A stretch of DNA of 64,000 nt from Eledone cirrhosa. Taxonomy: Eukaryota. The stretch's first letter is position 1; each line of letters begins with the position of its first letter. The position numbers and the translations under genes are program-made. Positions 1 through 64,000 of the stretch are shown here, piece after piece. The stretch lies in NCBI GenBank assembly GCA_964016885.1, contig OZ024743.1, positions 354,950,001 through 355,014,000 of the forward strand, written 5' to 3'. Under the pieces are notes generated by a model. The model ran no database searches. It was not told the origin of the DNA and saw nothing but the letters and a program-made list of their open reading frames with translations.

Positions 1-227
1 AAGTATTTCTACTTACGTAATAACTTTAGGGACAATGTAAACAGAAATCAATACGTTAGGTAGGTAAATTTATTGTATATATACATTAGTACAGGCCACT
101 TTACATCTCGTTACTCATAGTTTCATACCCGATGGCTGAAGAAAGTTGAAACCTTAGGTACAGCCTGATACATACACACACACACACACACACACATACA
201 TACAAATATACATATATGCACACACAC

Positions 228-292
<65 letters not shown>

Positions 293-1275
293 AATATGCA
301 TACAAACAAACAAAAATATATATACATACAAACATATATGTTCATACATACATAAATACATACATTCAAACACATACAAATATACAAACATGCATTCATA
401 CATATATATATATATATATATATATACATACAAACATACATACATGTATACACACATACATACATATATGCATACATACATATATATATATATATGCATA
501 CAAATATACATACATACAAACATACAAATATACATACACACATATATACATACAAACATACATGTATACATATATACATACACAGATACATACATAAATA
601 CATACAACCATACATAGATAAACACATAAAAATAAACTCAAAATTAAGAGAGAGGACATACATAACTACATAGATATATACATATATAAGCATGTATATA
701 TATGTGGAATGTATTATAACACTAAAAATATACATAAATTCTATTGTGTTTTGTTATCATTATGGCCTCTGCAGTTATCTGTAGCTGCTTACGTGAATAA
801 TATATAGAAGTATTGTGACATTTCGTTGTTAAATCTCCGACGACGTTTTCTCCTTTCACATATATTTCCCGTTCTAGTCTTTCTAATAATTCTTTGACAA
901 CAATAATTCTATTCATCTTTAAGTCAATATTGTCTAATTGGGTGATATTTCTAAAGGTTCTTCACTATGATTAATTGCCTTTAATCAGACACTATATGTC
1001 ACTTCAAATAAAAGGATTGTTATGGTGTCCATAGTAGCTCTGATATGAAACTATTTTAGTATTATTATAGTGATATGGTTAGGGCCATTATATAAAATCC
1101 TCAGCTCTATATTAAAATGTGTGTTAATATTAAAATTAAGCAATAAAAGCTTCGTAAATGGTCCATAAATAAATATTATATACTCGCAGGTGTTTACATG
1201 ATAATGTTAATAATTAAAATAGGTACAATCATTTTAGTTCATCATGTATATTCTTTGAATGCAATATATGTACGT

Positions 1276-1322
<47 letters not shown>

Positions 1323-1360
1323 TAGTAAGGTTTTTGATATGAAATCGTGTGCTGAAACAA

Positions 1361-1612
1361 ATATTGTTATATTTGGGGAAGGTCCTATTGTTATAATATA
1401 GCCAGAAATAATAAATAATAATAAAACACACTCACTGATTGGTTGTATTGGTTTTCGTCTCTATCTTTTATATCTCCATAGTTAGATATAAAATTAACCA
1501 TGGAGATATAAAAGATACAGAAGTGAAAACCAATCCAAACCAAACAGTGAGTGTTTCATTGTTAGTTCTGGCAATATTATAACATTATGATACTCCCCAA
1601 ATTTAACAATAT
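1361..1612. repeat. Imperfect fold-back inverted repeat (probable PLE pLTR remnant)
   Basis: 1361-1484 is an imperfect reverse complement of 1494-1612. It shares the motif atattgttata.ttggg with the inverted pair at 28570-28733. Confidence 0.75.
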
Positions 1613-1724
1613 ATATATATATATATATATCCAAAACTAAATTAAGGGTGTCATATCCGAGAGACATGCGCCATATCCACTGTAGAATATGCTCAAAGAT
1701 TCCAATGAATAGATCCAAGCATAT

Positions 1725-2043
1725 TATATCAACTAGGAATTGATTGACATATATATATATATATCTAAAATAAACATATGAAACAATCCCAGAGGATAAT
1801 TTGTAAAAGTGTGTAATCACACACAGCTAGGTAGGTAACTAATTAAAGTTTAACTAGAACTTTAAATATAGATACCTTTTAAAATGATTAAAAGGTATCT
1901 ATATTTAAAGTTCTAGTTAAACTTTAATTAGTTACCTACCTAGCTGTGTGTGATTACACACTTTTACAAATTATCCTCTGGGATTGTTTCATATGTTTAT
2001 TTTAGATATATATATATATGTCAATCAATTCCTAGTTGATATA
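1725..2043. repeat. Near-perfect long palindrome (~157-bp arms, 5-nt spacer)
   Basis: 1725-1882 is the reverse complement of 1888-2043 apart from one AT unit; the spacer is AATGA. Confidence 0.95.
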
Positions 2044-2269
2044 TATATATATATAGTATTAGTTATACTATTTATGGTTATGTAAATACAAAAACCTTTT
2101 GCAGTTATTTATATATATATTTTCTTATACAAACCCTAAATAGTGGTAGGCAGTAATATATTACTACCTTATTACCAGTAAGTTAAGTAGCTCAATGTAA
2201 AAACAACAGATGATTTACAGAGCAGTTATATGAAATATAAGAATAAAAGAACTGTTCAAAACATTTTTG

Positions 2270-2316
2270 TGCTTACAACTGTTTCCTCCAAACCGAGGTT
2301 TGGATTCTTCGGAGCA
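2270..2316 (-). ncRNA. Minimal type I hammerhead ribozyme (PLE-type)
   Basis: Minus strand reads UGCU-CCGAAGA-a-UCCAAACC-uc-GGUUUGGA-g-GAAAC-AGUU-GUA-AGCA. Stem I is UGCU/AGCA, stem II is 8 bp, the cleavage triplet is GUA, and the core has a U4C variant. Confidence 0.7.
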
Positions 2317-2968
2317 ATTTATTAATGAATGGACAGTTATATGATCTCCTTTTCACCCAAGAGACATACAAATACATATGCAAATATTGTGGGTCAACAT
2401 TCATTACAGCATTTAGAGTGGCAGTACACACTTAGAGATTACATTCATATTAAAAGGTACAATCAAAAATCAATATATATATATATATATATATATATGA
2501 AGAATTCGAAAGCCAGGACAATGCGAAATGGAGCAATAAAGAAACACGTCGGATGATATGTTTTTTACCTTAATTCATTTATATATCATGATATTTCGAG
2601 ATTAAAATCTTTTCTTCCGTAGAAAATAAAAGGGTCTAATCAAGTGTCCGATGAGGCGCGCCGCATAGATTAAGATAAAAACACATCTTGTTTATTCATC
2701 CATTTCGCATTGCCGTGGAATTCCAACTTTGAATTCTTTATACCACATATAATGTTTCAAGTAAACTACAAATTCCACCCATATATATATATATACATAT
2801 ATATTCGGATCTAGCTGTTGAAACGACCGGGGCTCAGCCGTCGAGGTCCCGAATTCTTCATATCACCCACTCTACTACCCAAATATCGAGTACTACGGTG
2901 AGTAATGGTCGAACTGGTTTTTACCACCTCCATTCTGATAATATATATATTTATATATATATATATAT

Positions 2969-3654
2969 AATTGGGAATCAGTAAAATAGAATCTCTGGCG
3001 GTTTGCAAGTAATTCGGTCTACTTATATGAAGTGATGGGTTAGCGAAGCACTCGATAAGATAGGTCTCAGAGTTATAACATACGTTTAAATACCTTGACA
3101 AATCGGACATTGTGGTAGGCTAAACTAACACACAATACATACCAAAGTAACGAAGAAACTAATCAGGTTGAGAAAAATAGACCTGGACAAATCAGACGAG
3201 CGTTTGAAATGTTTCTCTGACTCTGAAATCAAATATCAGACTTACTTTAGTGGCAAGTTCATGGTATTGGTGACTGAACAGAGGAATCAGTTTATCAGCA
3301 GGTTTTCGTTTTGGTTAGGATCAGGAGTGATAAAATATGTTGCTGCTCTCACGGCTGCTAATCGCATCTATATTTATCACGTGTTAATTCCGGCAAGGGA
3401 AATAACCCCTGGTTTTTGGCGGGTCATTCAAATGCTAGCAAATGGAAATATTTAAATTTCCGCTAATCATCATGATAAGCTCTCGACTAGATGTTATAAC
3501 ACTAACACAAATAATAAACCAATCAACAGAATTTTCCAATTAAATTAATTGGTTAATTATTAAATCTAGGAGATTAATATAATTGGGAATCAGTAAAATC
3601 GAATCTCTGGCGGTTTGCAAGTAATTCGGCCTACTTATATGAAGTGATGGGTTA
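2969..3654. repeat. 74-bp direct repeat bounding a 686-bp unit (pLTR-like remnant)
   Basis: 2969-3042 matches 3581-3654 with 2 mismatches; the unit is flanked by (TA)n on both sides. Confidence 0.7.
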
Positions 3655-3662
3655 TATATATG

Positions 3663-3808
<146 letters not shown>

Positions 3809-4976
3809 AAAGGATGAATATAAAATGAAAGTGCTTTTTTTAAAAAGGAATTTATTAGGTATTCACATATGTTTCTGTAACAGACGGAATACCTATGTAT
3901 CGCTGCTTGCGTAATCATATAATATTAGCAAGTATTCGATAGCAAATGTATAATCAGTTGTCACTTCTTCAGAGATTTTGGATAAATTGGATAAAATCAG
4001 AAAAATTGAAGTATTTATATTAGTAATAGAGGAAGAAAAAGAGGGGATAGTATATGACAGATGGTAAATCAATTTACTGCTAAACAAATATATAATGGGT
4101 TTCTAATGAGAATACCATGAGTAAATGGTTCATTTTATATATATATATATATATATATATGATTACTTGAATGCGTGTGGCTGGAGTTCGAAAAAAGGGC
4201 AAAGACCTATACAGTTTGCACCAGATTCAAATTACAGGCTCATTAACAAGTACACTTTGTTGGTAAGCTGGTATTTTAGAAAGGAATGTTTAAAGGTTGG
4301 ATACAATGATTCTATAGTGAAAATAGTTTAGGTTACGTTTACTAGGATATATAGTGCCATGAATTCTCGTGCGCTTCTGCAATGTTTTAAAGGAGTAAAA
4401 ATACACAAATACTTCTAATTTCAACAGCCTTACCTCACGTCTGAGATCAAGCGATAATGTTGTTTTTGTTATTCTTTATCACCAATTGGGCTGTGACAGA
4501 GTTGAATTAGCTTGAACAATGTGTTGCGTAACTTTATTAGACAAGGTGTACTTCATTTCTAAAAAAAGGTAAAGGATTTGATCTATAAAGATTTTAAGCT
4601 ATTTTTTTCGTAGAATATGTTTTAATGATGTCCAACATGAAGCACACAGTATATCATATGATTCTAGTGGGTTTACAATGGCGTGATGTATCTAATGTTA
4701 CTCACCCTTCACCTTTAATGTTCATATAGGATAAAACCTGATATTGCAGAGGAAAATACGAAATCACAACCTAAACATTGCTGGAATAAGTAATCTCGTA
4801 AATATCAACTCGTATATCTCACATCCAGGTATTTATGTATGTATGTATGCATGTATGTGTGTGAATATATGTATACATGTATACATACATTCACACACAA
4901 ACACTCATGCACACACGCACAGACATATATTCAATTCATATATTACATATGTATGAGTATGTGACTGTATTTGCAT

Positions 4977-5051
<75 letters not shown>

Positions 5052-5128
5052 CATATACATACATATGTATATTAATATATATGATACACATATACATATA
5101 TCAATATATACACATATATATGTGTGTA

Positions 5129-5209
<81 letters not shown>

Positions 5210-5227
5210 GTATGTATATATATATGT

Positions 5228-5280
<53 letters not shown>

Positions 5281-5671
5281 TAAACATCCATGCACCCACA
5301 GACACATGCAAACACACACACACACACACACACACAGGTACATGTGTGTTTGCGTGCATATGTATGTATGTATGTATGCGTACATATACATATATATATC
5401 TATGTCAGCAGGCTGTAACTGATATCATACTTTACTGATGGGGCCTATAAATAAAGGAATAGAAAAACTTATAAATTTATACTTTTAATTACGATATGGA
5501 AAAATTGATAGAGATATGTAATCTATCTTACTGTGCCTCCATTTATCTGTTTGTCCTTCTTTCTTTCTCTTTCGCTCTGTCTACCTATGTATCTATATAC
5601 CTATCAATCCCTCTCTTTTACTCTCTTTCACTCAGTCACACTCTTTATATACATACATATGCATATATATA

Positions 5672-5753
<82 letters not shown>

Positions 5754-5857
5754 ATATACATATATATATATATATATATACATATATATAGAAGCAAATT
5801 ATAAACGTAAACATCTAAGTATGTTTTTGAAACGGTGTATGTATATATATATATATG

Positions 5858-5921
<64 letters not shown>

Positions 5922-5933
5922 TATATATATATG

Positions 5934-5990
<57 letters not shown>

Positions 5991-6028
5991 AAATCTAAAT
6001 CAGTTACATAACAATGCATATAAGTATG

Positions 6029-6105
<77 letters not shown>

Positions 6106-6304
6106 TGATTGTGTGTGTGTGTGTATGCGTATATGTGTCTGTCTGTCCGTCTGTGTATGTATTCATATATATATAATATATTATTCGCACAAACACAAGA
6201 CCAAACGTGCACGCACACAAACACACCCACATGCTCATACACACACAGACACACACATATGTATATATATATATATATATAAATATATATATATCTGTAT
6301 CTAA

Positions 6305-6380
<76 letters not shown>

Positions 6381-6555
6381 TATATATAGTTTTAATCTCA
6401 TTCTGTTTATAAGAGAGTTTCATCATCATTATCTACATATTTTATCATTTATGACACTAACACACAGACACTCTCACATACACACACACTGATTCACTAA
6501 CATAGACACATACTCCATCACGCACACACACAATCAAACACACACAGACACGCAC

Positions 6556-6683
<128 letters not shown>

Positions 6684-7037
6684 TGTATAATTTACACGTA
6701 GATTCAGAAAGCTGCATGTAGACACAAACACGGGTTAACGTACATATATGAGACAAACACGCGCTCTCACACATATATTCATCCATCTAGATAGACTAAA
6801 ATACACAAAACCACATAACATATTTATGTATTAGACATATGAAATCTGTATACATTAATAGTTCGTATTTCTAGTATTTATGAAATATGAATAAATACTG
6901 TATATGAAAAGAAAATATAAACGTTAAAAAAATCAAAATGGAAGATGTATAAACACAAAAATCAACAAAACTCGGATAAACATACTCTTATTTTTATATT
7001 AACGGCGCTGACAGCTGATATGGATGTTACAATATAA

Positions 7038-7076
<39 letters not shown>

Positions 7077-7282
7077 AGACACACGTATGTATGTATGTAT
7101 GTATGTATGTATGTATGTATGTATGTATGTATGTATGTATGTATGTATGTATGTATGCATGTATGTATGTATTTATATATGTATATATATATATGAATGT
7201 ATGTATATAAATATATATATGTATATTTATATATGTATATATAAATATGTTTATATGGATGTATGTATATATATATATAGGA

Positions 7283-7328
<46 letters not shown>

Positions 7329-7351
7329 ATGTATATATGTATATATGTATA

Positions 7352-7399
<48 letters not shown>

Positions 7400-7473
7400 T
7401 AATTATATATATGTATATATTTATATATATACATATATATTCATGTGTATATACATATACATATATATATATA

Positions 7474-7508
<35 letters not shown>

Positions 7509-7512
7509 TTAC

Positions 7513-7545
<33 letters not shown>

Positions 7546-7796
7546 AATATATATATGTATATAAATATATATATGTATATTTATATATATATGTGTGTGT
7601 GTGTGTGTGCGCGTGTGTGTTTGCCTCTGTGTGTGTGTCCGTTCAATTATTTACCTTTGTTGATGTGAAGATAAATAAATGTATATCCGTAGATATAAAT
7701 GTATTCATAAATAGGTACATAGAATAGATGTGAATATTTAATCCAAGTTACAGAAACACGCACGCGCGTGCTCGCGTACATATATATATATATATT

Positions 7797-7842
<46 letters not shown>

Positions 7843-7866
7843 TAAACATATATATATATGTGTATA

Positions 7867-7947
<81 letters not shown>

Positions 7948-8099
7948 TACACATATATATATATATGTGTATATATATATATATATATATTTCTTTTCTG
8001 TATGTATATATATATACGTATGTTTGTGTGGGTGCCTGTTCGTACTGAAAATATTAATATTTATGTATTTACATGTAAATTTCAATAAACGGTAAGGTG

Positions 8100-8163
<64 letters not shown>

Positions 8164-8193
8164 CATACATATGTGTGTGTGTGTGTGTTTCTG

Positions 8194-8295
<102 letters not shown>

Positions 8296-8353
8296 CATAT
8301 ATATATACACATATATATATATGTGTATATATATATATATATACACATATATA

Positions 8354-8416
<63 letters not shown>

Positions 8417-8599
8417 AAATATGAACCTAAATATTTATACACTGACGCACACACGCAGACATATATATTTATACATGAAAGCACGCCCACTCTCTCACAA
8501 AGATAGGAACAATCATACACGCTTATATATATATATATGTATGTATGTATCGCCCTCTCCCTCTCTCTCTATTCATGTATATATATATATATTATATAT

Positions 8600-8701
<102 letters not shown>

Positions 8702-8712
8702 TTAGACAGAGG

Positions 8713-8761
<49 letters not shown>

Positions 8762-8770
8762 AGAGAGAGA

Positions 8771-8843
<73 letters not shown>

Positions 8844-9460
8844 AAAAACAAGTGCAAAAAGAAAGAAACATGGTCAGAAAGATTAAATTATAAAAAGAAA
8901 GAGCGAGAAAAAGAGTATGTAAAATGCTCTTAGGAAAAAGGTATTTAGAGAATCCATAATTTATAGCACTTATACACTTCCATAATTTTTCCTCAGTGAC
9001 GAATTCCGAAAGACAACATGAAAAGAAATTTATTACATATATAATTTTTTTTCTTTCTGGTGGTCGGAAAATGGAGAAGATGGAGTTAGCGAGCTAGGAG
9101 TTGGGTAGGATGATGATGCAAGAGAAGGGTGGGATATGATAAACTAATAAACATACATGCAAAGAGCAGCAGCAGCAACATCATCAGCAGAAACAACAAC
9201 AACATCGACAACAACAACAACAACAACAATAACATCAATAATCACACCAGCAACAACTACAACACCACCAACAAACAACATGAACAGCAGCAAGAACATT
9301 TACATACAAATGTCTACGTATTTGTTTTATTTAAATTGAGTGCCTATTTCAAAAATTAATATATGCATCTTGATGTTTCTGTTTTTGATTATGAGTCCAC
9401 ATGTGTACGTGTGTACATATGAGAATATATGTATATCAGCAGGTGCATATCTATCTATCT

Positions 9461-9502
<42 letters not shown>

Positions 9503-9734
9503 AAAAATATCTCTCTCTCTCTCTCTCTCTCTCACTATATATATATAAATATCAAATTATGCTTTTTTTAAACGTTACGTATGAACAAATATTGAATTAT
9601 TATAATTTTGTGTAAAGTATATATGCTTTTATATAAACATACACGCACACCCACAGACTTGCACACATGATATAAATGTATATATTATGTATATATGTAT
9701 ACTAGATATATACAGATGAAGTTCATATATCTAA

Positions 9735-11050
9735 GTATGAAAATATTTCGACACATCATCAGTGTTGTATCATGAAGTCATTGGGTTTATCGGGTGACCC
9801 GACCGTGGTGTTCAAGTGGCATGCTACTGTTCCCACCTCTCTCCTTTTTTTTTACGCCAGACACTGTCGAGGCCCTATGGCTTGGTTCCGCGTTTTTCTT
9901 TTTTATGGTACTTCTGTTCGTCTCCAAAATGCTTAGGGTGGTATATGACTTATAAGGGAAACGACTTGCAAATCTTCGACTGGCCAGCTCCACTAGTCTT
10001 CAACAACTCCTGGTCATTTTCTTTCTTGCACCACTTGCATCATTTTCTTCCAGGAAAATCTTAACTTTAGTAAAACGTGACAAACAGAAGGAGGCTTTTT
10101 CCCTTTGTATGGATGTATTTCATAAAACGGAAAATGTTTCGCATGGAATTAGGTCAGGTACAGTTTCCGTGCATGTTGGATCAGAAACTTTTCAATGGAA
10201 TTCAGCTTGTGGCTTCTGTTATTTACAGACCTTAAGATATTATACCGTTTGTTTCTTTCTTCCAATGTCCATAGCTGGTTCGCCAACACCATAGAGGTTT
10301 TCCTATCTACATACTTTAAAAAAGTAGTTGTGTGTGTAGTTTCTAAGCTTAAGCTTGACCAGTATAACATTTTCTGGGCACTGGTTTGTTTCGCGTGGCT
10401 GTGGTGATTTCAATCTCAAATTAGACCGACTTCATATTAGATGTTATAAAAGATATAAAATTAGCTTAACAGTATGTCGACCGAAGATTTTACAGTATCG
10501 GTGTTGTAGTGTAAAATGTGCCAAGGTTATTATCACACATTAGTTGATGAAATGTTTACATTTCTTAAATAGTTTTCAAATAAGGGTTTTTGGAACGTGG
10601 ACTGACGAGAACTGGCCGTCCATCCCAGTGTTTTCGACATTTCTATATTTTTAAAATGTTTTCTTATGATTAGTTTGATTTATCCTGAATTCTTTTGTTA
10701 GTGGAACGGGAAGAGGTGCTACAAAGTGTGGTCGTGTCATCGAAGACATACTATCTCACTCACAATAAGGCAATAATTTTCGAATACACTAAAACGAATT
10801 GTACAAGTATTAAACAAAATTCTCCCCCCCCCCAAAAAAAAAACAAGAAAATATGTCAATGAAACAGACACACTAAAAAAGAGAGACAATTATAATTTGA
10901 TTTCGAAAACGCAAATTCGCACGTAAAACAATATTAGCAGCAACACAAAATTGTACGATATTAACAAAAACATCTTTGCTAGTAAGTGCCAAAGAAAGTG
11001 TGTCTACTCCTCTGAAAAATTTATTCAGAAACGAGCAAGGAAGGTGATAT
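9735..11050 (-). pseudogene. Highly decayed piggyBac-like transposase remnant
   Basis: Scattered frameshifted minus-strand motifs in the expected order: T.FFG..SK..F (~10990), KYVDRK..M (~10300), SHIPP (~9945), and a terminal C.EIFHT-like end (~9745). Recognised by eye only. Confidence 0.4.
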
Positions 11051-11424
11051 ATTTGTATTAAAAAAACACAACGGCCATAGTGGAGTTTGATATGTTCCCA
11101 ACCGAATATGTAACGTAGTCCCTAAAAGATGTATCACTATGTGTGCTTCATTGATAGAGGTTGGTTACAAGGAAGTGTGTGCTTGGTCTTTCTTCAAATC
11201 TGAGCGCGAGGTGATACTAGATGGTGTCACAATAGATTAAAGGACATAATGCGAGGGTCACATCAAAGGAACATAGATGATGACGTTCGTTCTTAGTATT
11301 TATCAACAATACGGTCAGGTGGAGATCGCTGATGTTTTATGAACTCACACGTAATCGGGTTCGGTTTCCCTAAGCATGCAAGTTCTGATAACCCGTTGGT
11401 ACCTTGATTCCTTTGCTTCTCTTC

Positions 11425-12420
11425 AATTTACCTTTCCTCATTTCTAGGACTCCACACTTATTAACATGAAATGCCATATCATTGTTGGAAATATGAATAG
11501 TTTTAACAAGTACGTTCAACTCCTTCTCACTCTTCAAGAATGAAGAACCATGTCAAATGCGATTTTGAAATCAATCCATCCCATAGCAATACGAGTGTGT
11601 CTCCTCTTGCTTATTATCATATTGTCAATAAGTAAAAGGTCCGTTGTATCACGGGACTTCATTCGGCATCCTTTCTATTCCTCTTGTTTATGTCGAGGTG
11701 ATTGTAGATTTCAACAGACATAATGCTTGTTAGCAATTTGGACATCAATGAATGGCATGTGATAGGCTTATAGTTGGTAACGTAATTTCCCTTGGCTTAT
11801 TACAACTGGGTCCTTCCTTATTAGAACTGGTTCCTATTGTCAACCACTGCTGTACTTCACCCAACACTAAGCAGTCATTGAACATGACCATCAGTATCGG
11901 GAGGAGAGAAGTTATATTTTTAGTCCAACATCCTTGCACGCCATCCGGGCCTAGTGATTTTCAGTTGGTTAATTTTTTGGCTTGCTTTTTAAGGGTTTCA
12001 ACCAAGATACTCGAATTATTGGTTTTCTTGTTCATTAACCTCCTTTTTAACAGTCTCAATCCACTCTTCCCGACTATTATGCTCAACATCCTTCTCCCCG
12101 ATTCCTCTCCAAAATGTGTTGGTCTGTTCAGGAATAGCATCTTTGCGGCTTTCTGTCCCTCAAGCTGTTCAAATAACATCTTCTGGTTGTTGTCGAACAT
12201 GCAGTTTTGTCTATACTGTCATATCTTTTTTATGTTTTGCACTTTTGGCTATGACACGTTGTTTTAGTTCCTACATTATAACATTTAGCCATTTTACCTT
12301 TGTGTTGTATTTCTTTGTCAATCTATCCTTAGTATCTTTTCCCATATAATAAAGTCCCAAGTTTCCCGATGTCCTTTCTTATTTCCTTGATTTGACCATT
12401 CAACCGCTTCTTCTGCCAAG
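11425..12420 (-). pseudogene. Decayed R4/Dong-clade RT fragment related to the 54020-57412 element
   Basis: MFDNNQKMLFEQLEG, ETLKKQAKKLTN, QGCWTKNITSLLP..MFNDCLVLGEV and [18 protein letters not shown] match the intact ORF. It carries internal deletions. Confidence 0.9.
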
Positions 12421-12459
12421 GTACTGCTTTCTCTTGTTTTGGTGGTCCTGGAGTTGAGC

Positions 12460-14795
12460 AATAGTGGAGGTTGTGTCTTGGACTGTTGGCCACTACGCTC
12501 CGCTTGAGCTGGACGGCCGAATTTGTTCAGGCGTCTTGAAGCCTTTCTAGAAACGTCTTGCACTTTACTGTTAGCGGGGCAAAGGAACGGCATCTTAGAT
12601 ACACACTGGAATAGTGTGGGAGTAGCTGTTAGAGGTGGGGGCTGCAAAAGCCTCAAGAAACTGATCGGGCTTACAGAGGTTTTCATTTAAGTTAGCAGAT
12701 AAAGATAGCATAGGGTGACCACAGTTTCAAATAGTCGCCTATTCACACCACAAATTCGTGATCTGCATGGTCAACCTAGTAGAACTTGTAGACATATATC
12801 CAGGAACAAAAGCTGTACAATGGGCTCGAGTGTGAGGTGCTGCGTCGCTACAAAGTTACAATTCGATCTTTGGAGGACCGAGACGGGCGCATGCTGCTCA
12901 ATTCTAAGCAGATGTGTGCGGCAATTCGCCAGCACTGTTTTGAATGAGCAGTATATCGGAGACCATAGTGGGCTACAGTTCATACCTCAACGGCCTGCCG
13001 TGATCCTCGGTGAAGGATGCGAAGTGCTGTGAAAAGGCAATAACTATGAGTTTTACGTAGGCGTGCCAGACTTCACCGATGTCTCATAGCTTTCTGTTGC
13101 AAGAGGCAGCAGAACGGGAGAATTCCCAGGTCTGAGTCGGGGAGTAGTAATATTGGTCAGGAAAGACGAGAACAAGGTGGAGGTTATCAATAATTTCCGC
13201 TCCATAATTCTGCTTAACTCAGATTAATATTTTGGCGAAGGTGCTAGCAACGTGGTTGGCGCTTCTCGTCAGAAATCTGGTAAAGGAGGGCAAGACGTAT
13301 ACAATTCCTTGGAATTCGAAGTGGTCGGCAAATACTTAGAGTAATATGAAAGATTAACGGGAGCAAAGATCAATCCGGAAAAGTCGGTGGGTCTGAAGGT
13401 CGACAACTAGAGAGCAAATGCATGCCATTTAACTGCGCCGCCGAAAGCTGGATGGAGGGACCAGTGAAGTTACTTGGGGTCTGGTTTGGGCCAGACATGC
13501 TAGTGAATAAGAACTGGGACCAAGTAACGAGCAGGTTGGTCACTCTCCCCCAGAAATGGCCCAAAAAGAAGCAATACCTGAGAGGTCATGAAATCGTACA
13601 TCGTATCCGACATCTACTACGCCTAGCCGTCGTGCCTTACCATTCTTTACGCCTCACCAAATTGGAACGCCTGCTCTTCAACGTCTTTTAGAAGGGACAT
13701 ATACCAGGCGGTCATTCGACTGGCAACATCCTATATGTGGTGGGCAAGGCATGCCTAATCTGATGATGAGCAAACATGCACTGAGGCTACGGGTTCTCCA
13801 GATATTTCTAAATGGTGAACAAGTGTGGTCGCCGTTTGTGAGGTAGGCTTTACCGCAGCTCACCACTTTGACAGAGATGCAGTTGTGGATCACGTGAAGA
13901 ATGTGAGTAGGTGTCTGGCATCTACAATGTTGTGAGGCGCTCACAGCGCTCTGTCAGGCGGGTAATGCAGTTAGTGGAAATTCCACTCTAGTAAGCAATA
14001 GAGGATTAGTGGCGGACAAGTCTAACAACTTTCTTGGAGAAAAACTGGGCGTCGACGAATCAAACTGACAAGTCTGTTCCGGAGAAATATCGGGGAACAT
14101 GGACAATTTCCAGAAATTCCTGGCTTGGAAGTGTTACCGCCAAATCGAAACTAACTCTTCAGGCACTGAAGTGCTGTCAAACAGACCTGTCCGAGGTGCC
14201 TGAAGAGCGATGAAACTGTTCTGTATTCACTCTTTACTCGTTTGGTGTCTGAGTATTGCTGACTAGTGGAGACGTGTATGACGGATCTAGTTATTGATCA
14301 GGTCCATCGTAAAAGTTACCCCGACGCCTTCATTTAGTCTGGAAGGGAGGGAGTTTTCTTTTGTCTGGTGGCTGTGGTGAAAGAGGTTGTGTGGTGGCCG
14401 CGACTGAAAAAACCGAAGACAGACACTTTTTCTTCGGTCAAGCCCTCATCAACTTTTTCAAGTTCCACTTGGAAAGGAAGGTGGGTGAGGAGAGGGAAAT
14501 GCTACCCCCAGAACATTTGTTAAACAGTGGGTAAATATAGTGAGGATAGTCCGAGTGAATAGGCTTAACCTGACCTTACGCTTATATGCTGGAGTGTTTA
14601 GAGATGAGACGGGCTCCTTCCGATGGTGCTCTTGCAGATTACGCTGGTTTAGGATCTGAGGGGCTCCTTTGTTTCCATGAGTAGTACGCCTCTTATTGGG
14701 AAATTTTATTGTTATTAATTTATTAATTTTTCTCCGTTTTTTTGTATTATCCTCCCTGTTTCAGCCCCAGTGGCCAATAAAGAAATAACAATAAT
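12460..14795 (+). pseudogene. Decayed Tx1-clade ORF2 plus 3' UTR (old relative of the tandem elements)
   Basis: AGRP..FRRLE.FLETS (APE), NFR..ILLN (RT), GPVKLLGVWFGPDM..KNWDQVTSR, DNFQK.LAW.CY, and a 3' UTR with tattgggaaattt and AATAAA near 14777. Many stops and deletions. Confidence 0.9.
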
Positions 14796-15466
14796 TATTT
14801 ATGAAGGGTGTGTTAGAACATGACAGTGTTGCCATTTAATTTTGTCGATATAATTGTACATTCTGTAAATAATGAAGGGTTAGTGCCAGAAGGGAAGAGG
14901 AAGACAGCAATATAAAGAGAGTGAGAGAGAGAGAGGGAGAGAGGGAGAGAGATAAAGAGAAAGTGAGTGAGAGTGAGAGAGACTGAGAGAGGGAAAGCAG
15001 TAGAATTGTCTAGAACAATAGCCACAGATTGTGTATTATACAACAAAATTTGAGTAAATTTCCAAATCAAAAAACACCGAGAGCAAAAATCAGAAATTTT
15101 ATGAACAAGAAAATAGATATTATGTATCTAAAGTTTGAATATAAAATATTGAAAAAAAAAAAGATCTAACACACACACACACACACGCAGACACACGCAG
15201 ACACACACACACAAATATATATATATATATATATAATGGCTTTGATATATAGTAGAACGCAATAATAGTAATAATAATAGTAATAAAAATGTGTTCTTTA
15301 ATTGAATGGAAGGCACACAAAAAATAATAAATAAGCAAGCAAACCTGTATAAGCAATATTAAAAGATATTGTTATAAAATGTAAATTGATACAAAACGAG
15401 ATTGACAGGACGACAGAAATGGGTTTGCATGAAATTGCGCGTGTGGGTGTGTGGGTGTGCGTGTGT

Positions 15467-15562
<96 letters not shown>

Positions 15563-15572
15563 ATTTTGCGTG

Positions 15573-15627
<55 letters not shown>

Positions 15628-16557
15628 ATGTGTATATATATATATATATATACATATATATATAAATATATTTAGAGAGAGAGAAAAGAGACAGAAAGCG
15701 AGAGAAAAAATAGAAGTATGTAGAACTGCACATTTTTATCAAATCATGTGTTTATGTTTGCATGTGTATATGTGTTTGATTGTGCCATACCAACGGAATA
15801 ATATTATACCAAAAATAGCTAGAGCTACAACAGTAACACAATGACAATCTATTAAGAAAGACTAGCTAACATTTTAAATATTTGCAACAACACCAATAGC
15901 ATGAGCAACCAAATTTAGAAACATACTGTGACAATAGACGGAAAAGAACAAGACTAACAAGGAACATCAATATCTAAACAATGGATACAACAATGTAACA
16001 GCCACAATCAACAAACGGGGACGACACCAAGAACAACAACAGTAAATAAGAGACACATTAAACAACAAGCGACTATAACAACTACAAGAGCAACAACAAC
16101 TGGAAAAAACAATTATGAAAACATTAACAAATAATAATGTAACATAAATATATAAATTTTAGAAATATTTCTATCGTCTGCTTTAGCAAAGCGAAGAAAC
16201 AAGATGGCTGTAAAAATAGCGCATGCAAAAATAATATATATACAAACAAATGTATTTTGCCAAAACTATAATAGAAATGGCGACGCCCGTAAAATGGCTT
16301 CCACGAGTGTTTTCCAATTATAATAGTGTTTCCAAATGACATTTCCGATTAATATTTTGGCTACAGGATCCTTTCATCTCGACTAATAGCTTCATTTGAA
16401 AGGTGGTATATATTTTTGGCGTCACTCGAATCAAGACCTGCGAAACTACGAGAATCTTTCACGTTTTGTTAAAGATGTTTAATCATTGCTATAACAATGT
16501 ATGAGAAGAGAGAAGATACATGTATGAACTTATACATGTAGCATGCATTTAAATTTG

Positions 16558-16712
<155 letters not shown>

Positions 16713-17019
16713 AAAAATGGTGAGAAGAATACTGCAGGTTGCACATTGATAACATGTTATAAAATGAGTCCCTCATCAGTGATTTGCCAACGATCATAGA
16801 TATTTCATTGCATTAAAAATCACATATATATATACATGTGTGTGTGTATATGTGTGTAACTGTGTGGATACGCCTTCCTGTGTGTGTTCTTGGGCAAGAG
16901 AGTGTATTATGATATATACGAACTGATATTTATGTGCATTTGAATATTTTGTGCGTACATTATATTTTGAATGCAGATGTTCTTTTTAATTCTATCATGC
17001 GTTAATATATATATTATTA

Positions 17020-17490
17020 ATTGATGACCAGCGGACTGTGCACGGAATTTTAAACAGTATTGTACCAGCTTAGATGCGGAGTTTTGTATTCCGACGGATT
17101 TTTTTGTAAATAGTGACTATCTGAGTATCTTTGAAATGTTTTAGGGGGTTATCGCATTTACATCTTTCCGTATAGCATTTGGGCAATCAATAGTGCACTT
17201 CCATCCGATTAAACGTGGAAATGATGTCAATACCAGGAGCTTTACCAGATTTCCTCTTCGTGGATTACAACCTTCCTGCCAATGAAAACGTATCTGAAAC
17301 TTTAAATTTCAAAGGCTGATTTGTCCCACTATCTGCTTTTAAACAGCCACAGTTTTTTGGTAGCAATACAATCCCATCTTTAAGTCATCTGGTAACCTTC
17401 CATGTACTTCCTCCGTTTAGAAGAACTTGGTACTGTTTACGTTTCCCAGATAATAGCTGCTGCATCTTCATTAAACCACCCAGCATGCTT
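17020..17490 (-). pseudogene. Possible decayed Helitron PIF1-helicase fragment
   Basis: Weak frameshifted resemblance to AA.LL.G, IVWD and G.KVV motifs in the expected order on the minus strand. Confidence 0.25.
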
Positions 17491-18224
17491 GTGTTTAGGG
17501 AAGCCGAATGAGTCTTTTTATGGATTGCCACATGCAACTGCTCCCTGTAGTGTCACCCGACATATTATGAGACAGCATCATGAAATTGTGTTGTGTAAGC
17601 CTTGGATTATTAGAAATATCAGCTTGATATTATGGGCTGGTAAATCTGTTGGTGTTGTAATAATACATTTTCCTAGGAAACGTTTTGTGTAATGTGGGTG
17701 CAATAGTGTTGCATAATGAGGTGTTACTTGGTATTATGCGCTCGGTTGTGTGTGTATGTTTGTGTTTTTGTGTATAATTTTCTATCTCCATACGTTGAAA
17801 TAATTTGGTTTGCGGCTGTGAAGTGCTGATAGTGTCTGTACACCTATCATAGTATATGCCTAATTCTGCAGGGAACTATTTATAATGTAGGTGCAGTAAT
17901 TGTGGAGCATTTCTGTATATGATCTAACGTGTATGTAAGTCGATGAGAGATGCTTTGGTTTCACTAATTTAGTCCTAATGTGTAAGTTGGTTTAGTGTCT
18001 TGGCCATGTGGTTGTTTATGTTAGTGTAGACTTCACAAGATTGTCATACTTACAGTCGGGTGTTTTAGCTATGCCGTATGCTAGTTTATGCCTGCTAACC
18101 TGCATGTGTGGTTGGTAGTATGACGCATCGTGTGGGGGAGAGTGTTTAGTATATGTCCAAAGAGTTGTGCAAAGACTTGAGGTTGAGAAAACGTATGCAT
18201 ATCCCGTGTTTTCCTTGGTGAAGA

Positions 18225-18260
<36 letters not shown>

Positions 18261-18373
18261 AATTAATATCTAGTAACATATATATACATACAGATGCATA
18301 TCAATGCTAGCAAATATATAGGTTTTTGTCTTAGTAACATTGTGGTTCAATGCATGGGGTTGCAGAACAATAA

Positions 18374-19038
18374 TATGAGACACGTAAAATAAGAAAATTA
18401 TAAAATTAACTTACTTACTAAAATATCACTTCCAACTAATTAGTTTCTGGAATGGAGTAAATATATTTTCCGAAGAAGATATTGAGAAACATTCCATCGT
18501 CAGGGAAGTCTATTCTCATCTAAGTTTCCAGGCAAAGCGAGGACTCTGGAAACTTATTAACGACGGAATGTTTCTCTATATCTTCTTCGGAAAATATATT
18601 TACTCCATTCCAGAAACTAATTAGTTGGAAGTGATATTTTAGTAAGTAAGTTAATTTTATAATTTTCTTATTTTACGTCTCTCATACTTACTAGATATTA
18701 ATTCTTTATAATTATCTCCAAATTATTTGTCGAGCAATATTGGCCATGACTGCTGCTATGGTAGTAGGCAGGCCGCTGTCTTATTAGCAAACCACTTTCC
18801 ACTGATTGACCTCGATGTCACGTGATTGATTCTTTTTGAATTTGCCACAGACGCAGAGGCAGTGATTTTCTCAATGGCTAGGAATTCAGTCCACGCTTTG
18901 CTATTTCCTATCCACTGAATTATTTTTGTATAAGTTTCCAGAGTCCTCGCTTTGCCTGGAAACTTCGATGAGAATAGACTTCCCTGACGACGGAATGTTT
19001 CTCAATATCTTCTTCGGAAAATATATTTACTCCATTCC
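18374..19038. repeat. Compound inverted/direct repeat (pLTR-like fold-back)
   Basis: 18374-18500 is the reverse complement of 18560-18686. 18561-18611 is repeated directly at 18988-19038. 18449-18556 is inverted relative to 18930-19038. Confidence 0.85.
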
Positions 19039-21400
19039 TCTAATTTGGATGTAATTCTTTCCATTGAAGAAGAAAGTGTTGTTTTCCGGAATAAGTTTGA
19101 TTGCGTCTAATATAAATGGCGCTGTGAATCTGATGGGAATCACTTCTCTATGTTTTTCGACCCAGTATTTAACCGCCTTTATTCCTAAACCATGTGTAAT
19201 GTTGGTGTAAAAGCTTACCACATCAAAACTAAGTACAAGTGAATTCGATTCCGTGGTTTTGGGAAGATGGGACAGGAAGTCGATATCATCCCGGATGAAA
19301 CTGGGTATGTGAATACATAGTGGTTTCAAAATAATGTCAACAAAATTGCTTAGACGGTGGGTAGGGCATGTTGACCCAGCTAAAATAGGTCTAAGTTTTA
19401 AGTCTTTTGGGTGTAGTAATTTAATCTACTCACTGTTTTGTTCTTTTACAGGTTGCTGGGTTTTGGCTCAAAATTGGTGATATAGTCTCTTTCCTTATCA
19501 GTAAGTGAGTTGTGGTATTTTGAAGCCAGGTTGTTGAGCTTCTTCATGATGTTGTGGTCTATATTTGATGGTATTTCATGATAGAATGTTGTGTCTTTCA
19601 GTTGTTCCTCAACCAAATCTTTGTAGTATTCAGCATCCATTATAACAACTGCACCCCCTTTATCTGCTTGTTTAATTATTATTGTTTTATCATTTTGTAT
19701 ACGTTAAAGTGCAGACATTTCTGATTTGTTTATGTTTGGCCTAACATTAGTATTACGTCTAAGAGGAAATTTAGACAGTATGTCAATGTATTGGTCGAGA
19801 TAGATATTTCTTCCTTTTGGCGGAGTGAAATTTGATTTATTCTTTACTAGTGATTCATCACTCTCATTACTTTTATCAGCGAAGACGTAATTACAAGACG
19901 TAATTTTCAACAGAATTCTTGGGTATCCTCCTTCAGTTCTTGGTGGTTGACTGTTGGAGTCGGTGTGAATTTCAGTCCTTTTGACATAATTTGCATTTCA
20001 TCATTGTCAAGATCTCTTTTGGATAAATTAATTATTTTAGGATCTACGTGTACAGTTGTTTTGGGTATGTTTCCTCCTGGACATTTTCTTTTTCCGGTTT
20101 TTGTTGTCCTGACGTTAAAAAATGGATTTTTCTCTGTTCATGATTTATATTCCTGTTGGTGTTTGTTTGATGAACTTTTGGTCGTGATATTATATTTGGT
20201 TTCGTTATGTTTTTTGTCCTATTTTTGGTATTATGTATATTATTTTTCCATTTCTTGTTAGCATTATTTATAACAATCTGGGGAAATGACCTAGGTTTGC
20301 TTTCAGGTTTAGATCGTTTTTTCGCCTAGTTTCTTGTGGGTAATCTCTGTTGATATCTTGAGACTGATCTGGTTATTCTACGGTTTTTACCCCGTTCCTT
20401 GTGGGTAGTCTCTGTTGAGATCTTGAGAATGATCTTCTGGTTTTTCTACTCCTCATGGTCTGGTCAAAGGAATATCTATCGTGTTTGTGCTTTTTGTTCA
20501 TATTGTGTGCGTTAGGGTGTTTTTGTAGAAAAAGCGAAGAGTTCTTACGGTAGTTTTTCTTTGATTCAAGGTAAGGTTTGTGTTGCCACGTGTTCTGGCG
20601 TATGTTGTGTTGGTGAGATTGTCCACTTTTAATGCTTTTTCTCAGAGTTCCAGAGTCTTTACCGTAATTTGCAGCATATTCGTCGAGAAATAATAGTTTC
20701 TGCTGCCATAACTTTCTTGATTTGCTTTCTTCTTTTGAGATATCTCTGATCCATAGTTCTCGTAGTTTTTCAGCTGTAATACTAGTCGTTAGCTTTGAAA
20801 TTTCGACTTCAATTTGGTCATTAATAGCTTCATATTTGGCTTTGTAGCGGGATTGTTTACATTGAGAAATGGAGATGTCGGTCCTGAATTTTGTCAATGT
20901 AAGTTCCCATCGGAATTTTGTTTCTTCTTCTGGTTCTCCTGCAATTTCCGTAATTAGATATTTACGAGGGAGTATGGGTGCCGTTAGTGAGAGCCATTTC
21001 GAATGTGTTTCGACATACTTTTCGCATTTGTATGCTTTCCAGAAGTTTTGTTTTCTTATGTTAAGAAATGTTTTCCATGTCTACCACATTTTTTTTCTTA
21101 TTCGATGTGTTTTGTTTTCCAAATTTCTTCGTTTAGTTCTGACATCCAAGGTGGTTGTGGTAGGCTTTCTCTTGTATCTTTGATAACTGTTGGTATAATT
21201 TCAGCTAAATTCTTAATTTCAGAGTTTATATGTTCAGTTCTAAGTTTTCCGTCTGTAGATTGTTTTTCTATTTCCTTTAAAATAGAGGATTGTGTGTCAA
21301 TCATCGTGATGAGTGTTGATAATTTCGATGATATCTCCTTTAGAATTCTTTCTGATTCTGTTGATTTCATTTGTTGCTTTCAAGACATGTTGGCATATAC
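19030..21400 (-). pseudogene. Penelope-like element: N-terminal region and first part of RT (disrupted)
   Basis: ORF chain 21370->19027 with KSNFTPPKGR, KQADKGGAVVIMD, RPILAG..CPT.RLSNFVDIILKPL, SFDVVSFYTNI and ENNTFFFNGKNYIQIRG, truncated at that point. Confidence 0.9.
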
Positions 21401-21590
21401 ACAATAGGAATATATTTATATATATATATAAATAAATATACACGGATGTTTATGATTGTGTATAGAAGATTATATTAATAAAAGGAATTCCAACTTTGTC
21501 TGATTTACTCGTTTTATTTACAATCATTTAACATTTATAATGGTATTAGAATGAAATACTATCGTAGAATATTAAATGTTAAGTGTTAAT

Positions 21591-21629
21591 TGAACAGGTA
21601 CTTTCATGCTTTCGCAATCTTCAGGTTCA
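21591..21629 (-). ncRNA. Inverted copy of the pLTR hammerhead-like motif
   Basis: Minus strand reads UGAAC-CUGAAGA-u-UGC-GAAA-GCA-u-GAAA-GUAC-CU-GUUCA. Confidence 0.6.
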
Positions 21630-21665
21630 TATTCTGTGGTGACAGTCAAGTTTGCAATTTTCAAC

Positions 21666-22457
21666 ATCCCATACTGCCTAGCCAGAAGAATTTGTACCAT
21701 TGTAGAAGATACGAATACCAGGAAAGAAAACGCCTAACAGAACTGAGAGAATTTTTTCTCAAACAAAAATACCCATCTCTACTTATAGAAAATGGCATAC
21801 AGCGGGCTATAAAAATACCTATACAACAACTTAGGACAACCCAAGGAAGAAGAAACCAAGAACTGGTCATACCATTTATAATGACACATACCCCATGTCA
21901 CCAGAATATCTTCAACACTGCCAAAGCAAACCTACCGATCATTGCTCAAAGTAATGAATTAAAAGGCTTAATCACAGACCGATCTTTGACTATTAGTAAA
22001 AGACAGCCGAAAAATTTGAAGCAATTACTAACAAAAGCAAAGTTTGACCTTAACAACAAAGACCAATCATTCACTGTATCGAAATGCAATGATAGTCGAT
22101 GTAGCACATGTCAATCTATACACAACGGTCAATATATTAACACAAAAACTGCAAAAATATTCCCAAATGCAAATATGAACTGCAAAAGCGGAAATCTAAT
22201 TTACTGCATTAAATGCCCGAATTGTGAAGAACTATATGTCGGTTAAACTGGAAATGCAATATCGGAACGTGCACGGGTGCATGACAGAAAATCAGAGACC
22301 CAATTGTCCGTCAGATACCCCTGACTAGCCATCTAGCAACATGTGGTCAGAGAATATTCATAATATTTCCATTCCACAAATTACACAGCCCAAGTGAAAT
22401 CAAGAGAAAAATCAAAGAAAATAATTTTATTGATAAATTCCAACCCAAGCTAAATGA
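21666..22457 (+). pseudogene. Penelope-like element C-terminus: RT thumb, Cys linker and GIY-YIG endonuclease (Neptune-like)
   Basis: L..FFLKQKYP..LIE, KRQPKNLKQLL, CNDSRCSTC, NCKSGNLIYCIKCPNCEELYVG*TG..ISER..VH and KENNFIDKFQPKLN. It has a stop and a frameshift. Confidence 0.9.
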
Positions 22458-22850
22458 ACAATAATAATGGGGTATTACTCCTACTATGACTATGACTACG
22501 TCCATGTCGACTACAATCACTAACAACAACAACAACAACAACAACAATAATAATAATAAAAGTGATGTTGATGGTGATGATTACTAGAAAATGCTATTTT
22601 CATCATTTTTAAAAATAGCAAAACAATTGATGCTTTGGATAGGGTCAACTAGTAGTCGTTAGACATGCTCAACTAACCGTGACGCCTAAACCAATCAGCT
22701 TTAGTAATCCAGTGAAACTACACACCGATTGGTCGTAATACAGTTTACAGAATCTAACATTTTGTAGCCGCTTTTCACTGTATATAAGGCACAAAATTTA
22801 CCCATCTCATTACAGTTGAAAATTGCAAACTTGAGTGTCACCATAGAATA

Positions 22851-22889
22851 TGAACCTGAAGATTGCGCAAGCATGAAGGTACCTGTTCA
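22851..22889 (+). ncRNA. Hammerhead-like motif in pLTR (variant core)
   Basis: UGAAC-CUGAAGA-u-UGC-GCAA-GCA-u-GAA-GGUACC-U-GUUCA. Stem I is UGAAC/GUUCA and stem II carries a GNRA loop. Confidence 0.65.
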
Positions 22890-22995
22890 ATTAACACTTA
22901 ACATTTAATATTATACCATAGTATTTAATTCTAATACCATTATATATTTTAAGGGATTGTAAATAAAACGAGTAAATCAGACAAAGTTGGAATTC

Positions 22996-23053
<58 letters not shown>

Positions 23054-23083
23054 AAAATGTGTGAGATCCCTGGTAGAGTTGGG

Positions 23084-23698
23084 TATATTTGAAAAAAAGG
23101 AAAAGAATGACTTCACTTGTAGTGTTAAAAAATTTGATTTAATTTTATAATATTATAATATTATGAGTTGGTAGATCTAGTAAGTTCTTTCTTAACTTCA
23201 GTGGGAAGAATTTTAAAGATTCGTGGTTAACTTTGGTTGGAGAAATTTCTCGCATTCGTCGGTGGCGATTGTCAAACTGAGATCAGGTTGTGTTGAGATG
23301 TGTGACTATATATAAGAGAGATTTGGATGTGTCCGAGGTGTGGATGTGGTGTTAATGAGTGTTGATACTGATGAAGATTTGGAGGAATTAAAGCATACAC
23401 ACACACACACACACACATATATATACACTCAGAAAATGGTGAGGTTGCAAGATAATTGTGTTTGAGAAGGTGGTTGTAAACATCCTCTCCTGCAGGCTTT
23501 ATTTCATTAGCTGACCCTTTGATGAGTATATAATGGCATAGCTGAGTCAACTCAACCAGGAATCTTTAAAATTCTTCCCACTGAAGTTAACAAAAAACTT
23601 ACTAGATTTACCAACTCATAATATTATAATATTATAAAATTAAATCAAATTTTTTAACACTACAAGTGAAGTCATTCTTTTCCTTTTTTTCAAATATA
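23084..23698. repeat. Non-coding element with ~145-bp terminal inverted repeats (PLE-like inversion or MITE-like)
   Basis: 23084-23228 is the reverse complement of 23554-23698; (TA)n lies on both sides. Confidence 0.8.
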
Positions 23699-23776
23699 TT
23701 ATATATATATATATATATATATTAGTTGTAATATAATGAAACGAAATTTCATTTCTCACTCTTACATATATATATA

Positions 23777-25126
23777 TAAATCAGGAAAGAAGAGTGACAC
23801 GGTTTGCTATACAAAAAGGTTTTTAATCTCATTGCTGACAATTGTTTCTCTGAACTGGTAGGTCTAGAGATCGCTACCCGCTTATTTTCACGTTATTCGA
23901 TCACCAATACAAAGTTATAACCAGTCAATTCATCGGAGCTTGTAAGAATGAAAAGAATATACAGGCATGGCTACTATATATAGTAGTAATGGCATTCAAT
24001 CAGAACAATAACAACAATACGAACAATGCTAGCAATAAATTATTTGAAATAATCACAACATCAATCTAGGTGGGAAGTATAGTATATCTACGATTTTAGC
24101 GTGTAAAACTAGCTGACATGAGGCAGATGTATAAAGTTGACATGTAAAAGCTGTCCTGGGGTGTATTATATCTAGTGTAAAGATAAGCTGGAGGCTTTAA
24201 ACAATATAGGTCTGGTGACCGTAAGACTCATTTATTATCTGACAGATGAAGAATTTGTCACTGTAGTGAGGATAGTAATATTTGTGTGGTCTATATTAGA
24301 TGAAAGGGTTGCCTAGCTTTCTCATCATCAATAACATACTGTATAAGACAACATTAACAGAGTAGCAATATAATGGGCAAGTTAATACAGAGGTTAAGGA
24401 GGCAATATATATATATATATATATACATACACACAAACATATATGTATATACATACACATATATACATACATATAAAGAGAAAACATACTGACTATAATT
24501 ATAACAGGAGGAAGGTAAAGTTCTGTTGTAGTAGTATTTTGAAATGTTCTTGGATTTAGGTTCATGTGCTGACAGCAGCTGAGAAGAGATATATTTATGG
24601 GTTGATGAGGTACTTACAGACATTAGTGTGGTATAGAACTAAGAAGGCTAGAATGTACTTAATGATTATATTTCTGTGGTGGTTCGTGCAGTGTAGTGGG
24701 TATCGTAAGTTGAAAGCTAAGTTACGTCGGTTCGATTCACGGAGGTTTAAATCTTGTGAATTTAGTGGCCGATCCTGTGTCTGCAGAAGATTGATCTTTC
24801 TAACTTGTTGTTAAGTAGCCTTTTTACATTTCTAAGGATATACAGTAATTCTAGATCACATAGCCTACAGTGGGACATGCCGGCACTGTAGGTCTTTGCG
24901 GCCGACAACCTCGACCAGTTGATACTGTATTTGGTGTTGTTGTCCTTAAGTTCCCAGATTTTTTTGGCGAGGGTTGTAGAACCCATAAGTGCACGATTTT
25001 TCATCGAGTGTCTGCGCACAGCGGGTAGCGATCTCTAGACCTAACAGTTCAGAGAAACAATTGTCAGCAATGAGATTAAAAATCTGTTTTGTATAGCAAA
25101 CCGTGTCACTCTTCTTTCCTGATTTA
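23777..25126 (-). mobile_element. 5'-truncated PLE: GIY-YIG tail, 3' pLTR and inverted partial pLTR
   Basis: ORF 24762-25019 contains STTLAKKIWELKDN..YSINWS..YSAG..CRLCDLE..YI..LLN.K.E....CRH. 23777-23881 is the reverse complement of 25021-25126. Confidence 0.85.
23834..23939 (-). ncRNA. Hammerhead ribozyme with long stem II insertion
   Basis: Minus strand reads GCU-CCGAUGA-auUGACUGGU...ACCAGUUCAga-GAAAC-AAUU-GUC-AGC. Stem III is the palindrome ACAAUUGU and the cleavage triplet is GUC. Confidence 0.6.
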
Positions 25127-25294
25127 TCATTACTCCAAGTGTTTACAACATATGAATTACAGCGTACTCGCAACATCCCTAAGGAAACGCCTTGTTGAGT
25201 CAAACTTAGCCAAGCGTTGATATCATCCACTACTCTGAGTACCCTAACTGGACTACACTTAAGTGGACTACCTATAACAATTATTTGTTACCCC

Positions 25295-25385
<91 letters not shown>

Positions 25386-25427
25386 TATATACATATATAT
25401 GTATATATATATGTATATATGTATATA

Positions 25428-25467
<40 letters not shown>

Positions 25468-25504
25468 ATTAAATAAATGGAAACTATATTTATAAAACCA
25501 TATT

Positions 25505-25570
25505 TATTTCATTATATATATTTCGGGGATATCATATTAACAATATGCTATGCCTTCCTCAGACAAAATA
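25505..25570 (-). ncRNA. Inverted copy of the pLTR hammerhead
   Basis: Reverse complement of 27254-27319 with one substitution. Confidence 0.65.
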
Positions 25571-26294
25571 CAATATAAATAGAGATCCAAGTAAAAAATC
25601 TTCAACGGCACTATCAGGCGTACTCTGGCAACTTAAGCTAGATAACGTTAGATATTCGACGGCTTGGAATATAGTCTCAAGAGGGATTCCTTTTAATTCA
25701 TCCTCTGAGACATGTGACCTCTGCGCAGAGGAGATATTCTTTATACTAAAATCTAAAAATTCCCTTAATCTACGGACAAATTTATTCAGTTGTTGCAAAC
25801 ATAGATTAAACTCAACGTTTAAATATAAATTTAAATTTAAAATGTAGTATATTTAGTTTGATTTATATTTATATGGGAAACTAGCCGATAAATTTTTGAT
25901 TCCTAAATTTTTGATTCCTTCTTTTTATTCTTTTTTTATTGTTTATTTTTATTTTATTTTTATTTAAACATTCCTCATGAAAAATTAAGCTACCCTAAAA
26001 GCTGATGCTCCAAATATTTTGAATAAACCTTACACTAGATAAACTTCTATATTAAATATAAGAACATATGTAGACCAAATTGGACATCATAAACTTTTTG
26101 AAATGATCTTTGCTAGATGTGATTTGATAGATAATTTTTGGCTTTGTCTTGTAATGAACTTGGCAATATATTGTCAATTAACTTTGAAGGGTTGATCTTT
26201 GTGGTTTATTTTTATTTTTATTTTTTATTATTGTAGTATTTTATAATATTTTTTATTTTTTATTTTTTATTTTTTATTTTTATTTTTAATATCT

Positions 26295-26390
26295 TTAATA
26301 TGTAAATTTTAATACGTAATATTTTTTAATACGTAATATTTTTAATATGTAATATTTTTAATATGTAATATTCTTTCGTAATATTTTTTT
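26295..26390. repeat. ~16-bp AT-rich minisatellite (ttttaata(c/t)gtaata)
   Basis: About 5-6 tandem copies are visible. Confidence 0.8.
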
Positions 26391-27253
26391 AGTTTTCTAT
26401 TTTATTATTACTTATTATTATTATTGTTATCTTTTTATTTTTTTAGTTTTGTTTCTGATATATATTTTTATTAGTATATTGAAATCTGCTCTCTATTTCT
26501 GCTTGATAGATAATCTTGTAGGGTAAAGACAGGAATAATAATACACATATATGTATGCTCAAATTTTTATACCACATTGAGAATGTTTTCCGTGAACTTA
26601 GAGTTTGCAGAGTGAATCATGTGGATTCGCATGGATGTTTGTAGCTGTCACATAAACATATGAATTTTTTAAAAAACTAAACATAAGATAATTAATTTTC
26701 ACACACTATGGATACTTATCTCATTCAGGAATACTGATATTTACAATATAGTGTAAGTTTTATAAATACTAATACATTAAAACATAGGGTTTTTACGCCT
26801 CGAATATATCTGGCTATTTTTAAATTTTTTTTTCTCTCGCTATTTTCTCTCTCTCTATATTTTTTTCTCTCTATATATATCTCCCTTACATTAATACTTG
26901 AGCTAAATAAATAAATAAATAAATAAATGTATCATTGATACATTTACTCAAAATGACCTCCCACTACCTAATTTTCTATATATATATGTATCTATCTCTA
27001 TTTCCTCTCTCTCTCTCTATATATATCTCTTTCTGTTTCTTTACATGAAGTTCTTCGCTTTATCTATCTCTCCATCTCTCTATTTTGTTTTCTTCTTTTT
27101 CTTCCTTTTCTTCGTTTTCTGTCTTTCTTTCTTTTTTCTCTCTTTCTTTCTCTCTGTGTAAAATTTTTTCACTGCCAGCTTAAACCTCTTCAAATGGAAG
27201 TCGGTGTTATAACGGTATGTCGAATCTATTTATCTATAAAACTATTTATATTG

Positions 27254-27319
27254 TATTTTGTCTGAGGAAGGCACAGCATATTGTTAATATGATATCCCCG
27301 AAATATATATAATGAAATA
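27254..27319 (+). ncRNA. Minimal hammerhead ribozyme in pLTR
   Basis: UAUUUUGU-CUGAGGA-[stem II with CAUAUU/AAUAUG]-GAAAU-AUAU-AUA-AUGAAAUA. Stem I is 8 bp with two G-U pairs. Confidence 0.7.
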
Positions 27320-27449
27320 AATATGGTTTTATAAATATAGTTTCCATTTATTTAATATTGTAAATATACTCCAAATATTTGTCGAGTGCTTTTATATCAG
27401 TTATAAATATTTACTAGTTGTAACCCAACAATTTTAAATATAACTTTCC

Positions 27450-27551
<102 letters not shown>

Positions 27552-27870
27552 TATATACATATATATATATATACATATATATGTGTGTGTGTATGTGTGT
27601 GTGTGTGTGTGTGTGTTTGTGTGTGTATATATATATGTTTGTCTCTCTTCCATTTTCCTTCTCCGTCTCCTTCTACTTCTCTCTCTCTATGTCTCTCTTT
27701 CAATCTACTCTCTCACTACCATCTCTTTCTCTCTATTTATGAAGATATCCGGAAAAAATCCGAATCTGCGCCCCTATTTACGCGAAACTTATTTCATTCC
27801 ATTTGTAAAAGTATTTTCTCATTATGCGCCATTTTGGCCGTATTAAATTACAGACAGGCACACAATCACA

Positions 27871-27938
<68 letters not shown>

Positions 27939-28481
27939 ATGTTATACATATATATATATAACAAACCCGCCATATATATATATATAGTGAAAAATATAAC
28001 GTTCAGAAAATTATTCTGTACAGATCACGTTTTATAGCAAAAATAATAATAATAGAGAGTTAAACATGCGTTTTTTTAAAAATATATTTATACAAGCACT
28101 TGGGCAGTACACAACTAAAAGAAATTAGTTAACACGAAATAAATTATAAATACTTTCGTAAAAAATAACTTGCAGAGAGAATCCTGGTTACTGTGTTTTT
28201 AAAAGTTTCATTTTCAAATTTGCAATACGTTTTCTCACCCTCTTTCTTGGGAAGCCATGTTTGTTAACAGAAATTGTAAATCATGAATGGCACTGATAAG
28301 TATGTTATAACTCTTCTCACAAGACTGAATTGTCTCTGGCCTTTGAATATTCAAATCTGAAACAAATGTTTTCTCTCCTAAATCATTTTATCCGTTTCTC
28401 CCTATTCTCACTCTCGTCTATTTTTCTGTCTTACAACAACACCCCACCCCACCCCATCCACACACACATACACACACACAC

Positions 28482-28515
<34 letters not shown>

Positions 28516-28569
28516 CGATTTTGAATTTGTTTTGCGAGATTTCTTATCTGAAAACGTCTGTTGAAACAG

Positions 28570-28733
28570 ATATTGTTATACTTTGGGAGGGTCATGTTGC
28601 CAATAAAAACAACCTTTCGACTATCGAACCAACCAACCAACCAACCAACCGGAAATTTATAATAAATTGAAGTTCAAACCAAGTGCATGTGTTCTTTATT
28701 GGCAACATGACCCTCCCAAAGTATAACAATATA
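28570..28733. repeat. Short inverted repeat (~37-bp arms), pLTR-like remnant
   Basis: atattgttatactttgggagggtcatgttgccaataaa is inverted at 28695-28733. Confidence 0.8.
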
Positions 28734-28774
28734 TACATATACATACATATATGTATATACATACCTACTCACAC

Positions 28775-28823
<49 letters not shown>

Positions 28824-29026
28824 TACATACACACATACACACACACACACATATGTACGTATGTTGCACACGCGCTTACAACTACCTATATATACGTTTT
28901 ATGCAAACGTATGATTAAATTCAATTCATAAAGAACATTCCATCTTTACTTCAACAGAGTCCTTATGAGAATGAGTGAAAGGGAGTGAGAGGGAGTGAGA
29001 TAAAGAGAGCAAGAGAGAGAGAGAGA

Positions 29027-29141
<115 letters not shown>

Positions 29142-29793
29142 TGTGAGTGTGTGTATTTTAAGGATAATTTGTGAATAAATGTTTCTGCAATTGCGTTACA
29201 GACTCCATTGTTTCCTTGAGTAGTATTGGTAATGGTGGTGCTGAAAGCTTTAGTAGTACTAGTAGCTAAAGTTGTTTTAGTATCAGTAGCCGATGTTGTA
29301 GTGTTTATGGAAGTGATAATCTAGTAGTTAATACTATTGGTATTAGTATCGGTAGCAATTACAAATGGTGGTGAATGTGATACTTTTGTTGTAGTTGTTT
29401 GTAGCTGTGGTGTTGGTGATGATAATTGAGCTTAGTGGTTGTGGTGGTGACATTGTTAGCGCCGATATTATTGTCAATAATTGTTGTTGGTGGTGGTGTT
29501 GGTGGTGGTAGTGGTGGTAGTGGTCGTGGTGGTGGTGTGGTGGTGGTGTGAGTGTTGGTGGTGGTGGTGCGAGTGATGGTGGTGGTGGTAAGGATAAAAA
29601 ATATTAACTATGGAATCATTGACAATAAAAATACTGAAAGCTATTGCCTTCAGAAGAAATTTTAATGCTGCAATTATGGCAACAACAATACGACAACAAT
29701 AACAACTGCAGCAAGCTAAAACAACAGCAATAACAATAACAACAACAACAAAACAACAATAATAATAATAATAATATTAATAATAATAATAAT

Positions 29794-32700
29794 GATTTCA
29801 TTTATTAGCTACAAGGGGCGACATGTAGGGGACAGTACAAAGACAGGGACAGTGGGGGTTTACAATAAGGTCGAGTAAAAGTGCACAATGGCAAGACTGA
29901 TTTAACAATGAAGATATAAAAATATAAAATAAACTGTTCATAAATATAACAAAATAAATTCCCCAATAGGGTGGACGACCCTGGGGTGACTCGGGTACCC
30001 CACCGTGCGCTTCTAGGGCACCCAGGGAGAGCACCCCTCTCCTCAAGTTAGCTAGCCTATAGGTGCATGGTCAGAGTAGGCTCATTCACACGAGCCATTC
30101 TCGCCACATTCATCCACCTTTTAGAAAATGTACTGGGGAGCAGCACTTCTCTCTCCACCCTCTCCTTCCTTTCCAGGTGAAACTTGAAGAAGTTGATGAG
30201 GAATTGGCCGAAGAGAAAAGAGTCTGTCTTCAGTCCTTTTAATCTGGTCCACCATATAACCTCTTTCGCAATTGCCACCAGACAGAGGAAAATGTCCTGC
30301 TCTTCCTGATCTATGGCGGCGGGTCGATCTTCACTATGGACTCGGCCTATAGCCGGATTCGTTCCACACGCGACAGTAGCTGTTCGACATAACTCCACAA
30401 GTCAGTAATGCACGGATATTGGACAAGTGCGTGCAGAATGGTTTCGTCGTTCTGTGCGCATCTTGGGCAGGTCCGTCTGACAGCACTTCCGTGCCTGTAG
30501 AGTTTATCCCGAACCGGCAGTGCCCACCGGTATCACTGCCAAGCGAAGGATTTCTGGAAATTGTCCATTGTCCCCGGCTCTAAAGTCTTCCGGTACAGAC
30601 TGGTCAGTTCGACTTCGTCGAGGCCCAAAGCTTCTCCGAGTGCGTCATCGCTCTTTCCCACTACTAATCCTCTATAGAACTTGAGAGTGGAAGTTCCATT
30701 GATCGCATTGCCCGCTTGGTAGAGGGCAGTGAGTGCCTGGCATCATTCGAGGTGCCAATCACCCAGTATCGGTCTCTTCTTGACCCAGGACTGCAGCCCA
30801 GTCAAAGAAATGAGCTGCGGAAAGGCCCGTCTGATAAACGGTGACCACACCTGTTCACCGTTTAGGCAGAATATCTGGAAATGTCGCAGCCTCAACGCAT
30901 GTCCAGCCCTCCGCGTAGAGGGTGCTGGCGGCAGATGGACCGCCTCACCAACGGAACTTGTCCCCTCCACAAGAATATGAAGAGGAGCCGTTCCAACTTG
31001 ACGGGGCGCGGACGGGGGCAAGGCACGACGGTGTGGTGTACGCATTCGCCACCTCCGCGCGACCTTTCAGTGATAGCTTCCTTCCAGCCCATTTTTGGGT
31101 GAGACTGGCTACTCTGCTCGTTTCTTCGTCCAAAATCTTTTCCACCTGGAGTTCTGGTCCGAACCAAACCCCGAGCAACTTTACCGGTCCGTCTTTCCAG
31201 CACCCCACGACGCTGTTGGACGGCATGGGCTTGCCTCTCCAGGTTCCGAGCTGCAAGCCCACCAACTTTTCCGGCTTAAGTAGTTTGGCTCCTGTCAACC
31301 TTTCATATTCCTTCAATAAGGTGCCGACCACATCGATTTCTTAAGTGTTCGACACCATCTCGGTGATGTCTTCCGCATAAACCGACACCGCCTTTCCACA
31401 TCCGGGTTTGAGCGGGATGCCCTTCAACAGCTCCAGCTTCCGCAGTAAAGGCTCGAGAGTCAATACGTACAGAAGGGAAGAGAGAGCGCACCCTTGACGG
31501 ACCTATCGGGAGAGCCGAAATGGTTCCGAGAGGTGGCCATTAACCTTGACCACCGAGCGTGTTCTGCTGTGCATTGCAGCGATACAGCTTCTGAAGACAG
31601 GGCCGAAGCCAGCTGCTGATGGTCGAGCCTATCGAATGCTTTCGATTGATCTAAATTGATCAGTGCCCCACCGAAGCCAGGTTTACACCCTACCCTCTCT
31701 ATGATGTTTCGCATGAAGTGGAGATTGTCGTGTATGGACCTGGCTGGGATTGCGCAAGTTTGCGCCTCCCCAACCAAATCCTCGACGACAAGCGCCAATC
31801 TCTTTGCTAACACCTTGGCCAAAATCTTAAACTCTGTGTTGAGCAGAGTTATGGGCCTGAAGTTGGCTAATATATCCATCTTGTTCTCGTCTTTCCTTAT
31901 CAGCGTCACCATTCCCCTGCTCACAGTACTGGGAATACTCCCATTCAGCTGCCAGTTGCAGTAGAGAGCTTCGAGGAGATCAGAGAACAAGTCTGGCATA
32001 TTTACGTAAAGTTCGTAGGGCAGCCTATCCAAATCGGGAGACTTGCGCCTCATGCAGCCGACAAGGGCTTCCTGAATTTCGGCTGAAGTAATCGGCCTTT
32101 CGCAACGCTCAGCGTCGACCGTCGAGATGCGCGGCAAGCCGTCAAGGTAGGGACTGAAATCCGCTGCTCTCTCTGACTCGCCACTCTCCCCGAAGAACCG
32201 AGCAAAGTGTTGGCGAAAAGTCTCACACATCCGTTTGGAATCGCTTATCTTGTGTCCGTCTCGGTCCGCCAGAGACCGAATTGTGGTTTTATTACCACGT
32301 TGCGCCTCCGCCACGCGAGCCCATCGAACAGGTTTGGTTCCCTCGTTTCTCAGCGCACGCACCTTAGCTCTGACAATGCAACCTTCGTGTTTCGCATTGA
32401 AGAAATGGTCTAATGCCATTCTCACCACTAGCACGTCAGTTGCAATGCCACTACAAATAGCCTCGTCTAACTTATGTACCAGCTCCCCCTATTTCTATTT
32501 TTCTCTAACGCTAGTTCTTTGCTGAACTCTATCAAAGTTACTCTAATCTCTCTTTTGAGAGCCCCCCACCATCTGTTGCTGATGATCCCCCTGTCAACTT
32601 TTGCTTTATTAAATTGTTGACTCGTTCCTGTAAGCCTTACGTGCCGGAAATGACATGTTCAGCTTCCAGTAACCCGGTCCTAACGTACGCGTTTTATCTA

Positions 32701-34834
32701 GGTCGACCGTACAGATCACGAATTTGTGATCTGAATAGGCGACTGTTTTAAAAAGTGGGCAGCCTACACTATTTCTATTTATTTTCCTAATGAAGATCCT
32801 GTCTATATACGATCTAGATGACCCCATTCAGTTGGTCCATGTCCATACTGGCACATTGGGGAAATCTAGTCGATACCTGTCAGACAGTTGGAACTGGCAG
32901 AGTAGGTGCTTGAGGCTTTTGCAGCCCCTGCTCCTATCGGCTACTCCCACACAATCCCAGCGTGCGTCTAAGATGCCATTCCAGTCCCCCGCTAACAGTA
33001 AAGGGCGAGACGTACCCAGAAAGGTCTCCAGGCGCCTAAAGAAGTCCGGTCGTCCGGCCCCTGTAGGGGTGTAGACGGCCAGAAGTCTAAAGGCACCACC
33101 TTCGCTACTGCTCACATCCAAGACCACCAACCGGAAGATCGACCTTACCTCGAGATCCAGTCGTTTTCTAAACAGCACTGCCCCCCCCCCCATTCCCGGC
33201 CTGCTAACAGATGCGAAGATCTGATAGTTGTCGTAAATGGGGGCTAGTGCGCGCGTGTCGGAAATTCTGGTCTCGCTGACGGCAATCACATCCATTTCCA
33301 GCGACCTGAGGTTGTTGAGCAGGCGACCCTGCTTCCTGAGTGACCCCAGGCCGCGAACATTTAAACTTCCTACTCTTAATATGGCCATGTTGGCAAGCTA
33401 AAAGAGAGAGGGAATGTTTACTTACCTGCCGGGGTCTTGTGAAGGTCGGGTGGTTCGATCTCCATGGTTGGTGGGGTTTCTTTTGGAACCCCTTTAAAAG
33501 TCTCGATGTGGGTTTCACATTCGGAGTTCCCACATCTTGAGGAAAGCTCTCTCGAATTTCTTTTAAGGAATCGAGTGACATTTGGACCAGAAGCAAATCT
33601 GGCACGCAAAATGTGCTCATTTCAAAAATCTCCTCCTCTGTTTGTAAGTCATCGCTTCGTGCTAAGAGGGCCATCAGTTTATCGTTGGCCCTTCTGACAA
33701 GCACAAAGTTTTGAACATTTTGTAGGTGTGGTTTTATTTGTTTTCTTTTTGGTGACTGTGGTGGGGATGGTTTTGGTGGTGTTGTTTCGGGTATGTCTGT
33801 GTTTGTTGTAGGTGTGGTGTCTGCAATTTCAGGTATTTGTGTGTTTATTTGTACTTGTGTTTGTTTAGGCTGTTTGCGTTTCGGGGATTGTGGGGGGGGG
33901 GGGGGTCGATGTTGCTGTTGGTGCTGATGTTATTGGGGAAGTGTTTGCGTTAGTGGTGTCTGTATTTTTTGTTGTGTATATATTTGTGTTTTGTTGGGGC
34001 TTTTTTGGTGAGTTGTCTCTGTTTTTTTGCACTCTTGGGTTTTCCTTCATCTTCGCTACTGGTAGACAAAGGGTCTGTTGCTGTGAGTGTCTCTGTGTCT
34101 GTGTGTACGTTTATTGTTTTGTCTATGTGTATAATTGGGGGAGGGGAGTGGGAGAGCTTTCCTCGTTTTCCCCTTGGACTGGTTTCGGTTTTGGTGGTGG
34201 TCCGGCTGTTTTTGATATTGGTGTTCGTGTCTTTGTTGGTGTTGGTTTTTGGTGGTGGTGCTGCAGCTTTCTGTGCTGACACTGGCGTTGGCACTAAAGG
34301 AGGTTTGCAACCCCCTGCATTTTTGCGCTGAGGGAAGAAGGCTGGCAGACGCGTTGCTTCCCCGCAGACGAAGCAGTGGGGCGTTCTTCCCTCAGTGATT
34401 AGTTGGATTGTTGTCCCGTCCTGCAGGCGGGCAAATCCGGGATGTTGTTCATGTCCTCCTGTTTCATTTGGAGAATAATCTCCAAATCCATTCCGGACCA
34501 GTCTTCTCTCTCTGTCCTTTTGATATCCAGGAGAATAGTGTCTGTCCCCTCCTCGATTACGCATCCCAGCAGCCACCATATGTTCATTCCTGGTGGGATG
34601 ATGGGAATGCGGACATTTACTGTCCTTTTACCCATGTAGGACGGGTGCATGGTAATGCGTTCCGTTCTGCAGGGTGTCACCGAGTTCTTAATAGCAAGGG
34701 CCTCGGCTTTGAATAGTACCGAGATGGTACCGAACTGTTTGGCTCTTGCTTTATACTATATATCACTTCCGATGCACTCCAAAGCAGCCACAACCTCTGC
34801 CTGGCTGGCAAGTTCCACTTTTCGTGTCTGCACC
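29794..34834 (-). mobile_element. Older Tx1-clade non-LTR element (sister family, disrupted ORF1 and ORF2), 3' end in (ATT)n
   Basis: ORF2 fragments 33388->30057 (VGSLNVRGLG, GDWNG, SDH, FRPITLLNTEFKILAK, DQSKAFD), ORF1 fragments with EGRTPHCFVCG, and AATAAA just before (ATT)n at 29793. Confidence 0.95.
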
Positions 34835-34962
34835 GAGATTGTCGTGTATGAACCTGGCTGAGATTGGGCAAGTAAACGCCTCCCCAACCAAATCCGCTAC
34901 TCTATCTGACTCGCCACTCTCCCCGAACAACCGAGCAAAGTGCTGGCGAAAGGCCTCACACA
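34835..34962 (-). pseudogene. Remnant of a further copy of the older Tx1 family (RT fragment with internal deletion)
   Basis: Similar to 31721-31781 joined to 32157-32229 through the shared hexamer AAATCC; it abuts (AAT)10. Confidence 0.85.

Positions 34963-34992
<30 letters not shown>
34963..34992. repeat. (AAT)10 target/tail tract
   Basis: Directly read. Confidence 0.99.
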
Positions 34993-34994
<2 letters not shown>

Positions 34995-35255
34995 TTTCTT
35001 TATTAACCACAAGGGTTTACATAAAGTAGACATTAAGGACAGTGCAGGACAATGCAGGACGGTACAAATGGGCATTTCTGCGTGTAAAAAAACAAAAACA
35101 GAGGATGTAACAAAAATAACAATGAAAATAACAATGAAAAATTCCCCAATAGGGGGGGGGACTTCGGAGGGACATTTGTGGAGAAAGCCCAGTAAAAAGC
35201 CACAATGACCCTGACCACCAAGGCAAGTGCCCTCTCCCAGTTTTCCACCTTTAGT

Positions 35256-38200
35256 TTACAGATATATACTCAGAGTCGGCCCATTCACTCGGGCCATTCT
35301 TGCTTCTCTCACCCATCTTTCAACAAAATGCTGGGAAGAGAGCTCTTCCTTCTCTACTCTGATTTTCCTTTTCAAATGAAATTTGAAAAAGTCAATCAGA
35401 GCATCACCGAAGAGGTAAGTGCTCGTCTTCAGCCCTTTCAAACGTGTCCACCATACTATCTCTTTCGCCATGGCCACCAGACAGATAAAAACTGCCTGCC
35501 CTTCCCGGCTAAAGGAGGAGGGCGGGGCAATCCTCACGATAGACTCAGATGATAGCTGGATCCGTCCTAAACGCGACAGCAGGTGTTCGACATAAACCCA
35601 CAAGTCAGCAATTTTCGGACACTGGACGAGTGCGTGCAGGACGGTTTCGTCGCCCTGCGCGCATCTCGGACATGCCCGGCTGACGGCACCTCCATGCCTG
35701 TAGAGTTTATCCCGAACTGGCAAGGCTCCTCGGTAGCACTGCCAGGCCAGAGATTTCTGGAAGTTGTCCATAGGCCCCGGCCCGAAAGTTCTTCCGAAGA
35801 GATTGGCTAGTTGATTTTCGTCGACGCCTAGAGTTTCCCCAAGTACGTCGTCGCTCTTCCCCTCCACTAATCCTCTATAGAACGCCGAGGTGGAGTTTCC
35901 ACCGATCACATTGCCCGATTGGTCGAGGGCTGTGAGCGCCTGAAGACATTCCAGTCTCCAGGCGCTCCCTCTCGGTCTTCGCTTGACCCAGGACTGCAGC
36001 TCCGTCAAGGAAACGAGCTGGGGAAAAACGCGTCTAGCAAACGGCGACCACACCTGATCACCGTCGAGGAAGAGGTGGAGATGTCGTAGCCTGAGCGCGT
36101 GCCTGCGCATCATCAGCCACGGCATGCCCAGCCCTCCACGTAGCGGGTGTTGACAACAGATGGACCGCCTGACCATCGGAGCACGTCCCTTCCACAAAAA
36201 GCGAAAGAGCAAACGCTCCAGCGCAGTCAAGCGAGGCTTAGGACAAGGTACAACGGTTAGGCGGTAGCAGATGACAGACGCGATGTACGCGTTAGCCACC
36301 TCCGCTCGACCTTTCAGGGATAGCTTCCTCTCCGCCCATTTCTGGGTGAGAGAAGCCACCCTGCTCGTCACCTCGTCCCAGTTTTTGTCCGTCTGGAGGT
36401 CCGGACCGAACCAGACCCCTAGCAATTTAACCGGTCCGTCCGTCCAGCGCCCGACGACGCTGTTGGACGGCATGAACCTGCCTCTCCAGGTGCCGAGCTG
36501 CAGGCCCACTGACTTTTCCTGGTTGATCATTGCTCCTGTCACCGCTTCGTATTCTCTTAGTGTAGTGCCGATCGCCTCGATGTGTTTGGCGTTCGACACC
36601 ACTACGGTGACATCGTCCGCATATGCTGACACGGATCTTCCGCATCCTAGTTCGCGCGGGACTCCCCTCAACGTCTCCAGTTTGTGCAGTAATGGCTCGA
36701 GAGTCAATACGTACAAGAGGGACGAGAGGGGACATCCTTGGCGGACCGAGCGCATGATGTTGAACGGTTCCGACAGGTGACCGTTCACTCTCACCACAGA
36801 GCAGATGTCGCTGTGCATGGCAGCGATCCAGCCTCTGAAGACGGGCCCAAAGCCAGCCGCCCTCAGGACTGCCGCTAGGTAACGATGGTCGACCCTATCG
36901 AAAGCTTTCGACTGATCTAAATTGATCAAGGACCCACCCGTGCCAGGTTCCCTAGCTACCCTCTCTACGATGTATCGCATGAGGTGGAGGTTGTCGTGGA
37001 TGGATCTGTCGGGAATGGCGCATGTCTGCGCCTCTCCCACCAGACCACCAACGACAAGCGCCAACCTCTTTGCTAGCACCTTGGCCAAAATCTTAAACTC
37101 TGTGTTTAGCAGAGTTATGGGCCGGAAATTGTCTATGTTATCCCCCTTGTTCGGATCCTTTCTCAGCAGTGCCACCGCTCCTCGGCTCACAGAACTGGGA
37201 ATTCTCCCGTTCTGTTCCCAGTTGCAGTAGACGTCCGCCAAGAGGCCTCCGAACAAGTCTGGCATCTGTACGTAAAGTTCATAGGGCAGACCATCCAAAC
37301 CAGGCGATTTACCCCTTGTGCAGCCAGTCATTGCCTCCCGTACTTCAGCGGCTGTTATCGGCTTTTCGCAACACTTCGCCTCAGTGGCCGAGAGCCGCGG
37401 CAGTCCGTCGAGGTAGACACTAAAGTCCATCCCTCTACCCGGCCCCCCGCTGCCCCCGAACAGCTGAGCGAAGTGTCGCTGAAAAGCTTCACACATTTGC
37501 CCGGGATCGAGTAGCATGCGCCCGTCGTGGTCCACCAAAGACCGGATCGTGGCTTTGTTGCCACGACGCGCCTCCGCCACTCGGGCCCATTGAACGGCTT
37601 TCGTCCCCTCGTGTCTGAGAGCACGCACCCTAGCTCTGACAACGCAGCCTTCGTGCTTTGCATTGAAGAATTGGTCAAGGGCCAATTTCGCCGCAAGCAC
37701 GTCGGTCGCAATGCCTTTGCTAAGCGCCTCGTCTAATTTTCTAACTAGTTCTCCCTCTGCTCTATTTTTCTCTATTGCTAAAGCCTTACTAAACCTAATC
37801 GATTCTATTCTAATCGCTCTTTTCAGAGCAAACCACCACTTGTTGTTGACGATGGCCCCCGTCAACGCCCGCTTAACTAGTTCGCTAATCCGGTCTCTGT
37901 AGGCCTTGCGCGCTGGTAAGGACGCGTTTAGCTTCCAGTAGCCGGGTCCTCGTCTATGAAGCCTATCTAAGTCAAGCACACAGGTCACGAATTTGTGGTC
38001 CGTGTAGCTGACTATCTTGAATTGTGGACAGCCTATGCTAGACCTATCTATTTCCCTACAAAATACTCTATCTAGATATGATCTGGATGACCCTATGCGG
38101 TTTGTCCAAGTCCACATTGGCACATTCGGGAAATCCAATCGGTACCTGTCAGACAGTTCAAAACGCCTGAGCAGGTTGGTGAGGCTCTTGCACCCTCCAC

Positions 38201-38675
38201 CCCTATCCGCTAATCCCACACAGTCCCAGCGTGCATCTAAGATCCCGTTCCAGTCGCCCACTAACACTAAAGAGCGGGACGTTCCAAGAAAGGTCTCCAG
38301 ACGCCGGAAGAAATCAGGCCGCCCTGCTCCTGTCGGGGCATAGACGGCCACTAGCCTGAAAGCTTGCCCGTCTCCGCTGGTCACGTCCAGCACCACCAGC
38401 TTACCCTCTGGGTCCAGGAAGATGGCCTGTATGGCGAGATCCAAACCTCTCCGAAAAAGTACAGCAACTCCTCCACCGGATCCAGGACGGCTGGGAGATG
38501 CGTACACATCGTAGCCGCCGAAGATCGGTGCGAAGGCCCGTGCTTCGGAGATTCTGGTCTCGCTGATGGCCACTACATCTATGTTTAGTGACCTGAGGTC
38601 GTTGAGCAGGTGACCCTGCTTCCATGACGACCCCAAGCCACGCGCATTTATGCTGCCTATTCTGAGTGAGGTCAT
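35256..38675 (-). CDS. ORF2: APE endonuclease, reverse transcriptase, C-terminal Cys/His domain (1139 aa)
   Basis: SINARGL, SET, VYAP, GDWN, LDR, TDH (APE); KSPGLDGL, FRPITLLN, DQSKAFD, SVRQGCPLS, YADD (RT); CPRC...H...C. Confidence 0.97.
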   Translation of the reverse strand: MTSLRIGSINARGLGSSWKQGHLLNDLRSLNIDVVAISETRISEARAFAPIFGGYDVYASPSRPGSGGGVAVLFRRGLDLAIQAIFLDPEGKLVVLDVTSGDGQAFRLVAVYAPTGAGRPDFFRRLETFLGTSRSLVLVGDWNGILDARWDCVGLADRGGGCKSLTNLLRRFELSDRYRLDFPNVPMWTWTNRIGSSRSYLDRVFCREIDRSSIGCPQFKIVSYTDHKFVTCVLDLDRLHRRGPGYWKLNASLPARKAYRDRISELVKRALTGAIVNNKWWFALKRAIRIESIRFSKALAIEKNRAEGELVRKLDEALSKGIATDVLAAKLALDQFFNAKHEGCVVRARVRALRHEGTKAVQWARVAEARRGNKATIRSLVDHDGRMLLDPGQMCEAFQRHFAQLFGGSGGPGRGMDFSVYLDGLPRLSATEAKCCEKPITAAEVREAMTGCTRGKSPGLDGLPYELYVQMPDLFGGLLADVYCNWEQNGRIPSSVSRGAVALLRKDPNKGDNIDNFRPITLLNTEFKILAKVLAKRLALVVGGLVGEAQTCAIPDRSIHDNLHLMRYIVERVAREPGTGGSLINLDQSKAFDRVDHRYLAAVLRAAGFGPVFRGWIAAMHSDICSVVRVNGHLSEPFNIMRSVRQGCPLSSLLYVLTLEPLLHKLETLRGVPRELGCGRSVSAYADDVTVVVSNAKHIEAIGTTLREYEAVTGAMINQEKSVGLQLGTWRGRFMPSNSVVGRWTDGPVKLLGVWFGPDLQTDKNWDEVTSRVASLTQKWAERKLSLKGRAEVANAYIASVICYRLTVVPCPKPRLTALERLLFRFLWKGRAPMVRRSICCQHPLRGGLGMPWLMMRRHALRLRHLHLFLDGDQVWSPFARRVFPQLVSLTELQSWVKRRPRGSAWRLECLQALTALDQSGNVIGGNSTSAFYRGLVEGKSDDVLGETLGVDENQLANLFGRTFGPGPMDNFQKSLAWQCYRGALPVRDKLYRHGGAVSRACPRCAQGDETVLHALVQCPKIADLWVYVEHLLSRLGRIQLSSESIVRIAPPSSFSREGQAVFICLVAMAKEIVWWTRLKGLKTSTYLFGDALIDFFKFHLKRKIRVEKEELSSQHFVERWVREARMARVNGPTLSIYL

Positions 38676-38710
38676 GTTTAAAATAGAGTGGAAAAGATGG
38701 GAAAGACCAC

Positions 38711-40777
38711 TTACCGTACTTTTGGTAGAGGAGGGATGGTTTTTACATCCCTTTTCACTTGATCGTCTGGTGAAGGGACTGTTGAATCGTCCCTTCGGCT
38801 GGTCGTCGGCTCTTCTAAGAGAATGTCTGAGTATACTCTTCGATTGATGGTTCCTCCCAGGTCCCTGAAATCACCAACTGCGTTGGGGAATTTCGTTTTA
38901 ATATTTGTGTATTGTTTCTGTGCTATTTTTAGCAGTCTTATGTTAGTTGGCGTTTTGATTGGTGCTGGTATTATGTAGTCCTGTTGTGAAATGTCTGTGT
39001 GTTCAATTATGTAAGTCATTAGTTTCTTGTTGTGTGTATTTATTGCCGTGCATTTGTTTTTCTGGGGGTGGGGTGTGGTTCTGCTATTTTCTTGTCGTTG
39101 TTGCTGGGTGTGTGTGTTTTGTTGTTGTGTTTGCGATGTTGGTGCTTGTGGTGGTGGTGTTGAAGGTGTTGTTGGCGGTGGGGTTGTCGCCGGTGGTGAT
39201 GGTGGCGCTAGTGTGGGTGGTGATGGTGTTGGTGTTGTTGCTGCTGTGGGTCTCTTTGCAGTAGACTTTACCCTTTTCTCATTTCTTTCCTCCCTTTTCA
39301 AAGGCGACGATGCGCTGCTTCTGCGTTTGTGCCTTCTTACGACCTTTTGCCATCTCTCTCCCACCTCACACTCCATGTCTGATTCTGTGAGGTCGGGGAG
39401 GGGTACCAACTCCACTCTTTCACTTGTTGTTGTTGGTGATGTTTGCACTGGAGTCTCTGTTGCAGCTGCATTTGGTATTGCTGTTGTTGTTGTTAATATT
39501 TCCACTGCTGCTGCTGTTTTTGATTTCCGTGGAGTGGGTATGGGTGCCACGGGCCTATCGTTCCTGGTTGCCGCTTGTCCTGTTGCTGGTAGCCGTGGAG
39601 CCGGATTCGGAAGGAGGGGGGTTTTCTCCTTTCTCAGGGTCTTCTCGTTGCAGAAGGCCCTGAGGTGAGTCTTCGATCCACAGCGAAAGCATTTCGGGCG
39701 TTTGCCCTCAACACTTATGGGCAGTTGAGTGCCGTTATCGAAGTCTATCACATCCGGGATAGCTTCGATGCACTCCTGGTTGGTTTGGATTAGCATCTCA
39801 ATGGAGGAGCCGACCCAATCTTCTCTTACTTTTTTCTGTACTTGCAGTACAGTTGTTTTGTCCTCGATTCCGACGAGGATAGACGCGGCCAGCCAAGAAG
39901 GGGTCATTCCGGGGGGGACGTGGGTCAGTTTGACCCTCACAATTTTTTGCCCGCAGTAGGAGGGCACCAACACCATTTCCTCGCTCCTTAGGGTCACTAC
40001 TGATTGGGCCTTTGCCTCCTGGGGTGTGGCAAAAAGTACGTCTACGGTGGCATATTTTTTGCCTCGGGTGATGTGCGTTTTCCGCTGCCACACAGACCCC
40101 AAGGCTTTTTGTATTTGGGCCTCTGTGGCTCTTTCCACCCTACGGGATTTTGTACTTACTGTACGGTACGTGACCGTACAGTGCTCTTGGGTTTTGAAAA
40201 ATTTTTCCGCTGCCTTGCAGATTGCTCGGTGTCCGTTCTTTGTCACCATCTTCTTCGCTTCCTCTAATTCCTCATTTGTTATGAGGATTGTTTCCAAGTT
40301 TTTCGCAATACCTGCAAATGAGATTGGTTTTTCTCTGCTGTTGTTGTTGTCGTCAGAGCTGCTGGTACTTTTGTTGTTGCTGCAGGTACTACGACTACTG
40401 CCTCCGCCGCTGTTGCTGTGGTTGTTGTTGGTGTTGCTGGTGATGCTGTTGCGGCTGCTACTGTTGTTTTCATTGTCACTGTTGCTGTTGTTATTACGGC
40501 TGCTACTGCTATTATTCCTGACGTCAGACGAATGAACTGGGTTTTCGTATTTCCCGCACACCTGTTTCGTCGCTGTCGTCGTCGTCGTGGAGAAACCTTG
40601 CACGCTTTGCACGAGACTTTTCTTTTCTTTCGTCACTTGCGAAAGAGAAGGGAGGGAGAGAGACACATTTAAAGAAGGGAGGGAGAGAGACAATCTTCTC
40701 TCTGCTGTAGTGATGATTGAGGAAGAAGAAGACGGAATGAGTGGGAGTGACGTATGAAATTTCTTTTTTGTAGCCAT
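38711..40777 (-). CDS. ORF1: gag-like nucleic-acid-binding protein with CCHC zinc knuckle (688 aa)
   Basis: Lies upstream of ORF2; CFRCGSKTHLRAFC knuckle; SFAGIAK motif; S/N-rich and P/T-rich low-complexity regions. Confidence 0.93.
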   Translation of the reverse strand: MATKKKFHTSLPLIPSSSSSIITTAERRLSLSLPSLNVSLSLPSLSQVTKEKKSLVQSVQGFSTTTTTATKQVCGKYENPVHSSDVRNNSSSSRNNNSNSDNENNSSSRNSITSNTNNNHSNSGGGSSRSTCSNNKSTSSSDDNNNSREKPISFAGIAKNLETILITNEELEEAKKMVTKNGHRAICKAAEKFFKTQEHCTVTYRTVSTKSRRVERATEAQIQKALGSVWQRKTHITRGKKYATVDVLFATPQEAKAQSVVTLRSEEMVLVPSYCGQKIVRVKLTHVPPGMTPSWLAASILVGIEDKTTVLQVQKKVREDWVGSSIEMLIQTNQECIEAIPDVIDFDNGTQLPISVEGKRPKCFRCGSKTHLRAFCNEKTLRKEKTPLLPNPAPRLPATGQAATRNDRPVAPIPTPRKSKTAAAVEILTTTTAIPNAAATETPVQTSPTTTSERVELVPLPDLTESDMECEVGERWQKVVRRHKRRSSASSPLKREERNEKRVKSTAKRPTAATTPTPSPPTLAPPSPPATTPPPTTPSTPPPQAPTSQTQQQNTHTQQQRQENSRTTPHPQKNKCTAINTHNKKLMTYIIEHTDISQQDYIIPAPIKTPTNIRLLKIAQKQYTNIKTKFPNAVGDFRDLGGTINRRVYSDILLEEPTTSRRDDSTVPSPDDQVKRDVKTIPPLPKVR

Positions 40778-40992
40778 GTTGTTTTTTGTTTAAAATGAAA
40801 TTTTGGGTACAAAACCCCAATAACTGGTTATTTAACCCCGAAGGGCCAAATAACGGACAGAAAGACCCCTCTCACGAGGTGGAGGGTGTCTTTATCAACA
40901 ATTTGGTTCAAGTTTTAAACAATTTACAATTGTTTTAACGGTTAAAAATTACTATACCTTACAGAGCCGAGCCTCCGTCAACCATGGCATTC

Positions 40993-41031
<39 letters not shown>
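40993..41031. repeat. (AAT)13 spacer between copies 1 and 2
   Basis: Directly read. Confidence 0.99.
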
Positions 41032-41033
<2 letters not shown>

Positions 41034-41294
41034 TTTCTTTATTAACCACAAGGGTTTACATAAAGTAGACATTAAGGACAGTGCAGGACAATGCAGGACG
41101 GTACAAATGGGCATTTCTGCGTGTAAAAAAACAAAAACAGAGGATGTAACAAAAATAACAATGAAAATAACAATGAAAAATTCCCCAATAGGGGGGGAGA
41201 CTTCGGAGGGACATTTGTGGAGAAAGCCCAGTAAAAAGCCACAATGACCCTGACCACCAAGGCAAGTGCCCTCTCCCAGTTTTCCACCTTTAGT

Positions 41295-44200
41295 TTACAG
41301 ATATATACTCAGAGTCGGCCCATTCACTCGGGCCATTCTTGCTTCTCTCACCCATCTTTCAACAAAATGCTGGGAAGAGAGGACTTCCTTCTCTACTCTG
41401 ATTTTCCTTTTCAAATGAAATTTGAAAAAGTCAATCAGAGCATCACCGAAGAGGTAAGTGCTCGTCTTCAGCCCTTTCAAACGTGTCCACCATACTATCT
41501 CTTTCGCCATGGCCACCAGACAGATAAAAACTGCCTGCCCTTCCCGGCTAAAGGAGGAGGGCGGGGCAATCCTCACGATAGACTCAGATGATAGCTGGAT
41601 CCGTCCTAAACGCGACAGCAGGTGTTCGACATAAACCCACAAGTCAGCAATTTTCGGACACTGGACGAGTGCGTGCAGGACGGTTTCGTCGCCCTGCGCG
41701 CATCTCGGACATGCCCGGCTGACGGCACCTCCATGCCTGTAGAGTTTATCCCGAACTGGCAAGGCTCCTCGGTAGCACTGCCAGGCCAGAGATTTCTGGA
41801 AGTTGTCCATAGGCCCTGGCCCGAAAGTTCTTCCGAAGAGATTGGCTAGTTGATTTTCGTCGACGCCTAGAGTTTCCCCAAGTACGTCGTCGCTCTTCCC
41901 CTCCACTAATCCTCTATAGAACGCCGAGGTGGAGTTTCCACCGATCACATTGCCCGATTGGTCGAGGGCTGTGAGCGCCTGAAGACATTCCAGTCTCCAG
42001 GCGCTCCCTCTCGGTCTTCGCTTGACCCAGGACTGCAGCTCCGTCAAGGAAACGAGCTGGGGAAAAACGCGTCTAGCAAACGGCGACCACACCTGATCAC
42101 CGTCGAGGAAGAGGTGGAGATGTCGTAGCCTGAGCGCGTGCCTGCGCATCATCAGCCACGGCATGCCCAGCCCTCCACGTAGCGGGTGTTGACAACAGAT
42201 GGACCGCCTGACCATCGGAGCACGTCCCTTCCACAAAAAGCGAAAGAGCAAACGCTCCAGCGCAGTCAGGCGAGGCTTAGGACAAGGTACGACGGTTAGG
42301 CGGTAGCAGATGACAGACGCGATGTACGCGTTAGCCACCTCCGCTCGACCTTTCAGGGATAGCTTCCTCTCCGCCCATTTCTGGGTGAGAGAAGCCACCC
42401 TGCTCGTCACCTCGTCCCAGTTTTTGTCCGTCTGGAGGTCCGGACCGAACCAGACCCCTAGCAATTTAACCGGTCCGTCCGTCCAGCGCCCGACGACGCT
42501 GTTGGACGGCATGGACCTGCCTCTCCAGGTGCCGAGCTGCAGGCCCACTGACTTTTCCTGGTTGATCATTGCTCCTGTCACCGCTTCGTATTCTCTTAGT
42601 GTAGTGCCGATCGCCTCGATGTGTTTGGCGTTCGACACCACTACGGTGACATCGTCGGCATATGCTGACACGGATCTTCCGCATCCTAGTTCGCGCGGGA
42701 CTCCCCTCAACGTCTCCAGTTTGTGCAGTAATGGCTCGAGAGTCAATACGTACAAGAGGGACGAGAGGGGACATCCTTGGCGGACCGAGCGCATGATGTT
42801 GAACGGTTCCGACAGGTGACCGTTCACTCTCACCACAGAGCAGATGTCGCTGTGCATGGCAGCGATCCAGCCTCTGAAGACGGGCCCAAAGCCAGCCGCC
42901 CTCAGGACTGCCCCTAGGTAACGATGGTCGACCCTATCGAAAGCTTTCGACTGATCTAAATTGATCAAGGACCCACCCGTGCCAGGTTCCCTAGCTACCC
43001 TCTCTACGATGTATCGCATGAGGTGGAGGTTGTCGTGGATGGATCTGTCGGGGATGGCGCATGTCTGCGCCTCTCCCACCAGACCACCAACGACAAGCGC
43101 CAACCTCTTTGCTAGCACCTTGGCCAAAATCTTAAACTCTGTGTTTAGCAGAGTTATGGGCCGGAAATTGTCTATGTTATCCCCCTTGTTCGGATCCTTT
43201 CTCAGCAGTGCCACCGCTCCTCGGCTCACAGAACTGGGAATTCTCCCGTTCTGTTGCCAGTTGCAGTAGACGTCCGCCAAGAGGCCTCCGAACAAGTCTG
43301 GCATCTGTACGTAAAGTTCATAGGGCAGACCATCCAAACCAGGCGATTTACCCCTTGTGCAGCCAGTCATTGCCTCCCGTATTTCAGCGGCTGTTATCGG
43401 CTTTTCGCAACACCTCGCCTCAGTGGCCGAGAGCCGCGGCAGTCCGTCGAGGTAGACACTAAAGTCCATCCCTCTACCCGGCCCCCCGCTGCCCCCGAAC
43501 AGCTGAGCGAAGTGTCGCTGAAAAGCTTCACACATTTGCCCGGGATCGAGTAGCATGCGCCCGTCGTGGTCCACCAAAGACCGGATCGTGGCTTTGTTGC
43601 CACGACGCGCCTCCGCCACTCGGGCCCATTGAACGGCTTTCGTCCCCTCGTGTCTGAGAGCACGCACCCTAGCTCTGACAACGCAGCCTTCGTGCTTTGC
43701 ATTGAAGAATTGGTCAAGGGCCAATTTCGCCGCAAGCACGTCGGTCGCAATGCCTTTGCTAAGCGCCTCGTCTAATTTTCTAACTAGTTCTCCCTCTGCT
43801 CTATTTTTCTCTATTGCTAAAGCCTTACTAAACCTAATCGATTCTATTCTAATCGCTCTTTTCAGAGCAAACCACCACTTGTTGTTGACGATGGCCCCCG
43901 TCAACGCCCGCTTAACTAGTTCGCTAATCCGGTCTCTGTAGGCCTTGCGCGCTGGTAAGGACGCGTTTAGCTTCCAGTAGCCGGGTCCTCGTCTATGAAG
44001 CCTATCTAAGTCAAGCACACAGGTCACGAATTTGTGGTCCGTGTAGCTGACTATCTTGAATTGTGGACAGCCTATGCTAGACCTATCTATTTCCCTACAA
44101 AATACTCTATCTAGATATGATCTGGATGACCCTATGCGGTTTGTCCAAGTCCACATTGGCACATTCGGGAAATCCAATCGGTACCTGTCAGACAGTTCAA

Positions 44201-44714
44201 AACGCCTGAGCAGGTTGGTGAGGCTCTTGCACCCTCCACCCCTATCCGCTAATCCCACACAGTCCCAGCGTGCATCTAAGATCCCGTTCCAGTCGCCCAC
44301 TAACACTAAAGAGCGGGACGTTCCAAGAAAGGTCTCCAGACGCCGGAAGAAATCAGGCCGCCCTGCTCCTGTCGGGGCATAGACGGCCACTAGCCTGAAA
44401 GCTTGCCCGTCTCCGCTGGTCACGTCCAGCACCACCAGCTTACCCTCTGGGTCCAGGAAGATGGCCCGTATTGCGAGATCCAAACCTCTCCGAAAAAGCA
44501 CAGCAACTCCTCCACCGGATCCAGGACGGCTGGGAGATGCGTACACATCGTAGCCGCCGAAGATCGGTGCGAAGGCCCGTGCTTCGGAGATTCTGGTCTC
44601 GCTGATGGCCACTACATCTATGTTTAGTGACCTGAGGTCGTTGAGCAGGTGACCCTGCTTCCATGACGACCCCAAGCCACGCGCATTTATGCTGCCTATT
44701 CTGAGTGAGGTCAT
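41295..44714 (-). CDS. ORF2 APE-RT (1139 aa), copy 2
   Basis: Intact, with the same motifs as copy 1. Confidence 0.97.
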   Translation of the reverse strand: MTSLRIGSINARGLGSSWKQGHLLNDLRSLNIDVVAISETRISEARAFAPIFGGYDVYASPSRPGSGGGVAVLFRRGLDLAIRAIFLDPEGKLVVLDVTSGDGQAFRLVAVYAPTGAGRPDFFRRLETFLGTSRSLVLVGDWNGILDARWDCVGLADRGGGCKSLTNLLRRFELSDRYRLDFPNVPMWTWTNRIGSSRSYLDRVFCREIDRSSIGCPQFKIVSYTDHKFVTCVLDLDRLHRRGPGYWKLNASLPARKAYRDRISELVKRALTGAIVNNKWWFALKRAIRIESIRFSKALAIEKNRAEGELVRKLDEALSKGIATDVLAAKLALDQFFNAKHEGCVVRARVRALRHEGTKAVQWARVAEARRGNKATIRSLVDHDGRMLLDPGQMCEAFQRHFAQLFGGSGGPGRGMDFSVYLDGLPRLSATEARCCEKPITAAEIREAMTGCTRGKSPGLDGLPYELYVQMPDLFGGLLADVYCNWQQNGRIPSSVSRGAVALLRKDPNKGDNIDNFRPITLLNTEFKILAKVLAKRLALVVGGLVGEAQTCAIPDRSIHDNLHLMRYIVERVAREPGTGGSLINLDQSKAFDRVDHRYLGAVLRAAGFGPVFRGWIAAMHSDICSVVRVNGHLSEPFNIMRSVRQGCPLSSLLYVLTLEPLLHKLETLRGVPRELGCGRSVSAYADDVTVVVSNAKHIEAIGTTLREYEAVTGAMINQEKSVGLQLGTWRGRSMPSNSVVGRWTDGPVKLLGVWFGPDLQTDKNWDEVTSRVASLTQKWAERKLSLKGRAEVANAYIASVICYRLTVVPCPKPRLTALERLLFRFLWKGRAPMVRRSICCQHPLRGGLGMPWLMMRRHALRLRHLHLFLDGDQVWSPFARRVFPQLVSLTELQSWVKRRPRGSAWRLECLQALTALDQSGNVIGGNSTSAFYRGLVEGKSDDVLGETLGVDENQLANLFGRTFGPGPMDNFQKSLAWQCYRGALPVRDKLYRHGGAVSRACPRCAQGDETVLHALVQCPKIADLWVYVEHLLSRLGRIQLSSESIVRIAPPSSFSREGQAVFICLVAMAKEIVWWTRLKGLKTSTYLFGDALIDFFKFHLKRKIRVEKEVLSSQHFVERWVREARMARVNGPTLSIYL

Positions 44715-44749
44715 GTTTAAAATAGAGTGGAAAAGATGGGAAAGACCAC

Positions 44750-46816
44750 TTACCGTACTTTTGGTAGAGGAGGGATGGTTTTTACATCCCTTTTCACTTG
44801 ATCGTCTGGTGAAGGGACCGTTGAATCGTCCCTTCGGCTGGTCGTCGGCTCTTCTAAGAGAATGTCTGAATATACTCTTCGATTAATGGTTCCTCCTAGG
44901 TCCCTGAAATCACCAACAGCGTTGGGGAATTTCGTTTTAATGTTTGTGTATTGTTTCTGTGCTATTTTTAGCAGTCTTATGTTAGTTGGCGTTTTGATTG
45001 GTGCTGGTATTATGTAGTCCTGTTGTGAAATGTCTGTGTGTTCAATTATGTAAGTCATTAGTTTCTTGTTGTGTGTGTTTATTGCCGTGCATTTGTTTTT
45101 CTGGGGGTGGGGTGTGGTTCTGCTATTTTCTTGTCGTTGTTGCTGGGTGTGTGTGTTTTGTTGTTGTGTTTGCGATGTTGGTGCTTGTGGTGGTGGTGTT
45201 GAAGGTGTTGTTGGCGGTGGGGTTGTCGCGGGTGGTGATGGTGGTGCTGGTGTGGGTGGTGATGGTGTTGGTGGTGTTGCTGCTGTGGGTCTCTTTGCAG
45301 TAGACTTTACCCTTTTCTCATTTCTTTCCTCCCTTTTCAAAGGCGACGATGCGCTGCTTCTGCGTTTGTGCCTTCTTACGACCTTTTGCCATCTCTCTCC
45401 CACCTCACACTCCATGTCTGATTCTGTGAGGTCGGGGAGGGGTACCAACTCCACTCTTTCACTTGTTGTTGTTGGTGATGTTTGCACTGGAGTCTCTGTT
45501 GCAGCTGCATTTGGTATTGCTGTTGTTGTTGTTAATATTTCCACTGCTGCTGCTGTTTTTGATTTCCGTGGAGTGGGTATGGGTGCCACGGGCCTATCGT
45601 TCCTGGTTGCCGCTTGTCCTGTTGCTGGTAGCCGTGGAGCCGGATTCGGAAGGAGGGGGGTTTTCTCCTTTCTCAGGGTCTTCTCGTTGCAGAAGGCCCT
45701 GAGGTGAGTCTTCGATCCACAGCGAAAGCATTTCGGGCGTTTGCCCTCAACACTTATGGGCAGTTGAGTGCCGTTATCGAAGTCTATCACATCCGGGATA
45801 GCTTCGATGCACTCCTGGTTGGTTTGGATTAGCATCTCAATGGAGGAGCCGACCCAATCTTCTCTTACTTTTTTCTGTACTTGCAGTACAGTTGTTTTGT
45901 CCTCGATTCCGACGAGGACAGACGCGGCCAGCCAAGAAGGGGTCATTCCGGGGGGGACGTGGGTCAGTTTGACCCTCACAATTTTTTGCCCGCAGTAGGA
46001 GGGCACCAACACCATTTCCTCGCTCCTTAGGGTCACTACTGATTGGGCCTTTGCCTCCTGGGGTGTGGCAAAAAGTACGTCTACGGTGGCATATTTTTTG
46101 CCTCGGGTGATGTGCGTTTTCCGCTGCCACACAGACCCCAAGGCTTTTTGTATTTGGGCCTCTGTGGCTCTTTCCACCCTACGGGATTTTGTACTTACTG
46201 TACGGTACGTGACCGTACAGTGCTCTTGGGTTTTGAAAAATTTTTCCGCTGCCTTGCAGATTGCTCGGTGTCCGTTCTTTGTCACCATCTTCTTCGCTTC
46301 CTCTAATTCCTCATTTGTTATGAGGATTGTTTCCAAGTTTTTCGCAATACCTGCAAATGAGATTGGTTTTTCTCTGCTGTTGTTGTTGTCGTCAGAGCTG
46401 CTGGTACTTTTGTTGTTGCTGCAGGTACTACGACTACTGCCTCCGCCGCTGTTGCTGTGGTTGTTGTTGGTGTTGCTGGTGATGCTGTTGCGGCTGCTAC
46501 TGTTGTTTTCATTGTCACTGTTGCTGTTGTTATTACGGCTGCTACTGCTATTATTCCTGACGTCAGACGAATGAACTGGGTTTTCGTATTTCCCGCACAC
46601 CTGTTTCGTCGCTGTCGTCGTCGTCGTGGAGAAACCTTGCACGCTTTGCACGAGACTTTTCTTTTCTTTCGTCACTTGCGAAAGAGAAGGGAGGGAGAGA
46701 GACACATTTAAAGAAGGGAGGGAGAGAGACAATCTTCTCTCTGCTGTAGTGATGATTGAGGAAGAAGAAGACGGAATGAGTGGGAGTGACGTATGAAATT
46801 TCTTTTTTGTAGCCAT
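44750..46816 (-). CDS. ORF1 (688 aa), copy 2
   Basis: Intact, with the CCHC knuckle. Confidence 0.93.
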   Translation of the reverse strand: MATKKKFHTSLPLIPSSSSSIITTAERRLSLSLPSLNVSLSLPSLSQVTKEKKSLVQSVQGFSTTTTTATKQVCGKYENPVHSSDVRNNSSSSRNNNSNSDNENNSSSRNSITSNTNNNHSNSGGGSSRSTCSNNKSTSSSDDNNNSREKPISFAGIAKNLETILITNEELEEAKKMVTKNGHRAICKAAEKFFKTQEHCTVTYRTVSTKSRRVERATEAQIQKALGSVWQRKTHITRGKKYATVDVLFATPQEAKAQSVVTLRSEEMVLVPSYCGQKIVRVKLTHVPPGMTPSWLAASVLVGIEDKTTVLQVQKKVREDWVGSSIEMLIQTNQECIEAIPDVIDFDNGTQLPISVEGKRPKCFRCGSKTHLRAFCNEKTLRKEKTPLLPNPAPRLPATGQAATRNDRPVAPIPTPRKSKTAAAVEILTTTTAIPNAAATETPVQTSPTTTSERVELVPLPDLTESDMECEVGERWQKVVRRHKRRSSASSPLKREERNEKRVKSTAKRPTAATPPTPSPPTPAPPSPPATTPPPTTPSTPPPQAPTSQTQQQNTHTQQQRQENSRTTPHPQKNKCTAINTHNKKLMTYIIEHTDISQQDYIIPAPIKTPTNIRLLKIAQKQYTNIKTKFPNAVGDFRDLGGTINRRVYSDILLEEPTTSRRDDSTVPSPDDQVKRDVKTIPPLPKVR

Positions 46817-47031
46817 GTTGTTTTTTGTTTAAAATGAAATTTTGGGTACAAAACCCCAATAACTGGTTATTTAACCCCGAAGGGCCAAATAACGGACAGA
46901 AAGACCCCTCTCACGAGGTGGAGGGTGTCTTTATCAACAATTTGGTTCAAGTTTTAAACAATTTACAATTGTTTTAACGGTTAAAAATTACTATACCTTA
47001 CAGAGCCGAGCCTCCGTCAACCATGGCATTC

Positions 47032-47076
<45 letters not shown>
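47032..47076. repeat. (AAT)15 spacer between copies 2 and 3
   Basis: Directly read. Confidence 0.99.
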
Positions 47077-47078
<2 letters not shown>

Positions 47079-47339
47079 TTTCTTTATTAACCACAAGGGT
47101 TTACATAAAGTAGACATTAAGGACAGTGCAGGACAATGCAGGACGGTACAAATGGGCATTTCTGCGTGTAAAAAAAACAAAAACAGAGGATGTAACAAAA
47201 ATAACAATGAAAATAACAATGAAAAATTCCCCAATAGGGGGGAGACTTCGGAGGGACATTTGTGGAGAAAGCCCAGTAAAAAGCCACAATGACCCTGACC
47301 ACCAAGGCAAGTGCCCTCTCCCAGTTTTCCACCTTTAGT

Positions 47340-50300
47340 TTACAGATATATACTCAGAGTCGGCCCATTCACTCGGGCCATTCTTGCTTCTCTCACCCAT
47401 CTTTCAACAAAATGCTGGGAAGAGAGCACTTCCTTCTCTACTCTGATTTTCCTTTTCAAATGAAATTTGAAAAAGTCAATCAGAGCATCACCGAAGAGGT
47501 AAGTGCTCGTCTTCAGCCCTTTCAAACGTGTCCACCATACTATCTCTTTCGCCATGGCCACCAGACAGATAAAAACTGCCTGCCCTTCCCGGCTAAAGGA
47601 AGAGGGCGGGGCAATCCTCACGATAGACTCAGATGATAGCTGGATCCGTCCTAAACGCGACAGCAGGTGTTCGACATAAACCCACAAGTCAGCAATTTTC
47701 GGACACTGGACGAGTGCGTGCAGGACGGTTTCGTCGCCCTGCGCGCATCTCGGACATGCCCGGCTGACGGCACCTCCATGCCTGTAGAGTTTATCCCGAA
47801 CTGGCAAGGCTCCTCGGTAGCACTGCCAGGCCAGAGATTTCTGGAAGTTGTCCATAGGCCCCGGCCCGAAAGTTCTTCCGAAGAGATTGGCTAGTTGATT
47901 TTCGTCGACGCCTAGAGTTTCCCCAAGTACGTCGTCGCTCTTCCCCTCCACTAATCCTCTATAGAACGCCGAGGTGGAGTTTCCACCGATCACATTGCCC
48001 GATTGGTCGAGGGCTGTGAGCGCCTGAAGACATTCCAGTCTCCAGGCGCTCCCTCTCGGTCTTCGCTTGACCCAGGACTGCAGCTCCGTCAAGGAAACGA
48101 GCTGGGGAAAAACGCGTCTAGCAAACGGCGACCACACCTGATCACCGTCGAGGAAGAGGTGGAGATGTCGTAGCCTGAGCGCGTGCCTGCGCATCATCAG
48201 CCACGGCATGCCCAGCCCTCCACGTAGCGGGTGTTGACAACAGATGGACCGCCTGACCATCGGAGCACGTCCCTTCCACAAAAAGCGAAAGAGCAAACGC
48301 TCCAGCGCAGTCAGGCGAGGCTTAGGACAAGGTACGACGGTTAGGCGGTAGCAGATGACAGACGCGATGTACGCGTTAGCCACCTCCGCTCGACCTTTCA
48401 GGGATAGCTTCCTCTCCGCCCATTTCTGGGTGAGAGAAGCCACCCTGCTCGTCACCTCGTCCCAGTTTTTGTCCGTCTGGAGGTCCGGACCGAACCAGAC
48501 CCCTAGCAATTTAACCGGTCCGTCCGTCCAGCGCCCGACGACGCTGTTGGACGGCATGGACCTGCCTCTCCAGGTGCCGAGCTGCAGGCCCACTGACTTT
48601 TCCTGGTTGATCATTGCTCCTGTCACTGCTTCGTATTCTCTTAGTGTAGTGCCGATCGCCTCGATGTGTTTGGCGTTCGACACCACTACGGTGACATCGT
48701 CCGCATATGCTGACACGGATCTTCCGCATCCTAGTTCGCGCGGGACTCCCCTCAACGTCTCCAGTTTGTGCAGTAATGGCTCGAGAGTCAATACGTACAA
48801 GAGGGACGAGAGGGGACATCCTTGGCGGACCGAGCGCATGATGTTGAACGGTTCCGACAGGTGACCGTTCACTCTCACCACAGAGCAGATGTCGCTGTGC
48901 ATGGCAGCGATCCAGCCTCTGAAGACGGGCCCAAAGCCAGCCGCCCTCAGGACTGCCGCTAGGTAACGATGGTCGACCCTATCGAAAGCTTTCGACTGAT
49001 CTAAATTGATCAAGGACCCACCCGTGCCAGGTTCCCTAGCTACCCTCTCTACGATGTATCGCATGAGGTGGAGGTTGTCGTGGATGGATCTGTCGGGAAT
49101 GGCGCATGTCTGCGCCTCTCCCACCAGACCACCAACGACAAGCGCCAACCTCTTTGCTAGCACCTTGGCCAAAATCTTAAACTCTGTGTTTAGCAGAGTT
49201 ATGGGCCGGAAATTGTCTATGTTATCCCCCTTGTTCGGATCCTTTCTCAGCAGTGCCACCGCTCCTCGGCTCACAGAACTGGGAATTCTCCCGTTCTGTT
49301 GCCAGTTGCAGTAGACGTCCGCCAAGAGGCCTCCGAACAAGTCTGGCATCTGTACGTAAAGTTCATAGGGCAGACCATCCAAACCAGGCGATTTACCCCT
49401 TGTGCAGCCAGTCATTGCCTCCCGTACTTCAGCGGCTGTTATTGGCTTTTCGCAACACTTCGCCTCAGTGGCCGAGAGCCGCGGCAGTCCGTCGAGGTAG
49501 ACACTAAAGTCCATCCCTCTACCCGGCCCCCCGCTGCCCCCGAAAAGCTGAGCGAAGTGTCGCTGAAAAGCTTCACACATTTGCCCGGGATCGAGTAGCA
49601 TGCGCCCGTCGTGGTCCACCAAAGACCGGATCGTGGCTTTGTTGCCACGACGCGCCTCCGCCACTCGGGCCCATTGAACGGCTTTCGTCCCCTCGTGTCT
49701 GAGAGCACGCACCCTAGCTCTGACAACGCAGCCTTCGTGCTTTGCATTGAAGAATTGGTCAAGGGCCAATTTCGCCGCAAGCACGTCGGTCGCAATGCCT
49801 TTGCTAAGCGCCTCGTCTAATTTTCTAACTAGTTCTCCCTCTGCTCTATTTTTCTCTATTGCTAAAGCCTTACTAAACCTAATCGATTCTATTCTAATCG
49901 CTCTTTTCAGAGCAAACCACCACTTGTTGTTGACGATGGCCCCCGTCAACGCCCGCTTAACTAGTTCGCTAATCCGGTCTCTGTAGGCCTTGCGCGCTGG
50001 TAAGGACGCGTTTAGCTTCCAGTAGCCGGGTCCTCGTCTATGAAGCCTATCTAAGTCAAGCACACAGGTCACGAATTTGTGGTCCGTGTAGCTGACTATC
50101 TTGAATTGTGGACAGCCTATGCTAGACCTATCTATTTCCCTACAAAATACTCTATCTAGATATGATCTGGATGACCCTATGCGGTTTGTCCAAGTCCACA
50201 TTGGCACATTCGGGAAATCCAATCGGTACCTGTCAGACAGTTCAAAACGCCTGAGCAGGTTGGTGAGGCTCTTGCACCCTCCACCCCTATCCGCTAATCC

Positions 50301-50759
50301 CACACAGTCCCAGCGTGCATCTAAGATCCCGTTCCAGTCGCCCACTAACACTAAAGAGCGGGACGTTCCAAGAAAGGTCTCCAGACGCCGGAAGAAATCA
50401 GGCCGCCCTGCTCCTGTCGGGGCATAGACGGCCACTAGCCTGAAAGCTTGCCCGTCTCCGCTGGTCACGTCCAGCACCACCAGCTTACCCTCTGGGTCCA
50501 GGAAGATGGCCCGTATGGCGAGATCCAAACCTCTCCGAAAAAGCACAGCAACTCCTCCACCGGATCCAGGACGGCTGGGAGATGCGTACACATCGTAGCC
50601 GCCGAAGATCGGTGCGAAGGCCCGTGCTTCGGAGATTCTGGTCTCGCTGATGGCCACTACATCTATGTTTAGTGACCTGAGGTCGTTGAGCAGGTGACCC
50701 TGCTTCCATGACGACCCCAAGCCACGCGCATTTATGCTGCCTATTCTGAGTGAGGTCAT
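47340..50759 (-). CDS. ORF2 APE-RT (1139 aa), copy 3
   Basis: Intact. Confidence 0.97.
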   Translation of the reverse strand: MTSLRIGSINARGLGSSWKQGHLLNDLRSLNIDVVAISETRISEARAFAPIFGGYDVYASPSRPGSGGGVAVLFRRGLDLAIRAIFLDPEGKLVVLDVTSGDGQAFRLVAVYAPTGAGRPDFFRRLETFLGTSRSLVLVGDWNGILDARWDCVGLADRGGGCKSLTNLLRRFELSDRYRLDFPNVPMWTWTNRIGSSRSYLDRVFCREIDRSSIGCPQFKIVSYTDHKFVTCVLDLDRLHRRGPGYWKLNASLPARKAYRDRISELVKRALTGAIVNNKWWFALKRAIRIESIRFSKALAIEKNRAEGELVRKLDEALSKGIATDVLAAKLALDQFFNAKHEGCVVRARVRALRHEGTKAVQWARVAEARRGNKATIRSLVDHDGRMLLDPGQMCEAFQRHFAQLFGGSGGPGRGMDFSVYLDGLPRLSATEAKCCEKPITAAEVREAMTGCTRGKSPGLDGLPYELYVQMPDLFGGLLADVYCNWQQNGRIPSSVSRGAVALLRKDPNKGDNIDNFRPITLLNTEFKILAKVLAKRLALVVGGLVGEAQTCAIPDRSIHDNLHLMRYIVERVAREPGTGGSLINLDQSKAFDRVDHRYLAAVLRAAGFGPVFRGWIAAMHSDICSVVRVNGHLSEPFNIMRSVRQGCPLSSLLYVLTLEPLLHKLETLRGVPRELGCGRSVSAYADDVTVVVSNAKHIEAIGTTLREYEAVTGAMINQEKSVGLQLGTWRGRSMPSNSVVGRWTDGPVKLLGVWFGPDLQTDKNWDEVTSRVASLTQKWAERKLSLKGRAEVANAYIASVICYRLTVVPCPKPRLTALERLLFRFLWKGRAPMVRRSICCQHPLRGGLGMPWLMMRRHALRLRHLHLFLDGDQVWSPFARRVFPQLVSLTELQSWVKRRPRGSAWRLECLQALTALDQSGNVIGGNSTSAFYRGLVEGKSDDVLGETLGVDENQLANLFGRTFGPGPMDNFQKSLAWQCYRGALPVRDKLYRHGGAVSRACPRCAQGDETVLHALVQCPKIADLWVYVEHLLSRLGRIQLSSESIVRIAPPSSFSREGQAVFICLVAMAKEIVWWTRLKGLKTSTYLFGDALIDFFKFHLKRKIRVEKEVLSSQHFVERWVREARMARVNGPTLSIYL

Positions 50760-50794
50760 GTTTAAAATAGAGTGGAAAAGATGGGAAAGACCAC

Positions 50795-52888
50795 TTACCG
50801 TACTTTTGGTAGAGGAGGGATGGTTTTTACATCCCTTTTCACTTGATCGTCTGGTGAAGGGACCGTTGAATCGTCCCTTCGGCTGGTCGTCGGCTCTTCT
50901 AAGAGAATGTCTGAATATACTCTTCGATTAATGGTTCCTCCTAGGTCCCTGAAATCACCAACTGCGTTGGGGAATTTCGTTTTAATGTTTGTGTATTGTT
51001 TCTGTGCTATTTTTAGCAGTCTTATGTTAGTTGGCGTTTTGATTGGTGCTGGTATTATGTAGTCCTGTTGTGAAATGTCTGTGTGTTCAATTATGTAAGT
51101 CATTAGTTTCTTGTTGTGTGTGTTTATTGCCGTGCATTTGTTTTTCTGGGGGTGGGGTGTGGTTCTGCTATTTTCTTGTCGTTGTTGCTGGGTGTGTGTG
51201 TTTTGTTGTTGTGTTTGCGATGTTGGTGCTTGTGGTGGTGGTGTTGAAGGTGTTGTTGGCGGTGGGGTTGTCGCCGGTGGTGATGGTGGTGCTGGTGTGG
51301 GTGGTGATGGTGTTGGTGGTGTTGCTGCTGTGGGTCTCTTTGCAGTAGACTTTACCCTTTTCTCATTTCTTTCCTCCCTTTTCAAAGGCGACGATGCGCT
51401 GCTTCTGCGTTTGTGCCTTCTTACGACCTTTTGCCATCCCTCTCCCACCTCACACTCCATGTCTGATTCTGTAAGGTCGGGGAGGGGTACCAGCTCCACT
51501 CTTTCACTTGTTGTTGTTGGTGATGTTTGCACTGGAGTCTCTGTTGCAGCTGCATTTGGTATTGCTGTTGTTGTTGTTAATATTTCCACTGCTGCTGCTG
51601 TCTTTGATTTCCGTGGAGTGGGTATGGGTGCCACGGACCTATCGTTCCTGGTTGCCGCTTGTCCTGTTGCTGGTAGCCGTGGAACCGGATTCGGGAGGAG
51701 GGGGGTTTTCTCCTTTCTCATGGTCTTCTCGTTGCAGAAGGCCCTGAGGTGAGTCTTCGATCCACAGCGAAAGCATTTCGGGCGTTTGCCCTCAACACTT
51801 ATGGGCAGTTGAGTGCCGTTATCGAAGTCTATCACATCCGGGATAGCTTCGATGCACTCCTGGTTGGTTTGGATTAGCATCTCAATGGAGGAGCCGACCC
51901 AATCTTCTCTTATTTTTTTCTGTACTTGCAGTACAGTTGTTTTGTCCTCGATTCCGACGAGGACAGACGCGGCCAGCCAAGAAGGGGTCATTCCGGGGGG
52001 GACGTGGGTCAGTTTGACCCTCACAATTTTTTGCCCACAGTAGGAGGGCACCAACACCATTTCCTCGCTCCTTAGGGTCACTACTGATTGGGCCTTTGCC
52101 TCCTGGGGTGTGGCAAAAAGTACGTCTACGGTGGCGTATTTTTTGCCTCGGGTGATGTGCGTTTTCCTCTGCCACACAGACCCCAAGGCTTTTTGTATTT
52201 GGGCCTCTGTGGCTCTTTCCACCCTACGGGATTTTGTACTTACTGTACGGTACGTGACCGTACAGTGCTCTTGGGTTTCGAAAAAATTTTTCGCTGCCTT
52301 GCAGATTGCTCGGTGTCCGTTCTTTGTCACCATCTTCTTCGCTTCCTCTAATTCCTCATTTGTTATGAGGATTGTTTCCAGGTTTTTCGCAATACCTGCA
52401 AATGAGATTGGTTTTTCTCTGCTGTTGTTGTTGTCGTCAGAGCTGCTGGTACTTTTGTTGCTGCAGGTACTACGACTACTGCCTCCGCCGCTGTTGCTGT
52501 GGTTGTTGTTGGTGTTGCTGCTGCTAATGCTGTTGTTGTTTATGCTGCTGGTGATGCTGTTGCGGCTGCTACTGTTGTTTTCATTGTCACTGTTGCTGTT
52601 GTTATTACGGCTGCTACTGCTATTATTCCTGACGTCAGACGAATGAACTGGGTTTTCGTATTTCCCGCACACCTGTTTCGTCGCTGTCGTCGTCGTCGTG
52701 GAGAAACCTTGCACGCTTTGCACGAGACTTTTCTTTTCTTTCGTGGCTTGCGAAAGAGAAGGGAGGGAGAGAGACACATTTAAAGAAGGGAGGGAGAGAG
52801 ACAATCTTCTCTCTGCTGTAGTGATGATTGAGGAAGAAGAAGACGGAATGAGTGGGAGTGACGTATGAAATTTCTTTTTGGTAGCCAT
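50795..52888 (-). CDS. ORF1 (697 aa from MATKKK), copy 3
   Basis: ATG homologous to copies 1 and 2; net +9 aa in the S/N-rich region. Confidence 0.92.
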   Translation of the reverse strand: MATKKKFHTSLPLIPSSSSSIITTAERRLSLSLPSLNVSLSLPSLSQATKEKKSLVQSVQGFSTTTTTATKQVCGKYENPVHSSDVRNNSSSSRNNNSNSDNENNSSSRNSITSSINNNSISSSNTNNNHSNSGGGSSRSTCSNKSTSSSDDNNNSREKPISFAGIAKNLETILITNEELEEAKKMVTKNGHRAICKAAKNFFETQEHCTVTYRTVSTKSRRVERATEAQIQKALGSVWQRKTHITRGKKYATVDVLFATPQEAKAQSVVTLRSEEMVLVPSYCGQKIVRVKLTHVPPGMTPSWLAASVLVGIEDKTTVLQVQKKIREDWVGSSIEMLIQTNQECIEAIPDVIDFDNGTQLPISVEGKRPKCFRCGSKTHLRAFCNEKTMRKEKTPLLPNPVPRLPATGQAATRNDRSVAPIPTPRKSKTAAAVEILTTTTAIPNAAATETPVQTSPTTTSERVELVPLPDLTESDMECEVGEGWQKVVRRHKRRSSASSPLKREERNEKRVKSTAKRPTAATPPTPSPPTPAPPSPPATTPPPTTPSTPPPQAPTSQTQQQNTHTQQQRQENSRTTPHPQKNKCTAINTHNKKLMTYIIEHTDISQQDYIIPAPIKTPTNIRLLKIAQKQYTNIKTKFPNAVGDFRDLGGTINRRVYSDILLEEPTTSRRDDSTVPSPDDQVKRDVKTIPPLPKVR

Positions 52889-53839
52889 GTTTTTTTGTTT
52901 AAAATGAAATTTTGGGTACAAAACCCCAATAACTGGTTATTTAACCCCGAAGGGCCAAATAACGGACAGAAAGACCCCTCTCACGAGGAGGAGGGTGTCT
53001 TTATCAACAATTTGGTTCAAGTTTTAAACAATTTACAATTGTTTTAACGGTTAAAAATTACTATACCTTACAGAGCCGAGCCTCCGTCAACCATGGCATT
53101 CAATAATAATAATAATAATAATAATAATATAAGGCTCAAATATTCAAATATTCAACTTTGTATTGTACACTGTATATCCAAAAAAGAAAATGGCTATAAA
53201 TGGAAGAAGACCCCCCCTCCTCCTCTGTCTACACTATATAGAACAGCCAAACTCACCAACACCAGAAACTAGATACACCACCCACCCCATCACCTGTGTA
53301 CACTAAACCACCACCGCTCACTACGGCCATCATTACAACCATTATCCCATCACCGCCGCCACCACCCCTTCACTCCTTCACTGCTACCACCGCTACAGCA
53401 CCATCACTACAGTAATACGGTCACATCACCGCCACCACTGCCTCGGTATCGACATCACCACCACCACTGTCTCAGTATCGCTACCGCCGCCAGTCTCCCA
53501 CTTCTTCTTTTAGCTGGCTGCTGCCACCACATTATAGAATCCCTACTGCTAAAAAAGAGGAAGGCATCAAAATATATAGATAGACTCAAAAGAAAAAAGA
53601 AAAAACAAACAACAAAACCAAAGCAGCACAGCAACAACAGCAAAAAACGAGAAAAACAAACAGAGAAAAACAAAAACAAAAACAAACAAAAAAACCCCCC
53701 AAAACATAAAGAAAATAAGAATGAAGAGAGAAGCAGGCGGACGGACAGAGAAGAGCGGGGAAAAACTAAAACTTAAAAAACAAAAACTAAGTCAGACATT
53801 CGAACACTACATTACAATGAAACTTATGCTTATTCATTT

Positions 53840-56800
53840 TTGGGGCCCTTTCTGCCTGTGTGTTTGTTTGTTTATGTGTGTTCGTATACAGCGTGGTGAT
53901 AATGCCACACAAGGGCCAAGTGGAATGGCGGATCCACAGATGGATATGTAACCATACATTTGCCAATCCTCGATAAGAATGTTTAAATATCGAACATAAA
54001 CAGTTCGAATAACGGTGAAATGGAGTCTAGAACGTCATGTGACAGACTCTCACCCAACAGGTGCCCCCTGGCTCAGCAGCAGGAACCTGACTCTCAACCA
54101 AATACTGCTGATGTTGGAGGAAGGAGAAGAAGGAAAGGGGCCAGAACCAACTGGACGAAAGAATTGAATAGAACTGTTATGCAATGTTACCTGAAAAGTA
54201 ACCCCAAGGAGAGGGGCTACAGGAGACGGATGCATAACATCTGGAACGAGATTGGTTTATTTAAATTAGATGAACAAAAATTGGCCGGGCAGGCTCGGGT
54301 AATAAGAACTAATGGATGGATAAGCGAGCTGGAACTGGAGGAACTGAGCAGAGAGAATGGCTTGGAGATGGCGGGTGTAGTATGCCAGACAAGCGAGCCA
54401 GTGGGAAATGAAGGTGAAGAGGTCCTGAGAACGGAGGAACCACCCGAAGCAGACAATGATCTGAATACTGAGATAAATAATACCTGGAACAGAGATACGG
54501 CCACTGAGGAGATGAATGCTGACGGGCTAGGACAAGATTCGGTTGACATCCTAAATTTAGTGGTAGATGAATTGAACAATGATAGTGGGAGACCTATGAA
54601 CCTAAGATTTGTAGACAGGAAAAAGTTAAAAGAAACAACAGCTAAGGTAAACAAAGTCATCCCATACCTTGAGGCGAGGAGCCTTCACCAGTGCAACAAT
54701 ATCCTTAAAGCAACAGCAAATACGGTGAGGAAACTACTTGGTATAAAAGCGAGAGGAAACAACAGACAAGAAAGAGCAGAGCCGTGGTGGAAGAAGCGAC
54801 TGAGTGGGCAAATCGGGGAAATGAGAAATGACATAGGAAAGCTTGAGTCACTACTGAATGGGACACTAAAAAACATAGGCACTAAAAATAGACTGGAAAT
54901 AAAATACAAAACTAGGAGTAAAAAGCTAAATATTATCATAGAGGAACTGAAGCAACGCATTGTAGCAAAGAGTGCAAAAATCAGGCGATACGAGAACAGA
55001 GTCAGTCAGTATAAACAGAACCGCATGTTCGACAACAACCAGAAGATGCTGTTTGGACAGCTTGAGGGGAAAGAAAGAGGCAACGACTTGATCCCTGGGG
55101 CGGAGCAAACTAAAACATTCTGGAGAGGAATATGGGAGCAGGATATTAGACACAATGCCCAGGCAGGGTGGATTGAGACAGTACAGAGGGAGATCGGTGA
55201 GCAGGCACAACAACAAACTGAGTTGAGTATCACAGTTGAAACTCTTAAGGGGCAGGCCAAAAAACTAACCAACTGGAAATCACCAGGCCCAGATGGTGTG
55301 CAGGGGTATTGGATTAAACATTTAACATCCCTCCACCCGAAGCTGACGGCCATGTTCAATGACTGCTTGGTGTCGGGTGAGGTGCCAGAGTGGTTGACAA
55401 AAGGTACCACAGTTCTGATAATGAAAGACCGAATCAAGGGTAATGATGTTACCAACTATAGACCTATCACATGTCTGTCCGTAATGTGGAAACTGTTGAC
55501 GAGCATTGTGTCTGAGGAAATCTACCATCACCTCCACACAAACAACTTGTTACCGGACGAACAGAAAGGATGCCGAAAGAAGTCACGTGGTACAAAGGAC
55601 CAGTTGCTTATTGATAAGATGGTAATGGGGAATTGCAGGAGGAGACACACTGATCTTGCCATGGGATGGATAGACTACAGAAAGGCATTTGACATGGTGC
55701 CCCATTCCTGGATCACCAAAAGCCTGGAGATCTTCAAGGTGGCAGATAACATCAGACAGTTGCTAGGCAGGAGTATGGGGTCCTGGGAGACAGAGTTGAC
55801 ATCAACTGGAGTATCCTTGGGAAGCGTGAAGATCAAGAGAGGTATCTTCCAGGGAGATAGCCTGTCCCCTCTGTTGTTTGTCCTTGCCCTGATGCCCTTG
55901 ACCATTATGCTGCGAAAAGTGAGAGCAGGTTACAAGTTGGGAAGGGGAGAGCTTACCATCAATCACCTCCTCTTCATGGACGATCTTAAGCTCTTCGGGA
56001 AAAGTGAGAAGGAGTTGGATGTGCTTGTTGACACTGTCCGTATTTTCAGCAGTGATATATGTATGGAGTTTGGTATTGGTAAATGTGGAGTCATTGTGAT
56101 GAAGAGGGGTAGGTTGAGCAGAAGTAACGGGATCCAGATACCAACAGGTGAGATGATAAAGGAAATTGACTCTGAGGAAGGATACAAGTATTTGGGCGTT
56201 CTGGAGGCTGATGGCATAAAGAACAAAAAAATGAAGGAATTGTTAAGAACTGAATACATTCGGAGAGTAAGGAGCGTATTGAAGTCACATCTGAACAGCA
56301 GAAATGCCATAAGCGCAGTAAATTCCCGAGCTGTGTCTATTATTAGGTACAGTGCGGGAATTCTGAGATGGAATGTTGCTGAACAAAAAGAAATGGATAG
56401 GAAGACTAGGAAGCTATTGACTATCTACAACATGTTCCACAAGAGGAGTGATGTCGATAGACTCTACCTAAGGAGATCTGAGGGTGGAAGAGGTCTTATC
56501 AGCATAGAGGACTGTGTTCAGATGGAGAAAAACAACCTATACAAATACGTGACCTATAGTAAGGAGCCAATGCTCAGAACTGTACTGAAGGAGGGGACAG
56601 TAGGCCAGGGGATGTCCAAGGAGGAAATAACATCAAGGAGGAAGAGCAGCCTTAAGGCAAAATCCCTTCATAGTACCTTCTTTGAGAAAACTGAATTTAG
56701 AGATCCACAGACATGGAACTGGTTGAGAAGAGGAGACCTCAAAAAGGCTACAGAAGGAATGCTAATGGCTGCGCAGGAGCAGGCCCTCAAAACGAAGTGG

Positions 56801-57486
56801 TTGAAGCATCACATTTACAAGGAGGAGGCTAGCCCACTGTGCAGGATCTGTGGAGAGAGAGAGGAGACTGTGGCTCACATTGTGTCCGAGTGTAAACACC
56901 TAGCCCAGACCCACTATAAGGGCTGGAGACACGATGTGATGGGCAGGGTGATCCACTGGCACCTGTGCAAAGTAAACAATTTACCACATTCTGAGAAATG
57001 GTATGAGCATAGGCCAGAGGCGGTGATTGAGAACAATCAGGTGAAGGTGCTGTGGGATTTTAGGATACAGACGGACAAAAAACTGGAACACAATAGACCT
57101 GACCTGGTGGTTGTGGACAAAGAAAAAAGATCGTGTCTGATTGTGGATGTGGCCTGCCCGTTCGACACGAGAGTGCAAGAGAAGGAGAGGGAGAAAATTA
57201 ACCGATACCAGGACCTAAAGTGGGAGGTGAAAAGGATCTGGAACTGCCATGAAGTCAAAGTGATCCCGATTGTCATAGGCGCACTGGGGACTATCTCCAA
57301 AAGTTTCCAGGGATGGTTAAAGAAAATCGGCCCCTTCACGCTTTTTGGAACGCTTCAAAAGGCATGCTTGCTTGGAACAGCAAGAACCCTCCGATACGTC
57401 CTGAATATCTGAGGCTGCAGGTAGTGGCTTGATATTCAATCCAATGGACTTTCCAGTTAACCAACATCAATGACTGAGATTCAAGG
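53840..57486 (+). mobile_element. R4/Dong-clade non-LTR element, family A, apparently full length (5' boundary uncertain)
   Basis: Single intact ORF, 74-nt 3' UTR, then a long (AAT)n tail 57487-57571 followed by (AAG)n. Confidence 0.9.
54020..57412 (+). CDS. RT, CCHC zinc knuckle, restriction-like endonuclease (1130 aa)
   Basis: NWKSPGPDG, YRPITCL, WIDYRKAFD, GIFQGDSLSP, FMDD, YKYLG; CRICGEREETVAHIVSEC; RHD; RPDLVV...IVDVACP...EKINRY. Confidence 0.97.
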   Translation: MESRTSCDRLSPNRCPLAQQQEPDSQPNTADVGGRRRRKGARTNWTKELNRTVMQCYLKSNPKERGYRRRMHNIWNEIGLFKLDEQKLAGQARVIRTNGWISELELEELSRENGLEMAGVVCQTSEPVGNEGEEVLRTEEPPEADNDLNTEINNTWNRDTATEEMNADGLGQDSVDILNLVVDELNNDSGRPMNLRFVDRKKLKETTAKVNKVIPYLEARSLHQCNNILKATANTVRKLLGIKARGNNRQERAEPWWKKRLSGQIGEMRNDIGKLESLLNGTLKNIGTKNRLEIKYKTRSKKLNIIIEELKQRIVAKSAKIRRYENRVSQYKQNRMFDNNQKMLFGQLEGKERGNDLIPGAEQTKTFWRGIWEQDIRHNAQAGWIETVQREIGEQAQQQTELSITVETLKGQAKKLTNWKSPGPDGVQGYWIKHLTSLHPKLTAMFNDCLVSGEVPEWLTKGTTVLIMKDRIKGNDVTNYRPITCLSVMWKLLTSIVSEEIYHHLHTNNLLPDEQKGCRKKSRGTKDQLLIDKMVMGNCRRRHTDLAMGWIDYRKAFDMVPHSWITKSLEIFKVADNIRQLLGRSMGSWETELTSTGVSLGSVKIKRGIFQGDSLSPLLFVLALMPLTIMLRKVRAGYKLGRGELTINHLLFMDDLKLFGKSEKELDVLVDTVRIFSSDICMEFGIGKCGVIVMKRGRLSRSNGIQIPTGEMIKEIDSEEGYKYLGVLEADGIKNKKMKELLRTEYIRRVRSVLKSHLNSRNAISAVNSRAVSIIRYSAGILRWNVAEQKEMDRKTRKLLTIYNMFHKRSDVDRLYLRRSEGGRGLISIEDCVQMEKNNLYKYVTYSKEPMLRTVLKEGTVGQGMSKEEITSRRKSSLKAKSLHSTFFEKTEFRDPQTWNWLRRGDLKKATEGMLMAAQEQALKTKWLKHHIYKEEASPLCRICGEREETVAHIVSECKHLAQTHYKGWRHDVMGRVIHWHLCKVNNLPHSEKWYEHRPEAVIENNQVKVLWDFRIQTDKKLEHNRPDLVVVDKEKRSCLIVDVACPFDTRVQEKEREKINRYQDLKWEVKRIWNCHEVKVIPIVIGALGTISKSFQGWLKKIGPFTLFGTLQKACLLGTARTLRYVLNI

Positions 57487-57495
57487 AATAACAAC

Positions 57496-57603
<108 letters not shown>

Positions 57604-57630
57604 AAGAAGAAGAAGAAGAAGAAGAAGAAG

Positions 57631-59674
57631 ATTGTCATAATAGACACAAAAATCTATCGATTGCTTGGATAGATTATAAAAAAGCATTCGATAGTTTGCC
57701 ACACAGTTGGATTGAAAAATGTTTAGAGATTTTCAAAATATCCCCCGTTGTCAGGAGGTTTTTGTCATTCAGTATGAAGACATGGAAAACGACACTGCTT
57801 TTTAATAGTGAAACAAAATCACTGGAAGCTGGAGAAGTTAATATTAATTGTGGAATTTTTCAGGGTGACTCTTTATCACCGCTTTTATTCTGCATCGCGC
57901 TTATACCATTAAGTAAATTGCTCAATGAAACAAAACATGGATACAAAGTCTATGACAAAACCATTAATCACCTGTTCTACATGGATGACCTGAAACTATT
58001 TGCAAAAAAATGATGAACAATTGCAAGGGCTATTATCCACTGTGGAGCAGTTCAGTGATGACATTAAAATGGAGTTTGGACTAGATAAATGCGCCAAAGC
58101 AACATTCACCAGAGGAAAGCTGCTGAAGAGTTCAGACATTAATCTTGATCGGGGGAACGTGATAAGAGAACTTGATCAAGAAAAAACTTACAAATATCTA
58201 GGTGTTTGTGAAGGAGACGGAATCAAGCACTCGACAATGAGGGAAAGGATAAGGACGGAATGTTACCGCAGAGTAAGAGCAATCTTAAGAACGGAATTGA
58301 ATGCAAGGAATAGGATCGATGCCATAAACACGCTTGCTATACCAGTAGTAACCTACAGTTACAATGTCATCAACTGGTCAAGCACAGAGATCCGTAGGCT
58401 CGATACAAAAATTCTAAAATTCTTAACCATGCACAGAATGCATCACCCTAAGGCAGATATAGATAGAATATATCTCCCTAGGAAAGAAGGAGGACGTGGG
58501 TTAATCCAGTTAGACATTGCGTTGAAAACTGCAACAATTGGATTATCTACATATCTAAGGGAATCACATGATTGGATGATCAAACTCGTTTTGAAACACG
58601 AAAGCATCAAAAGATCATATTCCATTACAAAAGATACACAAAGATACAGTAATGGACTACAAATTTCAGAAGTCCCATTTACTGCTGAAATGGAAAACAC
58701 AGAAAAAGCAAAGCAGGTAAAAGTAACTGCAAAGAAAGAACTGCTACAGAAACTGGCTAAGAAATGGCAAGAAAAGCCTCTGTATGGAAAATACCCAGAG
58801 CGAGCTAACAATCCTGATGTTGACAAAACTTTAACCCATCAGTGGTTGGCATCCTCTGGACTGAAATCGGAGACTGAAGGATTGATTATATCAGCACAAG
58901 ATCAGTGTCTGCCAACAAAAAATTACCAAGCCAACATAATAAAAAATGGGTGCAGCCCATTATGCCGTGTATGCAAAAAACAACCCGAGACCATTGACCA
59001 TATAATTTCAATGTGCAGTCCTATAGCTCCAACCGAATATCTAAACAGGCAGGACAGAGCTGCACAATACATACATTGGATAATGTGTAAGCATTTTAAC
59101 CTGCCCTATCAAAAGAATTGTTGGGAGCATCAACCACCTCCCATACTTGAAAAAGATCACATCTCAATCTTGTGGAACTTTAGCATCCAAACAGACCGAA
59201 AAATAGATGCAAATAGACGTGATATAATATTGAAGGACTTTAAAAAGAGGGTATGCCTGCTAATTGATATGTCTGTTCCAATAGACAAGAATGTATCTAT
59301 AAAAACATTTGAAAAATTGAGCAAGTATAAGGACCTGGAGATAGAAATTGGAAAAATGTGGAAATTGAGAACTAAAACAATACCAGTGGTTGTAGGCGCT
59401 CTGGGAATGATACCTAAGGGGTCTAATGTTTACTTATCGCAGATCCCAGGAAACCCGCGTATAGGAGGAATACAAAAGATAGTACTAATGGAAACTGCCC
59501 ATATACTAAGGAAGATTCTGTCAATATAAGTACATCACAAGTCTAAACACTAAAGATGCATGTGTGAGTATGTATGTTCTTCCTTGAACATGGCGGATCT
59601 TGTTGTCTCTTGAGGTCACTGGTTGTGACTTTGTGATAACTCGTATGAACATAAAGCAAGATAAATGCAACTGT
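57631..59674 (+). mobile_element. R4/Dong-clade family B, 5'-truncated, one frameshift, (TAA)n tail
   Basis: Starts at CHNRHKNLSIAWIDYKKAFD; GIFQGDSLSP, YMDD, CRVC..ETIDHIISMC; A-run frameshift near 58004-58010; RHD->RQD and RPD->RRD changes. Confidence 0.95.
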
Positions 59675-59693
59675 AATAATAATAATAATAATA

Positions 59694-60481
59694 ATTATAT
59701 CAGCACAAGATCAGTGTCTGCCAACAAAAAATTACCAAGCCAACATAATAAAAAATGGATGCAGCCCATTATGCCGTGTTTGCAAAAAACAACCAGAGAC
59801 CATTGACCATATAATTTCAATGTGCAGTCCTATAGCTCCAACCGAATACCTAAACAGGCATGACAGAGCTGCACAATACATACATTGGATAATGTGTAAG
59901 CATTTTGACCTGCCCCATCAAAACAATTGGTGGGAGAATTAACCACCTCCCATACTTGAAAAAGATCACATCTCAATCTTGTGGAACTTTAGCATCCAAA
60001 CAGACCAAAAAATAGATGCAAATAGACCTGATATAATATTGAAGGACTTTAAAAAGAGGGTATGCCTGCTAATTGATATGTCCGTTCCGATAGACAAGAA
60101 TGTATCTATAAAAATATTTGAAAAATTGAGCAAGTATAAAGACCTGGAGATAGAAATTGGAAAAATGTGGAAATTGAGAACTAAGACAATACCAGTGGCT
60201 GTAGGCGCTCTGGGAATGATACCTAAGGGGTCTAATGATTACTTATCGCAAATACCAGGAAACCCGCGTATAGGAGAAATTCAAAAGATAGTACTAATGG
60301 GAACTGCCCATATACTAAGGAAGATTCTGTCAATATAAGTACATCACAAGTCTAAACACTAAAGATGCATGTGTGAGTATGTATGTTTTTTCTTGAACAT
60401 GGCGGACCTTGTTGTCTCTTGAGGTCACTGGTAGTGACTTGGTGATAACTCGTATGAACATAAAGCAAGATAAATGCAACT

Positions 60482-60482
<1 letters not shown>
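59694..60482 (+). mobile_element. R4/Dong family B, second, more truncated copy with (TAA)16 tail
   Basis: Matches 58885-59674; it retains RHD and RPDII but has a stop and an indel. Confidence 0.95.
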
Positions 60483-60530
<48 letters not shown>

Positions 60531-62356
60531 GAGGAGACACACTGGTCTTGCCATGGGATGGATAGATTATAAAAAGGCATTTGACATGGTGTCTCGTTCA
60601 TGGATCACCAAAAGCCTGAAGATCTTCAAGGTGGCAGATAACATCAGACAGTTGTTGGGCAAAAGTATGAAGTCCTGGAGAATCCTTGGGAAGCGTGAAG
60701 ATCAAGGAGGTATCTTCCAGGGTGATAGTCTGTCCCCTCTGTTGTTTGTCCTTGCCCTGATGCCTCTGACCAGTGTACTGCGAAAAGTGAGAGCAGGATA
60801 CAGGTTGGGAAAGGGAGGGCTTACCATCAATCACCGCCTCTTCATGGACGATCTTAAGCTCTTCGGGAAGAGTGAGAAGGAGTTGGATGTGCTTGTTGAC
60901 ACTGTCCGTATTTTAAGCAATGATATATGTATGCAATTTGGTATTAGAAAGTGTGGAGTCATTGTGATGAAGAGGGGTAAATTGAGCAGAAGTAATGGAA
61001 TCCAGGTACCAACAGGTGAGATGATAAAAGAAATTGACTCTGAAGAAGGATACAAGTATTTGGGCGTTCTGGAGGCTGATGACATCAAGAACAAAAAAAT
61101 GAAGGAATTGATAAGAACTGAATACATTCGGAGAGTAAGGAGCGTATTAAAGTCACATCTGAACAGTAGGAATGCCATAAGTGCAGTAAATTCCCGAGCT
61201 GTGTCTATTATTAGGTACAGTGCGGGAATTCTGAGATGGAATGTTGCTGAACAAAAAGAAATGGATAGGAAGACTAGGATGCTATTGACTATCTACAACA
61301 TGTTCCACAAGAGGAGTGATGTCGATAGACTCTACTTAAGGAGATCTGAAGGTGGAAGAGGTCTTATCAGCATAGAGGACTGTGTTCAGATGGAGAAAAA
61401 CAACCTACACAAATACGTGACTGATAGTAAGGAGTCAATGCTCAGAACTGTACTGAAGGAGGGGACAATAGGCCAGGGGATGTCCAAAAAGGAAATAACA
61501 TCAAGGAGAAAGAGCAGCCTTCAGGAAAAATCCCTTCATATTACCTTCTTTGAGAAAAATGAATTTAGAGATCCACAGACATCGAACTGGTTGAGAAGAG
61601 GAGACCTTAAAAAGGCTACAGAAGGAATGTTAATGGCTGCGCAGGAGCATGCCCGCAAAACGAAGTGGTTGAAACACCATATTTACAAGGAGGAGGTTAG
61701 CCCACTGTGCAGGATCTGTGGAGAGAGAGAGGAGAGTGTGGGTCACATTGTATCCGAGTGTAAACACCTAGCCCAGACTCACTATAAGGGCTGGAGACAT
61801 GATGTGATGGGCAGGGTGATCCACTGGCACCTATGCAAAGTAAACAATTTACCACATTCTGAGAAATGGTATGAGCATAAGCCAGAGGCGGTGATAGAAT
61901 ACGATCAGGTGAAGGTGCTGTGGGATTTTAGGATACAGACGGACAAGAAACTGGAACACAATAGACCTGACCTGGTGGTTGTGGATAAAGAAAAAAGATC
62001 GTGCCTGATTGTGGATGTGGCCTGCCCATTCGACAGGAGAGTGCAAGAGAAGGAGAGGGAGAAAATTAACCGATACCAGGACTTAAAGTGGGAGGTAAAA
62101 AGGATTTGGAACTGCCATGAAGTCAAAGTGATCCCGATTGTCATAGGCGCACTGGGGACTATCTCCAAAAGTTTCCAAGGATGGTTAAAGAAAATTGGCC
62201 CCTTCACGCTTTTTGCAACGCTTCAAAAGGCATGCTTGCTGGGAACAGCAAGAACCCTCCGATACGTCCTGAATATCTGAGGCTGCAGGTAGTGGCTTGA
62301 TATTCATTTCAACAAACTTTCCAGTTAACTAACATCAATGACTAAGACTCAAAGAG
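60531..62356 (+). mobile_element. R4/Dong family A, 5'-truncated copy with (TAA)n tail
   Basis: Matches 55639-57486 with scattered substitutions; a 23-nt and a 1-nt deletion restore the frame. Confidence 0.95.
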
Positions 62357-62387
62357 TAATAACAATAATAATAATAATAATAATAAT

Positions 62388-64000
62388 GCTTTCTTTATTA
62401 ACCACAAGGGTTTACATAAAGTAGACATTAAGGACAGTACAGGGCAATACAGGACGGTACAAATGGGCATTTCTGCGTGTAAAAAACAAGAAACAGAGGA
62501 TGTATTAATAGAACAATGAAAAAATTCCCCAATAGGGGGGATACTTCCAAGGGACATTCGTGGAGAAAGCCCATTAAAAAGCCACAGTGACGCTGACCAC
62601 CAAAGCAAGTACCCTCTCCCAGTTTTCCACCTTTAATTTACAGACACATACTCAGAGTAGGCCCATTCACTCGGGCCATACTTGCTTCTCTCACCCATCT
62701 TTCAACAAAATGCTGGGAAGAGAGCACTTCCCTCTCTACCCTGATTTTCCTTTTCAAATGAAATTTAAAAAAGTTAATCAGTGTATCACAGAAGAGGTAA
62801 GTGCTCGTCTTTAGCCCTTTCAAACGTGTCCACCATACTATCTCTTTCGCCATGGCCACCAGACAGATAAAAACTGCTGCCCTTTCTGGCTAAAGGAGGA
62901 GGGCGGGGCAATCCACACGATGGACTCAGCTGATAGCTGGATCCGTCCCACACACGACAGCAGGTTCCGACATAAACCCACAAGTCAGCAATGCTCGGAC
63001 ACTGGACGAGTGCGTACAGGACGGTTTCGTCGCCCTGCGCGCATCTCGGACATGCCCGGCTGACGGCACCTCCATGCCTGTAGAGTTTATCCCGAACTGG
63101 CAAAGCTCCTCGGTAGCACTGCCAGGCCAGGGATTTCTGGAAGTTGTCCATAGGCCCCGGCCCGAAAGTTGAAAAGATTGGCTAGTTGATTTTCGTCGAC
63201 GCCTAGAGTTTCCCCAAGTACGTCGTCGCTCTTCCCCTCCACTAATCCTCTATAGAACGCCAAGGTGGAGTTTCAACGGATCACATTGCCCGATTGGTCG
63301 AGGGCTGTGAGCGCCTGAAGACATTCCAGTCTCCAAGCGCTCCCTCACGGTCTTCGCTTGACCCAGGACTGCAGCTCCGTCAAGGAGACGAGCTGGGGAA
63401 AGACGCGTCTAGCAAACGGAGACCACACCTGATCACCGTCGAAGAAGAGGTGGAGATGTCATAGCCTGAGCGCGTGTCTGCACATCATCAGCCACGGCAT
63501 TCCCAGCCATCCACGTAGCGGGTGTTGACAGCAGATGGACCGCCTGACCATCGAAGCGCGTCCCTTCCACAAAAAGCGAAAGAGCAAACGCTCCAGCGCA
63601 GTCAGGCGGGGCTTAGGACAAGGTACCACGGTCAGGCGGTAGTAGATGACGGACGCGATAAACGCGTTAGCCACCTCCGCTCGACCTTTCACGGATAGCT
63701 TCCTCTCGGCCCATTTCTGGGTGTGAGAAGCCACCCTGCTTGTCACCTCGTCCCAGTTTTTGTCCGTCTGGAGATCCGGACCGAACCAGACCCCGAGCAA
63801 TTTAACCGGTCCGTCCGTCCAGCGCCCAACGACGCTGTTGGACTGTATGGACCTCCCTCTCCAGGTGCCGAGCTGTAGGCCCACTGACTTTTGTTGGTTG
63901 ATCATTGCTCCTGTCAACGCTTCGTATTCTCTTGGCCAAAATCTTGAACACTGTATTTAGCAGACTTATGGGCCTAAAATCATCTGTTATCCCCCTTGTT
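62388..64000 (-). mobile_element. Diverged, disrupted Tx1-clade copy (same family as the tandem), runs off the window
   Basis: 3' UTR and ORF2 C-terminus are homologous to 34993-37150; frameshifts and a ~524-nt deletion near 63933 that removes YADD. Confidence 0.95.

Follow-up and report, generated by a model that had tools for sequence, protein, structure and literature searches.

Three intact two-ORF Tx1-like LINEs lie head to tail inside a single (AAT)n microsatellite in a 64,000-nucleotide stretch of Eledone cirrhosa DNA (the window). They are probably the products of separate TPRT insertions from different active sources, belonging to a family likely to target (AAT)n/(ATT)n microsatellites.

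Organization and coding capacity of the array

The three units, referred to as family A, are all on the minus strand, measure 6000, 6000 and 6025 bp in the window sequence, and have the same first 30 and last 30 bases (Table 1). Chance is excluded as the source of the repeated unit. The unit lengths, matching termini and (AAT)10/13/15/9 spacers given in the original prediction were all recovered on re-measurement, as were its open ORFs (6/6; ORF1 of 688, 688 and 697 aa and ORF2 of 1139 aa in each copy) and the ORF2 changes Q83R, E487Q, F734S and E1111V. The copy 3 ORF1 indel is present, but was found to be two in-frame indels (+30 and −3 nt), with small indels in the UTRs in addition. The description "few substitutions" was too low, the pairwise counts being 28/6000, 42/5994 and 34/5994 positions. 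Pairwise difference is thus 0.47–0.70%. The proposed youth and intactness of the three copies are supported. That full-length copies are unusual is a weaker point than was supposed, given that Octopus vulgaris has 13 L1-Tx1 families with 421 recent near-full-length insertions between them (excerpts of PMC13282606).

Table 1. Features of the window, in order of position
Feature	Position	Strand	Description
Relic C, very old Tx1-like (67%)	12450..14790	+	AATAAAGAAAT end as in other Tx1 elements here
Degenerate (AAC/AAT)n microsatellite	29680..29793	.	likely left half of original target
Family B, older Tx1-like	29794..34962	-	73% DNA identity over ORF2; frameshifted, 5'-truncated within ORF1
(AAT)10	34963..34992	.	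separates family B 5' end from copy 1 3' end
Family A copy 1	34993..40992	-	Tx1-like, full length 6000 bp
3' UTR copy 1	34993..35255	-	folding not above shuffles (z +0.39)
ORF2 copy 1	35256..38675	-	1139 aa: APE, RT, C-terminal zinc finger
ORF1 copy 1	38711..40777	-	688 aa; low-complexity ends
5' UTR copy 1	40778..40992	-	predicted strong folding (z -3.35); cUUCGg hairpin
(AAT)13	40993..41031	.	separates copies 1 and 2
Family A copy 2	41032..47031	-	full length 6000 bp
ORF2 copies 2, 3	41295-44714, 47340-50759	-	1139 aa each
ORF1 copies 2, 3	44750-46816, 50795-52888	-	688 and 697 aa
(AAT)15	47032..47076	.	separates copies 2 and 3
Family A copy 3	47077..53101	-	full length 6025 bp; ORF1 with two in-frame indels
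(AAT)9	53102..53128	.	borders copy 3 5' end
Dong/R4-like element with intact ORF	54020..57486	+	then (AAT)26(AAG)19
Second Dong/R4-like family, 5'-truncated copy	57632..59695	+	TAA tail; 37-52% aa identity to first family
Second Dong/R4-like family, shorter 5'-truncated copy	59696..60530	+	TAA tail
First Dong/R4-like family, 5'-truncated copy (93%)	60531..62387	+	TAA tail
A4, diverged family A sibling (93%)	62388..64000	-	(ATT)n tail; extends past window end

The proposed Tx1-like identity was borne out by an APE-RT-zinc finger ORF2 and an RRM-RRM-CCHC ORF1. ORF2 contains the APE residues N10, E39, Y112, D141, N143, D202 and H227, the RT motif YADD at 685–688 and a C-terminal zinc finger at 1002. 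Exo_endo_phos, RVT_1 and zf-RVT of Pfam each scored over cut-off, and the catalytic residues are intact in an alignment to L1. Judged from sequence, two ORFs with an N-terminal APE, an RT and a C-terminal zinc finger would place the element in the Tx1 clade. ORF2 matched Xenopus Tx1L (P14381; P0092) at 332 bits (29% over 83% of ORF2) and human L1 ORF2p at 182 bits, and identity to named vertebrate Tx1 proteins was about 30%. The element was observed to group with Argonauta and Sepia sequences. IQ-TREE, run on 36 rows hand-picked from 87, gave a separate clade for it (UFBoot 100) and joined this clade to the Tx1L group at a UFBoot of only 70; FastTree did not resolve this join, and neither tree held a canonical L1 row. 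Among the proteins retrieved by the Tx1L search, none was named Kibi, Koshi, Keno or Dewa.

In ORF1 of copy 1, aa ~199–356 are predicted to form two RRM folds, and a single CCHC knuckle lies at aa 363. The AlphaFold model of aa 190–390 has a pLDDT of 91.6, and its top Foldseek matches were tandem-RRM proteins (best E 5e-5); whole ORF1 had no match in Pfam. ESM Atlas matches (0.91–0.94) fell in CCHC and ZCCHC3-type RNA-binding clusters and are taken as a lead only. According to the model, ORF1 would be of type I (RRM plus CCHC, the RRMs predicted) and not Transposase_22, following the distinction in excerpts of PMC5203782. The 5' UTR matched nothing in Rfam at gathering score. A 5' ribozyme was sought with a hammerhead core search and with an HDV-like descriptor, a weak probe that was home-made and unvalidated on a known ribozyme, and both came back empty. 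In the 3' UTR of copy 1, AATAAA is located at 34999–35004, six bases short of the (ATT)n tail; despite this signal, poly(A) is absent at the family A 3' junction.

Origin of the three copies

The three-copy alignment has 52 variable columns. The coding variable positions comprise 30 synonymous and 20 non-synonymous changes (n = 50; pN/pS 0.21–0.27 under three transition weightings; p 6e-8 to 5e-6). Because the differences are mostly synonymous, different functional source lineages are indicated for the three copies, and the excess disfavours both an assembly artefact and plain local duplication. It also favours independent insertion over simple unequal crossing-over, the order of preference in the original prediction. 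At a published octopus rate, the source lineages split 0.65–1.0 Myr ago, a rough figure that differs from the insertion age.

A different signal is found in the 5' part. With the 5'/3' breakpoint set by eye after inspection of the data, copies 1 and 2 differ at 1/1757 bases in the 5' part, and in the 3' part copy 2 differs from copy 3 at 14/4242 and from copy 1 at 27/4243. This polarity fits unequal crossover, so the single 5' difference weighs against separate insertions. One or two insertions could have been followed by local unequal crossing-over, the differences arising by gene conversion from dispersed active copies; copy 2, like copy 1 in the 5' part and nearest copy 3 in the 3' part, shows the corresponding X-hybrid-Y pattern, and a runs test shows mosaicism among the copies (p 0.001). 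Alleles or duplicates should look neutral, however, whereas the 3' parts of copies 2 and 3 differ by 11 synonymous to 3 non-synonymous changes (p 1e-4). Copy 2 also has 10 private sites, the four tracts have four different lengths, and targeted insertion would still be required for family B, A4 and the Dong tandem. Local crossing-over is thus considered a doubtful origin. Under separate insertions, the near-identity of copies 1 and 2 across the 5' 1.76 kb likely arose later, by conversion or template switching.

The copies might also stem from a single event in which the RT, on reaching the 5' end of an RNA, jumps to the (AUU)n end of another and so writes a concatemer from three different source RNAs. 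It would account at once for copies that are full length, precisely joined, mosaic and of distinct functional origin, and such template jumps have been invoked for R2 and for Tx1-mobilised SINEU. Such an event would require 18 kb of unbroken synthesis, and the adjacent tandems of mixed age (B 73%, A4 93%, two Dong families) show sequential loading; the concatemer is accordingly held to be very unlikely. Least credible of all is an assembly artefact, whether from stacked haplotypes or paralogues or from errors generating the differences. Long repeats are hard to assemble, but errors would carry no synonymous bias, both coding indels are in frame, stacked alleles from one insertion would be expected to differ neutrally, and the window is without N. 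In read collections, the element was found at 0.60–0.84 of sampled words in 9 of the 19 listed runs, from five studies, with three further runs of small shares (0.05–0.10) left out; this supports the element sequence, but not its tandem arrangement.

The likely (AAT)n target

The other elements of the window bear on the target. Family B, in the same orientation as family A, lies within a longer AAC/AAT microsatellite with (ATT)n at both ends, and contains two ORF2 scraps at its 5' end (~34835–34962). A4 is internally rearranged near 63933. Relic C has a decayed AAT/ATT tail, and its 5' end adjoins a minus-strand Dong-like relic (11391–12448) with no ATT tract at the junction. The same Tx1 terminus was found in four lineages, 67–93% alike. 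In this single window, which holds two or three independent sites, 5/5 clean Tx1 3' ends (B, copies 1–3 and A4) and 4/5 visible 5' ends (copies 1–3 and B, but not relic C) lie in AAT tracts. Outside the elements (26,351 bases), only 3 AAT tracts were counted against 104 others (76 AT, 19 AC and 9 AG). The element RNA itself may be the source of the 3' tracts. Of the four 5' tracts, three double as the tail of a neighbouring Tx1 element, which leaves the (AAT)9 at the 5' end of copy 3 as the sole wholly independent test. For comparison, Kojima calls a family target-specific when, genome-wide, more than 20% of its flanks belong to one type (excerpts of PMC4494074).

The plus-strand elements carry the same repeat. 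The intact ORF (54020–57412, 1130 aa) contains RT, CCHC, RHD and a PD..D nuclease motif, the patterns expected of Dong/R4; no TAA tract was seen directly upstream of it. A single ORF with these motifs and a TAA tail would, on sequence grounds, make the element a Dong/R4 member, and the label draws on the motifs, the tail and the fact that Dong-R4 elements are abundant in cephalopods. Since the tandem of four units comprises two families and three distinct 5' truncations, unit duplication is insufficient there, and this tandem serves as an internal control. The last of these copies and A4 are joined tail to tail by one common tract. The original prediction had the copies inserting sequentially into their own tail: separate insertion is supported, but (AAT)n tracts in general are the likely target, because family B is in an AAC/AAT microsatellite, A4 and a Dong-like tail are in one tract, and the opposite strand of the repeat carries a stack of Dong-like elements.

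A four-step route can be proposed for these insertions. The APE endonuclease would nick the AAT strand of the tract. The (AUU)n end of the RNA would then pair with the (AAT)n 3' end released by the nick and prime reverse transcription, a step suggested by the geometry of the 5/5 clean 3' junctions; because the (AUU)n end primes, no poly(A) would be copied despite AATAAA. In R2, precise 5' junctions arise from upstream target RNA (PMC3774820), and by analogy the 5' end of the new copy would join the other half of the tract in register, perhaps aided by AUU repeats upstream on the RNA. A tract is present at both ends of each insertion and would have been left by this process, so that the site would remain a target and copies would accumulate in one orientation. 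The Dong/R4-like elements would prime on the other strand, because they occupy the same repeat in opposite orientation.

Tail pairing might act alone, with a relaxed L1-like endonuclease (or Dong-like or host nicks) cutting AT-rich DNA and only (AAT)n ends able to prime on (AUU)n; repeat-seeking would then need no sequence-specific nuclease. The endonuclease beta-hairpin loop is 11 residues, the human-L1 length, and is 13–14 residues in Tx1L and four vertebrate Tx1 rows (all counted by eye), although this comparison is no predictor of endonuclease specificity; the loop is reported to read mostly DNA shape rather than sequence (excerpts of PMC1950540). In the same excerpts, L1 integration is more selective than nicking, with RNA-target pairing as a possible cause, and conservation of the tail over four lineages is in keeping with such a role. 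The 0/76 (AT)n tracts hit outside the elements count against tail pairing alone, though tail pairing predicts that too, and Tx1-clade target choice is ascribed chiefly to the endonuclease (excerpts of PMC4494074). Tail pairing alone is rated as unlikely, but as the foremost alternative to an element that itself targets (AAT)n.

Searches for relatives elsewhere returned no dispersed copy of family A, and no close relative among 55 metagenome loci (of 107 candidates). Loci spanning most of ORF2 had only 23–33% identity, so that their ends are uninformative for family A. No relatives were found among 81 candidates in the viral collection or 9 in the prokaryotic one, and a further collection search gave 0 matches. 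Fifty prokaryotic-genome matches to the 3'-junction motif are ascribed to chance, 0/50 resembling the element.

Relation to known targeted elements

Kibi at (TC)n, Koshi at (TTC)n and crocodilian families at (TTCC)n and (TTTC)n are likewise Tx1-type APE LINEs in microsatellites (excerpts of PMC4494074). Unlike these, the window element is flanked by (ATT)n and resides in a cephalopod. Xenopus Tx1L, the best-named archetype of the clade, targets the Tx1D DNA transposon and has a longer endonuclease loop than family A, and Tx1-1_ACar is found at anole telomeres (excerpts of PMC10088271). In the literature searched, parts of which were available as excerpts, a TAA target was given to Dong only and not to Tx1, and (ATT)n is likely a target not previously reported for Tx1 within that literature. 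In excerpts of the Octopus vulgaris study, 80 L1-Tx1 families, 13 of them recently active, and 1129 recent Dong-R4 insertions are described, and no target-site analysis was found (PMC13282606). Family A or a sister family may well be present in its consensus library.

Dong, DongAg and DongBg insert at TAA microsatellites (PMC3812793), and Dong is placed in the R4 lineage (PMC3774820). Dong thus shares the repeat target and tandem stacking with family A and is resident at the same locus, but it lies in the opposite orientation and has a single ORF whose nuclease is C-terminal and restriction-like, whereas family A has an N-terminal APE. As a separate observation, PMC3812793 puts Dong among APE-type elements, in conflict both with the motifs found in this window and with PMC3774820, where Dong belongs to R4. 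On insect telomeres, SART and TRAS load one repeat in opposite orientations and form arrays, as do the two types here (excerpts of PMC10088271). Both are R1-clade APE elements at telomeres, whereas here APE (Tx1) and RLE (Dong/R4) elements meet at an interstitial microsatellite. A more far-reaching reading can be offered tentatively: an octopod Tx1 endonuclease specific for the AAT strand and converging on the Dong target from the other strand, with two-way self-renewing sites, AUU repeats at the front of the RNA that produce the precise full-length 5' ends, and a SART/TRAS-like pair across nuclease classes that is genome-wide, uncatalogued and active.

Regarding the suggested use as an integration tool, an (AAT)n-directed element is in our judgement weak compared with rDNA-specific elements, its target being abundant and scattered. 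Microsatellite-seeking is a known habit of Tx1, and the (AAT)n target is, going by the literature covered, likely the new part. If true, this would add a target to the Tx1 clade and offer a natural comparison between an APE and a restriction-like nuclease working on opposite strands of one repeat. Microsatellite recognition by APE-type LINEs is not well understood (PMC3812793), and the contributions of endonuclease and RNA tail would become testable with intact proteins. The finding would also be relevant to the clustering of young LINEs in octopus genomes, whose hotspots, as far as the excerpted sources go, have been mapped without a target-site explanation.

Three intact Tx1-like copies

The family A copies are genuine, intact, young and Tx1-like. 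The three minus-strand units were found as predicted, with identical ends, (AAT)10/13/15/9 tracts and open ORFs (6/6). The original prediction of "a few substitutions" between them is too low, as the pairwise differences are 28/6000, 42/5994 and 34/5994. An ORF1 indel in copy 3 had also been proposed and is present, but there are two in-frame ORF1 indels, plus small UTR indels, rather than one.

ORF2 (1139 aa) has three domains that score over Pfam cut-offs (APE endonuclease, RT and zinc finger), and its catalytic residues are intact and align in register with those of human L1. A Pfam search of ORF1 gave no match. The predicted model of the ORF1 core (54 aligned sequences, pLDDT 91.6) resembles tandem-RRM structures at the level of predicted fold (best E 5e-5), and a CCHC knuckle follows the core at aa 363. 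With this predicted RRM fold, ORF1 is assigned to Type I, which a passage of PMC5203782 links to Tx1. The 5' UTR is predicted to be strongly folded (z -3.35; 1/200 shuffles equally good) and matched no Rfam family; its hairpins are a candidate translation or processing element of no known family. At the 3' end, AATAAA is followed by six bases and then by (ATT)n, with poly(A) absent.

Features of the locus (strand in parentheses where two are involved)
Feature	Position	Strand	Description
Old Dong-like relic (-) and old Tx1 relic C (+)	11391-14790		head to head; families again opposite in orientation
Relic C, much older Tx1	about 12450-14790	+	same terminus, decayed tail
Family B copy, left of copy 1	29794-34962	-	same orientation as family A; 73%, frameshifted, 5'-truncated, AAT tracts both ends
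Two ORF2 scraps	34835-34962	-	61 and 73 bp long; 90-92% similar to family B ORF2
Family A copy 1	34993-40992	-	6000 bp
ORF1 stop to ORF2 start	38676-38710		35 bases only
5' UTR	40778-40992	-	three successive hairpins, one a 12-bp stem with cUUCGg loop
Family A copy 2	41032-47031	-	6000 bp
Family A copy 3	47077-53101	-	6025 bp
Interval between 5' ends of copy 3 and Dong-like ORF	53129-54019		~0.9 kb; C-rich and A-rich low-complexity parts
Intact Dong/R4-like ORF, 1130 aa	54020-57412	+	RT, CCHC, RHD and PD..D motifs; full length
Three 5'-truncated Dong/R4-like copies, two families	57632-62387	+	head-to-tail stack within one another's TAA tails
A4, family A sibling (93%)	62388-64000	-	tract in common with last Dong/R4-like copy, tail to tail
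Rearranged part of A4	63931-64000		upstream ORF2 stretch (element positions 3842-3913) joined to position 4435

Relatives and clade placement

The best named protein relative is from Argonauta hians (69%), with fragment matches in Octopus bimaculoides (59%) and Acanthosepion (Sepia) pharaonis (46%), which makes an octopod the likely host. RT trees place the element in a single clade with Argonauta, Sepia and unnamed relatives at 40-44% (SH 99 with 87 rows; UFBoot 100 with 36 hand-picked rows). The element belongs to Tx1 on its anatomy, and its clade joins the Tx1L group with weak support (UFBoot 70, in trees without a canonical L1 row). ORF2 scores 332 bits to Tx1L versus 182 bits to human L1. 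The family occurs beyond a single data set: 0.60-0.84 of the element's sampled words were present in 9/19 of the sequencing runs listed, under six organism labels from five studies, and the window may derive from one of these nine. An ORF2 fragment with 68% identity (P0185) is catalogued under a Herbaspirillum MAG, and is likely host contamination of that bin.

The locus, its probable AAT target and a proposed mechanism

Read outward, 29680-53128 is a single microsatellite divided by 23 kb of Tx1 elements, and the tail of the older family B copy runs into a longer AAC/AAT microsatellite. The ORF2 scraps, placed between an (ATT)10 tract and the truncated ORF1 of family B, are possibly the leftover of a second B-like copy lost by deletion, i.e. 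an older tandem. Four Dong/R4-like units lie right of copy 3, and the truncated three each finish in TAA repeats. The intact unit, a single-ORF LINE with a restriction-like nuclease motif and a candidate active element judging from its ORF, has a tail of (AAT)26 passing into (AAG)19; no TAA tract was seen directly upstream of its ORF. Opposite orientation is described for SART/TRAS in part of PMC10088271, along with a telomeric Tx1, and tandem insertion of a site-specific element is noted in a passage of PMC4640811.

In the window, clean Tx1 3' ends (5/5) and visible 5' ends (4/5, the exception being relic C) lie in AAT; since 3' tails may come from RNA and three of the 5' AAT tracts also serve as a neighbour's tail, the independent target evidence amounts to two or three sites. 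The 26,351 non-element bases hold 76 AT, 19 AC, 9 AG and 3 AAT tracts. Such repeat targets are often recorded in Repbase Reports. Among the open-licence papers searched, none turned up that describes a Tx1 family with (ATT)n or (AAT)n as its target, a scope that leaves out Repbase Reports and in which the literal "(ATT)n" is unsearchable. Further repeat targets may stand in Fig. 3 or the supplements of PMC4494074, the text of which names TC, TTC, TTCC and TTTC repeats, snRNA genes and transposons as Tx1 targets; a passage of PMC3812793 assigns the TAA target to Dong elements only. For Octopus vulgaris, 80 L1-Tx1 families, 13 of them recently active with 421 near-full-length insertions, are reported in PMC13282606, where no target-site analysis was found in the sections covered or by supplement term search. 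Target data for cephalopod Tx1 were likewise absent from the accessible parts of PMC8967140, PMC9115989, PMC10294476, PMC3747384 and PMC4758252. Family A works like Kibi/Koshi but falls outside their target definition, its flanks being AAT tracts.

Orientation, junction phase, intact catalytic residues and a conserved terminus are seen directly at the Tx1 copies. In the proposed mechanism, the AAT strand would be nicked, the (AUU)n RNA end would pair with the target and prime synthesis, and the 5' end may join in register, by analogy with R2, for which part of PMC3774820 describes uniform junctions from upstream target sequence carried on the RNA; the target would thereby be restored at both ends. 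The choice of target may lie with the nuclease or with the RNA tail. The endonuclease beta-hairpin loop, counted by eye, has 11 residues in 5/5 octopod-type rows that cover it, the same as in L1. Tx1L and four vertebrate rows have 13-14 residues there, and 10/11 of the 40-44% relatives have 13-15. Because this loop senses shape and flexibility above sequence, according to a passage of PMC1950540, the difference in length predicts no target.

Insertion or duplication

Among the three family A copies, 30/50 variable coding positions are synonymous (codons touching indels left out), and pN/pS is 0.21-0.27 (p 6e-8 to 5e-6). Since duplicates or alleles decaying in place are expected to give about 1, and errors do not favour silent sites, these substitution patterns suggest that the differences arose in source lineages selected to transpose. 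Complicating this picture, a runs test marks the copies as mosaic (23 runs across 52 sites, p 0.001). With a breakpoint picked after the data were seen, copies 1 and 2 show 1 difference in the 5' 1757 bases, and further 3' copy 2 is closest to copy 3 (14/4242 differ), which is the polarity expected if unequal crossover had made copy 2 a hybrid of copies 1 and 3. However, the 3' differences between copies 2 and 3 are 11 synonymous to 3 non-synonymous, an excess arguing that copy 2 is no simple hybrid of its neighbours. Independent insertion, with conversion or template switching on top, fits best. Overall, the family A copies were likely inserted independently into an (AAT)n microsatellite common to Dong/R4-like elements on the opposite strand.
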